Source: a virus (taxonomy: Duplodnaviria; Caudoviricetes). Taken from it: DNA of 64,000 nucleotides. The position numbers were made by a program, and so were the translations under genes. Each line of letters opens with the position of its first letter. Position 1 is the first letter of the stretch. A model generated the notes under the pieces. That model worked only from the letters and a program-made list of their open reading frames with translations, ran no database searches and was not told the origin of the DNA. The stretch spans positions 79,526-143,525 of the IMG/VR virus record IMGVR_UViG_3300037400_006508; one strand, given 5' to 3'. Below are positions 1 to 64,000 of this stretch, piece after piece.

Positions 1-1251
1 TACTATTGCAGAGGCAGTTCCTTTATCTCGATAATGATACCGGCGTCGGTGACTAGCATCGGGTCTTACGCTTTCGCGAACGACAATTACTTGAGAAATA
101 TAACCTTTGAGACGTCGAGTAGCACACTCACACTTAACACGTATGCCTTCAGTGCGTGCTTTTATAGTGGATCGACGGCAGCCTCGATCGACCTTTCGCC
201 GAGGAAGATTACTTCTATACCAAACTACTGCTTTAACAATTGCAGGTATTTGAAGGGCATAGTATGGCCTCAAGGATTGACCAGTATTGGAGGATCTGCG
301 TTCCGGTACTGCTTCTACTATACTGCTAGCACAGGCACTGTGGAAATCCCAGAGGGTGTTACGAACATCTCTGGCACCTATGCGTTCGCCAACTGCCTAT
401 ACTTGACCGCTGTGACATTGCCAAGCACATTGACCAACCTCAACAACTACACCTTCTATTATTGCACGAGGCTGGCGACCATCACTTCCAACAGGTCAAC
501 GGCTCCCACGGTGTCCTCCGCCACATTCGGCAACAGTTCAACTTACTATACGGGCAGGACATACTACTCGACGGGAAAGAACAGCCTATATGTGCCAGCA
601 GGAGCAACCGGGTACAATGCATCTTACTGGTCGAGCGTTTTGTGCAACAGCTCCATGTGCGGATTTACTCTTATCGAGAATTCCATACAGGAGGTAGAAT
701 ATATCACGCTTACGACAGCGCCTTCCGGAACAATGAGCACGAATGACGGAAACATTCTTCCGATCGACGTCGTTCCGGGCACTTCTACAGAGCTGGAGAT
801 AGACTGGGTTGTGAACAACTCTACAGGAAACATACTGTTTGGAATCTCGTCGTCCAGCGATTCTGCGGATTTCCGCATATTCTCAACCAACTCTAATTAT
901 TACTATGATAGGGGGTCCGGGAGGCTGAGTCCGTCGTATACCACGTTTGGAGTCGGGCTGGGTACGAGGTTCAAGATAAAGGCCGGCAACTATTATCTTC
1001 AGAACGTGACGGGAGGATATACTGCAACAGGAACAAGTGCGGCGTATACACCGCAGTCTCCACAGTGTCTTGGATTCTGGGGGTACACGACGATATACTC
1101 CTGCAAGGTGTGGGACGGTAATACGCTTGTCCGTAGTCTTACGCCGGCCAGAATAGGGCAGAACGGAGGATTGTACGACTCCGTTTCAGGCAGATTCTTC
1201 AGGGTGATCGGTAATGGCGCGTACACGCTTGGATCCGATGTGACGCAGTAG
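1..1251 (+). CDS. BspA-type leucine-rich-repeat (LRR_5) protein, probable receptor-binding/tail-fibre component; 5'-truncated by window edge
   Basis: Frame is open from base 1. Repeated LRR_5 units: IPASVTSIGSYAF, WPQGLTSIGGSAFRYC, IPEGVTNISGTYAFANC, LPSTLTNLNNYTFYYC. C-terminal beta-rich domain. Confidence 0.8.
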   Translation, partial: YYCRGSSFISIMIPASVTSIGSYAFANDNYLRNITFETSSSTLTLNTYAFSACFYSGSTAASIDLSPRKITSIPNYCFNNCRYLKGIVWPQGLTSIGGSAFRYCFYYTASTGTVEIPEGVTNISGTYAFANCLYLTAVTLPSTLTNLNNYTFYYCTRLATITSNRSTAPTVSSATFGNSSTYYTGRTYYSTGKNSLYVPAGATGYNASYWSSVLCNSSMCGFTLIENSIQEVEYITLTTAPSGTMSTNDGNILPIDVVPGTSTELEIDWVVNNSTGNILFGISSSSDSADFRIFSTNSNYYYDRGSGRLSPSYTTFGVGLGTRFKIKAGNYYLQNVTGGYTATGTSAAYTPQSPQCLGFWGYTTIYSCKVWDGNTLVRSLTPARIGQNGGLYDSVSGRFFRVIGNGAYTLGSDVTQ

Positions 1252-1255
1252 ACGC

Positions 1256-2479
1256 ATGATTTCAGCAGCACACCACACGTTGATGGGTCCTGATACGGGG
1301 ATAAAGCTGCCGTACGACTGGTCGTACGACACGGTTATGGATCAGAGGGACGCGCTGGCCGCGAAGGTAACGAGAAATTCGACTCCAACGGTGACGGACA
1401 CGTACATCGATCTTTCGGCTCTTGGAGTAGCTCAGGTCTTGCATCATCCTGTCCCATTGATTGACTACCCTGGAAAGGTTGGGATGGCGTTCAGATTCAG
1501 CGACGAGCCTGCTGTGTCTGAGTATTGTATCGTAGATCCAGAAGTTGGAACGGTTACACGAACGGGCGCAAAGATGACTATTACGTCGAGCAACGTAAAT
1601 ACTCGTTTGTGTCTTGACAGATACGGAAAAATGTGTGGTGTCGTCAGATATGATGGTGGTGTCTACTCTTTTGGACAGGACGGCAGCAATTGCACGAAGC
1701 ACGGCACATGCGAGGCGTTTCCGACAAACAGAGGCTTCAGACTTGTACAGATACCTGAGGGCGGATTCATAGCGTACGGTGAAGAGTCGACGACTAGGCA
1801 CATGTACAAGATAGATGACAATTACAACCCGTCTCTCGCGTACACATGGGATCAGACGTCGTACTATCCGTACAGCGCAATTTTCATGCCGGATTATCTT
1901 GTGATCACAATTACGCTGGGTACGATACAGCGGTTCAAGAGAGACTTGTCCAGCGGTACCAGACTTTCTACGGTAACGTATGGGTCGTATATTTCTCTTG
2001 CCGGCATGACAATGTGTCCGCTGACCAGGGGTGATATATTCTTTGGCATGTCTGGGAACAAGTATAGCAGCAAGAAGCTTGTAGGATACAAGGTGGGCAC
2101 GAATGCGGCTGTTCTGTCCACAACGCTTGCGTCGAGCAACGGTACCGGAGAAAACACCGGGTGTTTTCTTCCGACTGGAGAATTTTTCAGCCATGTTCAG
2201 TATGACGGCAACAATACGGCGCCAGTGAAAGGAAATCAATGGTATTTGTATAATTATGAAACTGACACGTTTACTAATGTTGGAGGAACACATGACGGAA
2301 CTACTGCAGTCGGGTGGAGGGTCTGCATGCTTCCGACGGGGAAATGTCTTTCGTACAGGAACAATATAGGCAACGACGGGAAGATCTATTTCAAGTTCCA
2401 CGATTGGGGATTTAAGAAAAAGGACATACCGGCTAATTTGATAAGTGGCCCTTTCGGATTCAACAACACATGCTGTTAG
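1256..2479 (+). CDS. hypothetical beta-rich protein (possible beta-propeller, fibre/adhesin-associated)
   Basis: 407-aa ORF tightly packed between neighbours. Recurrent short beta units (CFLPTGE, CMLPTGK, CPLTRGD). Confidence 0.55.
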   Translation: MISAAHHTLMGPDTGIKLPYDWSYDTVMDQRDALAAKVTRNSTPTVTDTYIDLSALGVAQVLHHPVPLIDYPGKVGMAFRFSDEPAVSEYCIVDPEVGTVTRTGAKMTITSSNVNTRLCLDRYGKMCGVVRYDGGVYSFGQDGSNCTKHGTCEAFPTNRGFRLVQIPEGGFIAYGEESTTRHMYKIDDNYNPSLAYTWDQTSYYPYSAIFMPDYLVITITLGTIQRFKRDLSSGTRLSTVTYGSYISLAGMTMCPLTRGDIFFGMSGNKYSSKKLVGYKVGTNAAVLSTTLASSNGTGENTGCFLPTGEFFSHVQYDGNNTAPVKGNQWYLYNYETDTFTNVGGTHDGTTAVGWRVCMLPTGKCLSYRNNIGNDGKIYFKFHDWGFKKKDIPANLISGPFGFNNTCC

Positions 2480-2488
2480 GAGAAAAAC

Positions 2489-2992
2489 ATGTACGCGAAA
2501 TACATCTCTGAAACAACGATCAATACGACGATCCCGAAATCTGGGCATGACGCGCAGGGACGCCTCGTGACCGGAGATCTGACGAACAGGCCGGACGTCC
2601 TGGCCCTGCTCAACTACTTTCCGGTGGTTGAGCAGGAGATGCCGTCCGAACCGATCGAAGGGTACCACTACGAGAAGCGGTACGCCCCTCCGGACAGCAA
2701 CGACGGGATCGTACAATTCTGGGTTTCCGTCGAGGATCCTCCGCCCCCTCCGGAGCCGGTCAAGGTGTATTCCAAGCTCAAGATCCTGATGGCTGCTGAC
2801 CAGGCCGGGATCATAGATCCGCTTATGGACCTTATCGAGTCGGACAGGAAGCTAAAGTACATCTGGGACGCGTCGAACACGATCGAGGACAACGCCCTTC
2901 TTTCCGCATACATCCCGAACATCGCCCAGGCGCTTGCAAAAACGGAGCAGGAGGTGTATGCTTTTCTCGACAACTACTGCATTGCAGACTAG
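2489..2992 (+). CDS. hypothetical protein, possible tail-fibre assembly chaperone
   Basis: RBS AGGAG upstream. Small protein after fibre-like genes. Pro-rich hinge (DPPPPPEP), YSKLKI motif, one DSND. Confidence 0.55.
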   Translation: MYAKYISETTINTTIPKSGHDAQGRLVTGDLTNRPDVLALLNYFPVVEQEMPSEPIEGYHYEKRYAPPDSNDGIVQFWVSVEDPPPPPEPVKVYSKLKILMAADQAGIIDPLMDLIESDRKLKYIWDASNTIEDNALLSAYIPNIAQALAKTEQEVYAFLDNYCIAD

Positions 2993-3001
2993 GAGGACGA
3001 C

Positions 3002-3451
3002 ATGAAGAAGTGGTGGAAGAAGATCTGGAAGAAGATCAAGGAATGGCTCGAGGGCGACGAGAAGTTCGACTACCAGGGCCTGGACTGGTGCTACGGCGGC
3101 GAGAGGGCAAAGGGGGCCGTGGAGGACGTGTCCCAGAACGGGTTCAAGCTGAACTCGGTCTCGGCCGACGAGAAGGGCGTCAGGTTCTCCGGCGAGGGCA
3201 GGATGTGGGGGTACACCCACGACCATGCCGACGCACGCAACTGCATATTCTTCCTCGGCGACGACGGCGTCTGGCACGGAGGATTCTGGGAATGGGGCTC
3301 CGTGGACAGGACCTACCGAGATTTCAACAACATCTACTCCGGGTACAAGGGGTGGAAGGTGCAGCCGTTCCTCAAGTCGAAGAGATGGCTGTTCTTCGTC
3401 ATGACAAGGTCCGGGGATAAGAGGACCAACCTGATGTTCATCGACAGGTAG
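3002..3451 (+). CDS. hypothetical Trp-rich protein with cationic amphipathic N-terminus
   Basis: RBS AGGAGG. Starts MKKWWKKIWKKIKEWL. Confidence 0.7.
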   Translation: MKKWWKKIWKKIKEWLEGDEKFDYQGLDWCYGGERAKGAVEDVSQNGFKLNSVSADEKGVRFSGEGRMWGYTHDHADARNCIFFLGDDGVWHGGFWEWGSVDRTYRDFNNIYSGYKGWKVQPFLKSKRWLFFVMTRSGDKRTNLMFIDR

Positions 3452-3460
3452 AAGTCCGGC

Positions 3461-4270
3461 ATGCCGGAAGGCGAAATCAGGGTAGCCTACACGATAGACG
3501 TGCGGGGGGCCGGCGCTCAGCAGTTCTGCGACCAGCTCCTCGTCTCCGTGTATTCTCTTCTCAAGACGAAATCGCCGGACGACCGTATACGCGTGTCCGT
3601 GTTCTACGGGAGCATCCCATACGGGCTGGAGCAACGTGTGTCGTCGTTGGGAAGGGACGGATTCAAGGTCGAGTTCAACAGAATAGACGCAAATCTGCTT
3701 GCGAGGCTTGACAGATGTTCCGGAAGGGATCCTACCAAGGGAATACGGACTTTTTCCGGGATAACTTTCGTAAGGTTCTGCCTTCCGGACCTGATTCCGG
3801 ACGCGGACAGGGTCGTATACCTGGATTGCGACACACTGGCCCGTTTTCCCATAAAGGATCTTTGGGACGTCGAATTCGACGCTGGCTCCCTTATAGCGGC
3901 CACGCCGGGCGTCGTACCGGAGTACGGATTCAATTCCGGTACGATAGTTCTCGACCTGGCGGGGATGAGAAGGGAGGGGTGCGTGGAGCCGTTTCTCGAA
4001 TATGCCGAAAAAGAGGCGAAGCTGTTCATGCTTCCCGACCAGACCGCCATGAATAAGTTCTTCGGCGGCAGGATAACGGAGATTGACGGATCGTGGGTGT
4101 TCACTCCGTCCGTCGGAGGAAACAGCCCGTATCTAAGGTCTGCGAAGATGTTTCACTTCTATAACGGGCATAAACCGTACCGTATAACCAGGGAAGATAC
4201 CGGAAGGGTTCTTGTCATATGGAACAATCTTCTTTCCGAGGCGGAAAAGGAGGTGTCCGATGCCGGATAG
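3461..4270 (+). CDS. glycosyltransferase family 8 (GT-A fold)
   Basis: GT8 motifs: FVRFCLPDLIPDADRVVYLDCDTL (DxD), FNSG, PDQTAMN, HFYNGHKPY. Confidence 0.9.
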   Translation: MPEGEIRVAYTIDVRGAGAQQFCDQLLVSVYSLLKTKSPDDRIRVSVFYGSIPYGLEQRVSSLGRDGFKVEFNRIDANLLARLDRCSGRDPTKGIRTFSGITFVRFCLPDLIPDADRVVYLDCDTLARFPIKDLWDVEFDAGSLIAATPGVVPEYGFNSGTIVLDLAGMRREGCVEPFLEYAEKEAKLFMLPDQTAMNKFFGGRITEIDGSWVFTPSVGGNSPYLRSAKMFHFYNGHKPYRITREDTGRVLVIWNNLLSEAEKEVSDAG

Positions 4271-5894
4271 CGAAAATGACGGCGCACCGAGCCCGATAGT
4301 GGATACGAGAACGGTAGATTATAACTGCGAATGCTGCAAATGCGGTCTTCTTAGCGTCGTTATCGAGTTTGATAATGGTTGCAGGTGCCTGGGGATATAC
4401 AGCAAGGAGGATTGCAGCGGTGATTGGTGGGAGAAAGAATGTCATTACGGCCCTTCCCATTTCGAAGTGGAGGTATCTTTGTTGTATTGGGATTCGGAGC
4501 CGCCGCCCGGAACGGATCCCGTATCGGCAAGAGAGGTTGTTTTCTTCGAGTTTGACGCGGCGCATACCAGGTCCTCAGGTTATCTTTCATACTCGTCCCA
4601 CGAGCAAATACCCGTTTGTTCGCCCGGCAAGTACAAAGTGGAGCTCCGTATATATGGAGACGGCATGAGCGTTACCTTCGAGAAGGTTATTACCCTGTCG
4701 TCGATATACGGCCAGACCGTGGTTTTGAAGTATAGAAACATGGAATACCACGGGTGCTGCAATCCAACGCTGACTATATCGTTGTACGATTTGTGCAGAT
4801 CGAGAAAAACTCCCGATGGGGATGAAATTGCCGACGATCTGAAGGATTTTGACGACGTAGTAGTTACCATGGAGGACGGTACGCAGTATACGCTCACTTA
4901 CGATCCGGATGATTCATACACCTATTACTACAAGGATTTCGATCTGCCGTGCGGAAGCAGCTCCGGTGGGAGCGTTGAAAGCGTAACTATAGGCGGCGAG
5001 GAGGTTTCTCTTTATTGGGGGGATTTCTATTTTAACCCGTCCCAGCCGTACAATGCGTCTGAGTGGCATGAGGATTGCAATTGGTATTTGATGCTCCGCT
5101 TGCCGCCCAGATACTATTTGTATCTCAGCATGGAGGGAAACGAATGCACTTCCGTGGGCGATACCATGACTTTGTATGTAAAGGATTGCGATTATGGTTC
5201 GTGGCACATGACCGGGGTAACGCTTTCAAAGGTGCCCGGAAGTTCTAGCTTCGTATATTTCGACAGAGTTCCGCTTGAACATTTTAATCTTACCAGTTGC
5301 GACTGCAGGAGTCTGGATGTCTATCTTGATCAAGGGGGGAACACACTGGTTGGCCATGCCGATTTCCACGATGAGTACAATGGTGTTAGAAGCGTGTTCG
5401 TTTTGACTGGATCGGTCGACAATATAAAGCTCAGGAGAATAGTTGTAACCGCAAACGAGAAGGAGGATCATATAACCGAGCCGTACACCATAACCGTTCA
5501 CGTCAGTTACTACGACGGATACTCCACGCAGTATTTCACATGTACGCTTTCAAATCAGGGAGGAAGCGGAGGAAGCGGAAGTTCGGGGTCGTCCGGAAGT
5601 GGAAGCGGAGGCATAGGCCCCGGCGCAGGATGCAGCACCGTGGTGTGCATGGAGACGTATTCGTGCGGTGTAGATTACATAGACGCCCCGCCCTTCATAT
5701 ACGCCGATTCAAATACAAGTTTTCCGTCGGACGATCTTGTGCAGATAGATATCGGTATCTATTACACCGGTCCATATTATCGTGGATTGCAAGAGCCCGA
5801 ACCCGTGGTTAAGCTGTTGGAAGCACCGAAAAGCGATGTGGACGATGTATTCAGCGAAGGCGTCGTTGAAGAGTCAGAGAAAGGCGAAAAATGA
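4260..5894 (+). CDS. Cys/Tyr-rich acidic beta-sandwich protein, probable virion surface/fibre protein
   Basis: ATG at 4260 with GGAGG RBS, overlapping the GT8 end. CECCKC, GCC and CDC clusters. Gly/Ser linker near 5560-5625. Confidence 0.6.
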   Translation: MPDSENDGAPSPIVDTRTVDYNCECCKCGLLSVVIEFDNGCRCLGIYSKEDCSGDWWEKECHYGPSHFEVEVSLLYWDSEPPPGTDPVSAREVVFFEFDAAHTRSSGYLSYSSHEQIPVCSPGKYKVELRIYGDGMSVTFEKVITLSSIYGQTVVLKYRNMEYHGCCNPTLTISLYDLCRSRKTPDGDEIADDLKDFDDVVVTMEDGTQYTLTYDPDDSYTYYYKDFDLPCGSSSGGSVESVTIGGEEVSLYWGDFYFNPSQPYNASEWHEDCNWYLMLRLPPRYYLYLSMEGNECTSVGDTMTLYVKDCDYGSWHMTGVTLSKVPGSSSFVYFDRVPLEHFNLTSCDCRSLDVYLDQGGNTLVGHADFHDEYNGVRSVFVLTGSVDNIKLRRIVVTANEKEDHITEPYTITVHVSYYDGYSTQYFTCTLSNQGGSGGSGSSGSSGSGSGGIGPGAGCSTVVCMETYSCGVDYIDAPPFIYADSNTSFPSDDLVQIDIGIYYTGPYYRGLQEPEPVVKLLEAPKSDVDDVFSEGVVEESEKGEK

Positions 5895-6319
5895 GTTGCA
5901 ACTGCGATAAGGACAAGTCTGCGAAAGTGGATTCGCGGTCATCCGGCTACAGCCAGCCAATGGCTTGCGGCAAGTGCCTTGCCAAGCATTTGTCGAAGGC
6001 TTCGGTCGAGTACTCGGAGGTGTTGGAGGACGCATCAAGGTACACCGAGCTGTCATTTTGCATAGGCGATCTGGCGTGTGCGGAGGACCATGCTTCCGCT
6101 CTCGGCTGGAGTGACATGAAGGACAAGATAAGATCCGCCAGGGAAAGCGTATATTCGTTCGAGAAGTCAACGTACGACGATCTGGTGTCGCTTGCGTCCG
6201 AGGCGGTAGGCCGTATTGTGTCTAAGGACAAGGATAACATGAAGTTTGCGATGGAAATGGCCAAGGCTCGGGCGGCCGCCCGTGCGTCGGAGGACAGCAA
6301 CGATGTCGGCGCACCCTGA
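5891..6319 (+). CDS. hypothetical protein, possible metal-binding (CxxC..H / C..EDH)
   Basis: ATGA overlap with upstream stop. MSCNC, CGKCLAKH, CAEDH. Ends with DSND. Confidence 0.65.
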   Translation: MSCNCDKDKSAKVDSRSSGYSQPMACGKCLAKHLSKASVEYSEVLEDASRYTELSFCIGDLACAEDHASALGWSDMKDKIRSARESVYSFEKSTYDDLVSLASEAVGRIVSKDKDNMKFAMEMAKARAAARASEDSNDVGAP

Positions 6320-6797
6320 TTCGTTCGAGGAGGGAGACGGAACGGTCGAGTCCGTCACTAAGGACAAGACCGAGAAGCACGATGAGATCGTCGTCCGCCT
6401 CAAGGACGGAAGGCGGATCGTCATATCGAACAACACGGAGCTCGGGAAGCGCATACTTCCGGTTCTTGGTTCGAAGATAGGATACCACGGATACCGCGTA
6501 ACCGGCACGAACGTCGTACACAGGACGCACCCGAACAGGGGGTCCAGGGGCGGATGGCTCGAGGAGAAGAAGGCGCAGTACTGGGGGGATGTCGATCTCT
6601 CGCGGGGCTCCGAGGCGCACGAAGGGCAGACCGTGATCGTGCTCGAAGGCCGGAGACAGCTTGAATTTGCGACTTTGGAGGACGCGGCCAACTATCTGGC
6701 AGGCGTAGGAATGCTGCCTAGGTCCGATGTGGAGACCATGCTGCGCAGCAGGGAGCCGCTGATCAACGGAAGACAGGTCTCCTATCCGGAGGGATAG
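6303..6797 (+). CDS. hypothetical protein with possible C-terminal HTH (NUMOD1-like) DNA-binding motif
   Basis: ATG at 6303 after GGAGG. C-terminal EFATLEDAANYLAG resembles the NUMOD1/HTH pattern. Confidence 0.5.
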   Translation: MSAHPDSFEEGDGTVESVTKDKTEKHDEIVVRLKDGRRIVISNNTELGKRILPVLGSKIGYHGYRVTGTNVVHRTHPNRGSRGGWLEEKKAQYWGDVDLSRGSEAHEGQTVIVLEGRRQLEFATLEDAANYLAGVGMLPRSDVETMLRSREPLINGRQVSYPEG

Positions 6798-6823
6798 CGC
6801 CGCATAGGTTTTTTTGGTTTAAT
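6795..6823 (+). promoter_or_regulatory. weak candidate promoter (TGG-TTTAAT extended -10)
   Basis: Only AT-rich intergenic gap in the area. TTTTGG-TTTAAT matches the TGG+-10 pattern of other promoters here. The -35 (TAGCGC) is poor. Confidence 0.35.
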
Positions 6824-6847
6824 CGCATAAACATCCTGGAGATCGAG

Positions 6848-7417
6848 ATGACACGTTACGAAAAGGGATTTCTTGCAAAGTGCGCGGAGTACGGGCTTCC
6901 GTACGAGAACGCGATCGGACTGTTCAAGTCTGCCAAGGTCACTGGACTCATGAGCGACGGAAGGGTCGTCACAATAGACCATGGGAAGAAGACGGTAGGC
7001 GGCGGCAGGCCGATGCCGTCCTCGGGCGCCGGGTTCGTTTATACCGGTAAGTCCGATCCAAGGACCGTTGCGTCCGGAGGAGGGAGGTACAGATACGCTC
7101 CGGCTTCCTCGCAACCGGGCGCAAAGTTGGCGAAGAGGCAGCCTGACGGGAAGGGCGGATACCGCATGTCCGAGCCGGAGTGGAGGAAGACGTACGGCAA
7201 CACGAAGAGACCGAACCTACCGCAGTCCGAGATCGACAGGATCCATGCGAAAAACGTATCGGCCATGAGGAGCGATCCGGACTACATCGCCTGGAGCAAC
7301 AGGGTCGACCGCGGAGTCAGGGAAGATCGCCTGCGTGCCGCCAGGGAGATGAACGAAATGGCTGAGAAGCTTCTAGCGGCACGCGCCGCGGCCAGGTCCC
7401 GTGGCGGAAGGTCGTAG
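6848..7417 (+). CDS. putative internal head protein, MTxYExGFL-leader family
   Basis: Starts MTRYEKGFLAKCAEYGLPYENAIGLFKSA. Basic C-terminal payload. Confidence 0.7.
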   Translation: MTRYEKGFLAKCAEYGLPYENAIGLFKSAKVTGLMSDGRVVTIDHGKKTVGGGRPMPSSGAGFVYTGKSDPRTVASGGGRYRYAPASSQPGAKLAKRQPDGKGGYRMSEPEWRKTYGNTKRPNLPQSEIDRIHAKNVSAMRSDPDYIAWSNRVDRGVREDRLRAAREMNEMAEKLLAARAAARSRGGRS

Positions 7418-7418
7418 G

Positions 7419-7994
7419 ATGACCCCGTACGAGTCCGGCTTCCTGTCCAGGTGCTCCGAACTTGGCGTTCCGGAGCGCCTTTCGTCGTCTTTGCTGAAGC
7501 GTGCGGCCGAGGTCGGTCTGAAGACGAACCTGACCACGCACGTGGACATGCCCTATGTACCTGCCGTCGATACGCCGGTTCCCGACAACCCTACGCCTCC
7601 TCCGTTCGACTGGTCGAAGCTGGAATGGAAGAAAAGGGAGCCGGGCCTCCTGACCCGTATACTGAACGGCAGGAGAATATCGAAGTATCCTGACTGGAAG
7701 GATCGCATGAACAGGGACGTCGAGGAGCACAACAAGGCCGTCAGCGACTGGTACGACGAGGCGTACAAGAAGCTTCCGCCGTTGCCCGGAGGACCGGTGC
7801 AGAAGCTCAGCGACATCTACGATTACGTACGGAGGCGGCATGCTTTCACGCCGCCGACCCATCTTATGAAGGAGCAGCCGTCCTTCTATTGGGACGACTC
7901 TCCGCAGGAATACAGGCCTCCCACGCGGGATGAAAGGTTCAAGGAGTGGAGGTTCCAGAATCCATGGACCCCCGCTTCCGAGTTCAAGGGGTAG
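7419..7994 (+). CDS. putative internal head protein, MTxYExGFL-leader family
   Basis: ATG at 7419: MTPYESGFLSRCSELGVPERLSSSLLKRAA. Pro/Trp-rich payload. Confidence 0.7.
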   Translation: MTPYESGFLSRCSELGVPERLSSSLLKRAAEVGLKTNLTTHVDMPYVPAVDTPVPDNPTPPPFDWSKLEWKKREPGLLTRILNGRRISKYPDWKDRMNRDVEEHNKAVSDWYDEAYKKLPPLPGGPVQKLSDIYDYVRRRHAFTPPTHLMKEQPSFYWDDSPQEYRPPTRDERFKEWRFQNPWTPASEFKG

Positions 7995-7998
7995 CCGG

Positions 7999-10566
7999 AT
8001 GTCCGTAAAGTCAGCCCAGATTCCGGTGGACTTCATGGGCTGGGCCCAGGCCCAGGTTCCACATGACGTCGTGTCGTCCGTCGAGCGCAGCACGCCGGAG
8101 AACAAGATCGCGTTCGGTACAGGCAAGGGCGTGAAGGCCGGGTTGTCCCCGGAGGAGGCGAAGCTACGCGCCCTTCAGCACGAACTGGCGCTAAATCAGC
8201 AGGAGAACACGTCCACCGGTCTTGTGTCGGGACGGCCGTACAAGAATCACGAGTTTTTTGCAAGGACCAATATGCCGGAGAAGGTGTATGTCAATGTAGG
8301 CGGGTACGGGGAAGGGGAAGGCAACCCGCTTCTGTTCGGCGGATCGATTTCCCCCAATCCTGTCCTTGATCTGGCTACACCCGGAAAGATAGCCCCGGAG
8401 GACACCCTATCGTTTCAGCAATCGCAGGGAAGGGCGGCACAGAACGCGATAGATCTATTCAGGGCCGCCGGCGTGCCAGTCGAGTTGTTCGGGCATTCGT
8501 ACGGAGGCGACACGGCCGCGCACCTGGCCGTTGCGAACCCGGACGTACCGACGCATGCAATAGATCCCGTCAGCATGTTCAATCAGGTTCCTTCGGAGAA
8601 GAGGCCGTCGAACCTGACCGTGTATCAGCCGTACGGCAGCGCATGGAACGACGTTCCGTACGATTTCATCGCAACCGTCGGAAACAAGTACGCCCCGGAC
8701 AGGAACACCGTTCAGTACGAAGGCGGCCATGTCAAGGGGACAGGGCAGCTTGTCGACAGCATAATAGACGATTCAACGGCGAAGCGGACGTCCGATGCCG
8801 CGGTTCCGGCGCCATCCGCGGTCGTTCCTCTAAAGAAGGCCGGAAGCGGCCTCGTAGGTCCGCACAACATAGGTTCCGTATTCATGAAGGCGGCCGCCAG
8901 CTATAGATGGGGAGACGCATCTGCAAAACCTATCGTACCGGCCGAGAAGCCGGCGGATCCGCCGGCGCAGCCGAAAGAAAAAGGATCCGGCGGGTTTTCC
9001 CTTTTCGACAATGCCGCTACAAGGGGCATAGCCGATGCGATAAACTGGGGAATCGACACAGGATCCAGGGTCGGAACGCGCATGGGGTGGGTCGATCCGG
9101 ACGCGAACGCAAGAAGGCTGAGGGACAGGGCCGCCCGCCGCGAGGCGGACGAGAACAACGGGGTCGTGACCGGAAAGTACTACCGCGAAGCCCTGGACAG
9201 CGCATTGGACGACTGGAACGCCGGACAGGGCGACAAGGCGTGGACGAGAACGCTTGACGACCATTTCAGGTGGGGGAACATAACTCCGCAGGAATACTAC
9301 GGCATGTTGAAGGACCAGTACGGCAAGTATGCGTACATGTTCGGCATGCCGGGGGACATGTCTGCCGATCCTAACGGGCAATTCCCGATTACCAGGGACG
9401 GGAAGCCGGTCATGGTTCTTGGAAATGGCAAAAACGAGCAAATGGCCGTCGACACCAGGCAGAGGCAGTATGCATTCCAGAAGATGCTGGAGGGCGCGGG
9501 GCAGCATTTCGCCCATATGAAGGACGGTGATGTCGGATTCTTCGGTCCCTACACCCGTGCGGCTTCGTTCGCCATAAACGAGGACAGGTCGTTGCACGAT
9601 GGACCTTTTGTAGCGAACACCGACAATCTTTCCGATGTATATCCGGCTCCAGGAAGCATGCGGACCGGAAAGCCGTGGGGGTACAATCTTGCCGATCTTT
9701 CAGACAAGGCGAAACAGTTTCGCATGGATCGCGAGCTGGAGTGGTACGATAGACAGCTGGAGGAAAGTCGGAAGCTTCCGGAGTGGCAACGCGTCCCAGG
9801 TCTCGAAGAAAGCATCCTTTCGGCCAAAGAATCGGCAAAAAGGCCATGGGAGAAGTATTTTGTGGAGACCCCGGCGCGCCTCAAGAGCCTCAGCGACGGA
9901 ATATCGATGAGAAAATACAATCTTGAAAACGGCGACGGCCTTACGCCGGAGGACAGGGATAGACTGCAATCGGAGATAGACTCCATGCAGAAGGAGTACG
10001 ACAGCCTGTATGAAGGCAGTCGCGAGCAGGATAAGATGGATTGGGCCAGGGTCGGAGACGCCGCCGGATTCGCGGTACCGTATCTTGCGTTTCCGACGTA
10101 CGCCATACCGACCTACGGAATAAGCTCGGCTACGCGAAACCTGAACAAAGGAAACTACGCGTCAGCCGTCATGGATGCCGCGACGGCGGCCATTCCTTTC
10201 GGGGTAGACAGACTCGGAATCAAAAACAAGGTAGGGCAGGTTGCGGCGAATCTCGTTCCGTTCGGCGTTGCGCAGACGGCCGGCCCGCTCTTGGACGAGT
10301 ATTCGTACGGCGGGTACAACGACGCGACTCCGGAGTATCAGGAGGCGATGTCCCGGATACAGAACGACATGCAGAGGACAAGGGACATATCCTCTCTTGC
10401 CGCGATGTTGTCGGGCTATGACCAGATGAGTCCGGAAGACCAGGCCGGTGTATGGAGGATGTTTAACAATCTGACGGAATCCGAGATGGATCAGCTGGAC
10501 GCATTCGTTAACCAAAATGGCGGGAAGATAGACATCCCATGGCGTACCCAGACCTATTTTAAGTAA
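7999..10566 (+). CDS. large multi-module putative virion protein with N-terminal alpha/beta-hydrolase domain
   Basis: ATG at 7999 (MSVKSAQ). Nucleophile elbow GHSYGG at 8491-8508, followed by IDPV and GGH. KxA sites flank the domain. Hydrophobic segments near the C-terminus. Confidence 0.7.
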   Translation: MSVKSAQIPVDFMGWAQAQVPHDVVSSVERSTPENKIAFGTGKGVKAGLSPEEAKLRALQHELALNQQENTSTGLVSGRPYKNHEFFARTNMPEKVYVNVGGYGEGEGNPLLFGGSISPNPVLDLATPGKIAPEDTLSFQQSQGRAAQNAIDLFRAAGVPVELFGHSYGGDTAAHLAVANPDVPTHAIDPVSMFNQVPSEKRPSNLTVYQPYGSAWNDVPYDFIATVGNKYAPDRNTVQYEGGHVKGTGQLVDSIIDDSTAKRTSDAAVPAPSAVVPLKKAGSGLVGPHNIGSVFMKAAASYRWGDASAKPIVPAEKPADPPAQPKEKGSGGFSLFDNAATRGIADAINWGIDTGSRVGTRMGWVDPDANARRLRDRAARREADENNGVVTGKYYREALDSALDDWNAGQGDKAWTRTLDDHFRWGNITPQEYYGMLKDQYGKYAYMFGMPGDMSADPNGQFPITRDGKPVMVLGNGKNEQMAVDTRQRQYAFQKMLEGAGQHFAHMKDGDVGFFGPYTRAASFAINEDRSLHDGPFVANTDNLSDVYPAPGSMRTGKPWGYNLADLSDKAKQFRMDRELEWYDRQLEESRKLPEWQRVPGLEESILSAKESAKRPWEKYFVETPARLKSLSDGISMRKYNLENGDGLTPEDRDRLQSEIDSMQKEYDSLYEGSREQDKMDWARVGDAAGFAVPYLAFPTYAIPTYGISSATRNLNKGNYASAVMDAATAAIPFGVDRLGIKNKVGQVAANLVPFGVAQTAGPLLDEYSYGGYNDATPEYQEAMSRIQNDMQRTRDISSLAAMLSGYDQMSPEDQAGVWRMFNNLTESEMDQLDAFVNQNGGKIDIPWRTQTYFK

Positions 10567-10569
10567 CAG

Positions 10570-11052
10570 ATGGCGTCCACCTTTTCATCCGTGATACAGC
10601 TTCTCCTGTCCGTGTTCGACTTCATAAGGGGCCGGTCGGACAGGAAGCGGAAAAGGCTTGACGTGCTGGAGGACAGGATAAAGGCGATCCAGCGCGATAT
10701 TGCAAAAGCCCTGGAAGATGGTAGAATAACCGACGTAGCCACCCTGAGGATGGAGTTGGACGGATTGAAGAAGGAGTACGACAAGCTTGGAGGAAAACGC
10801 GCATCGGTGGCCGCCGCCACCGGCATGCTTCTTTTTTTAGCCATTACGCCGTTTTTGTCCGGATGCTTTTCGACCAGGTCGGATCCGTCGACCCCGTATG
10901 TGGTCGTCGGCGAGAGGATCATAATACTGGAGCCCGGTTCCGAGCTCGTTGTTCCGGAACTGGTTCCTCCGGCGAAGAAATGGTACCTGATAGACAACAT
11001 AGGCCTTCAGGTCGGACTTGGCATACCGATGTTACTGGAGAACGACAGATGA
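10570..11052 (+). CDS. putative lipoprotein/spanin-like protein with internal lipobox
   Basis: N-terminal helix and coiled coil, then KR + hydrophobic stretch + FLSG-C lipobox, then a short Pro-rich tail. Confidence 0.5.
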   Translation: MASTFSSVIQLLLSVFDFIRGRSDRKRKRLDVLEDRIKAIQRDIAKALEDGRITDVATLRMELDGLKKEYDKLGGKRASVAAATGMLLFLAITPFLSGCFSTRSDPSTPYVVVGERIIILEPGSELVVPELVPPAKKWYLIDNIGLQVGLGIPMLLENDR

Positions 11053-11405
11053 AGGACTTTTCCGGGCTTCTCAAGATCGCCGGTGTCGGATACTCGCCCA
11101 CGGTGGGCGACTTCATGAACAGATGGAACGGCGACATCAACGCGAATCCGTTCCAGAGGAGCGACGCGTTCAGCCGGATCAACAACGCCGGGCTCGACGT
11201 CAAGCAGCCGGCATCCAGGATACCGTATGTCCTTGGCGGCGGCGTTCTTGGAAGGGCCGCGGCATCATACCTGGGGGCCAATCCGTTCTGGAAGAACGTA
11301 GCCACGGTAGGCGGGGCCATGGTCGGAAATTCCATTTACAAGAAGAACAATCCGGATCCAAGGGCGATGCCGGTCGCACCAGGAGTGATAAGGAGAGGTT
11401 GGTAG
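11049..11405 (+). CDS. small glycine-zipper membrane protein with KxA leader
   Basis: ATG at 11049 (ATGA overlap). MKDFSGLLKIAG; YVLGGGVLGRAAASYLG...VGGAMVG. Confidence 0.7.
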   Translation: MKDFSGLLKIAGVGYSPTVGDFMNRWNGDINANPFQRSDAFSRINNAGLDVKQPASRIPYVLGGGVLGRAAASYLGANPFWKNVATVGGAMVGNSIYKKNNPDPRAMPVAPGVIRRGW

Positions 11406-11765
11406 ATGTACAGGATAAACGAGTTCTTGACCCCCAGGGAGAGGGCCGAGGCGATAAGGGTCGGCGCTCTTCGCAAACTTGCTTCTTTGGGCATGACGCC
11501 GTCCGATTTTTCCCGCCAGATGAAAAAATCGGCCCTTGCCGGGGCCGCAGCCGGCGTCGGGGCTGCCGCGGCCGGCAAGATGGCGCCGCTTCTGTCCCCG
11601 AAGACGCTGTTTTCGCTTGCCATCTACCTTGGAATTCCGCTTGGGGCGCTGAGCTACGGCCTAAAGAGCTCGTTCTCCCCGGAGACAAGCGCAAACAGCG
11701 ATCTGAAGACCAAGCTTGACGAGATGAACGACATCGTCGAGCAGTACAGGAGGCAGCTCGGCTAA
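11406..11765 (+). CDS. small membrane protein with KxA leader
   Basis: RKLAS...KKSA followed by LAGAAAGVGAAAAG and TLFSLAIYLGIPLGALSYG. Confidence 0.7.
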   Translation: MYRINEFLTPRERAEAIRVGALRKLASLGMTPSDFSRQMKKSALAGAAAGVGAAAAGKMAPLLSPKTLFSLAIYLGIPLGALSYGLKSSFSPETSANSDLKTKLDEMNDIVEQYRRQLG

Positions 11766-12157
11766 TGAACCAGGGCATGCCGTCGTGGGCCGAGCTGATG
11801 GCCCGTATGCCGAAGTCCTCGGTCTTTCCACAGCCCAGCGAGGTTGCGCACGGGCTTGAGACGATCAAGTACAAGAAGACCCCCGTCGTGGTATCCGAGT
11901 ACCATGTGGAGGTGTTCGACATGGAGTCGAAGAAGGACAGGGAGGACTACTGCAAGCTGATGCTGGACCTTGCGAACAAGGTTCAGAACTCGCAGTGCAT
12001 GATCGGCAGGCAGGAGCTTGAGAAGATGACTTCCAAGGACGGATCCACCACGTGGAAGAGGTATGTTGAGTGGTTCGACTACAAGCTGAACGATACCAGC
12101 ACGACCACGAAGACGGAGGACGAGGAGAAAGATGGAGATGAATCAGAAAATGGCTGA
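11765..12157 (+). CDS. hypothetical protein
   Basis: TAATG-coupled 130-aa ORF with typical codon usage. Confidence 0.65.
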   Translation: MNQGMPSWAELMARMPKSSVFPQPSEVAHGLETIKYKKTPVVVSEYHVEVFDMESKKDREDYCKLMLDLANKVQNSQCMIGRQELEKMTSKDGSTTWKRYVEWFDYKLNDTSTTTKTEDEEKDGDESENG

Positions 12158-14096
12158 GTTGGACACGGCCGCCTGGGCCGAGAGACATCCTGTCCTCGAC
12201 ACGATGGGAAAGGCCGGCCTCACGGGGGCCGGCGTAGCCGCGCTGTCGTCCATCCTGGCTGACTTCATAGAGGCGAGAAGGCAGGCCAAGAAGCAGCGCG
12301 AGCGCGACAAGATGAACAATAGCGAAGACGCCATAGTATTCCATGTGCGCGACGCGTCCGAGAAGGCGGCGGAGGACTGTGTCGGGTCGTGCGATTCGCA
12401 TCCGTGCGAGGATACGAACGTCACCGTCGTTTCCGAGGAGTCCGGAAAGAGCATAAAGTACCAGAACGGATCGGACCAGATGCGGGAGACGAACGGCCGT
12501 TTCTCCGGTTTTGGGAAGAGCGCCGGGGGGTGGGGAGACGTTCCGGTGGACACGTTGAAGATCCTCGGATCCGTCGCGGCGTTCCCCGTCGGGTACATGG
12601 CCGTGTCCAAGATACACGAGAGGATGGAGAGGAACCGCCTCAAGAAGCAGATCGCCGCGGCGCAGCAGGAGTACATAGACCTGCTCGACGGAAGGCGCGA
12701 GGAGAAGACCGCCGAGTTCTGCGACATGTTCATGATGGACGATCCGTATCTCGGTACCGGAATCGTAAAGTCCGCCGAGAAGAACCCGGCCGACTACAAC
12801 GCGCTAGACAGGGCGGCCGCCTGGGTTGGAAACGGTCTGTCCTCCGTCAACAAGGATGCGCAGAACGTTTCAGCAGCCACCCTTGCGGCCGCCCTCCTTA
12901 CTTCGGGAGTGTCCGCATGGGTCGTGCACAAGCTTCTCGCAGAGCGGTTCGACAAGAAGGACAATGACGCGGAGCCGCGCAGGGACATGAAGATCATGTT
13001 CAAGTCCAGTTCCGCGGACGAGCTGGAGATATCGCCGGAGCAGTTCATGGCAACGATAGTCGTGATGCGCGACTGCATAAGGGATTCGAAGCCAATGTCC
13101 AAGGAGGCGCAGTACTATTTCAACCACCCAAAGGCGCAGTATGACGACGAGGCGATGCAGCATGTGCTAAGGACGTACGCCCATGATAATTTGGGCGTTA
13201 AGTACGACAAAGCGAACGATACCGCCCTTCAGGCTAAACTGCTTGTGAGCTCCGGTCTGGCTAAACCAAAGGACATAGTGCGGGCCGCAGTGGACGAAAA
13301 GGAAGCGGCCCGCCTAAAGTCATTGGCTCCGGACGTCAAGGACAGCGTAATGAACTACATGCTGGCCAATCCCGTCGGATGGCTTCGCATGATAGGGGCC
13401 AAGGAGAACAGGGACATCCTGGAGGCTGCAGTAAACAGGGGTATATCCGATATGCAGGGCAAGGGAGGCTTCATAGGAACGTTGATGGGCGTTCCGGTCC
13501 TCGGAGACGTGATGAAAAGCATCATGAGGTGGTACTCCATGAATACGGAGGCCGGAAGGCGCATGGTTGCCAACAGGATGCTGGAAGGCGCCGGCATGAC
13601 GGACGCGGAGGAGAGGAACAGAGTGCTCAGGAACGATATGAATTTCAGCACAGGGTTCAACGCCGCAGATCCTAAGGCGGTAGTCGGATCGCCCATGGCC
13701 GCCAGACCGAAACAGATAGTCGCGCCCCCTCCTCCGCCACAAGTTCAGCCCGGAGCCGGAAACGGCGTGAATCCGCCCGAGATGAAAACAGATCTGGACA
13801 CGGCTGGCGCCGGTCCCGGAATGACGGCAAATGCGTCCGCAGGCATGGGAAAGTCGTCTGGCGTCATCGGAGACATAAAGTCGAACGTCGACTTCTTCGC
13901 GAACATGAAGACCCTTTCCGATATGACGAACAAGGATCTTGGAAGAACTATGAAGAAAACCAAGAAGGGAAAGTCGTCCAAGAACGAGCCGCAGGTCGAA
14001 GTGGACTTCGACAATGTTCTCATGGAGCACCTTACCGACGAGCAGCGCAGGAGGCTGTACGAAATAGCTGCGAGGATAGCGGCCAAGAGGAAGTAG
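12132..14096 (+). CDS. multi-module KxA-punctuated membrane-associated virion protein (putative polyprotein)
   Basis: Three TM-like + coiled-coil modules separated by EKAA, GKSA, EKTA, VKSA and SKEA. Confidence 0.7.
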   Translation: MEMNQKMAELDTAAWAERHPVLDTMGKAGLTGAGVAALSSILADFIEARRQAKKQRERDKMNNSEDAIVFHVRDASEKAAEDCVGSCDSHPCEDTNVTVVSEESGKSIKYQNGSDQMRETNGRFSGFGKSAGGWGDVPVDTLKILGSVAAFPVGYMAVSKIHERMERNRLKKQIAAAQQEYIDLLDGRREEKTAEFCDMFMMDDPYLGTGIVKSAEKNPADYNALDRAAAWVGNGLSSVNKDAQNVSAATLAAALLTSGVSAWVVHKLLAERFDKKDNDAEPRRDMKIMFKSSSADELEISPEQFMATIVVMRDCIRDSKPMSKEAQYYFNHPKAQYDDEAMQHVLRTYAHDNLGVKYDKANDTALQAKLLVSSGLAKPKDIVRAAVDEKEAARLKSLAPDVKDSVMNYMLANPVGWLRMIGAKENRDILEAAVNRGISDMQGKGGFIGTLMGVPVLGDVMKSIMRWYSMNTEAGRRMVANRMLEGAGMTDAEERNRVLRNDMNFSTGFNAADPKAVVGSPMAARPKQIVAPPPPPQVQPGAGNGVNPPEMKTDLDTAGAGPGMTANASAGMGKSSGVIGDIKSNVDFFANMKTLSDMTNKDLGRTMKKTKKGKSSKNEPQVEVDFDNVLMEHLTDEQRRRLYEIAARIAAKRK

Positions 14097-14097
14097 G

Positions 14098-17000
14098 ATG
14101 GCGGACGGCCTTCCAGAGGGACTTCGTGAATTCGACGACGCGAAGGCGACGCGGAAGCTCATTTACGACAATGTGCTTTCCGCGGTGCAGAAGCGTTTTC
14201 CTGTAGAGGACGACAACTACAGGCTCGAGCTCCTCGACGCCAGGTACGGCGGTCCGCAGGAGTATACGCTGGCTCAGCAGAAGAACGCCATCTTGCGCAA
14301 TAGAAACCTAAGGACTCCGATTGTCGGCAAGTGGCGTCTGACGGACAAGAAGACCGGCCAGGTGCTCGACGAACGCGAGGACCAGGTCATGCAGGTCCCG
14401 TACTGGACCGACCGCGGCACCATCATCAACAACGGGTCCGAGTACACGGTCATCACGCAGTCCAGGCTCCGTCCGGGCGTGTACGCCAGGCGCAAGACGA
14501 ACGGAGGCCTGGAGGCGCAGTTCAACATCGATCCAAGGACGGGTCATTCGTTCAGGATAGGCCTGAACCAGCAGACCGGCGTGTTCGACGTATCCGTAGG
14601 GCAGGGCCACATACCTCTGTACCAGGTTCTTCGCGGTCTCGGCGTCGACGACAAGGAGATCATCAGGAACTGGGGCGCGGATCTTACGGCGGCCAATGCG
14701 CAGAAGTCGGATCCGCAGGCGTGGAGGAAGCTCTACGAGCGTATGGCCGGGTACAGGGCGGATCCGAATTTGACCGACGCGGACAGGATGGAGTATGTCA
14801 GGAACGGTCTTACGTCGTATAAGGTCGATCCGGACATCGTCGAGAGGACGATGGGACTCCGCAACGTGTCCGGAGTCACCCCGCAGCTGCTCATGCGTGC
14901 GTCGCAGAAGCTTCTTAACATATCTCGCGGCGACGAGAAGCCGGACAATCGCGACAATCCAAGGTTTTCGGCTTACTACTCGATCGAGGACTTCCTCAAA
15001 GAGCGCGTTGACAAGGATGCTGGTCGTCTCACAAAGTCGCTTCTGTTCAGGGCAAGGAGAAATAGAAACCTGAAGGGAGTCCGCAGGGACGCCCTCGCCC
15101 CGTATGTGGATGCGTTCATCCAGGGATCCGGCCTTGCGATGCCGGGAGAGGAGGCGAATCCGCTCTCCACGCTCGAGCAGATGTCCAGGATATCCAAGTT
15201 CGGCGAAGGAGGAATCCAGTCCGAAGAAGCCGTAACCATGTCCGCCCGCGAGGTGAACGGGGACTACCTCGGGTTCGTAGATCCGGTAGCCGGTCCCGAA
15301 TCGGGCAGGATCGGCGTTGACGTCAGGGCCACCTACCATACGTACAAGGGCAAGGACAACAAGATCTATGGCGAATTCCTGGATGCAAAGACGGGAAAGA
15401 CGGCGTACGTCGACATCGGAACCGCCGCTGACAGAAAGATAGCCTTCCCGGGTCAGGACATGTCGAAGCCGTACGTGTATATCATGAAGGACGGCGTTCC
15501 GCAGATGGCTCCGACGTCGGAAGTGCAGTATATTGTTCCGAACTACGGGCGTGTCGTCGGGTCGAACACCAACATGAATCCGTTTCCGACGGCCGTCCAG
15601 CCGAACAGGCAGTTCTACGCGTCGAAGTTCTGGACGCAGTATCTGCCGCAGGCGAAGGGCGAGGTGCCGTTGGTGGACTCGCTTATGCCGGACGGGAAGC
15701 AGACCTGGAGCGAGTACTACGGCAGGAAGGTCGGAGCCGTCAAGTCCGATGTAGACGGAGTCGTTACGCGTGTCACGGACGACTCGGTCACCATCAAGGA
15801 CAACACGGGCAAGACGCACAAGGTGGAGCTCGTCAAGAATCTTCCGTTCAACAGGCTGTCCGGCATTTCGTTCAGTCCGTCCGTCGAAGTCGGGCAGGAC
15901 GTGAAGTCCGGCGACATGATCGCCCATTCCAACTTCACGGACAAGAAGACCGGTGCGATCAACATGGGCCAGAACCTGCATGCGGCGATCATACCGTACA
16001 GGGGATACTCGTTCGAGGACGCCCACGTCATATCGGAGTCCGCCGCGAAGAGGCTTGCGACGGACAGGCTGTACAGTTTCGACCATGATTCAAGAAACGG
16101 CGTCATACTGGACAAAAAGAAATACATATCCGCGTTTCCGTCCAAGTTCACCAAGGATCAGATAGAGACGCTTGACGACAATGGCCTTGTAAAGCCGGGT
16201 ACGATACTCCACAGGGGAGATCCCATTGTAACTTCTCTCGGGCCAAAGGTTCTTACCTCGTCTGACAAGGCTCTCGGCAAACTGTCCAAGGCGCTGAGGA
16301 ATTCGTATACGGACCGCACGGAGACATGGGAGCACGACTACGAGGGGAAGGTCGTAGACGCCGTAAGGACGGCCGGAGGCGCGAAGGTGAACGTCGTTGC
16401 GCAGCCGCCGGTCAGGGCCGGGGATAAGCTTTCCGGAAGGTTCGGGCTGAAGGGTGTCGTCGGAAAGGTCGTTCCGGACGACGAGATGCCGAGGGACGCC
16501 ACAACGAACCAGCCGTACGACATGCTCATCAATCCGATGGGCTTTCTTTCGCGAGTGGCGCCGGGCCAGATCATGGAGATGGCCATGGGCAAGGTCGCCA
16601 AGGCGACCGGAAAGCAGGTTCGCATACCGCAGCTTCCACCGCCGGAGGGATGGTACGAGTGGACGAAGAACCAGCTTGCTCAGAACAATCTAACGGACTC
16701 GGCCAATGTGTTCGATCCGACCACCGGAAAGACCATAAACAACATAGGCGACGGGTATCTGTTCATATCGGCGTTCCACCATCTGGCCGAGAAGAAGGAG
16801 TCGATGCGGGGCGCCGGAGACGCCGCGTATACGCAGGACGAGCAGCCGGCGAAGGGCGGAAAGACCGGCGCGAAACGTTCGTCCGGCCTGGACAACTGGG
16901 CCATGCTGTCGCATGGGGCCACGGACGTGCTGAAGGACGCCGTTCTGATCAGAGGAACGAGGAACGACAATTATTGGAACTCCCTTAAGCTCGGCCTTCC

Positions 17001-18480
17001 TCTTCCCGAACCGGAATCTCCGTTCATCTACAAGAAGTTTCTCAATACGCTCAGGGCCGGCGGCATCAACGTAGTCGAGAAGGGAAATATCACCAAGATC
17101 ATACCGCAGACCGACAAGGATGTCGAACAGCTCGCGAACGGCCGGGTCATATCGTCGTCCGAGATGGTCGATTCGTCGTTCGATCCCGTAAAGGGCGGTT
17201 TGTTCGATCTTGGAAAGACCGGCGGAATGGCCGGCAACCAGTGGTCGATGATCGAACTTCCGGAGCCGGTTCCGAATCCGATAATGGAGGAGCCGGTCAG
17301 GAGGGTTCTCGGTCTTACCGTGTCCAAGATGGAGGATGTTCTTGCCGGAAGAGAGAAGATCGACGGAAAGACCGGCGGCGAGGCGCTGAAGTCCGCGTTG
17401 GCGAAGGTTGACGTCGACAAGAAGATCGCCGACGCGAAGAGGGACATACTCGGCCAGCGTGGGGCGAAGAGAGACGACGCCGTCAAGGTATATAGGTACC
17501 TGACGGCCATGAAGGAGCAGGGTCTCAGCCCGCAGGATTGGATGGTGTCGAAGGTTCCCGTCATACCGCCTGCGTTCAGGCCGGTGTCCAAGATGGGAGA
17601 CGTAGCCCTTGTGTCCGACATGAACGACCTGTACAAGGACATCATAGAGAACGCGAACAACTTCAGGGAGCTGAAGAAAGACGTTTCCGACGAAGGCGTT
17701 GCCGACGAGAGGATCAATATATACAACTCCGTCAAGGCCGCGTACGGCCTGGGACAGCCGATCACGCCGGAGAACGCCGCAAAGGGCGTCAAGGGCGCAC
17801 TGAGGCAGGTCATCGGGTCGAGTCCGAAGTTCGGACAGTTCCAGTCGAAGGTTCTATCGAAAACGCTCGATAACGTAGGGCGCGGCGTCGTGACGCCGGA
17901 TCCGAATTTGGACATGAACCAGGTTGGAGTTCCGGAGAACATGGCCTGGGAGATGTACAAGCCGTATGTGTTGCGAGGGCTCGTGCGGACGGGATATCCG
18001 TCGGCCACCGCCGTTAAAATGGTCGCCGACAAGACGGATACGGCCAGGCATATACTGGAGAAGGAGATGGAGGAGCGTCCTATCATCATGGATCGCGCCC
18101 CGACGTGGCACAAGTTCAATTTCCTTGCCTTCACTCCGCATATAACGCAGGACGAAACGATACGCGTATGTCCTCTTATAGTAAGCGGGTTCAACATGGA
18201 CTTTGACGGTGACACGGTGAACATGCACGTACCGTCGTCACAGAAGGCGGTTGACCAGGCCAAGCGCATAATGATGCCGTCGGAGAATTTGATTTCTACC
18301 ACCGACCTTTCCTCTCCCATGCACTCCCCGTCGAAGGAGCAGATCTTTGGGCTGTACGCCGCTACGTCGAAGGTGAACCAGAAGCCAGTCAAGGTGTTCA
18401 ACACCGTTTCCGAGGCCAAGAGGGCGTATGCGGCCGGCGAGATAGAGATGAACGACCCGATAGAGATTCTACAGAAATGA
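14098..18480 (+). CDS. rpoB: DNA-directed RNA polymerase, fused beta + N-terminal beta' (RpoB-RpoC1-like)
   Basis: Beta motifs: PYWTDRGTIINNGSE..TQSRLRPGV, NPLS..RIS, GPESGRIG, GYSFEDA, GDKLSGRFGLKGVV, NPMGFLSR, HHLAEKK, WAMLSHGA. Then beta' motifs: GGLFD, IELPEP, VPVIPPAFRP, SDMNDLY, GRGVVTP, DRAPTWH, and catalytic NMDFDGD (18193-18213). Confidence 0.95.
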   Translation: MADGLPEGLREFDDAKATRKLIYDNVLSAVQKRFPVEDDNYRLELLDARYGGPQEYTLAQQKNAILRNRNLRTPIVGKWRLTDKKTGQVLDEREDQVMQVPYWTDRGTIINNGSEYTVITQSRLRPGVYARRKTNGGLEAQFNIDPRTGHSFRIGLNQQTGVFDVSVGQGHIPLYQVLRGLGVDDKEIIRNWGADLTAANAQKSDPQAWRKLYERMAGYRADPNLTDADRMEYVRNGLTSYKVDPDIVERTMGLRNVSGVTPQLLMRASQKLLNISRGDEKPDNRDNPRFSAYYSIEDFLKERVDKDAGRLTKSLLFRARRNRNLKGVRRDALAPYVDAFIQGSGLAMPGEEANPLSTLEQMSRISKFGEGGIQSEEAVTMSAREVNGDYLGFVDPVAGPESGRIGVDVRATYHTYKGKDNKIYGEFLDAKTGKTAYVDIGTAADRKIAFPGQDMSKPYVYIMKDGVPQMAPTSEVQYIVPNYGRVVGSNTNMNPFPTAVQPNRQFYASKFWTQYLPQAKGEVPLVDSLMPDGKQTWSEYYGRKVGAVKSDVDGVVTRVTDDSVTIKDNTGKTHKVELVKNLPFNRLSGISFSPSVEVGQDVKSGDMIAHSNFTDKKTGAINMGQNLHAAIIPYRGYSFEDAHVISESAAKRLATDRLYSFDHDSRNGVILDKKKYISAFPSKFTKDQIETLDDNGLVKPGTILHRGDPIVTSLGPKVLTSSDKALGKLSKALRNSYTDRTETWEHDYEGKVVDAVRTAGGAKVNVVAQPPVRAGDKLSGRFGLKGVVGKVVPDDEMPRDATTNQPYDMLINPMGFLSRVAPGQIMEMAMGKVAKATGKQVRIPQLPPPEGWYEWTKNQLAQNNLTDSANVFDPTTGKTINNIGDGYLFISAFHHLAEKKESMRGAGDAAYTQDEQPAKGGKTGAKRSSGLDNWAMLSHGATDVLKDAVLIRGTRNDNYWNSLKLGLPLPEPESPFIYKKFLNTLRAGGINVVEKGNITKIIPQTDKDVEQLANGRVISSSEMVDSSFDPVKGGLFDLGKTGGMAGNQWSMIELPEPVPNPIMEEPVRRVLGLTVSKMEDVLAGREKIDGKTGGEALKSALAKVDVDKKIADAKRDILGQRGAKRDDAVKVYRYLTAMKEQGLSPQDWMVSKVPVIPPAFRPVSKMGDVALVSDMNDLYKDIIENANNFRELKKDVSDEGVADERINIYNSVKAAYGLGQPITPENAAKGVKGALRQVIGSSPKFGQFQSKVLSKTLDNVGRGVVTPDPNLDMNQVGVPENMAWEMYKPYVLRGLVRTGYPSATAVKMVADKTDTARHILEKEMEERPIIMDRAPTWHKFNFLAFTPHITQDETIRVCPLIVSGFNMDFDGDTVNMHVPSSQKAVDQAKRIMMPSENLISTTDLSSPMHSPSKEQIFGLYAATSKVNQKPVKVFNTVSEAKRAYAAGEIEMNDPIEILQK

Positions 18481-18650
18481 AGAAGTACGATCTTAGTTAC
18501 CATATCTTGTTGAAGATGGCCGGTCTTGAGAAGGACGCATGGCCGTGGAGCAGCCGTGCGCCCGCGTTCGACTATTCCAAGGCGCAGATAGACACGTCGG
18601 TCGGCAACAACGCGTATAGAAGCTTCAACAAAGCGTACGCCGGTGCGTGA
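18477..18650 (+). CDS. 57-aa KxA-type small protein (absent from the supplied ORF track)
   Basis: ATGA overlap with RNAP stop. Translates MKKYDLSYHILLKMAGLEKDAWPWSSRAPAFDYSKAQIDTSVGNNAYRSFNKAYAGA. Fills the gap to the next gene. Confidence 0.65.
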   Translation: MKKYDLSYHILLKMAGLEKDAWPWSSRAPAFDYSKAQIDTSVGNNAYRSFNKAYAGA

Positions 18651-18662
18651 TTGGGGGCTAAA

Positions 18663-19148
18663 ATGACACCATACGAACTTGGTTTTTTGAAAACTGCGCG
18701 GGCCAAGCTGTCTGACAGCGACGTGGAAGCCTTGCGCGAGATGATGGCGCAGCAGAAGGAGAACGCGAGGCAGCGCGAGCTGCGTCGTACCGCAAGGTTC
18801 GACAAGAACCGCAAGGAGCGCGTAAGGGATGCGAAGAACTACATGATGATAATCCTCGGCCTTGCCGGATTCATGGGCGGAAGGCTTGCGGGAGGCGCAA
18901 TCGGAAAGTCGATCGGACAGCCCGGAGACATGACGCACAACAAGGGTGCTCTCATCGGGTCGCTGTCTGGGTTGGTTGCCGGAGGAATAGGCGGACGTTA
19001 CTTCGGAGAAGGGGCAGGAAACAGGACCGCCGACAGGATGGAGCAGATCGAGAAGGACACCGGGATACGAGTCAACGAGCAGGAGACGGAGAACCTGGCC
19101 CGCACGACGAACAACCTGATGCTCTACAACACGTTTTTCAAACACTAG
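18663..19148 (+). CDS. glycine-zipper 2TM protein with MTPYELGFLKTA leader
   Basis: ATG at 18663. Leader matches the family. ILGLAGFMGGRLAGGAIG...GALIGSLSGLVAGGIGG. Confidence 0.75.
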   Translation: MTPYELGFLKTARAKLSDSDVEALREMMAQQKENARQRELRRTARFDKNRKERVRDAKNYMMIILGLAGFMGGRLAGGAIGKSIGQPGDMTHNKGALIGSLSGLVAGGIGGRYFGEGAGNRTADRMEQIEKDTGIRVNEQETENLARTTNNLMLYNTFFKH

Positions 19149-19178
19149 TTGCCTACATCGGCACATTTTTGGTAAAGT
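19149..19178 (+). promoter_or_regulatory. sigma70-like promoter TTGCCT-N18-TAAAGT with extended -10 TGG
   Basis: Intergenic. Followed by AAGGAAGG RBS and ATG at 19205. Confidence 0.55.
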
Positions 19179-19204
19179 AGATGTCAAGCAAGGAAGGACA
19201 CAAC

Positions 19205-19747
19205 ATGTTCGACTACAAAGGATACAAGGAACTTCAGGACGTACTGTCCAAGAAGGCCCAGTTCGTGCCGATGGGCGGAGACCCTGCGGCGGGTGGAATG
19301 CCTCCGGGCGATCCGGCGGCTGGTGGAATGCCTCCGGGCGATCCGGCTGCGATGGGCGGCGCGATGCCTCCTGACGCCGGTGGAATGCCTCCGGTAGATC
19401 CCGCCGCAATGGGAGGAGACCCCATGGCCGGTGGAATGCCGCCGGTGGATCCGGCGATGATGGGAGGGGCGATGCCGCCAGGGGCCGATCCAATGGCCGG
19501 TATGCCCGATCCTGCGGCTGGCGACGTTTCTCCGTCAGGTGAGCCGTACATGAAGATAACGCCGACGCAGCTCAGCAAGCTGTTCAAGCAGTTCGCAGAG
19601 GTGTTCAAGAGCGTGCTTGGAATACAGCAGCCGGCCGGTGCTGCTCCGGCGGCTCCGGCGGCTCCGCAGCAGGATCCTAATCTAGCGGCGAAAGTCACCG
19701 AAGTCGACGCGAAGCTCAATGCTCTAATAAACCAGATCGGAGGTTAA
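19205..19747 (+). CDS. low-complexity Gly/Pro/Met-rich putative internal head protein
   Basis: MFDYKGYKELQDVLSKKAQ, then GGDPAAGGMPP repeats and a short C-terminal coiled coil. Confidence 0.75.
   Translation: MFDYKGYKELQDVLSKKAQFVPMGGDPAAGGMPPGDPAAGGMPPGDPAAMGGAMPPDAGGMPPVDPAAMGGDPMAGGMPPVDPAMMGGAMPPGADPMAGMPDPAAGDVSPSGEPYMKITPTQLSKLFKQFAEVFKSVLGIQQPAGAAPAAPAAPQQDPNLAAKVTEVDAKLNALINQIGG
19271..19522 (+). repeat. degenerate tandem repeat encoding (G)DPAA(M)GGMPP units
   Basis: ggtggaatgcc recurs, two of them as 30-nt units ggtggaatgcctccgggcgatccggc. Confidence 0.85.
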
Positions 19748-19751
19748 TTAC

Positions 19752-20729
19752 ATGAAGAGGGAAAATCTTGTCAAGATCGCATCTGCCGTACGCAGGCGCC
19801 AGTGCAAGAACGCGCTATTGAAGGTTGCGCAGAAGTACAGTTTTACCCCGACTGGCGCCGGGGAAGACACGGATGCAATAGCTGCAGCCAAGGCGGAAGA
19901 ACTCAGGAGGCAGATGATTGATGCCGATGTCGCCGAGGAGAGAGCGCAGGAGGCGGCAAGAAAAGCGCAGGAAGAAGCGGATACCAGGGCTTTTATGCGG
20001 GAACACGAACTGGATAAGATAAAAAGTCCGTGGGATAAACCACAATCAGACTTGTCCGCAAACGCTATTTACGACGTAGATCCGGAGGAACCAATAGACT
20101 GGAATAGTCCGGAGTTCAAGGAGCTTTCAAATCTTACGCCGAATGAAACCGATTGGCCTGTAGGCATCGTTGCCATGGATTCAAATGGCAGGATCAGACC
20201 CACAATGCCAGCGGAGCAGGCCTCCGAGATAGTAAAAAATCTTAATCTTCCAAAACCTGCACCGGAAGCAAAACCTGCCCCTGCAGCAAAACCTGCCCCT
20301 GCAGCAAAACCTGCACCTGCCGCAGCTCCTGCAGCAAAACCTGCACCTGCCGCAGCTCCTGCAGCAAAACCTGCACCTGCCGCAGCTCCTGCAGCAGCAG
20401 CCCCTGCAGCAGCCCCTGCAGCAGCCCCTGCAGCGAAGCCGAATAAGGCGCCGTCTGCCTGGTCGAAGGGCCTGTCGTCAATCAGAAGCGGTCTTTCAGA
20501 CGTAGGAAACGCAATCGGATCTGCAGCCGGATCACCGGTTGGACGCGGAATAGCGGCGGGCGGAGTTGCAGGTGCCGTCCTCCTCGCGCTCAGCGAAATG
20601 AACAAGAAGAAGGAGCGTAGGAATTATCTTCGTAGCGCCATCCTTGGACTTCTTGCCGGCGGAATGTTCGGTGCCGCCGCGGGGCATTATGCCCCAGGGG
20701 CGTTTACCGCCAAGCCAACCACGGCGTAG
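19752..20729 (+). CDS. KxA-leader protein with PAPAAK linker and C-terminal glycine-zipper TM hairpin
   Basis: MKRENLVKIAS...LLKVAQ. AP-rich repeat. GIAAGGVAGAVLLAL...AILGLLAGGMFGAAAG. Confidence 0.75.
   Translation: MKRENLVKIASAVRRRQCKNALLKVAQKYSFTPTGAGEDTDAIAAAKAEELRRQMIDADVAEERAQEAARKAQEEADTRAFMREHELDKIKSPWDKPQSDLSANAIYDVDPEEPIDWNSPEFKELSNLTPNETDWPVGIVAMDSNGRIRPTMPAEQASEIVKNLNLPKPAPEAKPAPAAKPAPAAKPAPAAAPAAKPAPAAAPAAKPAPAAAPAAAAPAAAPAAAPAAKPNKAPSAWSKGLSSIRSGLSDVGNAIGSAAGSPVGRGIAAGGVAGAVLLALSEMNKKKERRNYLRSAILGLLAGGMFGAAAGHYAPGAFTAKPTTA
20255..20436 (+). repeat. tandem repeats encoding (A)KPAPAA / AKPAPAAAPA / APAA
   Basis: gcaaaacctgcccctgca 18-mers, 30-nt gcaaaacctgcacctgccgcagctcctgca units, and 12-nt gcagcccctgca units. 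Confidence 0.9.
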
Positions 20730-20731
20730 AG

Positions 20732-22591
20732 ATGCCGACAACGATCGGCCAGATCTACGTAAATGAAGCCCTTCCTCCGGAGTACCGTGACTACAACAGG
20801 GTCATGGGCGCTCCGGAGATGAAGGGCATTCTGACCGACATAATCAATAACCACCCGGACAAGTACAGGGAGGTATCGGCCGCCCTCATGCGAGCAGGAA
20901 ACAAGTTCGCGTACGAGGGAGGTACGACCCTTAGGCTGTCCGACGTGGCTCCGCCCTTTGACAGAAAGCCGCTGTACGCGTCGATAGAGAAGGCCGAGAA
21001 CGCGATACGTTCATCCAGGCTGTCCGACGACGAGAAGAACGAGCAGCTTAAGTCCCTCTACGAAAAGGCGTACGAAGCCATAAAGGGCGATACGTACGAC
21101 GTGGCTCTTGCCGCCAACAATCCGTTCGCCCTGCAGGTGAAGTCGAAGGCGAGAGGCGACCCAAACCAGTTGTCGGCCATGCTGTCAACGCCAGGCGTGT
21201 ATGCGAACAGCAAGGGCGAGACGATCCCCATGTTCATCAAGCATAGCTACGCGGAGGGGCTTTCACCGGCGGAGATATGGGCCGGAGCGTACGGCGCCAG
21301 ACTAGGAACAGTGTCGACGAAGTTCGCGACGAGGCAGGCCGGAGAGCTTGGAAAGCTCCTTACGTCCGCGTCGATCGATCAGGTAGTTACGGAGGATGAC
21401 TGCGGTACGATCAACGGGATGCCGGCAAGCGTTGACGACAACGACAACATAGGCGCCCTTCTGGCGTCTCCAGCCGGCGGATACGATGCCGGTACGATCA
21501 TAACGAAATCGGTTCTGTCCGATATAAGGAAGTCGGGCGCCACCGACATACTGGTCAGGTCTCCGATAACATGCGGTGCCAAGAACGGGGTATGTTCGCA
21601 TTGCGCCGGGGTCAGGGAGACCGGAGGCCTTCCGCCCGTCGGGTACAACCTCGGTACGAACGCTGCGGCGGCTCTAGCCGAGAGGCTGGCCCAGGGTTCT
21701 TTGAACGTAAAGCACAGCGGAAAGAAGAACAAGGGCGCCGGACAGTACCAGGGGTTCGAGATGATCAAGCGCATGGCGACGGTGCCGAAGAACTATGCGG
21801 ACCGCGCCACCGTTGCCGAGCTGGACGGAACGGTCGACAAGATAGTCAACGCCCCCCAGGGAGGCCATTTCGTAGTAATAGGCGACCAAAAGCACTATGT
21901 TCCTTCCGGGTATGACATTCTGGTCAAGGAGGGCGATTCCGTCGAGGCGGGAGACCAGCTTTCTGATGGGGTCATCAGTCCGGCCGACGCCGTCAGGCTC
22001 AAAGGCATCGGCGAAGGCCGCAGGTACTTTGCGAACAGGTTCACGAAGGCGTTCAGGGATTCGGGCTACGCCGTGAACAGAAGGAACGCCGAGGCCGTCG
22101 CAAAGGCGCTCATAAACAATGTGGTGGTCGAGAGCGAGGACGCCGAGGCGCAGATGCTGCCGGGCGATACCGTCACCTACGGCAGATGGTCATGGGGATA
22201 CAAGCCGCGTCCGAATTCGACGCAGCTGTCGCCGAAGGCGGCGATAGGGCAGTATCTCGAACAGCCGGCCCTTCACTATACGATAGGCACCAGGATCACA
22301 AAGAAGGTCGCGGACGAGCTTACGAAGTTCAAGGTACCGGCCGTGTTGGCGAACAAGTCGGCCGTCGGAGTACGTCCGGAGATGCAGTCCGTCGTGCAGA
22401 CGACAGGAAACACCGACGACTGGATGGCGAGGCTGGGCACCACGTATCTCGGCAAGAGACTGACGGAGGACGTACAGCGCGGCGCCGAGTCCAACGTCCA
22501 TGGGACGAATCCGTACCCCGGTATAGCGAAGGGTACCGAGTTCGGACAATGGGGTTCGCCCGGACACAGGGACGGGCCGTACTATTACTAG
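20732..22591 (+). CDS. rpoC: DNA-directed RNA polymerase beta' C-terminal half (RpoC2-like)
   Basis: KSKARG..QL (SGARG), SYAEGLS..GAYGARLG (bridge helix), EDDCGT, VRSPITC..GVCSHCAG (Zn site), trigger loop AQGSLNVKH, sandwich-barrel hybrid VKEGDSVEAGDQLSDG. Confidence 0.93.
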   Translation: MPTTIGQIYVNEALPPEYRDYNRVMGAPEMKGILTDIINNHPDKYREVSAALMRAGNKFAYEGGTTLRLSDVAPPFDRKPLYASIEKAENAIRSSRLSDDEKNEQLKSLYEKAYEAIKGDTYDVALAANNPFALQVKSKARGDPNQLSAMLSTPGVYANSKGETIPMFIKHSYAEGLSPAEIWAGAYGARLGTVSTKFATRQAGELGKLLTSASIDQVVTEDDCGTINGMPASVDDNDNIGALLASPAGGYDAGTIITKSVLSDIRKSGATDILVRSPITCGAKNGVCSHCAGVRETGGLPPVGYNLGTNAAAALAERLAQGSLNVKHSGKKNKGAGQYQGFEMIKRMATVPKNYADRATVAELDGTVDKIVNAPQGGHFVVIGDQKHYVPSGYDILVKEGDSVEAGDQLSDGVISPADAVRLKGIGEGRRYFANRFTKAFRDSGYAVNRRNAEAVAKALINNVVVESEDAEAQMLPGDTVTYGRWSWGYKPRPNSTQLSPKAAIGQYLEQPALHYTIGTRITKKVADELTKFKVPAVLANKSAVGVRPEMQSVVQTTGNTDDWMARLGTTYLGKRLTEDVQRGAESNVHGTNPYPGIAKGTEFGQWGSPGHRDGPYYY

Positions 22592-22596
22592 GCAAA

Positions 22597-22625
22597 TTGC
22601 AACAAGTTGTTTCTTTTGGTACGAT
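22597..22625 (+). promoter_or_regulatory. sigma70-like promoter TTGCAA-N17-TACGAT with extended -10 TGG
   Basis: AT-rich intergenic gap with canonical spacing. Confidence 0.65.
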
Positions 22626-22650
22626 GAAATAAATCCGAAGGGGATAAGGG

Positions 22651-25146
22651 ATGGCGAATAAATTCAGTTTCAAGTCGCTTCTTGCCGACGACCGGCTTGT
22701 TCCGGATCTGTGGCTTCACAAGGAGGCGCAGGAGCAGCCGGACGAGACGCAGTTCGCGCAGGACTTCGCTAACTTGGCGTTCCAGTTCATGCAGGACAGG
22801 GCGCCGGCCATGATGAAGTACCTTCTGGGCTTCGAGGTCGTGGACCGTGCGGAGAACGGAACGCGTGCCGTCGGTATTTTCGGGTTCAAGATCGACGGGG
22901 ACTATTTCTACGTTCCGGCGTTCTTCCTGAACTCCCAGGTCAAGGGCATCGATTCCATTCTTTCCAAGCGGACCAATTCGTTCGTGCCCCTTACGGAGGA
23001 ATGGATCAACTATATCATCAACAGGAAGGCGAACGAGCTTGGCAAGGAGGCCCCCAAGGAGACAACCGACGGAGACGGCCAGGCCGAGTTCGAGAATCCG
23101 AACTTCGATTTCCTCCGTACGCCGACCGTAGGTCCGCTCGGAGGATACAATTCCAGCTACAAGATAGCGGAGGACAAGTCCCCGTGGACCTTCGCGAAGG
23201 CGTGGGAGGTAATGAAGTCCGGTACCGAGGAGCATATGGAGAAGGACTCGGAGCTCCGCGAGGCGTTCGTCGGATTCTGCTGCGCCGTGAAGGGCGTCAG
23301 GTCGCCTATGCACAAATCCGCTTCTTCCCCGATACAGGAATTCATATCGAAGGTCGGCGGCCCTGCGTCCGAGCGCACGTTCATGCGTTCGCTGAAGAAC
23401 GTCAAGATGGCGAACGCCGCGTTGGAGTTCTACACCGGCCCGGAGGCGTTCCACGTGTCGTCCTACCCGAACCGCGGAAAGGACTGCTACCTTCTACGGA
23501 AGAAGGCCGAGGAGATTTCCGAGAAGGCCCCGAAGGTTGAAATCACCGACGACTCGCAGAGCGAGGAGGAGGCACGCGACGTAATAGAGGACGGATTCAC
23601 GGTGAGAGACAGACGCGACGAGGCGGAGAAGTCCGACGTCGTGTCTACCGACTACGAGAAGTCGTTCCAGAATCCGGACAAGCCAGGCGCGTACGACGTT
23701 CTTGTCACCGGAGGCGTCACGAAGAGGGCCTACGTGTTCGCGGCCGATCGCATGTTCCATCGCGGCGAGCGCGGTACGATGGTCGTCTACTTCCCGGACA
23801 ACAAGCAGGTCATCACGGCCAGGAACCGCGACATCTTCACCGAGGGCGGCTGCCAGGAGGAGATGCAGGACGTGTACGGAAAGGGCAAGGACATACAGGA
23901 CTGCGCCCTTCATGGTAAGTACATCTTCATCGGAAAGAACGGTGTATCCCTTCCCGAGTTCTACGTCAGCAATCTGAAGAGGGACAAGGGCGAGCGTCCT
24001 GTCATTTCCGGCAATTTCGAGTACTTCTCGGATCCAGACTGGCGTCCGGACTTCGACGACGATTTCACCAATTATTGGAAGGGTGACGAGTTCCATCACA
24101 GGAACGGCCTTACGAAGATTCGTCCGTCTGAAATGTCGTTCTGCGATGTAGAGCTTGCTTCGTTCACCGGATCGCCGAAGTTCACCGGAAGTTCGGTCGT
24201 GATGCCGTCCGATTGGAAGGCCCTGCAGGTCGGCGAGATCGAGCGCGGGTGGGACGAGTACGAGCCGATGTCCTCGACCGAGGAGGCGTTGAAGAACAAG
24301 GACAAGGTGACCTACAAGCTGGGTTCGCTTGATTCCCTGTCGTTCGACCTCCGCAAGGAGGGTGCCGCAAGGCTCGATCTACGCTCCGATGACGGTACCA
24401 CGTTCTATTTCAACATGGACAAGGCCCCGTCGTTCACGAGGCCGGTAGGGTACAAGCAGGCCGCGATTTCGCTCGTGACGAAGCTTGGACTCCGTTATCC
24501 GGATGCCAAGAAGCTGCTCAAGACGGCTGCTGTCGAAAGGAAGGCCGTGTGCCTCGTCAAGTTCGCGCAGATGTCTCCTCTGGTCGGTGTTTCGACCGGA
24601 GTACCTACCGAGCAGACGCCGGGCGTCGATCCGTACACGGGAATACCGGCGTACGATCTGCCGTTCATCGACAAGACCACGATGCCGTTCAACGGCGTCG
24701 AGCTTCCTCCGCAGGACAACCCGTACGGCGAGAACCTCGATGGCGAGATCTCGAGGCAGTCCGAGTCCGCAGGAGACGGTCAGGGGGAGGCGGAGTTCGA
24801 CGAGGAAGCCGCAGGACTCGCGCAGGACGCTGCGAAGCTCGGGCAGAAGCATGTGTTCGACAAGGCGGCGATCGGCGGTCTGGCGAAGGTGTACGACACA
24901 GGAGCCGTGATCGACTCCTATATACCGGAGTTCCTGACCGCCGTAGACAGGCTTGGTCGCGTGCTGTTTCTCTACTATTGGAAGCACAACGATTTCATCG
25001 AAAGGTACGGTACGGACGACGTCATCGAGATGGAGGACGTCCTTCGTGGTACCTTCAAGCAACTTGGGAAGCTTACGCTCGACCTCAAAAGGAAAGCCGT
25101 TGGCGGTGGGGATTCGGACGCCAGCATAGACACGATTGGAGCATAA
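22651..25146 (+). CDS. large KxA-rich putative virion (inner head) protein
   Basis: 831 aa with strong high-expression codon bias. HKEAQ, YKIA, HKSA, KKAE, YKQA, LKTA, VKFAQ. Confidence 0.7.
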   Translation: MANKFSFKSLLADDRLVPDLWLHKEAQEQPDETQFAQDFANLAFQFMQDRAPAMMKYLLGFEVVDRAENGTRAVGIFGFKIDGDYFYVPAFFLNSQVKGIDSILSKRTNSFVPLTEEWINYIINRKANELGKEAPKETTDGDGQAEFENPNFDFLRTPTVGPLGGYNSSYKIAEDKSPWTFAKAWEVMKSGTEEHMEKDSELREAFVGFCCAVKGVRSPMHKSASSPIQEFISKVGGPASERTFMRSLKNVKMANAALEFYTGPEAFHVSSYPNRGKDCYLLRKKAEEISEKAPKVEITDDSQSEEEARDVIEDGFTVRDRRDEAEKSDVVSTDYEKSFQNPDKPGAYDVLVTGGVTKRAYVFAADRMFHRGERGTMVVYFPDNKQVITARNRDIFTEGGCQEEMQDVYGKGKDIQDCALHGKYIFIGKNGVSLPEFYVSNLKRDKGERPVISGNFEYFSDPDWRPDFDDDFTNYWKGDEFHHRNGLTKIRPSEMSFCDVELASFTGSPKFTGSSVVMPSDWKALQVGEIERGWDEYEPMSSTEEALKNKDKVTYKLGSLDSLSFDLRKEGAARLDLRSDDGTTFYFNMDKAPSFTRPVGYKQAAISLVTKLGLRYPDAKKLLKTAAVERKAVCLVKFAQMSPLVGVSTGVPTEQTPGVDPYTGIPAYDLPFIDKTTMPFNGVELPPQDNPYGENLDGEISRQSESAGDGQGEAEFDEEAAGLAQDAAKLGQKHVFDKAAIGGLAKVYDTGAVIDSYIPEFLTAVDRLGRVLFLYYWKHNDFIERYGTDDVIEMEDVLRGTFKQLGKLTLDLKRKAVGGGDSDASIDTIGA

Positions 25147-25244
25147 AAGATGACAAGGTACGAACAAGGATTCCTCACCAAGTGCGCTTCGGCCAGAGTT
25201 CCGAAGAACGTAGCCTTCGCCCTTCTGAAGAGGGCGCAGGAAGC
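25146..25244 (+). repeat. direct repeat copy 1 (about 100 nt, leader-coding)
   Basis: Near-identical to 26326-26424 (atgacaaggtacgaacaagg...gccttcgcccttctgaagagggcgcagga). Confidence 0.9.
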
Positions 25245-25938
25245 CGGCTCGCAGGACGCGCAGCTCGGCTCACTGGATCAGGCCGAAAACGATTATCTTA
25301 AGCAACTTGGTAGGATGGAGAGTCTTGGCGAAGTTGATGACGATGGAAGTGGCAGCTCGGTAACTTTAAATCCGTTAGGCCATATATTTATGGACAGAGT
25401 GAAACGCATGGGTCTTACTGGTGGTCAGTACGATCAGCTATCGTATCCAGACGCACTTGCGAATATCCCGTGGAGTAATAAATTCGGACGCACTGTGCAT
25501 AGCGTGGTGGATCCGATTTATAGCGCATTTGTATCAGATCCGCTAGAGAGATCAATAACGAGTCCGAGGATAACGATGGACGAGCTTGAAGCCGCAAGGG
25601 CTGCGCAGGCTGAATGGGGTGCAAATCAGATATTCCCGGCTGGAACGAGGGCCAACAAGAAGATACAGGAGAGCCTTATAAACGCCGGCAGGAAGAATTA
25701 CCAGAATTGGCTTGACTGGGGTACGGGTGCGCCGAGAGACAAGTACGATCCTACAGGAATAGAAGGCATGAATCTTGGTGAACCTCCGGAGCCCGGTGTG
25801 GATTACACCGAGCGGTTTGATTACGGCTCAGGCGTCAATTCTCTTACGCCGAGGAATATCCCGAAGCAGGAACTTCTCAGGCAGTATCAGAATTCAATGG
25901 TAAGAAACGGGTCTGGCAATAGGTCTGGGGTGGCGTGA
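25150..25938 (+). CDS. putative internal head protein, MTxYExGFL-leader family
   Basis: MTRYEQGFLTKCASARVPKNVAFALLKRAQE. Paralogue of 26330..26944. Confidence 0.75.
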   Translation: MTRYEQGFLTKCASARVPKNVAFALLKRAQEAGSQDAQLGSLDQAENDYLKQLGRMESLGEVDDDGSGSSVTLNPLGHIFMDRVKRMGLTGGQYDQLSYPDALANIPWSNKFGRTVHSVVDPIYSAFVSDPLERSITSPRITMDELEAARAAQAEWGANQIFPAGTRANKKIQESLINAGRKNYQNWLDWGTGAPRDKYDPTGIEGMNLGEPPEPGVDYTERFDYGSGVNSLTPRNIPKQELLRQYQNSMVRNGSGNRSGVA

Positions 25939-25939
25939 G

Positions 25940-26311
25940 ATGGACGAAGACGAGAAGCAGGAGAAATTCCGCGAGGAGGTAAGGGAGTTTCTCGCAAGGG
26001 ACAAGTTGACCCTGGATAATCTTGTTATGAGGGTCGACAAGCTTGAGAAGACAGTGGTTCACGGCAATGGCGATCCGCCCCTTACGACTCAGATAGCCGC
26101 CATGCAGGTGCAGATGAACAATTTCAGGGACGAGCTGAAGGAAGTAAAGGACAAGATGGGCAAGCTGGATCAGATGTGCGTTGACGTGGCCAGCATAAAC
26201 GCAAAGCTTACGGCTAGGGCAAGCAGCAATGGCATGTGGATATGGGCGATCATCACGGTAGGAGCCGTAGTTTTGACGCCGATTCTAGAGCATTTCCTGT
26301 TCGGAAAGTAA
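25940..26311 (+). CDS. coiled-coil protein with single C-terminal TM (holin/XhlA-like architecture)
   Basis: LEKTVVHGNG, heptad region, then MWIWAIITVGAVVLTPIL. Confidence 0.55.
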   Translation: MDEDEKQEKFREEVREFLARDKLTLDNLVMRVDKLEKTVVHGNGDPPLTTQIAAMQVQMNNFRDELKEVKDKMGKLDQMCVDVASINAKLTARASSNGMWIWAIITVGAVVLTPILEHFLFGK

Positions 26312-26325
26312 AAGAGACAAGGAGA

Positions 26326-26424
26326 AAAAATGACAAGGTACGAACAAGGGTTTCTAACCAAGTGCGCTTCGGTCCGTGTTCCGAAGAACGTAGCCTTCGC
26401 CCTTCTGAAGAGGGCGCAGGAGGC
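26326..26424 (+). repeat. direct repeat copy 2 (about 100 nt, leader-coding)
   Basis: Near-identical to 25146-25244. Confidence 0.9.
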
Positions 26425-26944
26425 GAAGAATGATGACGCCGGTATAGGCGGTTACTCCGCTAATGGAATAAATTGGCTGGATACCGATCATGTTTTGGCG
26501 CCTAATCACAACTCATACGCAGGAAGACTTCTAGGGAATGCGAGAGGTGCTGAACGGATGGATTCCGGTAGATCAGGTATCAAAGCACCCAGATACTCTC
26601 CTGCCACTAATCTCTATTATGCAATGCCATCTTCAGACAATACCAATTCAGGTCCAATAAGCCAGCGTAGTCTTGACGGGATTAGAAGTAGTCAGGCCCA
26701 TCAGAACGCCGCGTCTATTGGATACTTCGGAGTTCCTCGAGATCGTATCATAAATAACCTTATTGAGGCAGGAAAGAAAAACCAGCAGAGCTACATCGAT
26801 ACCGGAACAGTCCCGAAGCGCGATACGCTCGATAGGACCGGCATAGAGACGCTGCAGCTCAGCCCGGAGGACGAGGCCCAGCTTCTGGAGATGCAGAATA
26901 CCATGGCTAGGAATTCAAGACGTGGTACGAACGTGACGGCGTAA
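26330..26944 (+). CDS. putative internal head protein, MTxYExGFL-leader family
   Basis: RBS AAGGAG. MTRYEQGFLTKCASVRVPKNVAFALLKRAQE. Confidence 0.75.
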   Translation: MTRYEQGFLTKCASVRVPKNVAFALLKRAQEAKNDDAGIGGYSANGINWLDTDHVLAPNHNSYAGRLLGNARGAERMDSGRSGIKAPRYSPATNLYYAMPSSDNTNSGPISQRSLDGIRSSQAHQNAASIGYFGVPRDRIINNLIEAGKKNQQSYIDTGTVPKRDTLDRTGIETLQLSPEDEAQLLEMQNTMARNSRRGTNVTA

Positions 26945-26963
26945 TGTCTTTAGTGAAACCAAA

Positions 26964-27314
26964 ATGACACAGAACTACGTAAACGGATTTTTCACCAAGT
27001 GCGCGGAACAAAGGGTTCCGTACGATATCGCCGTTGCGCTGTACAAGAAAGCAGGTACTACAGGATTGTACGAGGCTCCTGTAACTCCAGCTGTACGCGC
27101 TGCCTACAATACGGGCGCTGCGCTTGGTACGGCAACCCGTGCAATGATGCCCGGTGGCAAGACCGAGATGGTGAGAAGGGGTCTTGTGTCGTATCTTAAG
27201 AACAGAGCAACTAGAGCAGCGATGAAAAAGCGTGAGGCGCAGAAAGTTCCGGCGAATAACGCTGCGGACAAAGCGGCCAGAGCCGCTGCCGTTATGATGG
27301 GCACGCAGAAGTAG
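26964..27314 (+). CDS. small basic putative internal head protein, leader-family variant
   Basis: MTQNYVNGFFTKCAEQRVPYDIAVALYKKAG. Confidence 0.7.
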   Translation: MTQNYVNGFFTKCAEQRVPYDIAVALYKKAGTTGLYEAPVTPAVRAAYNTGAALGTATRAMMPGGKTEMVRRGLVSYLKNRATRAAMKKREAQKVPANNAADKAARAAAVMMGTQK

Positions 27315-27335
27315 TCCACACCGGCCAAGTAATGC

Positions 27336-28271
27336 ATGCGGATCAACGATACGGTCATAGTCACTCCGATCGACAATCCGGGTCAATTCGACCCGGATTG
27401 GCGTAATTCTATAGCATTAGCCCTGTCCGATTCGTCGGAGCGGATCGACCCGGTGTACATAAGGTACAAGTCGGATCCGTGGATACAGAAGCAGATGGCC
27501 TATTTTCGGGCCGTCAAGCGCGGTTTGACGTTGACAAGGGAGCAGACCCAGTTCAGACTTGCGTACCTGTGGTTCCAGGGAACGAACCTATCAGATGTCA
27601 GATTCAGGCTGGAGCCGTTGCTGCTTACTGCGGTCCCATACGATATCATAGCTTTGGATATACTTGGAGAGTGCGACGATATCCAGGCGATCAAGGCGTA
27701 CGAGAAGCTGTATTTCAACATCCGGGACGCGGAAGGCAGGCTGTCCAGGTCGTGCCAGCTGAAACAGTACTTCTCGCTTCCTTCCGGGCAGTTCGACAGG
27801 GACACTCCTCCGGAGCAGATGTGGAAGATGGTCGCATCCCTCATGGGGTACGACACGCTTGTGTCGATATGGCTGTGGAAGGACGCGCACGGGATAAAGA
27901 ACAATTCGCAGGAGTATCTTCTTGACGAGATGTGGCGCTTGGCGCAGTCCAGGTTGTTTATGTCCATGTTCGCCGACAGGGTCGGGCACGAGTCCATGGC
28001 GAAGCTTCTTTCGGCCGTATCCTCGCAGCAGAAGCTTCTGCGCGAGGGCAAGCACGAGGATGACAACGGAATCGAGACCATGCGTGCGTTGCAGGACATG
28101 CTGTATCTCGTGTCTCCCAGGGTCATAGACTCCACGGCGAAGGAGGTAGACGAGAAGATGAAGAGGGAGCAGGCCGTCCAGGCCCGCATGGATACCGAGA
28201 AGGCCGTTGACGCCGTAGTATTGGACGAGACAGGCAAGAATGGTGTAAAATTGATAGAAGAAAGGGCGTAA
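27336..28271 (+). CDS. hypothetical helical protein (function unknown; small-terminase-like role possible)
   Basis: 311-aa ORF upstream of the head module. Lacks the KxA enrichment of its neighbours. No diagnostic motif recognised. Confidence 0.55.
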   Translation: MRINDTVIVTPIDNPGQFDPDWRNSIALALSDSSERIDPVYIRYKSDPWIQKQMAYFRAVKRGLTLTREQTQFRLAYLWFQGTNLSDVRFRLEPLLLTAVPYDIIALDILGECDDIQAIKAYEKLYFNIRDAEGRLSRSCQLKQYFSLPSGQFDRDTPPEQMWKMVASLMGYDTLVSIWLWKDAHGIKNNSQEYLLDEMWRLAQSRLFMSMFADRVGHESMAKLLSAVSSQQKLLREGKHEDDNGIETMRALQDMLYLVSPRVIDSTAKEVDEKMKREQAVQARMDTEKAVDAVVLDETGKNGVKLIEERA

Positions 28272-28272
28272 C

Positions 28273-29724
28273 ATGTCTTTCAAGGAACAGCTTAAAAACG
28301 AGATACTGCCTAAGGCGGTTGAGTACTACAATAGTGGTACCGGGATCAACGAGTCGATCGTCAAGGCGGCGTCCGACTTCAATCTCAATCTGGAGCAGAC
28401 GTACCGTCTCCTGGAGACGATGAACACGGCCAGGACGATCGCGCACTACGAGAAGAACGCGGAGGACAGGACGCAGAACTTCGACATAGCCGACAAGGAC
28501 GTTGTTCGGAGGATGCTGTTCTCGGACGGTACCGAAAAGAAGGCGTCAGCCGACCAAGGCGGCTGGTTCGACTACTCTTCGTACGACTCGCCGGAGCGAG
28601 ACTACCTGGAGGAAAGGACGGACGGTTCCGTGTTCACGAAGGCCGCCGAAGCCAACGAGCCTGGAGTCAAGGAGTTCTCGCGCAGGCAGGTCATCGAGAA
28701 GGTTGCGTCGTACAAGAACGAGCTGACAGAGCAGCACAATTTCGCTTCTGGCCGCGAAGAGATGGCCAAAGACTGGCTTGCTACGTCCATATCCAAGCTT
28801 GCATCCGATCTGTCCCGCGGGTACGAGCCGGAGAGGCGGTACGCCATGTTCAAGGTGGCTTGCGGGAGGGGGGATGTCGTTTCTGCCGTCGAGAAGGCGA
28901 TGCATCCGTCGATCGTCAAGGACGCCGCCCCCCATGTCAAGACGCTAAGGCGTTCCAATGTTTTCGACCCTTCCGAGGTGGAGGAGCAGCTCAAGCTTGC
29001 AGAGGAGGTCTACGAGGGGTCCAAGCTGGTTGACAGGATACACTCCGTAGTCGAGTCGCTTTCCAGGAAGGAAGCGGAGGCTAGGGATCTCCTTGCCAAG
29101 TATCAGGCTACGCAGACGGAGGGAAAGCTCGATTTTTTCGGCTATAAGGAAGCCCAGCAGGGACCGGCCGGGCACCCGAGAAACCCACCGGGTAGAAATG
29201 GAAGGAACGGCGGCAACAACGACGATGACGACCATCATCACCATCGGGGGGCATGGTTTGGACGCGGCATAAAGGCAACGTACAACGCGCTTGCACCGGA
29301 TGTACGCGGAAATACTCTACAGACGAACATAAACGACTACATCTCCGGCAGCCTGCTCACTCCCGAGGCCATCAGCAAGATACTGGACAAGGAAGACAAG
29401 AAGGAGGACAGGACCCTTCGCGAAGAGATAGACAATATGCGCCGTAGCGCCATTCTTTCCGAATTGTACGCCGACGACGATATCATCAAGGAGGCCGACC
29501 CCAACGATGTTGCCAGTGCGTATAAGACCCTGGTGATGGCGGCTCCGGATCTTTCGCTCAACAAGGAGGCGGTAAGATCGGTCCTGCGCCAGTCCGTCAA
29601 TTCGGTAGCCGTGTCTCCGTTCGATGTCAAGCAGTGGGCCGATTACGACAAGACGGTTGCCGAGGCAAGGGAACACGGACTGAAGGCCGACTATTACGAG
29701 AGAGGACTGTTCAGGCAGGCATGA
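28273..29724 (+). CDS. KxA-rich helical putative prohead core protein
   Basis: 13 KxA motifs in 483 aa. Low-complexity NNDDDDHHHH segment. Confidence 0.7.
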   Translation: MSFKEQLKNEILPKAVEYYNSGTGINESIVKAASDFNLNLEQTYRLLETMNTARTIAHYEKNAEDRTQNFDIADKDVVRRMLFSDGTEKKASADQGGWFDYSSYDSPERDYLEERTDGSVFTKAAEANEPGVKEFSRRQVIEKVASYKNELTEQHNFASGREEMAKDWLATSISKLASDLSRGYEPERRYAMFKVACGRGDVVSAVEKAMHPSIVKDAAPHVKTLRRSNVFDPSEVEEQLKLAEEVYEGSKLVDRIHSVVESLSRKEAEARDLLAKYQATQTEGKLDFFGYKEAQQGPAGHPRNPPGRNGRNGGNNDDDDHHHHRGAWFGRGIKATYNALAPDVRGNTLQTNINDYISGSLLTPEAISKILDKEDKKEDRTLREEIDNMRRSAILSELYADDDIIKEADPNDVASAYKTLVMAAPDLSLNKEAVRSVLRQSVNSVAVSPFDVKQWADYDKTVAEAREHGLKADYYERGLFRQA

Positions 29725-30128
29725 AAATCAACGTGAAGCAGAACAGGATCAACTCGGTCCTGAGCGTGATCGTGTCCACGTCGGATTGGTCGAGGCACGA
29801 GCTGGATTCCATCGTAAGGTTCGGGGAGCCGACGATACAGATCGGCGGAAAGTTCGTCAAGCTGTGCACAAGATGCCTCGTACCGAGGTGCCCGTTCGAT
29901 GACAGCAACGATCTTCCTGAGAACTGCGAATTCTACGTCGCCGAGGCCGAGAAGAAGGTACGGAGCGACTTCCCGATCATGGTGGAGTTCGGCCCGGACG
30001 ATTTCGACGAGCCGGAACTCTGCGCCAGGTCGTGGACAGACGAGATAGTAGGCAGGATCGTAGACGCCGTCAGGGAGCTTCGGCAGACTTCAGCCGACAT
30101 AGTAAGGGAAGAGACGTACGAGGTCTAG
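29721..30128 (+). CDS. hypothetical protein (DSND-containing)
   Basis: ATG at 29721 overlaps the upstream stop (ATGA). CTRC..C..C cluster around DDSNDL. Confidence 0.65.
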   Translation: MKINVKQNRINSVLSVIVSTSDWSRHELDSIVRFGEPTIQIGGKFVKLCTRCLVPRCPFDDSNDLPENCEFYVAEAEKKVRSDFPIMVEFGPDDFDEPELCARSWTDEIVGRIVDAVRELRQTSADIVREETYEV

Positions 30129-30134
30129 CAGGAA

Positions 30135-31451
30135 ATGAACGAGATCGATGTAACCAGAAGCGACGTCGACCAGCTGTACAAGCTGGCGTTCCACAGTCGT
30201 TCCGGCCTAGAGAAGCAGGCGGACGGCGGAAATCCGTTGTACGGTGCGCTGATAGGCGGTGGTCTGGGGCTTATAAACCATGCGATAACGCCCAAGGATG
30301 AGGACGAGTCCGAGATCGGCAGGCTTCTCAGGCATGTGCTCGGAGGGGCCGCTCTTGGCGGACTCGCCGGATATGGCGTAGACGCGTTCAAGAGTTCCGG
30401 TGTCGGTCGTACCGTAAACAGCGTTGTGTCAGGCGACGATTCCGCCGGCGACAGCAAGCCAACGCAGAACTTACTAGACGTTCTTGGCCTTGGGAACAAG
30501 CCGGCACCGGCGGCCGATTCGTCTTCCGCAAGTGGAGCCGGCGGTGCATCAGCGGGAGGATCTTCATCGGGAGCATCCGGCGGTTCGTCCGGAAACGGCG
30601 GCCCGTCTTCCGGTGGCGGTTCGTCGCCGGCACCTGCGAAGGAGTATGATCCGAAAAAGTATCCGGAAAACGGAAATGCGGGCGAGATTTTCCAGTGGGG
30701 GCTGGATAATAAGGTTATTCCGGCAGCTATAACAGGAGTATCCGCAGAGGTAGCTCCAGCGGCCGCCGGTGCTGTATTGAAGGCAGACGCGAGGCGTGCG
30801 TCGCAAGCTGTCATAGACAGGGCTACAGCTGCTTCGAGGGAACCTGTTTCATTGGAAGTTACAAGGGACCCAACAACAGTTACTTTTGATCCGCCTCCGG
30901 CGCACGATATTGCGGGTAGAAACATAAATCCAAGGTCTGGCGGAGAAAATCCGCAACAAAGGACGGTAAGGGGCAGGCACGGCAGCACGGTTACTACAAC
31001 TGTGACGAATACGGAGCGGTTCAGCGACCTTCTTGATGCATCTAGACAAAATTTAAAAGGCGATAGACTTGTACAGCATCTTGTAGACAGAGGGTTGATA
31101 GATAGAGATATGGTCGATGGACTCCAGAGACTTAGATCTGGCAATAGAGCGGATAGGAGATTTGCTCGCCGTGTAGTCAGAGACTATGAAAGAGCTGTCG
31201 AGAAGGCAAGAAAAATTGAAAGAAGCGTAGATACTGTAGCAAGAAGGGGTACCTGGGGGTCTAAAGCGCGCATTGGTACAGAACGAACGCTGGGCAAAGT
31301 ACTAGCTAGTGGATTTCTACGCCATTCGTTGGCTGTTATTGGAGTTGGATACGAATTTTGGACCAATAATCACATGTCGCCGACGGGAACTGAAGTTGAA
31401 AACGCCTTCGATAAAGCAACGCGTTCGTTCGGTGGAGGAAACGGACTGTAA
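30135..31451 (+). CDS. glycine-zipper protein with KxA leader and variable C-terminal domain
   Basis: LYKLA...LEKQA, then GALIGGGLG / LGGAALGGLAGYG, a Ser/Gly linker, and an AT-richer Arg-rich C-terminal half. Confidence 0.7.
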   Translation: MNEIDVTRSDVDQLYKLAFHSRSGLEKQADGGNPLYGALIGGGLGLINHAITPKDEDESEIGRLLRHVLGGAALGGLAGYGVDAFKSSGVGRTVNSVVSGDDSAGDSKPTQNLLDVLGLGNKPAPAADSSSASGAGGASAGGSSSGASGGSSGNGGPSSGGGSSPAPAKEYDPKKYPENGNAGEIFQWGLDNKVIPAAITGVSAEVAPAAAGAVLKADARRASQAVIDRATAASREPVSLEVTRDPTTVTFDPPPAHDIAGRNINPRSGGENPQQRTVRGRHGSTVTTTVTNTERFSDLLDASRQNLKGDRLVQHLVDRGLIDRDMVDGLQRLRSGNRADRRFARRVVRDYERAVEKARKIERSVDTVARRGTWGSKARIGTERTLGKVLASGFLRHSLAVIGVGYEFWTNNHMSPTGTEVENAFDKATRSFGGGNGL

Positions 31452-32869
31452 TGAGCCTTGTAAAACTGATTCATTCATCGTCCTGGGATCCGACCATAGG
31501 AGTCGGCGCAGAAATCGTCAGGCGCGAGGGGGAGCTCAACAAGCAGGCCTCCACGATCTTCGGCAAGGAATACGACGAATTGAAGCCGGACGACAAGTCC
31601 GTGGGCATACATGTCGTGGCTCTCGGGGACGCCGAGCATTACGGCATGAACAGGAACGGCGACCTGTTCTCCAAGAAGGCGTGCGTCGAGTACCATCCGA
31701 CGTTCCTGGACGGATGCGTGTACAGGCACCACAGGAACAAGGATCCGGAGACGCAGGGCATCGGAAAGATCGCCGCGGCCACGTACAACGAGGACATGGG
31801 CCGCGTCGAGCTGTTCATACACGCGGACAAGGAAAAGGCGGCTCCGGAGCTGGAACGCCTAGAAAAGGAGGGCGAGATCCCGTTCTCCATGGCCTGCGTG
31901 GTACCGAACGACCGCTGCTCTATCTGCGGGTCTCTCAGGAAGTCGGCCGGTGACGAGTCCGAGTGCGAGCATGTCAGGGACCATCTCGGGGAGCAGTGGG
32001 ACGACGGAAGGAAGGTCGGCACGTTCAACGACCAGCCGAAGTTCTTCGACATCAGCTTCGTCGGTCGCCCCGCGGACAGGATCGCCTGGAATCTCAAAGT
32101 CGCTTCTGCCCTTGACCTTGATTCCGTGAAGTACGCCGAATACGAGGGAGTGACGGCGCCGGACGATCTAATGGTGGAAAAGGAGTCCTCCGTCAGGAAG
32201 CTCGGATACGCAAGGGATATCGTAGACATGCAGAACTCCTTCCGCGGGTGGTTGACCAAGTCCGCGTCCGTCGTTACGGCCAGGGACGGGTATCTTTACG
32301 AATTCAGGAAGATCGCCGCGGACTCTCTCGACGATGCCACGTTGTCCAGGCTCAGGGAGCTTCCGGTCAAGTCCGCCATGTCCATACTTTCCAGACGCGG
32401 AATAGTGATGGACGTGCCGACATTCTTCAAGTACGCCACGGGCGACGACTACAAGTCGGTCGTCGAACCGTACATGGAGCCGGTAGAACGCACAATTCCA
32501 CATCTTGTCGAATCGCTTGTTAAGACTTCGTCTGTATCCCCTCTTTGCAACGATGACACTTACGATTCGTACGATCCGTCGGTACCCGTTTCCGTTCCAT
32601 CCGCGTTGGAGTCCATGCTAGCGAAGCATGCGTCCAGCGTGGGTGACAGGATAATGGATGCGACTATGGACGATTCCGTCTGCCGGCCTGTGTACTTTGT
32701 TGACACGAAAGCGGATAAATGCGTAAATGGTGGCGTCGTGCAGAAGCTGGCTTCTGCGTATCTTTCTTATCAGCTTTCCGCGATAGACGCGGTAGTGAAC
32801 GGCCATAGTGGCATCAGCAAAACAGACGCGGAGGCGCTGGCTTCCGTAAACAACCTACAAAAGAAGTAA
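31451..32869 (+). CDS. prohead maturation protease (HK97/herpes-type fold) with Zn-finger insertion
   Basis: NRNGDLF, VYRHH (catalytic His region), PFSMAC (catalytic Ser region), CSICG..CEH insertion, FFDISFVGRPAD. Located before scaffold and MCP. Confidence 0.85.
   Translation: MSLVKLIHSSSWDPTIGVGAEIVRREGELNKQASTIFGKEYDELKPDDKSVGIHVVALGDAEHYGMNRNGDLFSKKACVEYHPTFLDGCVYRHHRNKDPETQGIGKIAAATYNEDMGRVELFIHADKEKAAPELERLEKEGEIPFSMACVVPNDRCSICGSLRKSAGDESECEHVRDHLGEQWDDGRKVGTFNDQPKFFDISFVGRPADRIAWNLKVASALDLDSVKYAEYEGVTAPDDLMVEKESSVRKLGYARDIVDMQNSFRGWLTKSASVVTARDGYLYEFRKIAADSLDDATLSRLRELPVKSAMSILSRRGIVMDVPTFFKYATGDDYKSVVEPYMEPVERTIPHLVESLVKTSSVSPLCNDDTYDSYDPSVPVSVPSALESMLAKHASSVGDRIMDATMDDSVCRPVYFVDTKADKCVNGGVVQKLASAYLSYQLSAIDAVVNGHSGISKTDAEALASVNNLQKK
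32700..32728 (+). promoter_or_regulatory. candidate promoter TTGACA-N17-GTAAAT (TG extended) for scaffold-capsid operon
   Basis: Perfect -35 inside the 3' end of the protease gene, about 150 nt before the scaffold start. Confidence 0.45.
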
Positions 32870-32873
32870 CCAC

Positions 32874-34055
32874 ATGGCTACACTGATCAGAGACCTGATG
32901 AACCAGGTAGAGGCTTTCTGCAAGGAGGCCGGAGAGCGCGAATCCGAGAACATCACCGGACAGGATCCGGACTCGATGCCCGGTTCCGAGAACGACAAGA
33001 ACATCCCCGAGGGCGCTACCAAGGACGATCCGAAGGTGAAGGACGAGACCATCAACAACACGGACGCCCGCAACCTGGATGGCGCTACGCCTGGATCCGA
33101 CGCCCCAGTAGTCGAAAAGGGGCTCGAGTCGTCCGAGGCTGTGCTCAATCCCGACAAGAAGCCCCTCGACACGGCCGATGCCAACGCCAAGGAGGCGTCC
33201 GCGCTCGGCAACAACCTCGTCAGCATGATCCTCGGCGCCAAGAAGGCCGCCGCAGAAAAGAAGGCCGCAGAGGAGAAGAAGGCGGCTCCGGCCGAGAAGA
33301 AGGCCGAGCCCTCCGCCAAGATCACCGTCGACATGGCCATGATGGCCAAGATCGCCGCGATCACCCTTGCGGACGAGGAGGGCCAGCTCGCCGTACAGTC
33401 GGCTCTGACAAAGAGGGCCGGTGCAGAGTTTGCGGCAGAGGTGTTCGGCATCCTGGAGAAGCGCGCAGCCGAGGAGAGGGCCCGCTACGAGTTCGAAAAG
33501 GGCGCGCAGGACGCGGAGGCAATGATCGGAGACCTGCAGGAGGCGCAGGGCGCAGCAGATGCGGAAGCAGCTTTGGCTGGAGCCGCCGATGCCGCACCAG
33601 CGGAGCCTGCAATGGGAGCCGACGAGGCAGCAGCGGCGCTTAATGACTTTTCGGCCGACGAGGTCGCAGAGGCCGTCCAGGAGCTTGCCGACGAGGGACA
33701 GATCGATCCGGCGACAGCCCAGCAGGTCGCAGAGGCCGTACAGGGTGCCGCAGCCGCGGAAGGCGCATCGACGGATGTTTCTGAGGATGATCTTGCCGAC
33801 GCCCTTACCGAGGCAATCGATTCTGGCGAGCTTACCGTAGAGGATGCGCAGGCCCTTATCTCTTCTCTTTCCGAAGGTGCGTCCGATGGCGCGGCCGTCG
33901 AGGAGCTGAAGAGCGATGTGGCAGGCGACGCCGCACCGGCGGAGGCTGCTCCGGAGGAGTCACCCGAGGCCGAGAAGGCGGCTGCGGTGAAGAAGGCCGC
34001 GGCGAAGGAGATGGCGACCAAGCTCGTGGACGCCATCAAGAGCATGAAGAAGTAA
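32874..34055 (+). CDS. capsid scaffolding/core protein (putative)
   Basis: Acidic Ala/Glu-rich helical protein between protease and MCP. Many KxA motifs. Confidence 0.7.
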   Translation: MATLIRDLMNQVEAFCKEAGERESENITGQDPDSMPGSENDKNIPEGATKDDPKVKDETINNTDARNLDGATPGSDAPVVEKGLESSEAVLNPDKKPLDTADANAKEASALGNNLVSMILGAKKAAAEKKAAEEKKAAPAEKKAEPSAKITVDMAMMAKIAAITLADEEGQLAVQSALTKRAGAEFAAEVFGILEKRAAEERARYEFEKGAQDAEAMIGDLQEAQGAADAEAALAGAADAAPAEPAMGADEAAAALNDFSADEVAEAVQELADEGQIDPATAQQVAEAVQGAAAAEGASTDVSEDDLADALTEAIDSGELTVEDAQALISSLSEGASDGAAVEELKSDVAGDAAPAEAAPEESPEAEKAAAVKKAAAKEMATKLVDAIKSMKK

Positions 34056-34064
34056 TAGGCTGCA

Positions 34065-34448
34065 ATGGACAAGGACTACGATACGCTCGCTGAGAAGGTC
34101 GCCGAGTATATCGGCGTCGTCCAGCCGCAGCTCGACGAGCTCGAGAATCTTCGCAAGTCGGCCGCCGAAAGGAAGGCCGGCTTCGCGAAGAAGGCGACGG
34201 AGGCCCTCACGCTTCTTGCGGACGAGGGCCTCATGTCGCGCAACGACGTTTCCGCATGGGTCGACAAGTCCGCGGAGGACCCGTCGTCTGTGTGGGACCT
34301 TGTGACCAAGGTCGCATCGGCCGTGAAGCCGTCAGACATCGGCCACAGGTCAGACGAGAAAACAGCTTCCGCCACGCCCCGGGATCCCTGGGAGCGCGAG
34401 TTCGGCGGCTACAGTAACAACAGTGCCGACAACGGCATGATTGACTAA
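34065..34448 (+). CDS. small scaffold/core protein (putative)
   Basis: 127 aa; 6 of its 10 lysines are in K-x-A. Confidence 0.65.
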   Translation: MDKDYDTLAEKVAEYIGVVQPQLDELENLRKSAAERKAGFAKKATEALTLLADEGLMSRNDVSAWVDKSAEDPSSVWDLVTKVASAVKPSDIGHRSDEKTASATPRDPWEREFGGYSNNSADNGMID

Positions 34449-34463
34449 ACAGGAGACAAACAC

Positions 34464-35024
34464 ATGGCACACCTGAGCCCCCTGAAGGGAGGATTCCCTC
34501 ACAAGGACCAGCACGACCGCAGCGCGCTTGTCACCACCGACGAAGCCTCGAAGGCTATCGAGCGTGGCACCATCATCTGCGTGAACGAGGACGGACGCTT
34601 CCAGATTGCGGCTGATACTTCGATCCAGCCCCTGTACATCGCGCTCCAGGACTACGACGACCTCCAGGCCGTCTTCGCCGGAACGTTCTCGATCGGAAAG
34701 GGCGAGGCCGTCGACGGCGCGACCGGAACGCATACGCTCGCGCAGCATCCCGACGTGTCGCTCAACGCCCCGAAGATCACCGGCATCCACATGGACGACG
34801 GCGATGTCTGGGAGACCGACATGTTCGACGAGAAGGCCGAGTACAAGATCGGCGCTCCCCTCACCGTCAAGGACGGCCTCGTGACCGCCGCCGGTGAGAA
34901 CGACGACGTGGTCGGATACGTCTACAAGGAGCCGTACACCCGTTACGCGAACGACGCCGTCGTTCTCGCCGGCATGATGACCGGTGGAATGATCCGCGTG
35001 ATCGCCTACCAGTGCGGCAAGTAA
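34464..35024 (+). CDS. head decoration/cement protein (putative)
   Basis: Immediately upstream of MCP. RBS AGGAG, strong codon bias. YKIGAPLTVKDG..VVGYV beta-clip/tulip-like pattern. Confidence 0.65.
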   Translation: MAHLSPLKGGFPHKDQHDRSALVTTDEASKAIERGTIICVNEDGRFQIAADTSIQPLYIALQDYDDLQAVFAGTFSIGKGEAVDGATGTHTLAQHPDVSLNAPKITGIHMDDGDVWETDMFDEKAEYKIGAPLTVKDGLVTAAGENDDVVGYVYKEPYTRYANDAVVLAGMMTGGMIRVIAYQCGK

Positions 35025-35042
35025 GGAGAGGAGACCACAGAA

Positions 35043-36017
35043 ATGGAAACCCAGAACGTCAGCATAATCAACTCCCAGATCCTGGAGAGCCTGAAGAACG
35101 ACGACGCCGCCACCTTCGAGAAGAAGGCGCAGGCCGCCGCCACGAACTACACCCGCATCCAGGTCCGCGAAGGCTCGTTCGCCTTCAAGGTCCTCCCGCC
35201 CGAGAAGGCGACGGACGAGATGCTCAAGTACGACCTGACCGAACACCTCGGCGTCGTATGGGAGCGCGAGCCCGATTCGCCCGCGGCGAAGTGGGTCCCG
35301 CTCGAGACGGTGCCGGACGGCGAGTACATCAAGTCGTCCCGCTACATCATTCCGTTCGCCCGCGTGCTCACGCCCGACTTCCGCAAGGACATCGCCGAGC
35401 TCCGCACGACCCGCCAGGACATCAGGAAGATCCTCACGGACAACTCCATCAAGGACGGCCTCGCCGAGATCGACTCCAAGTTCATCTACACGGTCAACTC
35501 GATCGTGTTCGACGCGGACGCCGCCGGCAAGCCCAACCACATGTCCGGCAAGGTCCAGTGGATGGACTTCGAGGATCCGCTCAACCGCGACACGTTCGCG
35601 GAGGCGACCAAGATGCTTCCGTCCGGCAACGCCGAGGGCAAGTTCGTCAACCGCAACTACTGCTGCCTGATGAACGAGATCACGGCCCGCGACCTGCTCA
35701 AGCTCGATCGCACCGCGGTCGGCGGCGACAAGGCCCAGGACTTCTTCCTGAACGGCCTCACCACGGACACCGTCATGGGACTGAAGTGCCTCTTCACGAT
35801 CAAGAACCATCTGGTTCCCACGAACTGGATCTACTTCTTCGCGGAGCCCGACTTCCTCGGAAAGTGCTTCTACCTCGACGACTGGACGATGTACGTCAAG
35901 AAGGAGGCGTACTTCATCTCCATGTTCTCGTACTGGATGGGCGGCTTCGCCTTCGGCAACACCGCAGGCATGGCGCTCGCCAGGTTCAACGTGGACGCGG
36001 ACGAGTCGAACACGTAG
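35043..36017 (+). CDS. major capsid protein (HK97 fold, putative)
   Basis: Extreme codon bias and strong RBS. Position after protease/scaffold/decoration, followed by a strong hairpin. 324 aa with VREGSFAFKVLPP..EREPD..A..VP. Confidence 0.8.
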   Translation: METQNVSIINSQILESLKNDDAATFEKKAQAAATNYTRIQVREGSFAFKVLPPEKATDEMLKYDLTEHLGVVWEREPDSPAAKWVPLETVPDGEYIKSSRYIIPFARVLTPDFRKDIAELRTTRQDIRKILTDNSIKDGLAEIDSKFIYTVNSIVFDADAAGKPNHMSGKVQWMDFEDPLNRDTFAEATKMLPSGNAEGKFVNRNYCCLMNEITARDLLKLDRTAVGGDKAQDFFLNGLTTDTVMGLKCLFTIKNHLVPTNWIYFFAEPDFLGKCFYLDDWTMYVKKEAYFISMFSYWMGGFAFGNTAGMALARFNVDADESNT

Positions 36018-36025
36018 CCAGGAAA

Positions 36026-36089
36026 CCCCGCACCGGTTCCACACGGGGCCGGTGCGGGGGACCCCTACCCGTTCAACGGAGGCTTTTTG
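36026..36089 (+). terminator. tandem hairpins after MCP (15-bp GC stem, then small hairpin + U tract)
   Basis: ccccgcaccggttcc-acac-ggggccggtgcgggg, then ccg-ttcaa-cgg...gcttttt. Confidence 0.7.
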
Positions 36090-36090
36090 C

Positions 36091-36435
36091 ATGCATCCGA
36101 AGCTTGCGGAGTACAGAAAGTCCATTAGATCGAATCCCGATGCATTCGTGCAGGGGATTCGTTCTTTTTGCAAGACGGCCCAGTACAAGGAAGAGGAGAA
36201 GAGCCTATTCGACAAGATATTGCCGTGGGCTCTCGCCATCGGCGGAGGGTATCTAGCGCTCAAGGGCGGAGAGTACTGGGGAAGGCACGCGCATGCTACA
36301 AATAACCAAAACGGACCTGTAAAGGGACCGATCGTAGGCTTCCTGAAGGCGCTTCTTCCAAAGGGGAAAAAGCCAAAGGAACCCGCGGATCCGACGGTGC
36401 CTTGGTCCATCGCCACGGGCGGCGGATACTATTGA
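36091..36435 (+). CDS. small membrane protein with KxA leader
   Basis: ATG at 36091: MHPKLA...FCKTAQ, then ILPWALAIGGGYLALKGG. Confidence 0.65.
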   Translation: MHPKLAEYRKSIRSNPDAFVQGIRSFCKTAQYKEEEKSLFDKILPWALAIGGGYLALKGGEYWGRHAHATNNQNGPVKGPIVGFLKALLPKGKKPKEPADPTVPWSIATGGGYY

Positions 36436-36436
36436 C

Positions 36437-36868
36437 ATGCCCAATCCGAAGGGAAGCGACACCTACCTGACGGACATTGACGTCAGGATATGGCTCCGGG
36501 ACAACGATCCCGAGGCCAACAAGCTTCTTGACGACTACGAGTTTTCGCCGGAGGAGATACGTACGGCGATGACGCTTACGGTGGACTACTGGAACGACCA
36601 GCCACCATATATAAGGTCTTACGACTATGACAAGTTCCCGTTCAGATCGCAGCTTCTTACGGGGACTGCCGCGAATCTTCTTTTCATAGCGGCGAACAGG
36701 TACAGGAGGGACTCTCTCCAGTACAGCGCCGGAGGCCTGACCGTACAGGATCAGGAGAAATACCAGCAGTACGACATGGCCGGGGACAGGCTGTGGGCGC
36801 AATACAAGGACTGGGCTATAAGGAACAAGCGTTCGTTGAACGCTGAAAACGGGTTTGCGACACTATGA
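36437..36868 (+). CDS. head-tail adaptor/neck protein (putative)
   Basis: Position after MCP. Helical VRIWLRD..FSPEEI..AM..WN, and LQYSAGGLTV. Confidence 0.6.
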   Translation: MPNPKGSDTYLTDIDVRIWLRDNDPEANKLLDDYEFSPEEIRTAMTLTVDYWNDQPPYIRSYDYDKFPFRSQLLTGTAANLLFIAANRYRRDSLQYSAGGLTVQDQEKYQQYDMAGDRLWAQYKDWAIRNKRSLNAENGFATL

Positions 36869-37662
36869 ACGACCCGGCCATAGCCAGGTTCGACGTTCTG
36901 CCCGACTACGGTCGCGGTTTCGTGTTCCATTGGAGGATGAGGGGCGGTTTCAACGACCCATCACCGTGGGAGTTCCGTATCCAGATGGCGCCTACGCAGG
37001 AGGGCGAATGGAAAGACGTCTCCCCTGTTATAGTTGATTCCATGTCGTATAAGTCCAAAGGATCGCTTCGCGTCAACAAGAGCGATATACTGTTTTTCAG
37101 GCTATTTTGCCATACTCCGCGTGGAGACTACTTCACAGAGGCGAGGACTCCGTACGGGGACCTTTCACGGAGCGAGTTCCTTCTAGCCAGGGAGGTTATG
37201 CGCAAGGAGGTTTTGCACATGCGCGGAATGGCCGGCGTAGAGTGCGACGTATGGAGCGTGTCGAACTTTGGTCCAAGGTGCATGCATTGCCTGGACCCGG
37301 TTACGGGCCATACCAGGGACAGCCACTGCAAGTTCTGCTTCGGTACGGGGTTCTACCCGGCTTACCGTGGACCTTTCCGCGTGTGGTGCATGTTCTCCGA
37401 GAACAACCAGCACAAGGTTTCCGAAGGCAACGAGGGCAACGGCGTCGATGAAGAAAAGCGCTTCTCCGTCAGGATGGTAAGTTCCATTCCTACAAAGAAG
37501 AACGACATATTGCACGATGTACGTTCCGGCAAGAGGTACTACGTCGGTGCGTCGGAGGTTGCTGCGGAGCTAAGGAGAGTGCCAATCGTGCAGACGCTTG
37601 ACGTCAGTGAAATAGCGACAAGCGACGCCGCTTATTCAGTGGGGGTGCGTCATGGCGCTTGA
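36865..37662 (+). CDS. neck/head-closure protein with Zn finger (putative)
   Basis: CMHC...CKFCFGTGF. C-terminal KKNDILHD..GKRYYV. Position. Confidence 0.6.
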   Translation: MNDPAIARFDVLPDYGRGFVFHWRMRGGFNDPSPWEFRIQMAPTQEGEWKDVSPVIVDSMSYKSKGSLRVNKSDILFFRLFCHTPRGDYFTEARTPYGDLSRSEFLLAREVMRKEVLHMRGMAGVECDVWSVSNFGPRCMHCLDPVTGHTRDSHCKFCFGTGFYPAYRGPFRVWCMFSENNQHKVSEGNEGNGVDEEKRFSVRMVSSIPTKKNDILHDVRSGKRYYVGASEVAAELRRVPIVQTLDVSEIATSDAAYSVGVRHGA

Positions 37663-38380
37663 GCTCAAGGTTTCGCCGGAGGAGACGCATGATGTCCATG
37701 AACTTGCAGGTCACGAGTTGATCTGCGAGCTCAGGAAGACTAGCATGGTTCTGTATGGTATGTTCGTAGAACTTGTACGGAAGTTTTACAGGTTCGAGTC
37801 TCCATATATCATCGGGTGCCCCGACATCAAATGGGATCCCGATCCGCAGAATACCGGGATATGGATAGACTCGGAGTTGAACTGGAATCCTGAACATCCG
37901 GAGTTCGTTCCGGCCGTATACGTGAAACTTGGCGGAATAGAGTACGGAAGCATATTCGGTCCCGGCGCACCAACGCCCAGTGGGATGGTGCTTAAGGATG
38001 CCATATACAAGAGATCGAGGATCGGAAGGACGAACGTTACGTTCGTTCATGTCGGAGGGACGGCCGGAGAGGCGTGCACGCTGTGTGACAACACAAGATC
38101 GTATCTATCCGATTTTGGTCCTGTGGTAGCGAGGGATTTGATACTTACGAAATTTTACGAGGCGCAAGCGGTTCCGCTTCAGCCGTACAAGCCCGATTCG
38201 AAGGAAAAGTGGAAAAGTTCCGTGACTTATGCTGTAGAATGGGCTGAGGAAACACTCTTGAAGCTAGAGTCCCCGATCCTACGGGCGGTAGACTTCGATG
38301 CTTTACAAGAACACAGAAAGTATGGTTTACTGTCTGCAAGGAAGGGTAAACCAGACCAACACTTAGGAGAACAAAGATAA
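37652..38380 (+). CDS. tail completion/terminator protein (putative)
   Basis: Directly upstream of sheath. PAVYVKLG motif. Confidence 0.55.
   Translation: MALELKVSPEETHDVHELAGHELICELRKTSMVLYGMFVELVRKFYRFESPYIIGCPDIKWDPDPQNTGIWIDSELNWNPEHPEFVPAVYVKLGGIEYGSIFGPGAPTPSGMVLKDAIYKRSRIGRTNVTFVHVGGTAGEACTLCDNTRSYLSDFGPVVARDLILTKFYEAQAVPLQPYKPDSKEKWKSSVTYAVEWAEETLLKLESPILRAVDFDALQEHRKYGLLSARKGKPDQHLGEQR
38302..38331 (+). promoter_or_regulatory. candidate promoter TTTACA-N18-TTTACT with TGG, upstream of sheath
   Basis: Same TGG-preceded -10 architecture as the other sites. About 50 nt before the sheath ATG (RBS AGGAG). Confidence 0.5.
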
Positions 38381-41031
38381 TGGCTAAATACATTGTCCCA
38401 CAAGTTCTGATCAATCAGCTGATCTCCGAGGTCAGCATGAACACGATCAAGAACCAGAATGTTCTGGTCATAGGACCGAACTACGAGTTGTTCCGATTCA
38501 CCGAAGCTGACGAAAAGCAGAAGTGCTACATCGGAGACTACACAGACCCGACCGGTCAGGAAGGCGGCGGAACCGTCGTCGACGAGGGCGAGCGCGAGTA
38601 CTCGGTAGAGAACGGAAACGCGTACGCCAACGTCAAGCTGAAGGTCGACAACCTCGCCGGACGCGTGGTCATCCCGTACCCGGGACAGGCTTCCACGACG
38701 ATTCCGGACGCCAACTACACGAAGGTGTTCGCGGACGAGGTGATCATCAAGCTCGCGTCTCTTGGAAGCTTCTACTTCCTGGACGACAAGGAGACCGCCG
38801 GACTCGACGCACGCCTGCGCTTCCCGTTCGCCCTTGCCGGCGACAAGCGCGGTTTTGCGACGAAGTACGTCTGCCGCTGCTACGTGGAGCCAACGGACGG
38901 AAAGTGCGTCGACGGTTGCGGAAAGGACCTTCAGCCCTACTTCGCCATCAGCTGGGCAGACGACTACGTCGATCCGACTGGCGCGCTGAAGCCCGGCCAG
39001 ATGAAGAATTTCCCGCGCAGCATCAATCCTGGCGACGCGATCCGCATTCCGTACGTCGGAACCGACGGTGCGGCCCATGTCTACAAGTCCACGATCGTCG
39101 AGGTGTTCGAATCCGTCAAGGAGAGCGGAATCTTCGACTCGGTGCAGCTTGCCGACACCCTTCCGGATGACTTCCCGAAGGACACTGTCACGATTCCGGC
39201 CGACCCGACCGACAAGTACTCGATCGCCTACGAGACCGAGCACTTCACGGCAGTCGAGGACAATACGATCCACCCGGTGTACCCGTGGGATCCGGGCGAG
39301 TGCGACAGCAACGATCTGGACAGCAACGACGACGGTACCGACATCCTCGGCGCCGTGCAGCTCTGCGCCCAGTTCTCCGACGTGGAGATCTCGCGCAAGA
39401 CCGGCGTTCGCCATGTCTGGAACTGGGACACCTACGCCGACACGGATCCAGGCAACGACGAGGACATCTTCGGCGTTGTCATCTCCGGCAACCTCAAGGC
39501 CCGCTACTCCAACTGGGATTCTTCGGATCCAGTCACGGGTCTCTCGCCGGAGTACCGCGTCCTGTCCGCACGTCTGTTCGTTCAGCACCGAGACCTTATC
39601 GTCTCGTCTGCCGGCGACATCACGTCGATCGCGTCCCACACGCTCGTCGAGCAGACGCTCGGCAAGCTGCATCCTGACAATCCGCTGGCGTTCGGCGTCT
39701 ACATGGCGGCTCTCAACTCCGGCGACAGGATCGTCTACTACTGCGGCATCCCGACCGACGATCTTTCCGGCTACAACGTGGCCCTCGGAAAGGCGACGAT
39801 GACGGACGACGTCTACTTCATCGTTCCTCTGTCCGGAGACGAGATGGTCGTTGATTCCGTCAAGGCCCACGTCGAGGAGATGTCAACCGCCGAGAACAAG
39901 CTCTGGCGCGTCGGATTCGTCTCGCAGACGCCGCCGAAGATCGACATGATCTACGACCAGACCAACAACCCGAGCAAGGAGGACTTCTACGTGCAGTTCA
40001 AGCTCGCGAAGGGTCGCGACTGGTACACGGACGGCGCCAACCTCATCCAGTTCATGAAGGACGAGGACATCGACGACGACAGCATCAACGTGGATGTAAA
40101 GTGCCTCAAGGACGTGAAGGTGGGAGACGTCGTCAAGATCTGGCTGGACAACAGCGACGACGACTGGGACGAAACCCCGCACTACACGGAGCGCTACGTC
40201 AAGAAGATCGTGTCCAACAGCGTGCTCCAGCTGGCCAAGCCGGTCTACCTGTGCGCTGGCGAAGAGACGATCGACGACGGAAACGAGAGCAACGACTACT
40301 GCTACCCGGACATGATCCCGAACGGCAAGACCCGCAACCACTTCAAGGTCGAGGTCTACCGCAAGCTGACGGCAACGCAGCAGGTACAGTACATCGCGGA
40401 CATGTCCAGCTCCCTGGCCACACGCCGCATGTACAACGTGTTCCCGTCCGTTGCGTCGACCGACGGAATCGTCTTCACCGGCGAGTTCCTCGCGGCGGCG
40501 GCAGCCGGACTTGCTTCGTCCGTTCTGCCCCAGCAGCCTCTGACGAACGTCGAGCTCAACGGCGTCGGCGACCTGCCCATCGTGTACCAGACGTACACGA
40601 GGGAGCAGCTCAACACGATCGCCGCCGGCGGTACGTTCATCATCATGCAGGAACGCCCGGGGTCGCAGGTCTACGTACGTCACCAGATTTCGACCGACTA
40701 CACGAGCAACAATCTGCTCAAGGCCGAGCTCTCGATCACGAAGAACCTTGACTCCATCTCTTACTACTTCGCGGAGCTGTTCGCCCCGATGATCGGTAAG
40801 TACAACATCACGCCGGAGCTCATCGGAGTTCTTCGCGTGAAGCTGGAGCAGGGCCTCAGGATGCTCGAGACCTCCACCGCGGCAGGCCTTTACGGCCCGC
40901 AGGTTCTGGCCGAAGGCACGGAGATCCTGGAGCTGCACCAGGACGAGGTACACAGGGACCATGTCTACGCAAAGGTCCACCTGAACCTGCCTGTGCCGTT
41001 CAACTACTTCGACCTCGATCTTGAAATCTAA
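38380..41031 (+). CDS. contractile tail sheath protein
   Basis: 883 aa. N-terminal YIVPQVLINQ..VLVIGP; C-terminal sheath domain (AAAAAGL..PQQPLTN, VRHQIST, ELSITKNLD, PVPFNYFDL). Strong codon bias. Confidence 0.88.
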   Translation: MAKYIVPQVLINQLISEVSMNTIKNQNVLVIGPNYELFRFTEADEKQKCYIGDYTDPTGQEGGGTVVDEGEREYSVENGNAYANVKLKVDNLAGRVVIPYPGQASTTIPDANYTKVFADEVIIKLASLGSFYFLDDKETAGLDARLRFPFALAGDKRGFATKYVCRCYVEPTDGKCVDGCGKDLQPYFAISWADDYVDPTGALKPGQMKNFPRSINPGDAIRIPYVGTDGAAHVYKSTIVEVFESVKESGIFDSVQLADTLPDDFPKDTVTIPADPTDKYSIAYETEHFTAVEDNTIHPVYPWDPGECDSNDLDSNDDGTDILGAVQLCAQFSDVEISRKTGVRHVWNWDTYADTDPGNDEDIFGVVISGNLKARYSNWDSSDPVTGLSPEYRVLSARLFVQHRDLIVSSAGDITSIASHTLVEQTLGKLHPDNPLAFGVYMAALNSGDRIVYYCGIPTDDLSGYNVALGKATMTDDVYFIVPLSGDEMVVDSVKAHVEEMSTAENKLWRVGFVSQTPPKIDMIYDQTNNPSKEDFYVQFKLAKGRDWYTDGANLIQFMKDEDIDDDSINVDVKCLKDVKVGDVVKIWLDNSDDDWDETPHYTERYVKKIVSNSVLQLAKPVYLCAGEETIDDGNESNDYCYPDMIPNGKTRNHFKVEVYRKLTATQQVQYIADMSSSLATRRMYNVFPSVASTDGIVFTGEFLAAAAAGLASSVLPQQPLTNVELNGVGDLPIVYQTYTREQLNTIAAGGTFIIMQERPGSQVYVRHQISTDYTSNNLLKAELSITKNLDSISYYFAELFAPMIGKYNITPELIGVLRVKLEQGLRMLETSTAAGLYGPQVLAEGTEILELHQDEVHRDHVYAKVHLNLPVPFNYFDLDLEI

Positions 41032-41050
41032 AGAAAAGGAGAGCTAGAAA

Positions 41051-41533
41051 ATGGCTGACGATTCAACAGACGTGTTTGGCTACAAGAGCACCCTTCCAGT
41101 CAGGCAGCCCGGATTCAAGGATCCGGCTTCCAGCGAAGGCCTGCTCAAGCTGGACAGCAAGCCTGTAGCGCTCATCCAGAACTGGTCGGTCCAGTACCAG
41201 ATGAACGTTACCCCGATCTACGAATGTGGTTCATCCACTGTCACGTGGTCCGCGAAACATGGAAGCGGAACTCTGCAGATAGGAAGGATCATAAACGAGG
41301 ATCCCACAGAGACGCTCGCGTCCCTCGGTACGGTCTGCGTACCGAAAGATCCACAGATCACCGCGTACTCCGGGTGCGACAACGTCGGAAAACCTGTCGT
41401 TCTCACGCTGACCGGATGTGTTGCGGCTAGCATCGGTTTCTCGGGGCAGGCGCAGAACGCCTACATCTCCGAGGACATCGGCGCGCAGTTCGCGATGCTG
41501 AAGGTGTCAGGCGGCGGACAGCAGGGCGGCTAA
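41051..41533 (+). CDS. tail tube protein
   Basis: 160 aa after sheath. LIQNWSVQYQMNVTPIYECGS..GTLQIGRI..LTGC. Confidence 0.8.
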   Translation: MADDSTDVFGYKSTLPVRQPGFKDPASSEGLLKLDSKPVALIQNWSVQYQMNVTPIYECGSSTVTWSAKHGSGTLQIGRIINEDPTETLASLGTVCVPKDPQITAYSGCDNVGKPVVLTLTGCVAASIGFSGQAQNAYISEDIGAQFAMLKVSGGGQQGG

Positions 41534-41579
41534 GGACCAGATGGCCCGTAGACAGACCATTCGGTTCGTCTAACACGGC

Positions 41580-41611
41580 AAAAAGACCCGGGGTTCGCCC
41601 CGGGTCTTTTT
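41580..41611. terminator. bidirectional rho-independent terminator
   Basis: aaaaagacccgggg-ttcg-ccccgggtcttttt perfect inverted repeat. Confidence 0.93.
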
Positions 41612-41622
41612 GTATCATAAAG

Positions 41623-41651
41623 TTGACTCTATACATGCCATGTGCTAATAT
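41623..41651 (+). promoter_or_regulatory. sigma70-like promoter TTGACT-N17-TAATAT with extended -10 TG
   Basis: Directly after the terminator. AAGGA RBS and ATG at 41672 follow. Confidence 0.7.
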
Positions 41652-41671
41652 ACGCCGCAAGGAACGACACC

Positions 41672-44053
41672 ATGTTTTGGAAGAAAAGAAGAGACAGCTC
41701 CTCTCGGCAGCTAAATTCTCAGGTTGGCGCATCGACGGGGGCGGCTCCGGTAGGGTACGACCCAACCGGCGGTGCTGCGAGGATGGCAATCTATGGCGAG
41801 ACGAAGCTCGTAATAGAGGAGGGGATCGTCATACGCGGCGGCGTAGGCGGGTACGACTGCACCGTAAAGATACGCGGACAGCTGATACCGTGTTCCACCC
41901 TGTCAAGGCAGCAGTCTTTGGCTTTCGGCGTAGGAGAGGGAAACATTCCCGTCGAGGGAACCCATGTTCTTGTGATCCTGAACGACAGGAACCCGAGCTT
42001 CGGGTGGATCGTTTCGGCGGCCCCGATGGGTCAGCATGTGCTGAACCAGGAGGACGCGACAAAAAGGCGCGTTCATTCGTTCTATCCGAATGACAAGTTC
42101 AGGATCTATAGTGAAAACTGCGCGTATATCGTTCCGTTCATGGATAAGAAGTGGAGCGGCAAGAAGTGGCTGAACACCAACCGCGCCAACGATATACTCC
42201 CCGGCGAGTCGATGATGGAGAACGAGAGCCACGCCGGGATGCTCGTATCCATGTACCAGTCGGAAATAACGGCGGGTGACAGTTTCGTACGCGTAGATAG
42301 AATGGACGACGCTATAAGGGAGCGGTCCACCAATTTCACGCATTGGTCCAACGAGCATGCGGTAAGCGAGTTCAATGACGGAGGCCATATATCAGCAGAG
42401 GGAAGGTACTATTCATATCAGGGCGAGCTTCTTGGCACGGAGGGGCACAAGGGCCCGCATTATCACTTGCCAAGCGAAACGGAGAACAGGGAGCCAAGGC
42501 CGAGAATACGTTTTTGGAAGAGCTTCCTTGGAAATCTTCTTAGCTACTTCGTTGTTAGGGCTAGAAGAACAAAGAGTGATTTTGATACGACGCTGGCCAG
42601 TATGCATGTGAGTCAGGCCGGGAATGTCATTATAAAGGCTGGCGGTGGCGTATCTCTTGAGAGGTACGAGAGGATTCCTACGCCGAAGAGGCTCAAGCAC
42701 GCCTGGGATCCGCAGGGAGACAGGGAGGTGCCCTGTCCGCACGAGCCGTTCAAGCCGTTTATCGTCGAAAATCCGCATGACAGAGGTTTGGCAGAGGCCA
42801 GTAAACAAGCATGGGAAGTGAAAACCCACTACCAAAGATGGGATGAGCTCAAGAAGGATTTCAAGGTTCAGAACGAGGATGAGGTAAAGTTGCCTCAGGA
42901 TGACGATGAGGACCCAAAGCATTCAAACGAGATAAGGTACACCAAGTATAGGGATAGGCATGCAGGTTTGTTCATAGGAGATGACGGCTCAATCATTATA
43001 CGTGATACATGGGGGTCAGAGATCGTAATGCTGGGAGGAAACATCCTTATCAATTCGCCCGGCAATGTTATTACAACTACGAACAAGGACATAGTCTCTA
43101 TAGCTCGCGGTACGGTAGCCATGCGCGGCACGGAGTCTGCCGAGCTTACTTCTGAGGAAAAACACGTAAGAATACACGCCAAGCAGCTCGTTGAAATAGC
43201 CGGCGGCATAGACAGCGAAACCGGTGGAGTTTTGATTGAGTCCGTGGCTAAGGGATCTATTGTAAAGGCTCCGGAGGAGGCTGGGGAAAAGGCCAGGATA
43301 GCCGGCGTAGTTGTACGTTCCGAGAACGCCGGATGCTCGATTAGCGGGAATAACACTTATGTTACCGGGCGTGACAACGTGTTTATTACCGGTGGTCCTG
43401 ATGGGGCGATCCGGGAGGGCAACGTGTTCATCGACGGTAAAATGGTAATTGAGACGGCGGACAAGACGTATGCGGCCGTGTCGCACCAGACCATAGAAAT
43501 AATAACCGAGAACGTTGCCGCGATGGCGTCTCCCAACTACGCCCTTCTAGCGGGTGACAAGGGTGCAACGATCCTCAATGCACGTAAAATCACAATACCG
43601 TGGATACGTGTCGATGCGGATCTTAGCAAGTTGTTCGCCGACGCACAGGAGATATTCGACCGGTTGCAGGACTCCGCTATAATCATGCCTTTCTCCTGGG
43701 ATAATCTGTGTGCCAATGCGGTGTTCTCGTTCCGTTCGGCTGTTGAAGCCAAGACAAACGAGGGCATAGAGCCATGGAAAAAGAACGAAAACTTCACCAT
43801 GTACGAGCCGTGGTGGCAGGTTATGAAGAAGCTAGGAGACCCGAATATAGAGAAGGCTACCCCGTATCATCCGAAGGCCGAGACCGTGCATAAGACAAAG
43901 TGCTGGCCCTATCTTCCGTCGATAGAGGAGGGCGACTTCAGAAACGTCGAGCTTCCTGTCAACATAAAGGTATGGTGGTCGAAGCCAAGGGAAGACCTGG
44001 CCAACACGGAGGAGAATTTGAAGGACTATCCTATGTCTGAATTCATGGTCTAG
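41672..44053 (+). CDS. baseplate central spike (gp5/VgrG-like, putative)
   Basis: N-terminal OB-fold-like PVEGTHVLVIL. Beta-helix-like repeats LFIGDDGSIIIRDTWGSEIVMLGGNILINSPGNV. True start probably 41672. Confidence 0.6.
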   Translation: MFWKKRRDSSSRQLNSQVGASTGAAPVGYDPTGGAARMAIYGETKLVIEEGIVIRGGVGGYDCTVKIRGQLIPCSTLSRQQSLAFGVGEGNIPVEGTHVLVILNDRNPSFGWIVSAAPMGQHVLNQEDATKRRVHSFYPNDKFRIYSENCAYIVPFMDKKWSGKKWLNTNRANDILPGESMMENESHAGMLVSMYQSEITAGDSFVRVDRMDDAIRERSTNFTHWSNEHAVSEFNDGGHISAEGRYYSYQGELLGTEGHKGPHYHLPSETENREPRPRIRFWKSFLGNLLSYFVVRARRTKSDFDTTLASMHVSQAGNVIIKAGGGVSLERYERIPTPKRLKHAWDPQGDREVPCPHEPFKPFIVENPHDRGLAEASKQAWEVKTHYQRWDELKKDFKVQNEDEVKLPQDDDEDPKHSNEIRYTKYRDRHAGLFIGDDGSIIIRDTWGSEIVMLGGNILINSPGNVITTTNKDIVSIARGTVAMRGTESAELTSEEKHVRIHAKQLVEIAGGIDSETGGVLIESVAKGSIVKAPEEAGEKARIAGVVVRSENAGCSISGNNTYVTGRDNVFITGGPDGAIREGNVFIDGKMVIETADKTYAAVSHQTIEIITENVAAMASPNYALLAGDKGATILNARKITIPWIRVDADLSKLFADAQEIFDRLQDSAIIMPFSWDNLCANAVFSFRSAVEAKTNEGIEPWKKNENFTMYEPWWQVMKKLGDPNIEKATPYHPKAETVHKTKCWPYLPSIEEGDFRNVELPVNIKVWWSKPREDLANTEENLKDYPMSEFMV

Positions 44054-44076
44054 CAAAAGAAACGGAAAACAAAGAA

Positions 44077-44865
44077 ATGGAAATCGTAGGCGACAAGGAC
44101 GCACTGAACCAGAATACGGTCGATGCCAGGCCGGCAGACCCAGCGGGTGACGCTGGTACCGAACAAAGCAGAGAAGCTGTAATAAACAACTTTAATTTCG
44201 CGATGGCGGAGGCGCATGCCGAGGCCGATGCCGCAGTCGCAAAGTCGGCGCAAAGCGAGCCGGAGAGCGGCGGTATGGTCGGCAAGTCCGTTGATGTTGT
44301 CGATCATGTTTCGTCCGACTCGGATTTGAAATCAGCCCTCATAGACAAGATGAAGGAGCTTGATTCCATGTCATCGAAGGACCGTACGGTCAAGATAGAA
44401 CAGAAGCACAAGGACGCGTTTTTGGACTGCATCGTCAGCGGTGAAAGGTACATGGAGGAGTTTAGTCTTTTCGGCGGCAAGATACGAGTCAAGGTAAGGT
44501 GCCGCAGCTCCGAAGAGACAGACGCTATCGAGGCGTATGCAAGGCGCGAGATATCGGCCGGCAGAATAACGCTAAATTCCGAATACGCGACTCTTATGAG
44601 AAAGTTGCTTCTAGCCGCTCAAATAGAGGAGGTAAACGGCGTGAAATATGATACTCTCAAGAAGCCGTTGTTCTATATTGAGACCAAGGACGGTCTGACG
44701 CCTCCGGCGTGGTCCGACCAGATAGACTTGTGGGCTTCCAAGCCAGATTACCTGGTAGCCAGTCTGTTTGAATGCATCATAGGTTTCGAAGCCAGGTACT
44801 GGGGTATGATACGGGAGTCCAAAAATGAAAATTTTTGGAAATCCGGCGAGTCTACCGGGGCATAG
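44077..44865 (+). CDS. tail assembly chaperone (gpG-like)
   Basis: Upstream of tape measure. Ends just after a slippery heptamer. Confidence 0.7.
   Translation: MEIVGDKDALNQNTVDARPADPAGDAGTEQSREAVINNFNFAMAEAHAEADAAVAKSAQSEPESGGMVGKSVDVVDHVSSDSDLKSALIDKMKELDSMSSKDRTVKIEQKHKDAFLDCIVSGERYMEEFSLFGGKIRVKVRCRSSEETDAIEAYARREISAGRITLNSEYATLMRKLLLAAQIEEVNGVKYDTLKKPLFYIETKDGLTPPAWSDQIDLWASKPDYLVASLFECIIGFEARYWGMIRESKNENFWKSGESTGA
44829..44835 (+). other. programmed -1 ribosomal frameshift site A_AAT_TTT
   Basis: In-frame X_XXY_YYZ heptamer. The -1 frame is exactly the open frame 44835..45242. Confidence 0.85.
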
Positions 44866-45242
44866 AGGAGTCTGCACTCCTTGGTAGGTACGACGGGCTG
44901 GTGTATCCGCATTCCTACCTTGCGCGTAATCTCCGTTTCAGGTACCGGGAGTACAGGGACCTCATGGAAAGGTCGTACTTCAGGATGGTATCGCTATCTT
45001 CGTTGTACGGTAACCCAAAAACGGATATCAAGGCCGGAAACAGGTCGTTCAAGAACAACCTAGAGCTGGCAAGCAGATTCATTCCGTACTATAATGCAAA
45101 CAAGTCCGCTTCTACGGTGGTGTCAGAGCGAGAAAGAGGCGTAGCCCTGTTCAACGCGATAAAGAAGAGGATAACTTCGAAAATGCTTGACGATTACAAC
45201 AAGGCGATTTCAGCAGGTACTGCATCCGTTAAGTTTTCATGA
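44835..45242 (+). CDS. tail assembly chaperone C-terminal extension (gpT-like, expressed by frameshift)
   Basis: No convincing RBS/ATG. Overlaps the upstream gene in the -1 frame. Ends in an ATGA overlap with the tape measure gene. Confidence 0.75.
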   Translation: MEIRRVYRGIEESALLGRYDGLVYPHSYLARNLRFRYREYRDLMERSYFRMVSLSSLYGNPKTDIKAGNRSFKNNLELASRFIPYYNANKSASTVVSERERGVALFNAIKKRITSKMLDDYNKAISAGTASVKFS

Positions 45243-48200
45243 GCGAGTTAGACATAGGAAAATTGGCTGACGAGCTCGTGGAGCGAATGAAGCCGAAGAC
45301 CATGCAGGTCCAGGACTATAGTTTCTCTGGATATGCATCGCCGATGTCCGGCGTTGGCGGAAATCCGTACGATCTTGCCTCGCTCCAGCCGGAGCCAGAT
45401 AGCTTTCTTGGGTTTTTAGGCGGGTTTGGCGGCATAGTCGCCAAGCTGCTTGGCCTCACTGCGGAAGACAAGAACGGAACGGAGGTACCTATATTCAAGA
45501 CGAACTTCCGTATGCAGGACAGAAATCTGCCTGCGTTCAAGAACAGCATGCTTGGCAACAACAGGCGTGTCATGGGAAGCGCGTCGTCCGGCTCATCCCC
45601 TCTGGCCGTCAACGCCCTTACCAGGCTGTTCGATGACGATTCCGTCTTCGGCAGGTGGCTGAACGAGACGGACAGCAACGGAAAACCGGTTCTGCCGGAT
45701 GCTGACAGGGCGTTTTTCGGCGGTATACAGAATGTCGTTCGGAACGAGAACGTCGCACCTATGTTGATCCCGCTTATGAATATGCTGACCGGACAGGACC
45801 GGGGGCTCAGCGCCAATGTGATGAACGCGAGTTCGTTCCAGATGGTAGGGGGTCTGGGGTCTACGCATGGATTCGGCTACAACACGGATACAGGTCGAAA
45901 CAAGTTCAACCTAGACAGCGTATTTGGAGACGACTATACGAGGCAGCGCATGGCGGCTGCAAGGATGGGTTCGCAGGCGGCGTACGATCTGACATGGGAT
46001 GGCCTGGTAAGGAGGGACAGCGTCCATGGCGCGTCGGAGACGCTCGTCGGACAGATTGTCAGCGATGCCATAAGGACTGGTGCCCTCGACAAGGATCTTG
46101 GCCGGTTCACCGTAGGAAGGTATGACGAGACTGGCGGAAGCCGGGAGGATGTTGAGTTCCATAGGCTTGGGGCGGAAGAAAGGCTTAAGGCAGCCGAGAG
46201 AACCGGAGACAGGGAATCAGCGAAGAAACTGCGGGAGGAGATTCGCAGGTACGACGATCGTCTTTCATATTTTGGAGCCATGGACGACAAGGCCGATATA
46301 CAGGATAAGAAGGTAGATGCAGAGGCAAGGCTCCGTACCGCCGTTCAAGAAGGAAACTATGACGAAGAAAGGCGCATAAGGGAGGAGATAACCGGGTACG
46401 ACGATCGTCTGGCGTATCTTGAAAATTCCGGATCCAGGGAGGACAGGGGCAGGGCTGCCGACAGAACGTCGGATATGATAAGACGGCAGGGAGAGCTTCG
46501 CAGGAAGAGATTTGACGCCGAAAAGAGGCTGTCCGCCGCCGAGGAAGCCGGGAATGAAGACGAGGCGGCCAGGATACAGGACGAGCTGTCCGGTTACGAG
46601 CAGCAGTTGGATACGCTAAGTCCGGAGATAGACAACAGGCTGTCGGATGTAGGCAGAAGCGTAAATGGCCTTGATACCAGGGATGTAAACGACAGGATAG
46701 CCACCCTAATCCGTCACCAGGACGATTTGCGCGGCGCGAAACTGGAGCTTGGACAGTCCAGACGAGACGCGGAAAGCCGCGGAGATGCAGACGCTGTAAA
46801 GGAGATAGACGATCAGATAAGGGAGTATGACGTAAAGATAAACGCCCTTTCCGCTCAGATAAAAAGCCTTGGCGACAGGGTACGGGATGCTGCTGAACCG
46901 CTGGTCGATGCTGTCACGGGGGTGGTTGACTCGTTGAAGGACTTCTACGGGTCGGAGGAGGAATCCAAGAAAGCCCTCGACCAGATGACGGGTGGAGAGG
47001 GGTCAAAGAATGCGGAAGCCGCAAGGACGCTTACAAGGCAGCTTGACGAGATAAAGATGACCGGATTGATGGCCGGTTTCGATCCGTCGCAGACCGGCGC
47101 GTTCATGAACGAGATGATGGCTCGTTCTTTTAACGACGAGAGGAGCGCTCTGGCCGCCGGAAGCAATGCGCAGTCCCAGTTTGGAATGGCGCTTACAGGC
47201 ATGTCTCTTAGAGCCGCATCCGGTATAGCCGATACAAGGGAGAGGCGGCTTTACATGAATGCCGCCAGGGAGTATGCGTCGTCGGCCGATAAATCTCGTG
47301 GTAAAAATCTTAGTTTCTCCCTGGAGGCAATGAGGCGGGAGGGTATGGTAGGCGGGGAAGAATACGCGTCTCTAAACGATATGCTTACATCGGGAAGAAA
47401 GGGTACGATAAACCAAGCCGAGAGAAGGATTGCACAGCTGCTTGGAGGCGGTTCCGTCGAGGAGGGCATGAGGATGCTCAACGATCCTTCGTCGATGGCG
47501 CGGCTTGCCGGATCGTTGAATCTCGAGGATGCAAAGACGGCCAGCGAGCGGTTCGACCTCATGCACAGGAACGAGCTTGACGTTGTCGGAAGGGCTGCAG
47601 CTCGAAGGGCCGATGTACGCAGGGGCAAGTCTGCTTTGGTTGACGCCGGCATGAAGAGGCGCGACGTGGACAATAGCGTTGAGCTGGCAAGATCGGGAGC
47701 CTTGAGATCCGAGCTCGACAGCATCATACAGACCGAGGGCATTGACTCCGAGACTTTAAAGTCCGCGAATGCGGCCCTCGCGCAGTACGATATAGATTAC
47801 AAGGATGGTCTGGATAGATACAACGGAGACAAGGCGAAGGCTGCGGAGTATGCCAATCAGAGGTTTAGGGCCAATTATGAGACGATGCTGCCACCGGAGG
47901 TTCGGGAAAGGATAAGGAACGCCGAGCATGACGCCTCCATGGATACCCTGAACGGTCTCAGGGATTTCAGGGACGAAGAAGGAAACGTGGTTGACGTAAC
48001 CACCACCGGAAACGGAAATCTTGATATGTATCTAGAGGGCGTCGGCGCGTTTGGCACCGACCATCGTATGAACAGGAGCGCGTTCACGAAGGTGTATACC
48101 CAGACGTTGGACACGCTTCTCAGGAATGATACGCTGCGCGATAAGGACGGCAACAAGTTCGATAGAAAATATCTGCAGGACACGAAGGAGAAGATAGATG

Positions 48201-50014
48201 CCGCCATGGCGGCGGGCGACCGATCTACTGCGTTTTCGCTCTTTGCGGAGTTGCAGGACAAGATGGGCGGCCCGTATTCGACTACGGCAACGATAGCGGG
48301 GTCCAATGTAAGGAAGAGCGGAATATACGGTACGGACCAGGCGGCGCAGGAAATCATGTCCAGGCTGTCCGACGACTTCTCCGATGCAGACCAGAAGGAG
48401 GCGTTTTCAAAAGCCAACTCGGAGTACGAAAGGTCCGAGGCTACGTTGTCGTCCCTGGAAAGAAAGAAGAGGGACTCGGAGGCGTACATCAGATTCGACG
48501 ACGAATACAATTCAGCCAAGGAAAGAAAGGAGGCTGCCGAGGCTCGAGCGAACGATGAATCACTGTCCGATGCGGAGAGGGCCGTTGCAAGGGAGGAGGC
48601 CGAGCAGGCCGACAGGGAGATGCAGGCAGCCGCCTCTTCCAGGGACTCGCTGGCCGGTGTGTCGGCAAATTCAGACAAGAACAAGGAACTGTCGGCGGAG
48701 GAGCGCCGTGCGTCCGTAGAAAACGATGTTGCCGTCACGTCAAACGCAATAGATGTGGCCAGGGAGAACAGGGACAGGCTTAAGACAGAGAGGGACGCGA
48801 TTTTTGAACAGAGGTCGTCAGACAGACAGGCGTACCAGGAGGCCAGGAGTATAGCGTATTCGACGGATAGCAGCGTCACGGACGAACAAAGGGAGGCCGC
48901 AAGGGAAAAGATGCGCGTTCTCGAGGCGCAAGCCAGTAGAACGAAGAACGCGATAGAGACTCTTTCGGAGGATAAGGAGTTGGCCAGGCATCTGACCGGC
49001 ATGAGCGACGACGCCAAGCTCATCCTTGCCCAGAACAGGGCCGTTATAATGTCAGATACGGCTACGCAGGAGGAGAAGGACAGGGCGCAGGCCGATTATG
49101 ACAGGGTAAAGCAGGAGGCGATCAGAGAGAGCAAAGGCGATATGACCCGCGCTTTCGAGTTCTTGCAAAATGGGGATATGGAGGCTTTTCGTGATATATT
49201 CAAGAATGCGGGTGTCGCAATTGAGACTTTCACCGATATTATAAAAAATGCTCTTGTGAAGTTAGGTGTAGACCCAAGCGAACTTGACAATGGCAAGGCA
49301 GAGGGCACGCCGGAGGGTGGCGGCACGACTGAGGCGAGCGAGGGCCAGCAACAGGCGGAAGAACGCCCGCCAGCGGCATCCGAAGAAGCGGCGGCGGAAG
49401 ACATATTGCCACAGGCTGAATGGGGGAGGCCTCCATCTCCGTCCGAGGATGTACAGGAGCAACTTGTCACAGGCAACGAGCCCTCCGTGACGGAACTTGG
49501 TTCCGGAGACGTGGTTGTAGGAACTCCGGAGGGAGGCGGTACCGTTGTATCGACCGACGAGGCTGTTCAGACCTCCGACGACATGGCCGGGGAGAGGGAG
49601 TCCAATGCGATTGTTTCTGCCGATGCAGCTTCCGGGGCCGCCATTGGCGGAGATGCCGCCGGTTCCCTTGTATCGGAGGAGGAGCTTCATGCCGAGGAGA
49701 AGAACGCCATACCGCCTCCGGACGGGGGACAGGCGTACGACGACGTTTCTGGGGATATTCCGGAACCATGGGCCGCCAGCGAACATGGGTCGAAGGAGTC
49801 GGAGGCGTTTAAGGAGGCTAGAGAGGCCGAAGAGTCGGCCGCGGAGGCTGTTGTGGAAGAGGGATCACAGGCTGGAAAGTCGGATGACCTTGCCACCTCC
49901 GTAGGCCAGTTGATTCCGGCCATAGAGAAGTCTACGGCGGCCATGGAAACGGCGGCTGACAGTATGGTTACTCTTGCAAGAAGCGGAGAAGGCGTGTTGG
50001 CGGATGAACCATGA
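45239..50014 (+). CDS. tape measure protein
   Basis: 1591 aa, helical/coiled-coil, directly downstream of frameshifted chaperones. Confidence 0.82.
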   Translation: MSELDIGKLADELVERMKPKTMQVQDYSFSGYASPMSGVGGNPYDLASLQPEPDSFLGFLGGFGGIVAKLLGLTAEDKNGTEVPIFKTNFRMQDRNLPAFKNSMLGNNRRVMGSASSGSSPLAVNALTRLFDDDSVFGRWLNETDSNGKPVLPDADRAFFGGIQNVVRNENVAPMLIPLMNMLTGQDRGLSANVMNASSFQMVGGLGSTHGFGYNTDTGRNKFNLDSVFGDDYTRQRMAAARMGSQAAYDLTWDGLVRRDSVHGASETLVGQIVSDAIRTGALDKDLGRFTVGRYDETGGSREDVEFHRLGAEERLKAAERTGDRESAKKLREEIRRYDDRLSYFGAMDDKADIQDKKVDAEARLRTAVQEGNYDEERRIREEITGYDDRLAYLENSGSREDRGRAADRTSDMIRRQGELRRKRFDAEKRLSAAEEAGNEDEAARIQDELSGYEQQLDTLSPEIDNRLSDVGRSVNGLDTRDVNDRIATLIRHQDDLRGAKLELGQSRRDAESRGDADAVKEIDDQIREYDVKINALSAQIKSLGDRVRDAAEPLVDAVTGVVDSLKDFYGSEEESKKALDQMTGGEGSKNAEAARTLTRQLDEIKMTGLMAGFDPSQTGAFMNEMMARSFNDERSALAAGSNAQSQFGMALTGMSLRAASGIADTRERRLYMNAAREYASSADKSRGKNLSFSLEAMRREGMVGGEEYASLNDMLTSGRKGTINQAERRIAQLLGGGSVEEGMRMLNDPSSMARLAGSLNLEDAKTASERFDLMHRNELDVVGRAAARRADVRRGKSALVDAGMKRRDVDNSVELARSGALRSELDSIIQTEGIDSETLKSANAALAQYDIDYKDGLDRYNGDKAKAAEYANQRFRANYETMLPPEVRERIRNAEHDASMDTLNGLRDFRDEEGNVVDVTTTGNGNLDMYLEGVGAFGTDHRMNRSAFTKVYTQTLDTLLRNDTLRDKDGNKFDRKYLQDTKEKIDAAMAAGDRSTAFSLFAELQDKMGGPYSTTATIAGSNVRKSGIYGTDQAAQEIMSRLSDDFSDADQKEAFSKANSEYERSEATLSSLERKKRDSEAYIRFDDEYNSAKERKEAAEARANDESLSDAERAVAREEAEQADREMQAAASSRDSLAGVSANSDKNKELSAEERRASVENDVAVTSNAIDVARENRDRLKTERDAIFEQRSSDRQAYQEARSIAYSTDSSVTDEQREAAREKMRVLEAQASRTKNAIETLSEDKELARHLTGMSDDAKLILAQNRAVIMSDTATQEEKDRAQADYDRVKQEAIRESKGDMTRAFEFLQNGDMEAFRDIFKNAGVAIETFTDIIKNALVKLGVDPSELDNGKAEGTPEGGGTTEASEGQQQAEERPPAASEEAAAEDILPQAEWGRPPSPSEDVQEQLVTGNEPSVTELGSGDVVVGTPEGGGTVVSTDEAVQTSDDMAGERESNAIVSADAASGAAIGGDAAGSLVSEEELHAEEKNAIPPPDGGQAYDDVSGDIPEPWAASEHGSKESEAFKEAREAEESAAEAVVEEGSQAGKSDDLATSVGQLIPAIEKSTAAMETAADSMVTLARSGEGVLADEP

Positions 50015-50027
50015 ACCGGAGTTGTAA

Positions 50028-50519
50028 ATGGCGATAATAATGGGTGATACAAGGGGGTCGTTCACCGTACTGAAGATGCCTATAGAATCAAGCATCGTCA
50101 GGATAGACGGGTTTGATCCACCAAATGGGCAGAACGACCACGGAATACTAGTACAGTCGTTCTCCATGAAGGATGCGGAGAAACATTCCATTATCCAGTG
50201 TTTTAACGACTCCAATCATGTTTACGCGTTTGGACACGATCCGGAACAATCCGGGTTTGCCATAACGTACATTGTTTTCTTTGGAAGCCAGTGCATGCCG
50301 GATAAGGAGTTCAAGCAGAGCAATTATCTTGAAACTATTGTAGGCAAGTACAATGAATTGAGGGTATCGTCAAGTTCTAAGACGGTGAATGTCATTTATG
50401 GAAACGGCGTTATGCAGGAAGGCATTCTTTTGTCGTTGTCGGCCAGCATACACGATCCGGAATTGAACACCATATCTGTAACGCTTTCTGGAAAGGCGAT
50501 GCAGAGCATAAATGTCTAG
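50028..50519 (+). CDS. tube-initiator/tube-like baseplate protein (putative)
   Basis: Follows tape measure. IIQCFNDSNHVYAFG resembles the tube fold. Confidence 0.5.
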   Translation: MAIIMGDTRGSFTVLKMPIESSIVRIDGFDPPNGQNDHGILVQSFSMKDAEKHSIIQCFNDSNHVYAFGHDPEQSGFAITYIVFFGSQCMPDKEFKQSNYLETIVGKYNELRVSSSSKTVNVIYGNGVMQEGILLSLSASIHDPELNTISVTLSGKAMQSINV

Positions 50520-50522
50520 GCC

Positions 50523-51056
50523 ATGGTAAATCACGTAAGAACTCTTCTTTTGAATGAAAGTTCCGCAAACGTTGCGGATCTTGTACCGTGGTATATGGAT
50601 TCTTCCTATAGTGCCCTTGTGCTTCCAAGGGATCTGTCAGACGCGCATTCCGTTCTTTTTCTTGGAACGGATACGCTTTATGACAGGATCGGCAGGGTTG
50701 ACGTATTAATGCCGTTTGTACTGGATCCTGAATTCGACGCATACAGGACCATGATGGACACCAGATCCACGGTACAGTCTGATTCAAGGCCGGTAGGTCC
50801 TACTACGATATACGAGTTCTACAAGAAGTTGTCAGGCAACGATGCCGGGTTTTTTAAGGAGTATAAGTCGAACCAGGCCGTGCAGTCGTCATTTTCGCAC
50901 GTTGGCGACGTTACATTTGATTCGTATGTAGACGACCTGAAGAAAAGGTTTTCGTACGGGTTCGAGACAAGCAGGTCGTTTTCCGCGTTCGTATACGTCG
51001 TATTGTTGAAGATGAACCGTCTTCTAAAGAGTACAAAGCGGTATGGCGACGCCTAA
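50523..51056 (+). CDS. hypothetical baseplate-region protein
   Basis: Packed 177-aa ORF, MVNHVRTLLLN. Confidence 0.6.
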   Translation: MVNHVRTLLLNESSANVADLVPWYMDSSYSALVLPRDLSDAHSVLFLGTDTLYDRIGRVDVLMPFVLDPEFDAYRTMMDTRSTVQSDSRPVGPTTIYEFYKKLSGNDAGFFKEYKSNQAVQSSFSHVGDVTFDSYVDDLKKRFSYGFETSRSFSAFVYVVLLKMNRLLKSTKRYGDA

Positions 51057-52755
51057 AGCAAAACATGTTATTTACACGGTAGAGCTTGCCAACTTCACGG
51101 TTGGCGGAGAGTCGTACAATGTGTCTACTGTATCATTGGAACTGGCCAAGAACGAAGTTCCTATCTGCGCGGTGGGCATAGCGCCGGAGGAGTCAGACTG
51201 GTCTTCCACGTTTGACGAGCATATAACCAAGGTCAATGTATTCAGCATAGAAAAATTGAAAGGCTTGTATGATAGGTTTATAGAAAAGACGCTTGAGCCG
51301 ATAGATTCGGGAAGCAGGCTGTCGTCGCTTATGGTTGTCATAAACGGTCTCGACTCCGGCGGCGGAAAGATACAGCAGACGCTGAATCTGCACGGTTGGA
51401 TTTTGATAGGAGCCGGTCTTAGCCGCGTCACGACGACGTCGCCATTCCATCTGGAATGCTATATAGCGCACCCGTCGTACAAGCTGAAGCTGTACGAGGG
51501 GTTCTTTTTCAACGGAAAGAACGCCATACCGTTCGACAGATACGAATCCCAGGCGACGGATCCCATAGCTGCGGGAAAGGCGGCGATAGAGGCCATACAG
51601 GAGGCGAACGAGAAAGAAAGCATAACTACTCTTTGCATGGATGCATCGTCTCTGTCTACTCCGTTGAAGAGTGTTGACGAGATGAACAAAGATATCGCCG
51701 ACCATATAGAAAAGGCGAAGCAGAACATGGAGCTGTATTTGGAGTGGAAGGGGGACGACAACGACGGCGGGGAAGGGCCCGGCACCTACACAAAGGGGTC
51801 CTGGGACTTGCCGTGCGAGCAGTATCTTACGCTTGAACACCAGAAATCCGGCGTCAGGTATTCTATGCTGACAGAATGGGGTAACAGCAGATGCTCCGTA
51901 TGGGATTCATTGGTAAGCGACATCTGCCCGTATCTGTCGTTGGAGGTCATACCTACTTTCTGGAAGGACAAGCTTCCCGTTGTACCGGCGCATCCCTGGA
52001 GGGAGCTGTATTTTTCCATCTACGGTGCGGACACGTCTGAAGTCATTTTTCCGGGGAAGGACAGGGATCCAGTATACGGCTGTGTTATCATAGAGGGGAA
52101 GGGGTTGACCGAGTCTGGCGGTATGTATACCGTAGCCGATTCCGTCGGATGCAAAACAATGATACAGCCGCTCAATTTGAGTTTTATCCCAAAATCGGAG
52201 TCCGACACAGAAGGCAGGTTGATCCATTGCGGAAGACCTGCGTGGATCGGCGTGTCTTTGGATCATGGAAGTTCGTTCGCCACTACGGAGAATGAGCTCG
52301 GCGACAGTCCGCCAGACGATTTCAACGATGAGCTGTACGAACCGACAAAGAAGGAGAGCGGCGAAAACAAGGATTTGACGACGTGGGATACATGCACGGT
52401 GTGCTATCTCGGGTCCGTGTTCATGAACGAGTACAAGAAAACCGTCACCGCCTCTCTCGCTTGCGCATTCATGGTCAGGGATTTCAACAAGAACGAGTAC
52501 GTTATCCCCGGCAAGCGTGTTGCGTTCGTATCTGGCGAGAAGACGATGTTTACCGGTATGATAACAACGGTTCACCATTATATAGATTGCGCAAAATCCA
52601 TTGCCAGTACGAACATAAAGTTGGCATACTGCACATACCTCGGTGCAGACGAGAAACTCTTGGGAAACACGCCGTCGAATCCGATGTGGGACGACAAGCA
52701 GAATATAGAGGTTACGGCTCCGCCGGAAGAAAAGCCCAGCATGGACGTACAATAG
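51043..52755 (+). CDS. baseplate hub protein (putative)
   Basis: Position. C-terminal PGKRVAF..FTGMITTVHHYID pattern typical of hub/gpD-like proteins. Confidence 0.55.
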   Translation: MATPKAKHVIYTVELANFTVGGESYNVSTVSLELAKNEVPICAVGIAPEESDWSSTFDEHITKVNVFSIEKLKGLYDRFIEKTLEPIDSGSRLSSLMVVINGLDSGGGKIQQTLNLHGWILIGAGLSRVTTTSPFHLECYIAHPSYKLKLYEGFFFNGKNAIPFDRYESQATDPIAAGKAAIEAIQEANEKESITTLCMDASSLSTPLKSVDEMNKDIADHIEKAKQNMELYLEWKGDDNDGGEGPGTYTKGSWDLPCEQYLTLEHQKSGVRYSMLTEWGNSRCSVWDSLVSDICPYLSLEVIPTFWKDKLPVVPAHPWRELYFSIYGADTSEVIFPGKDRDPVYGCVIIEGKGLTESGGMYTVADSVGCKTMIQPLNLSFIPKSESDTEGRLIHCGRPAWIGVSLDHGSSFATTENELGDSPPDDFNDELYEPTKKESGENKDLTTWDTCTVCYLGSVFMNEYKKTVTASLACAFMVRDFNKNEYVIPGKRVAFVSGEKTMFTGMITTVHHYIDCAKSIASTNIKLAYCTYLGADEKLLGNTPSNPMWDDKQNIEVTAPPEEKPSMDVQ

Positions 52756-52756
52756 G

Positions 52757-52785
52757 TTTACAATCTTCTCCGATTCTGGCATACT
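52757..52785 (+). promoter_or_regulatory. sigma70-like promoter TTTACA-N17-CATACT with extended -10 TGG
   Basis: Intergenic, directly upstream of the sigma factor gene (RBS AGGTG). Confidence 0.65.
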
Positions 52786-52803
52786 TCCATCTCAGGTGAA
52801 CGA

Positions 52804-53643
52804 ATGGTAGAAGACGATTACGACTCAGACGAATCCGGCTTCGAGGAGGTGCTTTCCGGCATATCCGACGTTGCGGCGTCCGAAAGGAAGGACGAGTCGC
52901 CCTTTCTAAGGGACGATCCGGGGCCGCGTACCAGGAATCTAAGCTCGAACGAGCAGGCATACGCGGCATGGTTGAAGGACAAGACGCCGGGCAACCTGTC
53001 AAAAGTGATAGATTCGCTTTCTCCGACAATCAACTCCGAGATTACGCGTTACTCCGGGTCAAAGCCCCTTTTGCGGTCAAAGGCGAAGGTTCTTGCCATC
53101 AAGGCGGTGAAGACGTTCAATCCCATGTCCGGGGCGAGGCTCAGCTCCTGGGTTGTCACGAATTTGCAGCCGCTTGCCAGGTATAGCATAAAACAGAGGG
53201 ATATCAAGGTTCCTGAAGTTGCGGCGAGGCAGGCGGCCGAGGTATCCAGGGTATCGGAATATCTGAAGGACGAGCTTGGAAGAAGTCCGACTGACGACGA
53301 GATAGCTGACGAGATAGGAATATCGGCAAAGCGTGTAGCGAAGGTCAGGTCCATGGCCGTGGCCACGGTTTCGTCCAGTGCGTTCGACGAAGCCGAATCC
53401 GAGGACTCCAGCTCAGCACCTGGCGTAGAGACACCGAGCCAATTGCCGTTCGCGCAGGAAGCGGTGTACCAGGGGTTGTCGGACACGGACAGGCTCATAT
53501 TCGACAGTTTAACAGGATCTCATGGTAAACCCATGGTGCCGTCAAAAAGGGTTGCCGCAATGCTTGGCGTGTCGCCGTCCGCTGTAAGCCAGAGGGCAAA
53601 CCTTATAGCCAGGCAGATAACAGAGGTGCTGGAAAATGTCTAA
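52804..53643 (+). CDS. RNA polymerase sigma factor, sigma70 family (group-3/FliA-SigF-like)
   Basis: Region 2: AVKTFNPMSGARLSSWV. Region 3: ELGRSPTDDEIADEIG. Region 4 HTH: VAAMLGVSPSAVSQR. Confidence 0.88.
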   Translation: MVEDDYDSDESGFEEVLSGISDVAASERKDESPFLRDDPGPRTRNLSSNEQAYAAWLKDKTPGNLSKVIDSLSPTINSEITRYSGSKPLLRSKAKVLAIKAVKTFNPMSGARLSSWVVTNLQPLARYSIKQRDIKVPEVAARQAAEVSRVSEYLKDELGRSPTDDEIADEIGISAKRVAKVRSMAVATVSSSAFDEAESEDSSSAPGVETPSQLPFAQEAVYQGLSDTDRLIFDSLTGSHGKPMVPSKRVAAMLGVSPSAVSQRANLIARQITEVLENV

Positions 53644-54010
53644 GATACAGGATCTTCTTCCGAAGCTCGAAGCGGAATGCAAGAAGGAAGAGAGGATGTT
53701 CGCCGGCGATAAAGAACGGGAGTTCTTTATAGAAATGATGGCCGACAGCCTGGAATCTCTTTTGGAGATGTATAATCCGACCGAACACAATAAAAAATGG
53801 GATGAAGAGAGATCCAAGCCGGTACCGGACATAGAGACGATACAGCTTGAGAGAAGGGCCATAGCCTTCATGGCGTCAGGAAGGCTCGGTGTTTTGAGGC
53901 ATTATTGGGAAGACGAGCTGAAATCGCACGTGCAGGGACGCGCCAGGATGATTTGGAACCATGATATGCTCAGAAGGACGGAATGGTTCACGGAAGACAG
54001 GCAGCAATGA
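53636..54010 (+). CDS. hypothetical protein
   Basis: 124-aa ORF overlapping both neighbours. Confidence 0.6.
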   Translation: MSKIQDLLPKLEAECKKEERMFAGDKEREFFIEMMADSLESLLEMYNPTEHNKKWDEERSKPVPDIETIQLERRAIAFMASGRLGVLRHYWEDELKSHVQGRARMIWNHDMLRRTEWFTEDRQQ

Positions 54011-54516
54011 AGATATACACGCCGCGCCAGACAACAAAGAGCTATGCCGACAGGCAGCTCGACATAGAAGCGCTGAAGCATGTCGACAAGATGCTTCGGA
54101 AGCAGCGCGTGTTTCCCGATGTACACAGTACACCGAGGATCGTATCCGGAATAGAAAAGGCTGTTCAGCGGTACGCCAAGCTTTTTCTCACCGAGATAGG
54201 GTCCATAAAGGCGGCTCCGCAGATAGGCAGCACTTTGCTAAGCCGTGTGTTGAACGGAATGGTTGCCAATGAGGCGGAACTCGGGTTTCTGTACGCGATT
54301 GCGAACAGCAACGCCCTAAAGGCCATTCGTGCGGACGACTCTGAGACGGGATTGTACGGCAAGATACCCCCGGACGAGAGGATCGTGTCGACGAGGCTTG
54401 TTGACATAAGCATAGATTACAAGACATACACAGCTAAAGTTCATGTGTTCATAACGACAGCCGCAGGGGATTCGTTCACCTTCATAATACCGGTCTCTGC
54501 CGGAATAACGCAATGA
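54007..54516 (+). CDS. baseplate wedge/sheath initiator (gp25/gpW-like)
   Basis: ATG at 54007. SGIEKAVQR..LFLTEIGS..P.IGS, DERI. Precedes baseplate J. Confidence 0.7.
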   Translation: MKIYTPRQTTKSYADRQLDIEALKHVDKMLRKQRVFPDVHSTPRIVSGIEKAVQRYAKLFLTEIGSIKAAPQIGSTLLSRVLNGMVANEAELGFLYAIANSNALKAIRADDSETGLYGKIPPDERIVSTRLVDISIDYKTYTAKVHVFITTAAGDSFTFIIPVSAGITQ

Positions 54517-56138
54517 GAGAGATAACCCTCGATTCCGTAACGGAAGAACAGATACAGTCCGAGGCGCAGATCCTGGTCAACATGATCAGGACGAAGTACC
54601 CCAAGCTAGACTTGAGAAGGGGAACGGTTCTTCGCGACCTGTTGATAGACGCGGATTCCGCGGTGGGATGCATGTTCAATATGCAGGCGGACGAGCAGAG
54701 GAACAGTTCGTCTCTGCTGGAGCTTCTTCGCAGGTCGGAGGCCGGAGAAGAGGTGGACGCGGACGACGTAAACGCCGTCATGTCTAATTTCAATATGGAA
54801 TCTGTTACCGGAACAAGGGCGAAAGGGTATGTCAGGGTTTTCGTGTCAAGCGATTCCGGTACGGTAGTAGGCAAGGGCGTGCAGTTCCATACGGCGAATG
54901 ACATTTATTTCACGGTAACCACCTCCGTGGTAGCGTCGATGAATCCTTCGTCGGACGAGGTACAGAAGTATCAAGGTGTTTCCAACTTTTGGTTTCTGGT
55001 ACCGGTGGAAGCCGTTCTTGACGGGTCAAACGGAAACTTGGAGCAGGGTACTGCGCTCGAGCCGGACTCGGCCATATCGGATTTCGTGTCGGCGTCGGCG
55101 TACAAGACTTTTTCCGGAGGTTCCGATCTCGAGTCTCTGAACAGCACGGTATCCAGAATAAAGGAATCGCTGTCCGTCAGGTCTCTTACGACGGAGACCG
55201 CTATGGAGTCGCAACTCAGGGACAGGTTTGACAATACGGAGCATCCTATAGTTGCCGTCTCATTGTGCGGGTACGGCAACGAGGCCCAGCACAGGGACAA
55301 GCACAATCTGTTTGGAGTAGGCGTCGGCGGTAGAGTTGACGCGTATGTACGCAATTTTACCGATCTTCCGGTATCGCAGGCCATAACTAAGCCAGGCGTC
55401 TTGAACGACGACGGGTCCTACTCTATTTCAATCTCTCATTCCGAGGTTCCGGGGATCATTTCCGTTTATTCCGTTACGGATCCGGATTCCGATGCTTTGT
55501 CGTCTTATTCATATAAGACTGAATACAGCGGCGACGTGTCGGGGGTATGGCACGACTTCGATGTCAGCAAGAACTTTTCAGAGATAGCGAATACGGTATG
55601 GCGCGACCTTACCATAAGGGTCGAGGGGGTTCCTCCTTTGGAGGGCAGCAATGATGAGGAAGACAGGGAATTCAGGGTCGAGGTAATCGCGCTACCGTTC
55701 GCAAATGAATTGCAGGATTTCGTCGACGACGGGCTCGTCATGAATGTGGGGTCTGACTTCGTAGTTCGTGGCCCTATGGTTGTTAATTTGTCAGTTAACG
55801 CGGTTGTACGGCATTCGTTTTCCGTAGCATTCGATGTCGACAAGGCCGTAACGGCCATTTGCAGCTATGTAAACACGTCCGGCTTCGTAGGAAGGATAAC
55901 AAGATCCGAGATCGCATCCATTCTACGGGGGTTGGGCGCGACATCCGTAGATCTGTTCGACGAGAACGCGATGCTGTACGGATATGCGTACGATGCGTTC
56001 GGCAGGAAGCATGAGATGAGCGGAGACGCGATCGATCTAGATTTGATGAAGGACGTACCTGGGATGCTCACCAAGGATACGGCCGTATTCGTACTTGAGC
56101 CAAGAAACGTGCAAATAAAGAAAATAGCGGTGTCGTAG
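54513..56138 (+). CDS. baseplate J-like wedge protein
   Basis: GTVLRDLL, GTRAKGYV, VEAVLDGSNGN, FSGGSDLES, GGRVDAYV. Confidence 0.85.
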   Translation: MREITLDSVTEEQIQSEAQILVNMIRTKYPKLDLRRGTVLRDLLIDADSAVGCMFNMQADEQRNSSSLLELLRRSEAGEEVDADDVNAVMSNFNMESVTGTRAKGYVRVFVSSDSGTVVGKGVQFHTANDIYFTVTTSVVASMNPSSDEVQKYQGVSNFWFLVPVEAVLDGSNGNLEQGTALEPDSAISDFVSASAYKTFSGGSDLESLNSTVSRIKESLSVRSLTTETAMESQLRDRFDNTEHPIVAVSLCGYGNEAQHRDKHNLFGVGVGGRVDAYVRNFTDLPVSQAITKPGVLNDDGSYSISISHSEVPGIISVYSVTDPDSDALSSYSYKTEYSGDVSGVWHDFDVSKNFSEIANTVWRDLTIRVEGVPPLEGSNDEEDREFRVEVIALPFANELQDFVDDGLVMNVGSDFVVRGPMVVNLSVNAVVRHSFSVAFDVDKAVTAICSYVNTSGFVGRITRSEIASILRGLGATSVDLFDENAMLYGYAYDAFGRKHEMSGDAIDLDLMKDVPGMLTKDTAVFVLEPRNVQIKKIAVS

Positions 56139-56141
56139 GCT

Positions 56142-57884
56142 ATGTCAAAGGAAACATCGGTAAAATTGAATAGGACGGCTATCGCGGCCGAGTCAAAATC
56201 GTCGTTTCCGGCCGACCTGACACCGGAGCAGGCAACCAACGCCGATACGCTGTTTTCGTGGCTTGGATCGTTTTGGGACCAGATATACGAGGATCCAGAG
56301 TTCATACAGTATATCCAGAAGGCCAGGGCTCTTCGCATATCGCAGCTGTACCTTGATCTTTTGGAGAACCTGAAGCTGCATGACAGGGAGAATGCACCCG
56401 TTTTCCACAGGGAGAGATGGCACCCTATTATTCTGAGGAGGAGCCAGATGGGAACCGGTTCGCAGGCCATGTTCCGGCTTACGAACGACGGTACGTTGAA
56501 TCTCGGGGAGCAGAAAAATCCGGTGTACCCATCCGGAACGGTTGTTACACTTGGCGGCGTTAACGTCGATCTGGAGGGGATGGTGGTATATCCGTTGTCC
56601 GGCGAGTCTTCCGTCCTAAAGTCGGTTCTAACCTGTATTTCCAACAACATAGTTGACGCAACCGTGGTACTGTCGGCCGGCAGGGATTTTGCCGTTCTTG
56701 ACGGTGCTATCGCCATATCCAAGGAGTTCGATCCGTTTACGGGCGACCATGCCGATGAATTCTCAAAGTTCGAGATAGTACGCGATAATCCTGACGACAA
56801 CGACGTCGAGACGGTGTTGTGGGCGTGTGACTCCATGTTCGACAGGAATTTCCTGTACGACAATCTCGGATACGCCATATCGCTGCCTACGGAGTCGAAG
56901 GAGGTGTACAAGCGGGTTATAAACGCGGCATGGAACATAGTGGCGTCAGGCGCAACTCCGTTGCTAGTGCGTTCCCTTATGGCGTGCATATGCGGTGTAC
57001 CTACCGTTAAGGAGGAGGGAGAAATCGTTGAAAGAATAGTGGTTAACGACGATTCCAACGATTTCACGAAGCAAGTCATTACAAACAAGAACGTATATTC
57101 GTTTTCAGGGTATGCCGAACTAAGGAAGGATGTGTTTGTAGGCGCCAAATTGCACAGGTTCGATACGCTCGATCTCGCCATCAGGGTGTATCCGTTCACC
57201 AGGGAGCTTGACAGGGTGCCGCTATACAGCGAGTTCGTGTCAAGCATGGATGAGCTAATGGAGGACGTTCCGGCCGTAGACATGCCCGATGCGTACTTTA
57301 GAATGGATCTTGATGCCGGCTTTTCGTTGACATGGAACGAGGTTCCGGTCTATTGTGATGGTTTCGACCGTAACGGGAATCCGAAGCTAAGGTTCGATCT
57401 GGAGGGATCGAAGGAGGATAACGACATCTTTTGGTCCGACGTGCAGAAGGCGTACGAGGAAACCGGACAGAACATGATGACTTGTCTTGGTACCGTACAA
57501 GATGGTATCATCGTCGAGGCCGGCAAGATTGTGGGCAGCGTATCGCCTTTGAGGTTTTTCTTCGAGAATCTTGTGGGGGCCAACACCCTCGTCATAACGG
57601 TGAGGACGGACACACTCGCGGACGACGCCCCGCTGTACGATCCGAAATTCTTTGGCGTCTTGAGGGAGAGCATTCCATCGTACATAAGGCTATACGTGAT
57701 CGAGCACGGGTCCGTTGGTGACGAGACGGTGGATCTCGCCGAGGTCTATGACGACGCCGACCTGAACATACAGGAGGAAGAGGAGGACGAGTTCGACTAT
57801 GGGGTTCTTCCGAGGGGGCCTAAGTACCACGATCACGTAGACACGAAATGGATAGCAGCTTGCAGGGACGAATACGATGATTGA
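56142..57884 (+). CDS. baseplate wedge protein (gpI/gp7-like, putative)
   Basis: Follows J. LGSFW, NLGYAI..YKRVINAAW..GATP..L..ICGVP, IPSYI. Confidence 0.6.
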   Translation: MSKETSVKLNRTAIAAESKSSFPADLTPEQATNADTLFSWLGSFWDQIYEDPEFIQYIQKARALRISQLYLDLLENLKLHDRENAPVFHRERWHPIILRRSQMGTGSQAMFRLTNDGTLNLGEQKNPVYPSGTVVTLGGVNVDLEGMVVYPLSGESSVLKSVLTCISNNIVDATVVLSAGRDFAVLDGAIAISKEFDPFTGDHADEFSKFEIVRDNPDDNDVETVLWACDSMFDRNFLYDNLGYAISLPTESKEVYKRVINAAWNIVASGATPLLVRSLMACICGVPTVKEEGEIVERIVVNDDSNDFTKQVITNKNVYSFSGYAELRKDVFVGAKLHRFDTLDLAIRVYPFTRELDRVPLYSEFVSSMDELMEDVPAVDMPDAYFRMDLDAGFSLTWNEVPVYCDGFDRNGNPKLRFDLEGSKEDNDIFWSDVQKAYEETGQNMMTCLGTVQDGIIVEAGKIVGSVSPLRFFFENLVGANTLVITVRTDTLADDAPLYDPKFFGVLRESIPSYIRLYVIEHGSVGDETVDLAEVYDDADLNIQEEEEDEFDYGVLPRGPKYHDHVDTKWIAACRDEYDD

Positions 57885-58488
57885 AGACAGGGTAACGGCC
57901 AGAGGGGCAATCGACGCGAGATGGGTTTCGGAGGAGGAATCCATCCCGTTTTTCAAGAATCACAACGCTCTTTCGTATACGGCGGCGGATGTCATGGCTT
58001 CCGCATACGGCGGAGACATAGGGCGGATACCGAAATACGTCGGTTTCCTGTACGGGGACGAGCAGCAGCCGCCTCTTCTTCCGGAAGTGATAGACAGATA
58101 CATGACATGGGATTCCTTGAAGGCTCTGACCGAGGACATAGAGGGAAACCTCCTGGTCGTCAGGTTTTCCAGGAAGCCCACGATAACAACTTCGTTCGAG
58201 GACAGCAACGACCTTGGGCTTTACGACGGAAATATAGTCGAGTTCCATGCCGTCACGCGGTCCGGCGAAGACGGCGTATACGCAAACGACACGTCCGGCG
58301 AGTCGAAGTTCGCCGGCAAGTTCGAGTCCGGGAAATGGCTATACAGGGCAGTTCTCCTGGGTGATCCGAAGGACTGCGAACCCGGTTACACCGTACTTGG
58401 CATGGCGTCGTTGAAAAAGAACGGCGCCTATAGGGCCAAGCCTTCCGAGTACGAGCTTGCATTGGACTGGCGCATAGTCTTTAACTGA
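57877..58488 (+). CDS. baseplate/fibre-attachment protein (putative)
   Basis: Position. Ends KPSEYELALDWRIVF. Confidence 0.55.
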   Translation: MIEDRVTARGAIDARWVSEEESIPFFKNHNALSYTAADVMASAYGGDIGRIPKYVGFLYGDEQQPPLLPEVIDRYMTWDSLKALTEDIEGNLLVVRFSRKPTITTSFEDSNDLGLYDGNIVEFHAVTRSGEDGVYANDTSGESKFAGKFESGKWLYRAVLLGDPKDCEPGYTVLGMASLKKNGAYRAKPSEYELALDWRIVFN

Positions 58489-58499
58489 GGTACCTACAC

Positions 58500-61490
58500 A
58501 TGGCTACATGGCCCACCGTAAAAGGAGTCGAAAACGGCCAGAACGTGGATGAAGCCACCTTCAACAGGCCGATCGCGGAGCTTGCCGAGCGCACCGACTA
58601 TCTTAAGAGGAGGCTTGACGCCCTGACCGGGCTCGATTCGGTTCGGTCGGAGATACGGCTGTCCCCGGACGAGACGTTCCATGTCGGCGATATAGTATGC
58701 GTGAACCCGGAGACGAAGCTGTATACAAAGGCCATCGCCTCCATGAGTCTCTACGACGCGTACACGGCATCAGTCAAGGCGTATGCGGTCGGAATACTCG
58801 TACGAGTCGACGGGGCGGCCGGCACCGTGTGCCTTTATGGAAAGGTGGAGCTTGATAGCCTTAATGTGAGTATGCCGGATCTCATGGAGGCCGGCGAGAC
58901 GTTCAGGAACGGCGAGTACTACCTGTCGTCGACAACGGCCGGAAAGATAACCAGGCATCCAAAGGGGCCAAGGATACTTGTAGGGTTCTTCTGCAAGAAG
59001 GAGGCCGTGTCCGGCGACCATTCAGGCGATTTTGCTCTGATAAATCCGCAGCACATGGATATCGAGGCGCACTCGCATCGTACGTACGTTCTGACGCCTC
59101 GTCCGGCCGGCGAGGTGTATGCGGAGTACGAGGACGAGTCGAACGGGATAATATCCGGATACAGGGTAATAGGGTTCAGGCCGGATGACGGCACCGAGGT
59201 AGCCCCCAGGATGACGATCTGCGGGGATTGGACCACAAGCCTGTATGCGTCGTACACGGTGACGCTGGACGACGGTGTCGGAAATACGCCGACATCGTGG
59301 CCTTGCCGTCTTACCTGGGTATGCGAGGACGATTCGGACAGAGGTACCGGAACGGTCGACGTCAAGTTCTTCGGCGATGAAGTCGCGGTCGGAACCCTGG
59401 GCCTTGCCGTCAGATTCGACCCATACCCGTCAGGAAGCCTCGACAGACCGTTTCCGGAAGACTACGATGGCGGAAGGGTATGGACCGCAAACAGGGATCT
59501 TGGAAGAGGCTGGGCAGCGGCTTCGGTAAACAGGGTCGAGTCGTTTGACGGCTCGTATGTAAGGCTTACGGGAGTGTCTCCGGAAAAGACGATAACGCAT
59601 GCGTATTTCTGCATACCGTACCACATATACGATCTCACGTCGATCTTCCAGGATGGTATAACCGCCGGAATGACGTTGTCGCTCGGCGGCGAGGACTTCG
59701 TGTTCGTAAACGAGGAATACGAGTATTCTGGCACGGCAAAGGTCGTATACATAGCAGACGACGAGAACATCTTCGATACGCTTGTGGCTCTGGCCGAGAA
59801 ATCCGATATGGCCGTTATGTACAACGTGCAGGAGAAGCAGGTGCTGTTCGGCGATATAGAGGGAGACGAAGTCGTCACGGTGAACGGGCTGACGGCGCAG
59901 CCAAGATTCACAGAGCAGGGTCTTGGACTCCTGTTTGACATGCAATCGAAGGAGTCGCTTGCCGTACCAATATCGATAGGAAGGGAATTTTACTCCGTAA
60001 TAGCTCCGGCCGCGTGGACCACTTTCGACGTGGAGCACGGGTTCAGCCTGTCGTTCATGGGCGACACCCCGCCGTCCGGATCGTACTTCCAGTTTGACGC
60101 GAACAACGGGTGTCCTGGTTCCGTGTACAGATATGCCGTGGAGTTCGACAACGACCTGAAGAAGCACTTCCCGCCAGTTCCTGCGAAGTCCGGATCGCTC
60201 ATGCTGAACGGCGTGGAGCTGGAGCCGTACGAGCAGTACGGGGAGGAGTCGGTATTCGGCATTGGCGACGATTCCATATACTGGAGAGACCCATCGTACG
60301 GGCGTGCTCCGTGGCCTACGGAATGCTCCGATAGGAATTCCACGGTAGACGTGGAGGACGAATACAGGATACTGTTCCATTTTGTGTCGGAGTTCCATTC
60401 CGAGACGGGGCCCGTTACATCGTTGAGGCCCGCGGAGGGATCGCCCATAAAGGTGTATAGATGCGGAACCGACGAGGATGCGACGGTAGGCGATCTGTCT
60501 CTTGACGTAAAGCTCGAGTTCGATGCGTCCGACAGCGGGGAGTCCGGATACAAGGTCGTCAAGCGCACCCGCGGGAACAGGCTTCTTTTGGGGCCTGTGG
60601 TTGAAAGGATCATAGCCGGTCCGGGAATCTCAATTTCAAACGAGACGGGCCAGGGGACGGTAACCATATCCGCGGACGGTACGGAGTACAACGGTGATTT
60701 CGAGACGGTTGCGCTGGAGAACGCGAAGCTGGAGTCCGTCGGGATGTTCCCGTACATACGTTTCCTCAAGTGGAGCGACTCCGGTTCCAACATACCGACC
60801 GGTTTTGTCGCCAAATTCCATCTTCCGGCGACAGCGCACGACGCCGTGTACCGAGTGAAGTTCTACGCAACCGTTTTCGGCGAGGAGTCGTTCTCGAACC
60901 AGACGTCTCCGATGACGGCCGGAGTGGCGATGGACTACAACATTCTTCCGGACTTCAGCATGGACGGATCCGATCCGACGACGGCCAATCTCAAGACCGG
61001 GCTCATAAAGCCGAACAAAGAGGCCGTCCTCGATATACCGTTCGGTGTCCAGACCGGGCAGAACTCGTACGACTACTCCGCATTCGATCCTATTCTGATA
61101 CACAACGATTCGACGATCGCGGACGAGGCAGGGGTCAGCCAGCAGGTATACGACGCGTCTTTCCCGAACAAGACGGATTGCTCCGAGTACGTCGCGGCCC
61201 ATTCTATAACATGGGCGTTCGGCATACGTCCGGGCTATACCGTGGCCATCCGCTTCTCCAGGACAGATCCTAGCACGGGAGTTCCGTACGAGTATCCGAT
61301 AGGGTTCCTGAATCTGCGCTGGAGGGTGGAGGAAGTCGCCACCGTCGACGCCGTAAGGGAGGGATACCTGGATGATCTTGTCACGAGGACGGTGGTGAAC
61401 CTCCGGAAGGCCGCCAAGAGCTCTGGCCCCATGACAAACAGCTACGAAGTGGTCGACGTGATACAGAAGATCCTAAATGCCCTTAAGTGA
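58500..61490 (+). CDS. tail fibre/baseplate-attached protein
   Basis: N-terminal FNRPIAELAERTDYLKRRL (fibre-attachment motif). YYLSSTTAGKIT; IIAGPGISI..GTVTISA. Confidence 0.7.
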   Translation: MATWPTVKGVENGQNVDEATFNRPIAELAERTDYLKRRLDALTGLDSVRSEIRLSPDETFHVGDIVCVNPETKLYTKAIASMSLYDAYTASVKAYAVGILVRVDGAAGTVCLYGKVELDSLNVSMPDLMEAGETFRNGEYYLSSTTAGKITRHPKGPRILVGFFCKKEAVSGDHSGDFALINPQHMDIEAHSHRTYVLTPRPAGEVYAEYEDESNGIISGYRVIGFRPDDGTEVAPRMTICGDWTTSLYASYTVTLDDGVGNTPTSWPCRLTWVCEDDSDRGTGTVDVKFFGDEVAVGTLGLAVRFDPYPSGSLDRPFPEDYDGGRVWTANRDLGRGWAAASVNRVESFDGSYVRLTGVSPEKTITHAYFCIPYHIYDLTSIFQDGITAGMTLSLGGEDFVFVNEEYEYSGTAKVVYIADDENIFDTLVALAEKSDMAVMYNVQEKQVLFGDIEGDEVVTVNGLTAQPRFTEQGLGLLFDMQSKESLAVPISIGREFYSVIAPAAWTTFDVEHGFSLSFMGDTPPSGSYFQFDANNGCPGSVYRYAVEFDNDLKKHFPPVPAKSGSLMLNGVELEPYEQYGEESVFGIGDDSIYWRDPSYGRAPWPTECSDRNSTVDVEDEYRILFHFVSEFHSETGPVTSLRPAEGSPIKVYRCGTDEDATVGDLSLDVKLEFDASDSGESGYKVVKRTRGNRLLLGPVVERIIAGPGISISNETGQGTVTISADGTEYNGDFETVALENAKLESVGMFPYIRFLKWSDSGSNIPTGFVAKFHLPATAHDAVYRVKFYATVFGEESFSNQTSPMTAGVAMDYNILPDFSMDGSDPTTANLKTGLIKPNKEAVLDIPFGVQTGQNSYDYSAFDPILIHNDSTIADEAGVSQQVYDASFPNKTDCSEYVAAHSITWAFGIRPGYTVAIRFSRTDPSTGVPYEYPIGFLNLRWRVEEVATVDAVREGYLDDLVTRTVVNLRKAAKSSGPMTNSYEVVDVIQKILNALK

Positions 61491-62413
61491 TGTCGACGAT
61501 AAATCCAGGCTGGTTAAACCAGAATTCCCAAAGAACATACCCGTTCGCGGAGGACTCTAGACTGAGGCCGACGCTGGACGGCGTTCCGTCGGAGGACTAC
61601 AGGTTTCCGCTGGGCGGAGTGCTGGATCTCATGCTCGAGACGTCGAAGCCGGACGACGTCAGATCCGTGTACATGAGCACGTTCACGCTTGCGGGCGGCG
61701 TCGCGACGATCGCGTTCTCCGATGTTGCGTCACGGGAGCTTCTGGCTTCTGCGTCGTGTACGAGGACCGACGACACCTATACGCCTGTCAATTTCACCGG
61801 ATTCGGAAAACACGACGATATACGTGGTACCGTCGTATTCGGCGAATTCTCGAAGGTGTACGACAAGCTTCCGGACGGCATATATTCGTTCGAGCCGGAG
61901 GAGACGACGTTCGAGGCAAGGTGCGTCAGGCCGTCGGTTCCGTGCGTCAGCGGCGTGTTTGTCACAAAGGCCTACGGTGACATGGAGTCGTCCCGTCTTA
62001 GAGGGGATGTGGCGTTGATCGCCGGAAGAAACGTGCATTTGGACTATGACGAAGCCGACAACGCCATCATAATCAGCGCCGACTCCAGGTACGACTACAA
62101 CGACAAATGCGATTGCGGAGACGCGGACAGGAATCCGGTGGTCACCATAAACGGAATTAGCGCCGATGATGTGGTAATAGAGGGCGACGACTGTGTGAAC
62201 GTAGAGGTTTCCGACGGCAGGATAAAGATCTCAGACACCTGCTCGAAACCGTGCTGCGGGTGCGCGGAGCTTACGTTTTTGAATGAGAAGTCCAACCTTC
62301 TTACAACAGCCCTGGGGAAGCTTGAGAACTATTCCAACAACCTGGAGAACAGGCTGAACGAGTTTGTGATGAACGCCCTTCTTTCGGAGCGTTCATCCAT
62401 GAAGTACGTGTAG
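61490..62413 (+). CDS. Cys-knot fibre-associated protein, paralogue family member 1
   Basis: WLNQNSQRTYPF N-terminus. TINGI, EGDDC, CSKPCCGC, then coiled coil. Confidence 0.65.
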   Translation: MSTINPGWLNQNSQRTYPFAEDSRLRPTLDGVPSEDYRFPLGGVLDLMLETSKPDDVRSVYMSTFTLAGGVATIAFSDVASRELLASASCTRTDDTYTPVNFTGFGKHDDIRGTVVFGEFSKVYDKLPDGIYSFEPEETTFEARCVRPSVPCVSGVFVTKAYGDMESSRLRGDVALIAGRNVHLDYDEADNAIIISADSRYDYNDKCDCGDADRNPVVTINGISADDVVIEGDDCVNVEVSDGRIKISDTCSKPCCGCAELTFLNEKSNLLTTALGKLENYSNNLENRLNEFVMNALLSERSSMKYV

Positions 62414-62421
62414 GTGCTGCC

Positions 62422-63918
62422 GTGAGGAACGCGGGATACCTTACATCTAACGCAAACACGATGTGGCCGTTCGACGAGGACGACCCGAGATCGCTGTTGC
62501 AGGTGTCAAGGATGTTCGCCGACGGTTTCGCGACAGTATACCCGGACGAGGATATAGACGAAGTCGTGGTACGGGATATACGGGTATCTTCAAACGAGGT
62601 GTCGTTCGCCGTGTATAAAGTAAAGGGAGGGGAATCGGTATCGTCCAACAGCATTGCCGCACGGATAGACAGGGAAAGGCCGTACGCTACGGCCGTTCCG
62701 TCCGAGGCCGGCTGGAGCGCATTCGTCCTCGACGTGTTCCAGGTTCTCCAGAATGACGGTATGTCGTTTCCCGGACCGTTCAGGATGTCGGACTCGTCCT
62801 TGTACGCAAGGGCCAACAGGGTTCTGTCGTTCACGCTTGTCAACGGCGAGGAGAGAAGCGGAAAAATTTCCGGAAACGTCAAGTTCAAGGCCGGTACGAA
62901 CATGTACGTCGGAAGCGATATACTGCAGGCGTCGTACATCATGCCGATAACGGAGGACAAGAAGGGCGTTGTGATTTCCGCCATTCCCGGGGCCGGCGCC
63001 GGAAGGGTTCCGTGCGAGATTCCGGTCGACTGCGGCGAAGGGTCCGGCAACATAAAACCGGACGAGATGGGAGATGTGGTGTTCGAGGGGGACGACTGCC
63101 ACCAGATCGTTCCTGTAGACGAGCCATGGACGGACGAATCTGGTATAAAGCACGTGTCCGTCAAGATCATAGGCAAGTGCACCGCATGCTGCCAGTGCGA
63201 CGACTATGTGGACATAGGAAACAGGCTTGCCGGGGAGAGCGAGAGGCTGTCCGATGTGTATTCCATGATAAAGAGGGATTCAAGCGTCTACAACGCGTAC
63301 GCCAGGAAGTTCAACCAGAGCGTGTACCGCGTGTCGGCCGATGAGCTGCTCGTCCATTGCGTGGCGATGAGCCAGAACAGGAATGTCGGCTCTGCGCATT
63401 CTGTCAATATGGGAAGTAGCGGAATATCGGGGTCGATAGACAGGGCGAATGCGAGCCTTACGATAAAGAATACGTCCATTTGCGACGTATCCTGCACAGT
63501 ATATGCGCAGATGGACCCGCAACGCATAGTGATGGCAACCATCATACGGCCTACCAGATCGGACGATACGAGCACGAGCGTCGTATCCGAGACCATAGAT
63601 TGCTCGAACATGTGGTACGACGACCCGTCGAACGACTGCTGCGACCCGTCGAACGACTGCTATGACCCGTTGAATCCAGAAAATTGCGACCTGTACGACG
63701 CAGGCCCCGCCTTTTTCAAGTCCGGCGTGGATGTTCCGTCCGGGTCCTCCGTCAATATAATACTGTACGGTTCCAAGGCGAACACCACAACCCCGAACCG
63801 GGAGTGCAAGGTCAACGGATTCGTTACTTTTTCGTGGATGGAACGCGATCCGTACGGGTCGAACGATACGGTCCCCAGGCAGCTTGTAAGGAAGTTTTCA
63901 GCGGAGCAGAGGACATGA
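62422..63918 (+). CDS. Cys-knot fibre-associated protein, paralogue family member 2
   Basis: YLTSNANTMWPF N-terminus. EGDDC, CTACCQC, coiled coil, DPSNDC repeats. Confidence 0.65.
   Translation: MRNAGYLTSNANTMWPFDEDDPRSLLQVSRMFADGFATVYPDEDIDEVVVRDIRVSSNEVSFAVYKVKGGESVSSNSIAARIDRERPYATAVPSEAGWSAFVLDVFQVLQNDGMSFPGPFRMSDSSLYARANRVLSFTLVNGEERSGKISGNVKFKAGTNMYVGSDILQASYIMPITEDKKGVVISAIPGAGAGRVPCEIPVDCGEGSGNIKPDEMGDVVFEGDDCHQIVPVDEPWTDESGIKHVSVKIIGKCTACCQCDDYVDIGNRLAGESERLSDVYSMIKRDSSVYNAYARKFNQSVYRVSADELLVHCVAMSQNRNVGSAHSVNMGSSGISGSIDRANASLTIKNTSICDVSCTVYAQMDPQRIVMATIIRPTRSDDTSTSVVSETIDCSNMWYDDPSNDCCDPSNDCYDPLNPENCDLYDAGPAFFKSGVDVPSGSSVNIILYGSKANTTTPNRECKVNGFVTFSWMERDPYGSNDTVPRQLVRKFSAEQRT
63622..63670 (+). 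repeat. 21-nt tandem repeat encoding DPSNDC(C/Y)
   Basis: gacccgtcgaacgactgctgc / gacccgtcgaacgactgctat / gacccg. Confidence 0.85.
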
Positions 63919-64000
63919 GGACTTCACCGAACTGGTTGGTCGGAAATGCCGTCGAGACCGTGCAATGGGAGAATTCAAACACCGGCACGGCCTATCCGAT
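63915..64000 (+). CDS. start of third paralogue (3'-truncated by window edge)
   Basis: ATGA overlap. Translates MRTSPNWLVGNAVETVQWENSNTGTAYP, matching the W-x-N-x-N-x4-YP motif of the two preceding genes. Confidence 0.6.
   Translation, partial: MRTSPNWLVGNAVETVQWENSNTGTAYP

Follow-up and report, generated by a model that had tools for sequence, protein, structure and literature searches.

The tetrapeptide DSND recurs in a large tailed phage as the shortest form of a lineage-specific, acidic (S-N-D)n unit, which is best written [DE]-S-[NST]-D and which occupies exposed loops that are poorly ordered and prone to indels, together with C-terminal tails, in sheath, baseplate and fibre-like proteins. 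Its carriers are a small group of large rumen and gut-metagenome myophages. The recurrence, first noticed in a preliminary description of this DNA, is confirmed: DSND is a real, protein-level motif, since it lies far above chance in the phage analysed here and in two of its relatives. As to its role, we tentatively favour, at a probability of about 40%, a slippage-amplified, selected acidic surface tag that perhaps binds cations.

Positions and contexts of the S-N-D sites

The window denotes the whole 64-kb stretch of DNA analysed. Its genome (G000) was compared with three close relatives (G001, G002 and G005) and two distant ones (G003 and G004), whose ORFs were called mechanically and may include a few antisense artefacts; a search of prokaryote genomes for prophage relatives returned none. 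Translation of the window's ORFs placed all 12 previously listed S-N-D sites in frame, all on the plus strand. Of the 12, four are kept in G001 and seven are not; the remaining one did not align.

The leftmost DSND (2693-2704, context PPD-SND-GIV) lies in a 167-aa ORF (2489-2992) that matches neither Pfam nor PHROG and lacks a homologue in G001. Another (6293-6304) stands five residues before the C terminus of a Cys-rich 142-aa protein (ORF 5891-6319), whose G001 homologue likewise terminates in DSNDESNDIS*; the two tails do not align. At 29901-29912, DSND occupies a Cys-flanked loop of ORF 29634-30128, which reads ESND in G001 and in the homologues L011 and L028 has Cys residues enclosing one to three SND units.

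The tail sheath (ORF 38380-41031), identified like the baseplate-J-like protein (ORF 54513-56138) from Pfam/PHROG profile matches, carries a tandem DSND-L-DSND at 39304-39330, the second copy of which extends to 39336 as DSNDDG, a loop of Dx[DN]x[DN]G-like pattern. The tandem forms an insertion that is missing from distant sheath homologues and kept in G001, and DSNDDG is kept in three close homologues, P0002 and P0003 among them. A second, Cys-flanked sheath insertion holds ESND (40285-40296), which reads TGND in G001. The GSND of the baseplate-J-like protein (55644-55655) is not kept in G001 and is probably a background occurrence. In the neighbouring 580-aa baseplate-module protein (ORF 56142-57884), the DSND at 57051-57062, alone in having TCC as its Ser codon, coincides with an indel and is missing in G001.

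Farther downstream, DSND at 58201-58212 lies in a variable loop of a 203-aa beta-sandwich tail protein (ORF 57877-58488); in an alignment of 21 members of this family, most have either [DE]-S-[NST]-[DE] or a tandem array of SND/DSS at the loop. The near-variant ESNG was present at 59136-59147 in a 996-aa fibre-like protein (ORF 58500-61490), homologues of which carry DSND (G001) or DSNDSND (G005) about 12-17 residues downstream, and DESNT* was found to form the C-terminal end of ORF 35043-36017. Finally, ORF 62422-63918 contains two PSND copies (63625-63657), which arose by a DNA tandem duplication, as had been proposed; its unit is 21 nt long. They lie within a 33-aa Asp/Cys/Pro-rich insertion that is missing from the G001 homologue, and the same region reads Cys-D(SND)7-Cys in G005. 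A GSND near the C terminus of this protein (63856-63867) stands in a region that does not align in G001.

SND is absent, the sheath excepted, from all window proteins of at least 600 aa, in line with the earlier remark that it is missing from RNA polymerase and tape-measure proteins: the 1460-aa RNAP fusion is free of it, as is the 1591-aa ORF 45239-50014, which had no family match in profile searches and owes its putative tape-measure label to the preliminary description.

The sites had been expected to map to exposed insertions absent from homologues, and they do lie in insertions and low-confidence loops that homologous proteins lack or have in another form. In AlphaFold2 models that are otherwise confident, pLDDT fell below 50 at sheath residues 304-315, in the loop of the DSND tandem, and at residues 108-112 of the 203-aa protein, and reached about 60 at the sheath ESND insertion. 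Within six residues of SND, Asp is enriched 2.65-fold and Lys reduced to 0.24-fold, and a Cys lies within the same distance at 14 of 41 SND sites against 7.0 at random positions (P = 0.007). Copy number varies at these loops, with 15-nt and 21-nt tandem duplications in the window and arrays of two to seven SND units at matching loops in relatives.

The DSND excess is replicated in two relatives

DSND had been put at below one expected copy against seven seen in the window, and the computed expectation of 0.38 bears this out (P = 1.6e-7; P = 3e-6 for six loci, with the sheath tandem collapsed). Judged by the share of whole-protein shuffles in which any tetrapeptide is that extreme, the family-wise p is about 0.01 (1% of shuffles) for seven copies and about 0.15 (15%) when the sheath tandem is counted once, which makes the DSND signal from the window alone borderline. 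For the tripeptide SND, 12 copies were found against 5.08 expected (P = 0.006; P = 0.035 for 10 independent loci), an excess that ranks only 64th among window tripeptides and is unremarkable taken alone. Residue order matters, as SDN, NSD, NDS and DNS occur only one or two times each, and DSN, which overlaps DSND, occurs 11 times. Dipeptide bias does not explain the DSND excess, since a first-order Markov expectation equals that from independent residues. DSND was not found in the other 79 kb of the genome, and the control half has an extreme tetrapeptide of its own (CPKC, P = 2.6e-6). The proposed concentration in tail and baseplate proteins holds for SND (nine against 2.6 expected in the tail module, three against 2.6 in the rest). 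DSND exceeds expectation in both halves of the window (four against 0.21 and three against 0.18).

The modest rank of SND, the family-wise value of about 0.15 and the CPKC of the control half would all suit a reading in which chance or amino-acid composition produced the counts and there is no real motif. Against it stand the order-dependent counts, the unchanged Markov expectation and, decisively, the recurrence of the now pre-specified motif at new loci in two relatives. G001 contains 10 DSND copies against 0.69 expected, with at least five loci absent from the window phage, and G005 contains 15 against 0.51, at eight loci; the copies lie mostly at new loci, and under the most conservative counts P was 7e-4 and 2e-4, respectively. 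Chance is therefore rejected as a very improbable account. Enrichment is nonetheless restricted: G002, though as close as G001 and G005, has two copies against 0.93 expected, and the distant relatives G003 and G004 showed no DSND enrichment. The neighbouring peptides DTND, DSNE, DSQD, DNSD and DAND stay at background, with zero or one copy per genome.

We also considered recurrence across the sheath family, where SND occurs 45 times against 9.3 expected, and discarded it: the excess shrinks to about 10 column clusters against 0-6 in permutations, other Asp-rich tripeptides reach 13-14, and the pattern mostly reflects inheritance within D/S/N-rich loops.

The peptide rather than the DNA is retained

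The preliminary description had placed the signal at protein level on the ground that different Ser codons are used. As stated, this argument does not hold, as AGC encodes Ser at eight of the 12 SND sites in the window phage and at 13 of 26 in G001, while making up 16.6% of Ser codons overall. Codon context accounts for the bias only in part, AGC making up 67% of Ser codons in SND but 19-32% in comparable contexts. Moreover, six window DSND sites have the identical 11-mer GACAGCAACGA, found in six copies against 0.09 expected, all on one strand. These exact copies and the AGC excess over a 17% background would favour a DNA-level signal, in which GACAGCAACGA is a binding, recombination or regulatory site and its translation incidental. 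The count is not unique, however, as seven 11-mers have at least six copies in the genome, and the motif coding pattern keeps to one reading frame throughout, sense frames 1 and 2 being free of it in all genomes. Codon usage for the peptide is at background level in G005 and G002, and SND sites in G001 and G005, tandem SNDSND included, draw on all Ser codons. We thus regard a DNA-level signal as highly improbable.

The protein-level conclusion consequently survives on other evidence, because relatives use all Ser codons and out-of-frame copies are absent. At the orthologous loop of the 203-aa protein (ORF 57877-58488), the window phage encodes the Ser by AGC, whereas G001 uses TCC and G002 and G005 use TCN. 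Together, the in-frame-only copies and this switch of Ser codon family indicate selection on the peptide.

Glycosyltransferase genes and known acceptor motifs

The 269-aa product of ORF 3461-4270 (plus strand), proposed earlier to be a glycosyltransferase of family 8 (GT8), matched PF01501 at 81 bits (cut-off 24.3) over profile positions 8-248 of 253. Its DxD (D122-x-D124) is invariant over five phage GT8 domains, and the C-terminal HFYNGHKPY matches HxxGxKP. It is one of four GT8-domain genes in the genome (269, 473, 612 and 775 aa), each with a DxD. The suggested co-occurrence of motif and enzyme was not supported. The gene at 3461-4270 has no orthologue in G001, G002, G003, G004 or G005. 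Nor do the three motif-rich genomes have any one GT8 orthologue group in common: the closest that G001 comes to the 612-aa protein is a relative at 22% identity, and the 775-aa protein is matched in G005 by weak relatives only. Conversely, G002 has a good GT8 match (67.9 bits) yet no DSND enrichment. Of the earlier interpretation, the part describing a real, protein-level motif in variable exposed loops stands, and the specific link to the GT8 at 3461-4270 is not supported.

Searches around these enzymes yielded few leads. Homologues of the GT8 proteins, searched for clues to host or function, were all metagenome proteins, the DNA-glycosylation literature gave no link to GT8, and a literature search for DSND or SNDSND found nothing relevant. 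In a search for a modifying-enzyme gene confined to the motif-rich genomes, five genes of the window phage matched only G001 and G005, one encoding an HNH endonuclease and the others having no Pfam match, and genes shared with G001, G005 and also G002 gave no enzymatic match.

The sites do not conform to the acceptor motifs with which they were compared. The PglB-type sequon D/E-x-N-x-S/T is not formed, the residues after DSND/ESND being G, V, L, L, D, F, L and Y; a Thr after the motif occurs solely in GSNDT, where the acidic residue at -2 is missing. The general O-glycosylation motif of Bacteroidetes is D-(S/T)-(A/I/L/V/M/T), and the third residue here is Asn at all 12 sites. N-glycosylation of the Asn, one of the modifications originally suggested, is unlikely, given that Thr or Ser replaces it at orthologous positions in the family of the 203-aa protein and that S/T at +2 occurs only inside tandem arrays.

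The staphylococcal Clf/Sdr adhesins, whose SD repeats are glycosylated by SdgA/SdgB with Ser as the functional residue (PMC3794999, PMC8561734), resemble the phage unit in being acidic, Ser-containing, length-variable low complexity on an exposed surface. The phage unit differs in being a tripeptide with Asn, present in one to seven copies rather than hundreds and located in loops of tail proteins; SND in at most seven copies is not the long Ser-Asp dipeptide array on which the dedicated GT4 enzymes SdgA/SdgB act. Mycobacteriophages are reported (Freeman et al. 2023, as cited in PMC11256854) to have virions glycosylated by phage-encoded glycosyltransferases, with modified structural proteins; they belong to another phage group, and the proteins concerned are different.

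Other acidic repeats offer further parallels. Dentin phosphophoryn, (Asp-Ser-Ser)n, is a eukaryotic mineral-binding protein that needs phosphorylation; it too is an acidic Ser tripeptide repeat, and one homologue of the 203-aa protein has DSSDSSDSSES at the loop. The Dx[DN]x[DN]G loops of EF-hand, dockerin, Excalibur and thrombospondin type 3 domains and the cadherin DxNDN share with the phage loops a richness in Asp/Asn, often with flanking Cys. Unlike them, the phage loops vary and are modelled at low confidence, and the calcium-loop pattern fits the site at 39319 (DSNDDG) and fails at the other 11. A profile search gave no match to Pfam Ca-binding families.

Discussion

Copies of the unit originate, and vary in number, when stretches of 9 to 21 nt are duplicated or slip, and it is the peptide rather than the DNA that is kept. 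In the surface tag that we propose, the Ser and the carboxylate and amide side chains would be what counts. The role we judge most likely is that of a multivalent acidic loop that may chelate divalent cations (Ca2+/Mg2+) and, often held by adjacent Cys residues, would also tune the charge of the tail exterior; service as an acceptor for a modifying enzyme ranks lower. Metal binding, like docking, had been offered as an alternative in the preliminary description. Against cation binding, only one of 12 sites fits a known Ca2+-loop pattern, and low pLDDT with rapid turnover of sites is usually atypical of a structural metal site. Strict Ser (never Thr), C-terminal tails and tandem arrays suit a modification acceptor at least as well.

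A largely neutral origin has a real, if minority, probability, because (SND)n arrays are generic: those of three or more units are common low complexity in IMG/VR, in many unrelated AT-rich viral contigs. The unit would then be a 9-nt slippage product in tolerant hypervariable loops, and single DSND copies functionless, collapsed remnants, consistent with the tandem duplications and length polymorphism, the turnover of sites between close relatives, and the AGC bias and shared 11-mer in G000 and G001, which suggest young, related copies. Such drift would leave other features unexplained: each genome has the SND unit at no fewer than eight separate loci, but the repeats GPTG, NTFG and SGS are restricted to one or two proteins; the mutational neighbours DTND and DSNE show no excess; and the peptide survives both the Ser codon-family switch and synonymous differences inside arrays.

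Enzymatic readings fare less well. It is unlikely that DSND/(SND)n is a Ser O-linked or Asn N-linked acceptor sequon by which the phage GT8s coat the tail with glycan, and we give similarly little weight to the broader idea of an acceptor tag for any protein-modifying enzyme, phage GT8-like or host, that would provide a glycan or other coat. The four DxD-bearing GT8 genes, the mycobacteriophage and SD-repeat precedents and the exposed, flexible, Ser-strict sites, sometimes in arrays or C-terminal tails, resembling known acceptor regions, argue for glycosylation. GT8-like domains also occur in G000, G001 and G005 and in neither G003 nor G004, which lack the motif, an absence of GT8 that is confounded with phylogenetic distance. 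Weighing against it are the orthologue-free window GT8, the lack of a common GT8 group, the GT8-positive G002 and, for N-linkage, the replaceable Asn and the single sites without S/T at +2. To our knowledge, glycogenin (self-glucosylation on Tyr) is the only GT8 enzyme known to glycosylate a protein residue directly. The phage GT8 genes lie among LRR and fibre-repeat genes, and host polysaccharide is a possible substrate instead. Still harder to credit is DSND as a DxxD cleavage site of the phage's caspase-domain (C14) peptidase. The C14 gene (G000 71143-72003) is shared by G000, G001, G002 and G005 and missing from G003 and G004, but G002 has it without motif enrichment. The enzyme shows the metacaspase/orthocaspase signatures YSGHGG and FDCCHSG, with GSU0716 as its best solved-structure match, and the established specificity of such clan CD enzymes is for cleavage following Arg or Lys rather than Asp; we rejected this reading on the metacaspase-type DxCHSG signature.

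Short linear motifs repeatedly gained in exposed loops usually signal recognition, be it modification, docking or ion binding, and a defined four-residue tail tag would lend itself directly to mass spectrometry and to metal-binding assays with two small recombinant proteins. Were the unit modified, virion modification would reach past the mycobacteriophages to a group of rumen myophages outside the actinobacteriophages, and its four-residue sequon would be defined. If it is cation-binding or merely tolerated, coding microsatellites would be seen shaping the hypervariable surface of tail proteins.

Enrichment of DSND in the window and in related phages

The preliminary description proposed that a recurrent S-N-D motif marks glycosylated virion proteins. 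The recurrence itself was confirmed: every listed site lies in frame, with DSND at 2693, 6293, 29901, 39304, 39319, 57051 and 58201, ESND at 40285, GSND at 55644 and 63856, and PSND at 63625 and 63646. The window forms the final 64 kb of a 143.5-kb phage contig. All genes accepted as real in it are on the + strand; RNA-polymerase-like giants, a head module and a contractile-tail module are represented. These genes comprise the tail sheath (38380-41031, +; PHROG 279), a baseplate-J-like protein (54513-56138, +; family match) and a family-8 glycosyltransferase (GT8; 3461-4270, +; PF01501, 81 bits), while the family search of window proteins gave no match for most of the rest.

In the window protein set of about 21,000 residues, SND was found 12 times where 5.08 would be expected (P = 0.006), which places it 64th among tripeptides; SDN, NSD, NDS and DNS occurred once or twice each, so that residue order matters. 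DSND occurred seven times against 0.38 expected (P = 1.6e-7), making it the most extreme window tetrapeptide outside Ala/Pro low-complexity tracts; the broader (D/E/G/P)-SND class added little. As tandem DNA duplications account for two site pairs, the independent counts fall to ten SND and six DSND loci. Whole-protein shuffles produced an equally extreme tetrapeptide in 1% of trials for seven copies or 15% for six loci, and in the control half of the phage contig (G000), which has zero copies of DSND, the tetrapeptide CPKC reached P = 2.6e-6. From the window alone, the case for enrichment is suggestive, not compelling.

Five related phage genomes, each fetched whole, extended the observation. 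Mechanical ORF calling in these genomes took the longest non-overlapping frames, and a few of the resulting ORFs are antisense artefacts; tail-module sites were verified by homology. G001, whose sheath is 82% identical to that of the window, carries 26 SND (10.4 expected) and ten DSND across seven proteins (0.69 expected); G005 carries 29 SND (7.7 expected) and 15 DSND (0.51 expected). DSND numbered two in G002 (0.93 expected) and none in the whole genomes of G003 and G004. Only three or four sites are common to the window phage by homology, and counting new, array-collapsed loci only, with the motif pre-specified, gave P values of about 7e-4 (G001) and 2e-4 (G005). Near variants were almost absent from the three motif-rich genomes, G000, G001 and G005 (DTND 0/0/0, DSNE 0/1/0, DSQD 0/0/1, DNSD 1/1/0, DAND 0/0/0), with a slight rise for ESND, DGND, DSTD and DSSD. 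A dipeptide-based expectation ruled out dipeptide frequencies as the cause. Given this replication, the sharp specificity and the lack of a dipeptide explanation, the enrichment is real and lineage-specific. G001 keeps SND at four of the 12 window sites (one as ESND), lacks it at seven and carries new sites at other positions; only GSND at 63856 failed to align. Judged from these alignments, site turnover is fast.

The peptide rather than the DNA is conserved

Mixed Ser codons had been taken as evidence for a protein-level signal. That conclusion stands, on other evidence: AGC, 16.6% of background Ser codons, encodes eight of the 12 window sites and 13 of 26 in G001, and an exact 11-mer, GACAGCAACGA, is common to six DSND sites (0.09 expected). 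Such a count is not unique, as seven different 11-mers reach at least six copies in G000, and in no genome did the coding pattern turn up in the other sense frames. Ser codons of the motif are at background frequencies in G005 and G002, differ inside tandem SNDSND units of G001 and of the sequence stretch L011, and switch at the orthologous loop of a 203-aa tail protein (AGC in the window, TCC in G001, TCN in G002 and G005). Together, these findings indicate that the peptide is kept; the AGC bias probably arises because the copies in the G000/G001 lineage are young and related. Two 10-mers, GTTCGACAAG (14 copies across G000) and AGAAGGCCGAG (eight copies), all on the + strand, may stem from common peptide words (F-D-K, K-K-A-E) written in biased codons.

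The motif occupies exposed, variable loops

Of 21 aligned homologues of the 203-aa beta-sandwich tail protein (57877-58488), most carry [DE]-S-[NST]-[DE] in a variable-length loop between two conserved strands; several have arrays there (DSNDSNDSNDG, SNDSNDSNGSND, DSSDSSDSSES), often preceded by Cys. The G005 homologue of the tail-region ORF 62422-63918 (G005:C1 8889-10586, L079) contains a perfect Cys-D(SND)7-Cys array with an 18-nt period and synonymous differences. In the same region, the window phage has a 33-residue Asp/Cys/Pro insertion holding both PSND sites; the G001 homologue, with six SND in total, five of them C-terminal, lacks this insertion. Mapping onto homologues and predicted structures bore out the expectation of exposed insertions: the sheath tandem has no counterpart in distant sheath homologues, and AlphaFold models of the sheath and the 203-aa protein, confident overall (mean pLDDT 82 and 78), fall below 50 precisely at residues 304-315 and 108-112, respectively. 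In several ORFs the motif lies at, or a few residues from, the C-terminal end. The surroundings of SND in G000 and G001 show 2.65-fold enrichment of Asp and 4-fold depletion of Lys, and 14 of 41 sites have a Cys no more than six residues away (7.0 expected; P = 0.007).

Several further features were recorded. The sheath has a four-Cys cluster (CxC...C...C) at residues 165-180 (38872-38919), conserved in G001, and paired Cys flank both its SND loops; these residues may form a metal site or disulfides of an outer domain. The contig stops shortly past ORF 62422-63918 (63684-63998), where G001 continues with two more Cys-rich, SND-bearing proteins, and the tail-fibre module may be truncated by the contig end. 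A collagen-like protein of G001 contains 58 GPTG units. In an unusual location for such a gene, the tail module, lies a 279-aa ORF (52804-53643) that matches phrog_351, annotated as RNA polymerase sigma factor (E = 1.4e-7). Two long overlapping + strand ORFs (35012-36256 and 35043-36017), alternative candidates for the real gene, share a 61% GC stretch and had no Pfam or PHROG match; the shorter, ending in DESNT, had been assigned to the capsid protein. A BspA-type leucine-rich-repeat protein (34-1251; PF13306, 102 bits) lies directly upstream of the GT8 region.

Candidate functions of the motif

The proposed link to the GT8 at 3461-4270 was not borne out. G000 has four GT8-domain genes, all with DxD; the three outside the window are fused to large unknown regions (612 aa, G000:C1 59426-61264, L036:3427-5265; 775 aa, 61329-63656, L036:5330-7657; 473 aa, 74886-76307, L003:802-2223). 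They are interspersed with genes for a tail-fibre-repeat protein and a caspase-domain protein, in a set that varies between close relatives. GT8-like domains occur in G000, G001, G002 and G005 and not in G003 or G004, but this apparent co-occurrence is weakened because G003 and G004 are distant (baseplate proteins 27-35% identical), no GT8 orthologue group is common to all three motif-rich genomes, and G002, as close to the window phage as G001 and G005 (46-66% versus 50-69%, same proteins), has a good GT8 yet no DSND enrichment. The window GT8 has no orthologue in the relatives' genomes; G001 retains just a relative of the 612-aa protein at 22% identity, and G005 just weak relatives of the 775-aa protein. 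Among the genomes compared, genes common to the motif-rich ones alone included no recognisable enzyme. Other residues can take the place of Asn, and single sites have no S/T at +2, which makes N-glycosylation unlikely. A role of the motif as a modification acceptor seems improbable.

DSND as a DxxD site of the phage caspase-domain protein was rejected. This C14 peptidase (G000:C1 71143-72003, L036:15144-16004) is of metacaspase/orthocaspase type, with YSGHGG and FDCCHSG signatures and a metacaspase-type best solved-structure match. Metacaspase-type enzymes cleave after basic residues. G001, G002 and G005 retain its gene and G003 and G004 lack it, which is the phyletic pattern of GT8; a basic-P1 protease might bear on the K-x-A motif of head proteins.

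In IMG/VR, 50 contigs, most of them from AT-rich giant-virus bins, contain arrays of (SND)3 or longer, so the unit is also a generic low-complexity repeat, and neutral low-complexity sequence is a possible, though somewhat doubtful, account of the motif. A search of one literature collection found no mention of it. Overall, DSND is a real, peptide-level, lineage-specific tag. It represents the shortest version of an (SND)n unit, which slippage would amplify in those acidic tail-protein loops that are exposed and flanked by Cys. We rank first, at a probability of roughly 40% jointly with this description, the reading that (SND)n in these tail loops may serve as a cation-binding or charge-tuning surface element.

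Follow-up and report, generated by a model that had tools for sequence, protein, structure and literature searches.

K-x-A, a probable cleavage motif of the prohead protease in a tailed phage and its relatives

In a 64,000-nucleotide stretch of DNA (hereafter the window; positions 79,526 to 143,525 of the IMG/VR virus record IMGVR_UViG_3300037400_006508, Caudoviricetes), the motif K-x-A is enriched in the head proteins and, judging from sequence comparison, most likely marks the sites at which the phage's own head-maturation protease cuts, after Ala. This code would probably be a new cleavage specificity of a known system. We put the probability of the full reading at roughly three in four: the protein encoded at 31451 (Table 1; proteins are named by gene start), a serine protease of the gp21/assemblin fold, would prefer hydrophobic-x-Lys-x-Ala, read as P5-P3-P1, cut after Ala and have four roles in the assembled prohead. 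The HK97-fold capsid protein would lose a propeptide of 29 residues to it; it would chop the scaffold-like 32874 protein and the saturated 28273 and 34065 proteins into small pieces that leave or rearrange; it would cleave its own chain in the linker that follows the catalytic domain, and elsewhere too, leading to its release and then self-destruction; and it would trim short N-terminal leaders off a set of head-internal proteins. The source phage has 143 kb, and its relatives form a very large clade, mostly uncultured.

Table 1. Features of the window discussed in the text (a slash marks a predicted scissile bond)
Feature	Coordinates	Strand	Evidence or remark
Leader copy 1 on basic 189-aa protein; two K-x-A sites in 31 codons	6848..6940	+	Leader HMM E 7e-21
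Leader copy 2, start refined to ATG at 7419	7419..7511	+	Leader HMM E 1.5e-19, alignment
RNA polymerase beta fused to beta' N-terminal part	14098..18480	+	Pfam Rpb2_6 9e-43, Rpb1_2 1.5e-24
Short leader form, 12 codons, ends F-L-K-T-A	18663..18698	+	On glycine-zipper-like 161-aa protein
RNA polymerase beta' C-terminal part	20732..22591	+	Pfam Rpb1_5; ortholog Arash gp216
Head protein, 831 aa, homolog of abundant Arash virion protein gp218	22651..25146	+	11 K-x-A vs 4.9, p 0.005
Leader copy 3 on 262-aa protein	25150..25242	+	Leader HMM E 5e-23
Leader copy 4 on 204-aa protein	26330..26422	+	Leader HMM E 5e-23
Leader copy 5 on basic 116-aa protein	26964..27059	+	Leader HMM E 5e-22
K-x-A-saturated head protein, 483 aa	28273..29724	+	13 K-x-A vs 3.6 expected; Arash gp220 homolog
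Gly/Ser-rich protein, 438 aa, directly upstream of protease	30135..31451	+	N-terminal sites A18, A29
Prohead protease (predicted), 472 aa	31451..32869	+	gp21 fold; 13 K-x-A
Protease inter-domain linker, K216-V-A218 and K227-Y-A229	32096..32137	+	Conservation, low-confidence model stretch
Scaffold-like protein, Ala-rich, acidic, 393 aa	32874..34055	+	16 K-x-A vs 7.5 expected
Small acidic head protein, 127 aa	34065..34448	+	6 K-x-A vs 1.3 expected; 6/10 lysines
Major capsid protein (MCP), HK97 fold, predicted 29-residue N-terminal propeptide	35043..36017	+	AF2, homology
Predicted MCP maturation site K27-K28-A29/Q30	35121..35129	+	Conserved in homologs
127-aa protein 3' of MCP	36052..36435	+	Conserved F-C-K-x-A, residues 39-43
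Neck, tail and baseplate module, 21 genes	36437..63918	+	Internal negative control

Every X-gap-Y pair with gaps of 0 to 3 (1,071 motifs) was scanned with correction for composition. K-x-A ranks first of the 1,071 in the core set of protease-proximal head proteins (z 9.8) and fourth in the remaining head-region genes (z 4.2). It occurs 59 times against about 21 expected (z 9.5 under 15-residue block shuffles), an enrichment of about 3-fold in this phage, where no excess is seen for K-A, K-xx-A, A-x-K, R-x-A, E-x-A, K-x-S or K-x-G and no X-x-E motif is among the top outliers of the scan. The refined motif hydrophobic-x-K-x-A is found 69 times in 27 head-region genes (18.8 expected) and 8 times in 21 tail genes (10.7 expected). 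A sequence-only reading of this DNA had counted 13 K-x-A in the protease, 13 in 28273, six at the ten lysines of 34065 and two in the sheath, and these counts are exact; the excess also survives the composition-shuffled control which that reading had proposed, run genome-wide. Its view of the tail proteins as background holds as well: the neck, tail and baseplate module has 36 K-x-A against 35.6 expected (z 0.1 across 21 tail proteins), the 883-aa sheath, assigned through PHROG 279, has its two against 3.0 from shuffles, and the 541-aa baseplate protein at 54513, for which about one had been claimed, has 1 against 1.1.

A statistical or compositional artefact, produced by K/A-rich helical or low-complexity segments or by paralog ancestry, could draw on two facts: the K-K-A-A repeat of the scaffold-like protein, which holds part of its sites, inflates overlapping counts, and the five leader copies are paralogous segments. 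However, the excess withstands block shuffling while neighbouring spacings and orientations stay flat; it holds when the scaffold-like protein is left out (z 9.7) or the leader family is collapsed; and the motif turns up again, between differing flanks, in hundreds of homologs that have diverged. We give this explanation practically no weight, and with block shuffles, scaffold removal, leader-family collapse and diverged homologs all against it, it was rejected.

The claim that K-x-A saturates the head-region proteins is true of four or five of them and overstated for most others. Among 713 ORFs only 31451, 28273, 34065, 32874 and 22651 are individually enriched, and the top five real proteins genome-wide are all head proteins adjoining the protease gene; the RNA polymerase subunits, the decoration-like protein 34464 and 27336 show no individual enrichment. 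Most non-saturated head-region proteins carry one to three sites, in the N-terminal leader. Of 27 head-region proteins, 20 have a K-x-A no later than residue 45 (7.6 +/- 2.3 expected, p<=0.001), or 15 of 22 once the leader family is collapsed, against two of the 21 tail proteins. All of the leader tetrapeptides listed earlier are present, nearly all of them by residue 45; the exceptions are L-K-I-A, found at residue 70 in 10863, an overlapping ORF of doubtful status, and two K-K-A-Q or K-E-A-Q instances that are internal rather than N-terminal. At the predicted P1' position Ser, Ala, Glu, Gln and Gly predominate. Pro stands there in 13 of 129 head sites, and since many proteases do not cut before Pro this counts against a cleavage code.

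The 31451 product finds no match in Pfam and just weak ones in PHROG, and its identification as a prohead protease rests on the modelled fold. The AF2 model (pLDDT 83) has a catalytic domain (residues 1 to about 206), a flexible linker (206-228) and a helical C-terminal domain. It matches T4 gp21 (5jbl) with Z 12.0 over 148 residues and the VZV and HCMV proteases with Z 6.8 and 5.0, and the best three Foldseek matches are all gp21. H93, H94, S146, C156, C159, C172 and H174 are invariant across 42 homologs, and inteins in homologs are inserted next to S146. The K-x-A excess of this protein (2.7 expected from shuffles, p<=0.0005) is also positioned: sites ending at residues 33, 77, 218, 229, 289, 329 and 434 are kept in 82-99% of 120 homologs, and conserved sites flank the catalytic domain, lying before it and exactly after it. 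The two linker sites are kept in 92% (K216-V-A218) and 99% (K227-Y-A229) of the 120 homologs, are aligned in Arash, D69 and phage G, and fall in the sole low-confidence, disordered stretch of the model; they are candidate autoprocessing or release sites. Several other conserved sites belong to helices or strands predicted within the folded catalytic domain; cutting there would require unfolding, which counts against the code.

The enrichment accompanies the protease far beyond this phage. All 120 close protease homologs are enriched (15.2 K-x-A vs 3.9); 148 mutually diverse proteases hold 1,887 K-x-A against 576 expected, with K-x-A as top motif in 117; and it ranks first around the protease in the majority of 78 metagenomic loci, with identities that go as low as about 30%. 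The Arash and D69 orthologs are enriched in spite of only 27-40% identity. When T4 gp67, gp68, gp21 and gp22 are passed through the identical scan, I-x-E and L-x-E rank first and second; this return of the known I/L-x-E code provides a positive control for the method. In some staphylococcal phages a host protease trims the N-termini of capsid and scaffold proteins, and by analogy a host protease, or another phage enzyme than the 31451 product, might cut K-x-A. We consider this very improbable, since the motif follows the protease family across Salmonella, Vibrio and Bacillus/Lysinibacillus hosts and the 78 metagenomic loci, and is densest in the 31451 protease itself.

The capsid protein provides the closest link to a measured cut. 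Its AF2 model (pLDDT 84) has 353 PDB matches at E<=0.001, HK97 gp5 first, and the protein is 27% identical to the Arash MCP gp226. The E-K-K-A-Q that had been claimed is present, at residues 26-30. K-x-A occurs at this place in 51 of 52 anchored homologs (about 4 of 57 by chance), with P3 Lys and P1 Ala fixed and P2, P4 and P1' variable. The homologous MCP of phage G, gp27 (hhalign probability 99%), is shortened from 282 to 255 residues according to N-terminal sequencing (PMC5646251 Table 1). The loss of 27 residues places the cut after Ala and before Gln, at A-L-A27/Q28, and the published masses of 31.2 and 28.2 kDa are reproduced by calculation. The cut coincides with the aligned position of the K-x-A site, give or take one residue. 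It has Ala, not Lys, at P3, and Lys may therefore be a preference rather than a requirement. The statement that the protease cleaves after K-x-A is well supported by comparative, structural and control evidence, with phage G as the exception at P3. In favour of cleavage are the orthologous sites throughout the clade, where the motif is kept and its flanks are not, and the gp21-fold protease, the sites in its own linker, the T4 control and the phage G cut after Ala.

The phage G site also bears on an assemblin-like determinant, in which a small P1 (Ala) and a small or polar P1' decide and Lys at P3 is a clade-typical preference or has a docking or charge role. K-x-A would then cover a large share of the true sites rather than all of them, and part of the K-x-A would stay uncut. 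The Lys-free A-L-A/Q cut, the match of the fold to herpesvirus proteases and the leader copy with R-C-S in place of K-C-A are in its favour. Herpesvirus proteases cut after Ala before Ser. On the other hand, if Ala alone were decisive, X-x-A with other residues at P3 should be enriched in the substrates, yet R-x-A and E-x-A, like K-x-S and K-x-G, are at background beside the 3-fold enriched K-x-A, and Lys holds 51 of 52 MCP sites. We regard this determinant as unlikely, though the strongest of the rivals.

Conserved positions recur in the saturated proteins. In 34065, sites near residues 11-13 and about 31-44 are kept in nine of 12 orthologs; in 28273, those at residues 31-33 and 89-91 are position-conserved, and its homologs are enriched (Arash gp220, 10 vs 3.0; D69 268, 11 vs 4.0), as are the positional counterparts of 32874 (Arash gp223, 8 vs 3.0; D69 271, 10 vs 2.9). 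The N-terminal site of 32874 is kept in all six orthologs with an alignable N-terminus. K-x-A might instead be an uncleaved docking or recognition motif, by which scaffold and internal proteins touch shell, portal or DNA, for instance, or a place of lysine modification: many sites are in predicted helices, hydrophobic-x-K-x-A could make up one helix face, and Arash virions still contain detectable orthologs of the saturated proteins. We find this improbable, for the placement (leader ends, protease linker, start of the MCP N-arm) and the high density in scaffold-like proteins are those of known prohead-protease sites, the known T4 code gives a like signal in like proteins, and the cut measured in phage G falls on the MCP position aligned with the site.

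A modular leader, some 30 residues long and holding two K-x-A-type sites, is shared by six proteins of the window and by an upstream LysM protein. The 6848 protein resembles other members only over the first 30-37 residues or so. In the 7419 copy the first site is degenerate (R-C-S, where others have K-C-A) and the second is L-L-K-R-A. The 25150 protein is a full-length paralog of 26330 (blastp E 5e-27 over 214 residues), and the glycine-zipper Pfam match of 18663 is weak, under the curated cut-off. The module recurs in relatives; a search of segments of Arash, D69, phage G and Catera did not turn it up. By analogy with the T4 capsid-targeting sequence (CTS), it may deliver proteins into the prohead and then be clipped off.

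The analysis shows a specific and conserved enrichment, the folds and the modular leader; from these we infer cleavage at the motif, a scissile bond after Ala and packaging of the leader proteins. The suggestion that about 20 genes encode packaged, processed cargo is supported in part only. It is believable for the six proteins with the leader and for 22651, 28273, 30135, 32874, 34065 and 36052, the latter because their N-terminal site is conserved in orthologs. Leader sites are kept in orthologs of head proteins and missing in those of neck and tail proteins (36437, 36865 and 37652 have orthologs without N-terminal K-x-A sites). The 30135 protein keeps its N-terminal K-x-A in both detectable orthologs and 22651 in six to seven of 12, the latter at the K-E-A/Q end of a 37-residue N-terminal extension, gp218 homology starting at residue 38. 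Elsewhere, chance could account for several of the single N-terminal sites (it would give 7.6 of 27), and the RNA polymerase is unmarked: 14098 (11 K-x-A vs 8.1, no N-terminal site) and 20732 (6 vs 4.3) are not enriched. Arash gp206, the 14098 ortholog, is the most abundant Arash virion protein by MS; the polymerase subunits are the best documented of the packaged proteins in that relative, so K-x-A is no general packaging mark. The orthologs gp218, gp220, gp222, gp223 and gp225 were detected in Arash virions, but as the Arash virion proteome lists 116 proteins, metabolic enzymes among them, a listing there is weak evidence of packaging.

With T4 gp21 the protease shares its fold and no detectable sequence similarity. 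As in T4, its gene has those for scaffold and capsid beside it, scaffold or core proteins and the protease itself are crowded with the motif, and a short motif-ended N-terminal leader precedes otherwise unrelated small proteins. The differences are a predicted hydrophobic-x-K-x-A in place of (L/I)-x-E; a 472-aa protease that has an inserted Cys/His cluster and, at its C-terminus, a large helical domain; a leader of about 30 residues and two sites, against a CTS of 10 residues and one site in the internal proteins IPI-III; and an HK97-type capsid protein with a predicted 29-residue propeptide, against a gp23-type one with 65.

Herpesvirus assemblin has a maturation site and a release site, the latter separating the protease from the scaffold-like domain; at both it cuts after Ala, and Ser usually follows. 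The fold is related and conserved K-x-A/S sites lie here exactly at the linker to the C-terminal domain; however, the assemblin consensus has a hydrophobic P3, not Lys, and the structural match is far weaker than to gp21; the parallel in specificity is a resemblance. The proteases of the giant phages phiKZ (gp175), 201phi2-1 and SPN3US (gp245) cut after Glu at (A/S/G)-x-E (PMC5694885, PMC10052503), whereas the candidate P1 here is Ala. Features of theirs that are seen or predicted here too are N-terminal propeptides on many head-internal proteins, spare motif copies inside propeptides, identical leaders on paralogs, C-terminal protease autocleavage and a head-packaged virion RNA polymerase.

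Phage G (498 kb) has a catalytic-domain homolog, gp19 (34% over 195 residues; 8 K-x-A vs 2.5), of 300 aa and without the long C-terminal domain; its MCP site lacks the Lys. The nearest cultured relatives are Salmonella phage Arash, whose description reports neither a protease annotation nor a cleavage analysis, and Vibrio phages D69, D148 and D181; the genomes of these relatives measure 181-187 kb, and identity to them is only 27-40%. In the Arash/D69 group the head module is collinear, with RNA polymerase genes, homologs of gp218, gp220 and the protease, scaffold-like proteins at matching positions and then the MCP, and shows the same K-x-A enrichment with aligned sites.

The sequence-only reading had proposed that Lys-any-Ala (K-x-A) saturates the head-region proteins of this phage and marks the cut sites of its prohead protease. 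On recount, every one of its K-x-A counts was correct. In an unbiased scan of all residue pairs at gaps of 0-3, K-x-A takes first place among 1,071 motifs (z 9.8) in the core set, the K-x-A-rich proteins encoded around the protease gene, so that the enrichment survives correction for composition. The same scan gives z 0.1 in the 21 neck, tail and baseplate proteins, which served as an internal negative control; for the other head-region genes it gives z 4.2 (rank 4). The enrichment is restricted to this orientation and spacing: none of the pairs K-A, K-xx-A, K-xxx-A, A-K, A-x-K, R-x-A, K-x-S, K-x-G and E-x-A departs from background. A signal arising merely from locally K/A-rich composition is ruled out by z 9.5 with shuffling confined to 15-residue blocks, and explanations by low complexity and by paralogy were also tested and rejected. 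Since L/I/F-x-K is co-enriched with K-x-A, the motif extends to hydrophobic-x-K-x-A, found 69 times in 27 head-region genes (18.8 expected, z 12), 8 times in the tail genes (10.7 expected) and not at all in eight upstream genes (2 expected).

Genome-wide, five of 713 ORFs are individually enriched, all of them next to the protease gene (named here, like the others, by start position in the window; see the table). Saturation therefore describes these five proteins and does not extend to the RNA polymerase subunits, the 27336 product or the decoration-like 34464 product, none of which is enriched. Twenty of the 27 head-region proteins have a K-x-A among their first 45 residues, compared with 2 of 21 tail proteins. 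The suggested number of about 20 cargo genes is too generous, because about 7.6 such N-terminal sites are expected by chance. The RNA polymerase genes 14098 and 20732, whose Arash orthologs dominate the virion proteome, are unmarked. The tape-measure protein 45239 shows a marginal excess and an N-terminal I-G-K-L-A site; since the tail set taken together does not exceed expectation, we regard this excess, like the N-terminal sites of 44077 and 45239, as chance.

Features of the head module and of related phages, with K-x-A counts (expected values from composition shuffles of each protein; Arash and D69 counterparts are homologs or, for scaffold-like and small head proteins, position matches)
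Feature	Position	K-x-A observed	K-x-A expected	Remark
Leader-bearing gene, the seventh	G000:C1:72247-72570			about 7.3 kb upstream of the window; leader, then LysM peptidoglycan-binding domain (Pfam E 4e-14)
12132	12132-14096			sits where Arash 'portal' gp204 sits
RNA polymerase beta fused to beta' N-terminal part	14098-18480			Rpb2_6 plus Rpb1_1/2 domains
Acidic protein, 188 aa	19181-19747
RNA polymerase beta' C-terminal part	20732-22591			separate gene
22651	22651-25146	11	4.9	homolog of Arash virion protein gp218
28273	28273-29724	13	3.6
Protease, 472 aa	31451-32869	13	2.7
32874, Ala-rich, scaffold-like	32874-34055	16	7.5
34065	34065 (start)	6	1.3	6 of 10 lysines used
Tape-measure protein	45239-50014	15	8.5	p about 0.02
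Arash gp220		10	3.0
Arash gp223		8	3.0
Arash gp225		7	1.9
Arash gp222		7	3.3	protease
D69 268		11	4.0
D69 271		10	2.9
D69 273		6	1.6
D69 270		8	3.1	protease
Phage G gp19		8	2.5	protease

As a control of the method, a blind scan of T4 gp67, gp68, gp21 and gp22 placed I-x-E and L-x-E at ranks 1 and 2, and found no such motif signal in the T4 sheath, tube, portal, gp23 and gp24. This shows that a cleavage code can be seen in such a scan, and the trace of K-x-A in the window is stronger than that of I/L-x-E in T4. The characterised gp21-like proteases (T4, phiKZ, 201phi2-1 and SPN3US) all cut after Glu (PMC5694885, PMC10052503). No X-x-E pair stands near the head of the motif ranking for the core proteins and, with E-x-A at background, the signature of cleavage after Glu was not seen; K-x-A is the only strong motif signal in these proteins.

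The window covers the final 64 kb of a phage genome assembled as one contig of 143.5 kb, and its + strand carries all credible genes. The head module extends from about 6.8 to 36.4 kb and is followed by genes for neck, sheath (38380), tube, tape measure and baseplate. Within it the order is protease (31451), scaffold-like protein (32874), 34065, decoration-like protein (34464) and HK97-fold major capsid protein (MCP, 35043), so that the protease gene adjoins scaffold-like and MCP genes as expected of a gp21-like protease. Megablast of 14 kb against cultured phages returned no match, and there is no DNA-level similarity to any cultured phage. By protein, Salmonella phage Arash and Vibrio phages D69/D148/D181 come closest among annotated phages (27-41% identity), and Bacillus phage G is a more distant relative. 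Almost nothing was recognised when the protease, the leader payloads and the K-x-A-rich proteins were compared with Pfam and PHROG. A multisubunit RNA polymerase is also encoded within the head module; in Arash the orthologous proteins, gp206 and gp216, rank by MS with the most abundant components of the virion. Neither 12132 nor 22651 has significant similarity to annotated portals, and 12132 has no detectable similarity to the portals of Arash, phage G or mycobacteriophage Catera.

The protease was modelled with AlphaFold from an alignment of 42 homologs (pLDDT 83). In the model the only low-confidence stretch, a linker at residues 206-228, joins an N-terminal domain to a helical C-terminal one. 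Of all structures compared, T4 gp21 (5jbl_A) fits the N-terminal domain best, by a clear margin (VIA-align Z 12.0, rmsd 3.2 A, 148/165 residues), with varicella-zoster virus (VZV) protease at Z 6.8 and human cytomegalovirus (HCMV) protease at Z 5.0 against the same model; the top three Foldseek matches are all gp21 (probability 0.98-0.99). As modelled, 31451 is thus the protease fold shared by T4 gp21 and the herpesvirus proteases. T4 gp21 is much shorter, with 165 residues in the crystal structure. Pfam has no family for 31451 at E<=0.01, its best PHROG match is weak (PHROG 18299, 'head maturation protease', E 5.5e-4), and searching the PDB with a sequence profile of the protease family produced chance matches only; by its sequence, the family is distinct.

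H93, H94 and S146, the candidate catalytic residues, are invariant in the 42 homologs together with C156, C159, C172 and H174, as judged from sequence rather than from residue-level superposition on gp21. The C-x-x-C ... C-x-H cluster (residues 156-174), inside the protease domain, looks like a zinc knuckle, and H174 may be either a metal ligand or the third catalytic residue. In 148 homologs C-x-H likewise ranks with the most enriched motifs (z 17.8). Many protease homologs carry inteins, inserted near residue 66 or next to S146 (around residue 150, right after the invariant S146-M-A-C), as expected for catalytic-site motifs. The intein-bearing homologs are about 830-1,190 aa long (for example, P0121, P0124 and P0178) and have Hint plus LAGLIDADG domains; the protease of the window has no intein.

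The two best-conserved K-x-A sites of the protease, ending at A218 and A229, fall in the flexible linker. Herpesvirus assemblin processes itself at a release site that is comparable in position. The phiKZ and SPN3US proteases undergo C-terminal autocleavage at the matching region (PMC5694885, PMC10052503), where the 31451 sites are predicted ones.

Despite low identity, K-x-A enrichment recurs in Arash and D69, and sites align where the flanking sequence differs: before the protease catalytic domain, exactly after it, and at the MCP N-terminus. There are 542 close protease homologs on contigs of 140-206 kb. Among the 120 close homologs listed, all 120 are enriched (mean 15.2 K-x-A vs 3.9 expected), and seven protease K-x-A sites are kept in 82-99% of sequences, compared with a mean column conservation of 65%. 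An exhaustive search gave 2,697 clusters of the protease family at 50% identity; 148 diverse representatives contain 1,887 K-x-A (576 expected), which is the top motif in 117 of them. At 78 metagenomic viral-contig loci with protease identity of 29-78%, K-x-A is in the large majority the top X-x-Y motif of the neighbouring genes. N-terminal K-x-A sites are conserved in orthologs of 22651, 28273, 30135, 32874, 34065 and 36052, and absent from those of 27336 and of the neck/tail proteins 36437, 36865 and 37652. The signal is weaker in the cluster C mycobacteriophages: K-x-A is the top motif of Catera gp94 but only 2-fold enriched (18 vs 8.2). In these phages the homologous protease domain forms the N-terminal part of a much longer fusion, 1,369 aa in Catera gp94.

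Phage G provides a measured cut. The MCP of the window has an HK97 fold (AF2 pLDDT 84, pTM 0.83; 353 PDB matches at E<=0.001, HK97 gp5 first), and K-x-A lies upstream of its conserved N-arm in 51 of 52 anchored homologs; K (P3) and A (P1) are fixed and P2, P4 and P1' vary, with about 4 of 57 expected by chance. The phage G capsid protein has 282 residues, of which 255 are left in the mature form according to N-terminal sequencing (Hua et al. 2017, PMC5646251, Table 1). A loss of 27 residues corresponds to the cut A-L-A27/Q28 in gp27 and yields the masses that were published, 31.2 and 28.2 kDa. Phage G gp27 is homologous to the MCP of the window (hhalign 99%, E 1e-17), and its cut is 7 residues upstream of the conserved N-arm Arg. 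Most family members have the end of the K-x-A site at this distance of 7 residues from the Arg; in the window the distance is 8. The phage G cut thus aligns with the window site, give or take one residue, which supports cutting after Ala there. It also means that Lys at P3 is not obligatory everywhere. By analogy with gp27, the MCP of the window may likewise lose an N-terminal propeptide as the head matures. In the phage G multi-omics paper the searches were fully tryptic, and cleavage is not mentioned.

Five otherwise unrelated proteins, 6848, 7419 (refined start), 25150, 26330 and 26964, start with a module of about 30 residues with the consensus M-T-R-Y-E-x-G-F-L-x-K-C-A ... L-L-K-R-A, in which both F-L-x-K-C-A and L-L-K-R-A fit hydrophobic-x-K-x-A. 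Similarity among them ends after residues 30-37, except for the paralogs 25150 and 26330; 18663 bears a 12-residue short form. In relatives, several ORFs begin with the leader as well; it was not found in the searched segments of Arash, D69, phage G and Catera. Like the T4 capsid-targeting sequence (CTS), it is a short N-terminal leader on unrelated proteins, in T4 internal head proteins, and like the CTS it would end in the motif of the cognate protease if K-x-A is that motif. SPN3US gp53 and gp54 share propeptides in a parallel manner (PMC5694885, PMC10052503). The architecture thus parallels that of the CTS, and by analogy the leader may have a targeting role.

The most economical reading, to which we give a probability of about three in four, is a gp21-fold prohead protease with a predicted specificity for cutting after hydrophobic-x-K-x-A. 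Such a protease would trim the capsid protein, degrade the scaffold-like and internal proteins, remove targeting leaders from cargo, and process and then destroy itself. The K-x-A rule is a prediction, in which the scissile bond would follow the Ala, Lys may be preferred rather than required, and the leader proteins would be packaged. The Arash virion proteome is weak evidence for packaging, since its 116 proteins include metabolic enzymes; as a source of measured termini, its supplement offers an annotation table without peptides. We also lean towards a broader view in which, in a very large and mostly uncultured clade of tailed phages, a gp21-fold protease switched from cutting after Glu to an assemblin-like rule of cutting after Ala in hydrophobic-x-K-x-A, and in which a modular leader, about 30 residues long, works together with it to bring payloads of any kind into the capsid. 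The clade comprises more than 2,600 protease clusters at 50% identity, with phage G, Arash and the Vibrio D69 group among its cultured members. Our literature search found no description of the K-x-A motif, and cleavage sites of phage G may have been published earlier. The K-x-A rule is a variation of a known principle: the kind of system is known, and the cleavage rule would be new.

Experiments have mapped the specificity of the prohead protease in few phages only, and a well-supported Lys-x-Ala rule would apply to a protease family with thousands of members. If the broader view is true, sequence alone could tell which head proteins are processed and which cargo is injected in thousands of phages that lack annotation, and head modules annotated throughout as 'hypothetical' would have a key to their propeptides, scaffold-like, internal and ejected proteins. 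The leader would be a candidate portable capsid-targeting signal for loading foreign proteins into these capsids, and the gp21/assemblin fold would be seen to have shifted in specificity towards a herpesvirus-like P1 Ala. Virion proteomics would also benefit, because fully tryptic searches miss semi-specific termini after Ala.

Some further features of the head-module proteins may be mentioned. The scaffold-like protein 32874 matches the FliG N-terminal domain over residues 246-317 just at the Pfam cut-off (25.3 vs 25 bits), which is probably a generic helical-repeat similarity. Residues about 300-325 of 28273 form a Gly/Asn/Pro/Arg-rich stretch running into an Asp4-His4 run, a region that its Arash and D69 homologs lack together with the C-terminal third. 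Finally, the acidic 188-aa protein has an N-terminal L-S-K-K-A/Q site followed by tandem G-G-M-P-P-G-D-P-A-A repeats.

Follow-up and report, generated by a model that had tools for sequence, protein, structure and literature searches.

Short helical peptides or hairpins with conserved basic residues bring proteins to the inner face of HK97-fold shells in several systems: the helix-turn-helix coat-binding domain of the P22 scaffolding protein, the cargo-loading peptides of encapsulins, and the capsid-targeting tail of the HK97 protease. These elements are C-terminal, and each is carried by a single protein or by few cargo types. Characterised gp21-type head proteases cleave after Glu. [quoted passage not shown] In SPN3US, a phiKZ-like giant phage, the ejection proteins gp53 and gp54 have long N-terminal propeptides that are cut at A-x-E by gp245 (PMC5694885).

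The window analysed here is a stretch of 64,000 nucleotides of a Caudoviricetes genome (IMG/VR record IMGVR_UViG_3300037400_006508, positions 79,526 to 143,525), and coordinates are those of the window unless the genome is named. Six dispersed genes had been reported to share an N-terminal leader. All six were present on the plus strand, with a common peptide from residue 1 in each, and the module that begins them has the consensus M-T-x-Y-E-x-G-F-h-x-K-C-A-E-x-G-h-[D/P]...A..LhK.A. The genes are:

6848-7417, plus strand: leader gene 1, 189 aa; leader residues 1-29 at 6848-6934; payload Gly/Arg-rich, pI 10.7.
7419-7994, plus strand: leader gene 2, 191 aa; leader at 7419-7505; payload Pro/Trp-rich.
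18663-19148, plus strand: leader gene 3, 161 aa; with an RNA polymerase gene on either side; payload with a glycine-zipper segment.
25150-25938, plus strand: leader gene 4, 262 aa; paralogue of leader gene 5; starts 4 bases after the gp218-like gene.
26330-26944, plus strand: leader gene 5, 204 aa; beyond the leader 34% identical to leader gene 4.
26964-27314, plus strand: leader gene 6, 116 aa; "MTQNYVNGFFTKCAE" subtype; payload pI 11.1.

Leader gene 2 starts one base past the stop of leader gene 1. The start codon of leader genes 2 and 3 is the ATG just before the leader, and not an upstream GTG or TTG. The leader of gene 3 is degenerate (K-T-A-R replaces K-C-A-E, with loss of Cys and Glu), and a relative (L017) has a leader gene at the same place between the RNA polymerase genes.

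The leader is about 29 residues long, and its near-invariant core spans residues 1-17 (MTxYExGFhxKCAExGh). In the family alignment, Y4, G7, F8, K11, C12 and A13 were each at least 99% conserved and E14 was 93% conserved, and information content collapsed past position 30. A profile of the six leaders, searched against all six frames of the 143.5-kb genome, scored the six copies at 57-77 bits (E 1e-16 to 1e-23), all at residue 1, and added a seventh copy (E 5.5e-5) at genome positions 72238-72570, 7.3 kb upstream of the window, with the leader fused to LysM. The next match had an E of 1.2, and because of this gap the recurrence of the leader is not attributable to chance. The common leader reported by the first-pass annotation was thus borne out, as was divergence beyond it, since only the products of leader genes 4 and 5 were alike there. 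The "final KxA" with which the leader had been said to end does exist, though its conservation is moderate: of 135 family members, 70% have K27 and 67% have A29. Among the leader copies of the genome under study (G000), 41 of the 95 codon pairs for identical residues (43%) differed synonymously, which argues that the leader is conserved as protein and not as a DNA element or through recent gene conversion. Inspection of the upstream regions for a promoter or ribosome-binding site common to the leader genes gave only ordinary GGAG-like sites.

Leader genes were more numerous in two relatives (11 in G001 and 12-13 in G002) than in the genome under study (7), and four were found in the half-complete genome G003. 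Every copy in these four genomes has the module at the N-terminus or close to it. In the wider lineage, G006 had 6 leader genes and G004 had 4. From 1.84 billion proteins, a profile search recovered 449 clusters (E ≤ 1e-3), and the module lay at residue 1 in 131 of the best 150 of these 449. Matches of the leader profile, which the first-pass annotation had proposed to search against the genome and its relatives, were mostly N-terminal, and their C-termini were diverse. In distant relatives the module begins 5-11 residues from the N-terminus, and some proteins have tandem copies, a C-terminal copy or one that follows DUF3008. There was no tblastn match in 50,697 GenBank phage records with two family members as queries, and no match of the leader profile in the genome of Salmonella phage Arash; the module is not known from any cultured phage. 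A strict degenerate DNA pattern, exact and such that divergent copies would escape it, had no match in 185,579 prokaryote genomes. With Pfam and PHROGs, no model sensibly covered residues 1-30 of the six proteins (E ≤ 1); across 142 members, Pfam domains matched in payloads only and none over the leader, and a full-text literature search for the leader motif found no description. The leader family matches no Pfam or PHROG entry or published motif.

In the AF2 model of the product of leader gene 4, residues 1-30 had a pLDDT of 97-98 and formed two helices (3-14 and 19-38) with a turn between them, and the rest was of low confidence. The 130 payloads fell into 114 BLAST groups. Together with the tandem and fused natural forms, the predicted hairpin and the unrelated payloads support the leader as an autonomous, portable N-terminal helix-turn-helix module, as had been proposed, and not as a piece of a fold running the full protein length. 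In an ESM Atlas fold search with leader residues 1-34, the matches were generic helix hairpins only. A more convincing reading of the K-x-A than a cleavage motif is that the packing face of the predicted second helix (A22, L25, L26, A29) ends there. A Sec/Tat signal peptide or lipoprotein signal was rejected, the leader being charged or polar throughout (MTRYEQGFLTKCAEYG...) with no hydrophobic run; a lipobox was rejected as well, since T-K precedes the leader Cys and not L-[AS]-[GA].

Payloads were more basic than the other ORFs of this genome (median pI 10.0 with 91% above 8, vs. median 5.7 with 32% above 8). The Pfam domains found in them were only LysM, glycine-zipper and DUF3008, with no enzyme domains seen, and the remaining payloads were small, basic and low in complexity; the diverse effectors expected from the first-pass annotation did not materialise. 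Payload turnover was high: only the LysM payload, among the seven of this genome, had a homologue among the leader genes of G001, whose capsid protein is 87% and RNA polymerase 73% identical. That close relatives have almost entirely different payloads suggests that the cargo is under strong pressure to diversify.

Fast-evolving tails of this kind, like those of host-interaction proteins, would also suit a family of small basic non-virion proteins of the infected cell, in which the leader is a common domain for oligomerisation or for binding nucleic acid, membrane or host factors, and the variable tails are tuned to different targets. A helix hairpin is a generic interaction unit, as the fold search reflects, the Cys, which is almost invariant, might form pairs or hold a metal between copies, and tandem copies occur. 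However, all leader copies are co-oriented on the structural strand and tightly packed with structural genes in late operons, and the early and replication regions of the genome have none; one copy is conserved as part of the head module, and the near-fixed N-terminal position is unusual for a plain domain. A role confined to the infected cell is considered unlikely.

Leader genes flank and interrupt genes for a virion-type RNA polymerase and precede the genes of head assembly:

14098-18480, plus strand: fusion RNA polymerase of 1460 aa (beta plus the N-terminal portion of beta'); aligned to Arash gp206 over 98% of its length at 32% identity.
20732-22591, plus strand: C-terminal part of RNA polymerase beta', 619 aa; Arash counterpart gp216, matched by annotation and position and not by direct comparison.
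22651-25146, plus strand: gp218-like protein, 831 aa; weak similarity to the Arash structural protein gp218; three leader genes directly downstream.
31451-32869, plus strand: head maturation protease; residues 1-209 with the T4 gp21 fold; homologue of the Arash virion protein gp222.
32874-34055, plus strand: probable scaffold, 393 aa, acidic and Ala/Glu-rich; between the protease and capsid genes, called by position and composition only.
35043-36017, plus strand: major capsid protein, 324 aa; 27% identical to Arash gp226 (E 2e-26) and 86-87% identical in G001 and G002.

The portal gene lies outside the window, at genome positions 67548-70211, and its product has an N-terminal extension. In Arash, gp206 is the most abundant protein of the virion proteome, and the beta' subunit gp216 was detected in virions. 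The RNA polymerase subunits and the gp218-like protein, which are clearly packaged, have no leader, and the leader is therefore not a general packaging signal. Protease residues 1-209 matched PDB entry 5jbl at the level of the fold (VIA Z 11.2, rmsd 3.1 Å, 147 of 164 residues aligned; next entry Z 5.2), and 5jbl was also the top Foldseek match for the N-terminal domain (probability 0.98). An alignment profile of the protease searched against PDB sequences gave nothing relevant, and the likeness to gp21 emerged by fold search. The position of leader gene 6, about 8 kb upstream of the capsid gene, is occupied by a leader gene also in relatives with a capsid protein of just 52% identity. When the leader (residues 1-36) was co-folded with the major capsid protein, the scores were 0.00, 0.39 and 0.00 against a mark of 0.32, which counts neither for nor against binding. 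A search for "CAE" in other head proteins found no informative recurrence.

This gene order bears on a second alternative, in which the hairpin is a docking plug by which small, exchangeable proteins are held on a hub (for example the virion RNA polymerase, the gp218-like protein, the portal or a tail part) outside the head-core pathway; the proteins would be virion-associated or ejected, and the tag would stay on them and would not act as a loading signal directed by the scaffold. The proximity of leader genes to the RNA polymerase genes and to the gp218-like gene, which three of them follow, is consistent with such a plug, as are the AF2 prediction of a folded hairpin that exposes an invariant stripe and the tandem and internal copies, and LysM and glycine-zipper payloads would suit a channel across the cell envelope. 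The hub is so far hypothetical, however, the payloads are mostly basic and of low complexity, like DNA-associated internal proteins, and the conserved copy belongs to the head module, where it precedes the protease, scaffold and capsid genes. On balance, a plug of this sort appears improbable.

A third alternative takes the leader as the recognition sequence of a dedicated peptidase, as in precursors of bacteriocins and RiPPs, the enzyme being a phage metacaspase-like Peptidase_C14 that would cut after Lys (K11 or K27). C14, with both its YSGHGG and DCCHSG motifs intact, is encoded by G000, G001, G002, G003 and the contig L015, and not by Arash, which has no leader. Four of these five have the C14 gene near leader genes: its neighbour is the leader-LysM gene in G000 and L015 and an array of six leader genes in G001, and no more than 5 kb separates it from a leader gene in G003. 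Against this, leaders occurred without C14 in G006 and G004 (6 and 4 leader genes, respectively), C14 occurred without leaders in G007, G010 and G013, and of 58 IMG/VR loci that carry C14 relatives, all but the three closest lacked a leader gene within 10 kb. The two-way genomic linkage thus holds in the five closest genomes and fails across the wider lineage, so that the adjacency is most simply inherited gene order. Peptidase_C14 as a dedicated leader peptidase was rejected as very unlikely.

Of the described systems, the T4 CTS (IPI, IPII, IPIII and Alt) is similar in being an N-terminal peptide common to otherwise unrelated, basic and fast-evolving proteins, with several copies per genome. 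The phage studied here encodes a gp21-fold protease, the enzyme class that removes the T4 CTS, and its leader genes lie among head genes. Both peptides have an aromatic residue at position 4, a Phe at 7 (T4) or 8 (leader) and a downstream A-E pair; ten residues are too few for a significant score, and the Y4/F8/A13-E14 resemblance is a lead and not a test. In contrast to the T4 CTS, the leader has 29 residues (core 17) instead of 10, is predicted to form a helix-turn-helix, contains a near-invariant K-C-A-E with its Cys, and is in tandem or internal in some proteins. It has no L/I-x-E gp21 site, the nearest equivalent being C12-A13-E14; its packaging and cleavage are putative, and the lineage is unrelated to T4 by capsid and polymerase.

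With SPN3US, the phage studied here has in common a virion RNA polymerase and a gp21-type protease, and paralogous head proteins with conserved N-termini and a diverged remainder; the P3 residue of the protease site is small in both (A/S/G there, C in the leader). However, the conserved N-terminus of SPN3US is common to two paralogues and not to unrelated proteins, its propeptides range in length from 20 to over 100 residues and have no sequence likeness to the leader, and its processing was seen by mass spectrometry, whereas the leader cut site is putative. The leader is N-terminal on many proteins, unlike the C-terminal elements of P22, encapsulins and HK97, and we know of no sequence similarity between it and them.

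The reading we favour, tentatively and as a serious possibility, is that the leader is a capsid-targeting-like docking tag that loads proteins into the phage head. During head assembly, the module would tether a shifting repertoire of small, strongly basic, rapidly evolving proteins to some conserved part of the inside of the prohead (scaffold or core, protease, or shell), and the tagged proteins would thereby be enclosed with the DNA, as the 10-residue CTS of T4 does for basic internal proteins. A gp21-like protease would then likely trim the tag after the conserved C-A-E14 at the end of helix 1; if a protease does so, C12-A13-E14, at the boundary of helix 1 and the turn, is the more likely cut site because characterised enzymes of this type cut after Glu. 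Docking to a head component, presence of the tagged proteins in the virion, and cutting of the tag are the steps that we infer. The N-terminal family, its sharp boundary, the diversity and basic charge of the payloads, the head-gene context and the gp21-fold protease all fit a docking tag. The tandem, C-terminal and internal copies and the offset of 5-11 residues fit a general binding domain as readily as they fit a head-loading tag, and for the LysM and glycine-zipper payloads, action in the infected cell's envelope is just as plausible. More specifically, and rather doubtfully, the leader may be a transferable head-loading address: a folded tag of 17-29 residues that binds the prohead core through the exposed stripe Y4/F8/K11/C12 and that the gp21-like protease cuts off after C-A-E14, so that any protein gaining the tag would be packaged and delivered with the DNA.

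A transferable address, if true, would explain the near-complete replacement of cargo between phages with 87% identical capsid proteins, and would add to that of T4 a second, independent packaging tag of defined structure, usable for protein delivery. If it is not a loading signal, the leader is still a large protein module absent from databases. If the tag does load the head, the packaged cargo of a widespread group of uncultured phages of 140-210 kb (at least 350 clusters of capsid proteins and 449 or more of tagged proteins) would be readable straight from sequence. The capsid-targeting principle of T4 would then recur in an unrelated lineage, longer and folded, and a defined peptide with clear mutable residues would be at hand for probing how internal proteins are recruited.

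The six leader genes claimed in the first-pass annotation were all present, and each product began with the shared peptide at its first residue:

6848: leader gene, MTRYEKGFLAKCAEYGLP..LFKSA
7419: leader gene, MTPYESGFLSRCSELGVP..LLKRA
18663: leader gene, MTPYELGFLKTA.., a degenerate copy with Cys absent
25150 and 26330: leader genes, MTRYEQGFLTKCAS.RVP..LLKRA
26964: leader gene, MTQNYVNGFFTKCAEQRVP..LYKKA

The window forms the final 64 kb of a 143,525-bp contig (CheckV completeness estimate 95%) whose + strand holds nearly all genes. A profile built from the six leaders scored them at 57-77 bits when run against all open frames of the genome, and revealed a seventh copy at genome 72238-72570 (MSEAYRTGFYAKCAEAGIDP..LYKAA, then a LysM domain, Pfam E 4.5e-14); the best match after it had E 1.2. 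Past the leader, likeness was limited to the 25150/26330 pair (34% identity), as first described. Same-residue codon pairs among leader copies were synonymously different in 41 of 95 cases, which argued for selection on the peptide and not on a DNA element. The 25150/26330 pair (window 25150-26944) shared 16 of the first 17 leader residues, with four synonymous differences, and was also alike in a C-terminal block, with differing middle parts; this pattern is compatible with swapping of the middle between conserved ends.

A ten-leader profile searched against 1.84 billion representative proteins returned 449 proteins (E ≤ 1e-3). This search, proposed in the first-pass annotation, placed the module at residue 1 in 131 of the best 150 proteins; in eight, low-complexity sequence matched just the profile's second half, and the remainder had the module offset, in tandem or internally, five of them as fusions behind DUF3008. 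The best-supported reading of the leader, held tentatively, was a docking tag of the capsid-targeting kind. Tandem and internal copies fitted equally well a docking plug for another virion hub, which was considered unlikely, and an interaction domain of non-virion proteins, which was also judged improbable. In the five metagenome fusions (P0072, P0084, P0102, P0142, P0143), which formed independent clusters, DUF3008 (MPAKSKAQQRLFGMVHAYQKG...) stood in frame ahead of a complete leader still beginning M-T-R-Y-E; they may be genuine fusions or run-on gene calls.

Alignment of 135 family members on the G-F core gave conservation of M1 (88%), T2 (87%), Y4 (99%), E5 (84%), G7 (100%), F8 (100%), K11 (99%), C12 (100%), A13 (99%), E14 (93%), G16 (86%), V/L/I at 17 (96%), D/P at 18 (73%), A22 (70%), L25 (70%), K27 (70%) and A29 (67%), with information content at background from position 31 on. 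Among related phages, G001 (176.8 kb, complete, RNA polymerase 73% identical) had 11 leader genes, six in one array, G002 (151 kb, terminal repeats) had 12-13, mostly of a shortened type whose second helix is briefer (..YGIDGRELLYKQA), and G003 (55% complete) had four. Divergent leaders in distant members of the capsid lineage started 5-11 residues from the N-terminus. G002 (IMGVR_UViG_3300045988_110837) additionally contained a leader-only open frame of 32 residues (L020:4941-5039) and very short members of 53-61 residues, either decayed copies or, perhaps, minimal peptides. Pfam and PHROG searches gave no model covering the module, a literature search did not find the motif in papers, and two family members used as queries had no match in GenBank phages. 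A strict DNA pattern of the leader gave 0 matches in 185,579 prokaryote genomes and 13 sites in three IMG/VR contigs.

The AlphaFold2 model of the 25150 protein (142-member alignment as input) had pLDDT 97-98 over residues 1-30 and mostly <70 over the rest, the chain being modelled as helix 3-14, turn 15-18 and helix 19-38. Conserved A22, L25, L26 and A29 were spaced i, i+3, i+4, i+7 on a single face of helix 2. The K-x-A ending first noticed was present at K27 and A29, but from this periodicity it was read as the end of a packing face and not as a cleavage code. Helix 1 carried a second stripe (Y4, F8, K11/C12, Y15). That polar and aromatic surface positions hardly vary across hundreds of paralogues argued for a common partner.

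After leader removal, 130 payloads fell into 114 BLAST groups (median length of whole leader proteins, 163 residues). Payload Pfam domains comprised only Gly-zipper (six members), DUF3008 (three), LysM (two) and single oddities; no domain of an enzyme or toxin came up with Pfam, and the diverse effectors initially proposed were not borne out. Median payload pI was 10.0 (91% >8), compared with 5.7 (32% >8) for other + strand ORFs of the genome. Payload turnover was fast between phages: only one of seven payloads (LysM) had a homologue among the G001 leader genes, despite 87% identity of the capsid protein and 73% of the RNA polymerase.

Leader genes were co-oriented and tightly packed among polymerase and head genes, several of these with homologues in the cultured, leader-less Salmonella phage Arash:

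14098-18480: multisubunit RNA polymerase, beta and N-terminal part of beta' fused, 1460 aa
20732-22591: RNA polymerase beta' C-terminal part, separate gene
22651-25146: homologue of Arash virion protein gp218
31451-32869: homologue of Arash virion protein gp222
between protease and capsid genes: acidic Ala/Glu-rich gene, 393 aa, likely scaffold
35043-36017: capsid protein, Arash homologue
genome 67548-70211, beyond the window: portal, Arash homologue

Two leader genes preceded the polymerase, a third lay between its two genes, likewise in the relative L017, and three came directly after the gp218-like gene; one leader gene held its position, ~8 kb ahead of the capsid gene, in relatives with capsid identity as low as 52%. 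Among cultured phages, the fused beta gene was closest to Arash gp206 (32% identity, 98% of length). Because both gp206 and gp216, the beta' subunit, rank among the most abundant proteins of the Arash virion proteome (PMC10585845), the polymerase of this phage is probably packaged. Its layout, one fused chain plus a separate gene for the rest of beta', was unusual; three small genes, one a leader gene, lay between the two (window 14098-22591). The fused chain was shared with Arash and with Vibrio phages D69, D181 and D148. The portal homologue had 887 residues vs 579 in Arash, with alignment confined to the last ~470, and the long extension at its N-terminus is reminiscent of the large propeptides on phiKZ-like portals.

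The 31451-32869 product, folded with 36 relatives (mean pLDDT 86), is by its model a gp21-fold head protease. Residues 1-209 matched T4 prohead protease gp21 (PDB 5jbl; Foldseek rank 1, probability 0.98; VIA Z 11.2, rmsd 3.1 A, 147/164 residues aligned), the VIA runner-up being the protease of herpes simplex, which shares this fold class (Z 5.2). Candidate catalytic residues H54, S146 and H174 were invariant in the 36 relatives. Behind the gp21-like domain, the protein has a C156-x2-C159 ... C172-x-H174 cluster, invariant and a possible zinc binder, as well as a ~260-residue helical C-terminal half; to our knowledge, neither is a feature of T4 gp21.

Characterised gp21-type proteases all cut after Glu, the T4 enzyme at L/I-x-E and those of phiKZ-like phages at A/S/G-x-E (PMC5694885), which by analogy makes near-invariant C12-A13-E14 the most plausible candidate trimming site; this triplet lies where helix 1 ends, just ahead of the turn, and the gp21-fold protease would trim the leader after it. 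The metacaspase-like Peptidase_C14 (genome 71143-72003, L018:11143-12003, 7.5 kb upstream of the window) as a dedicated leader peptidase was rejected as very unlikely: four of the five closest genomes have its gene beside leader genes and Arash lacks it, but the genomic link broke down in the wider lineage, with leaders lacking it in G006 (six leader genes) and G004 (four), Peptidase_C14 without leaders in G007, G010 and G013, and no leader gene near its relatives at 55 other viral loci. Its catalytic motifs were intact (YSGHGG, DCCHSG). The gene was kept in about half of the lineage, with relatives at 58 IMG/VR loci and a hydrophobic N-terminal segment in G001 and G002. A family 8 glycosyltransferase gene (genome 75009-76307, beyond the window; Pfam E 1.8e-25) lay among tail-fibre-like genes.

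The T4 capsid-targeting sequence is MKTYQEFIAE (PMC8442874), with residues 4 and 7 as main targeting determinants and 8 and 10 serving processing (PMC9026906); the leader has Y4, F8 and A13-E14, in a phage with a gp21-fold protease. An N-terminal tag common to unrelated head-cargo proteins is an already known kind of element, as in this T4 sequence and the conserved N-termini of SPN3US gp53/gp54. The leader, as a predicted 29-residue hairpin with a K-C-A-E core, is new to the databases and literature searched; its carriers are uncultured phages of one large lineage that has virion-type RNA polymerase.
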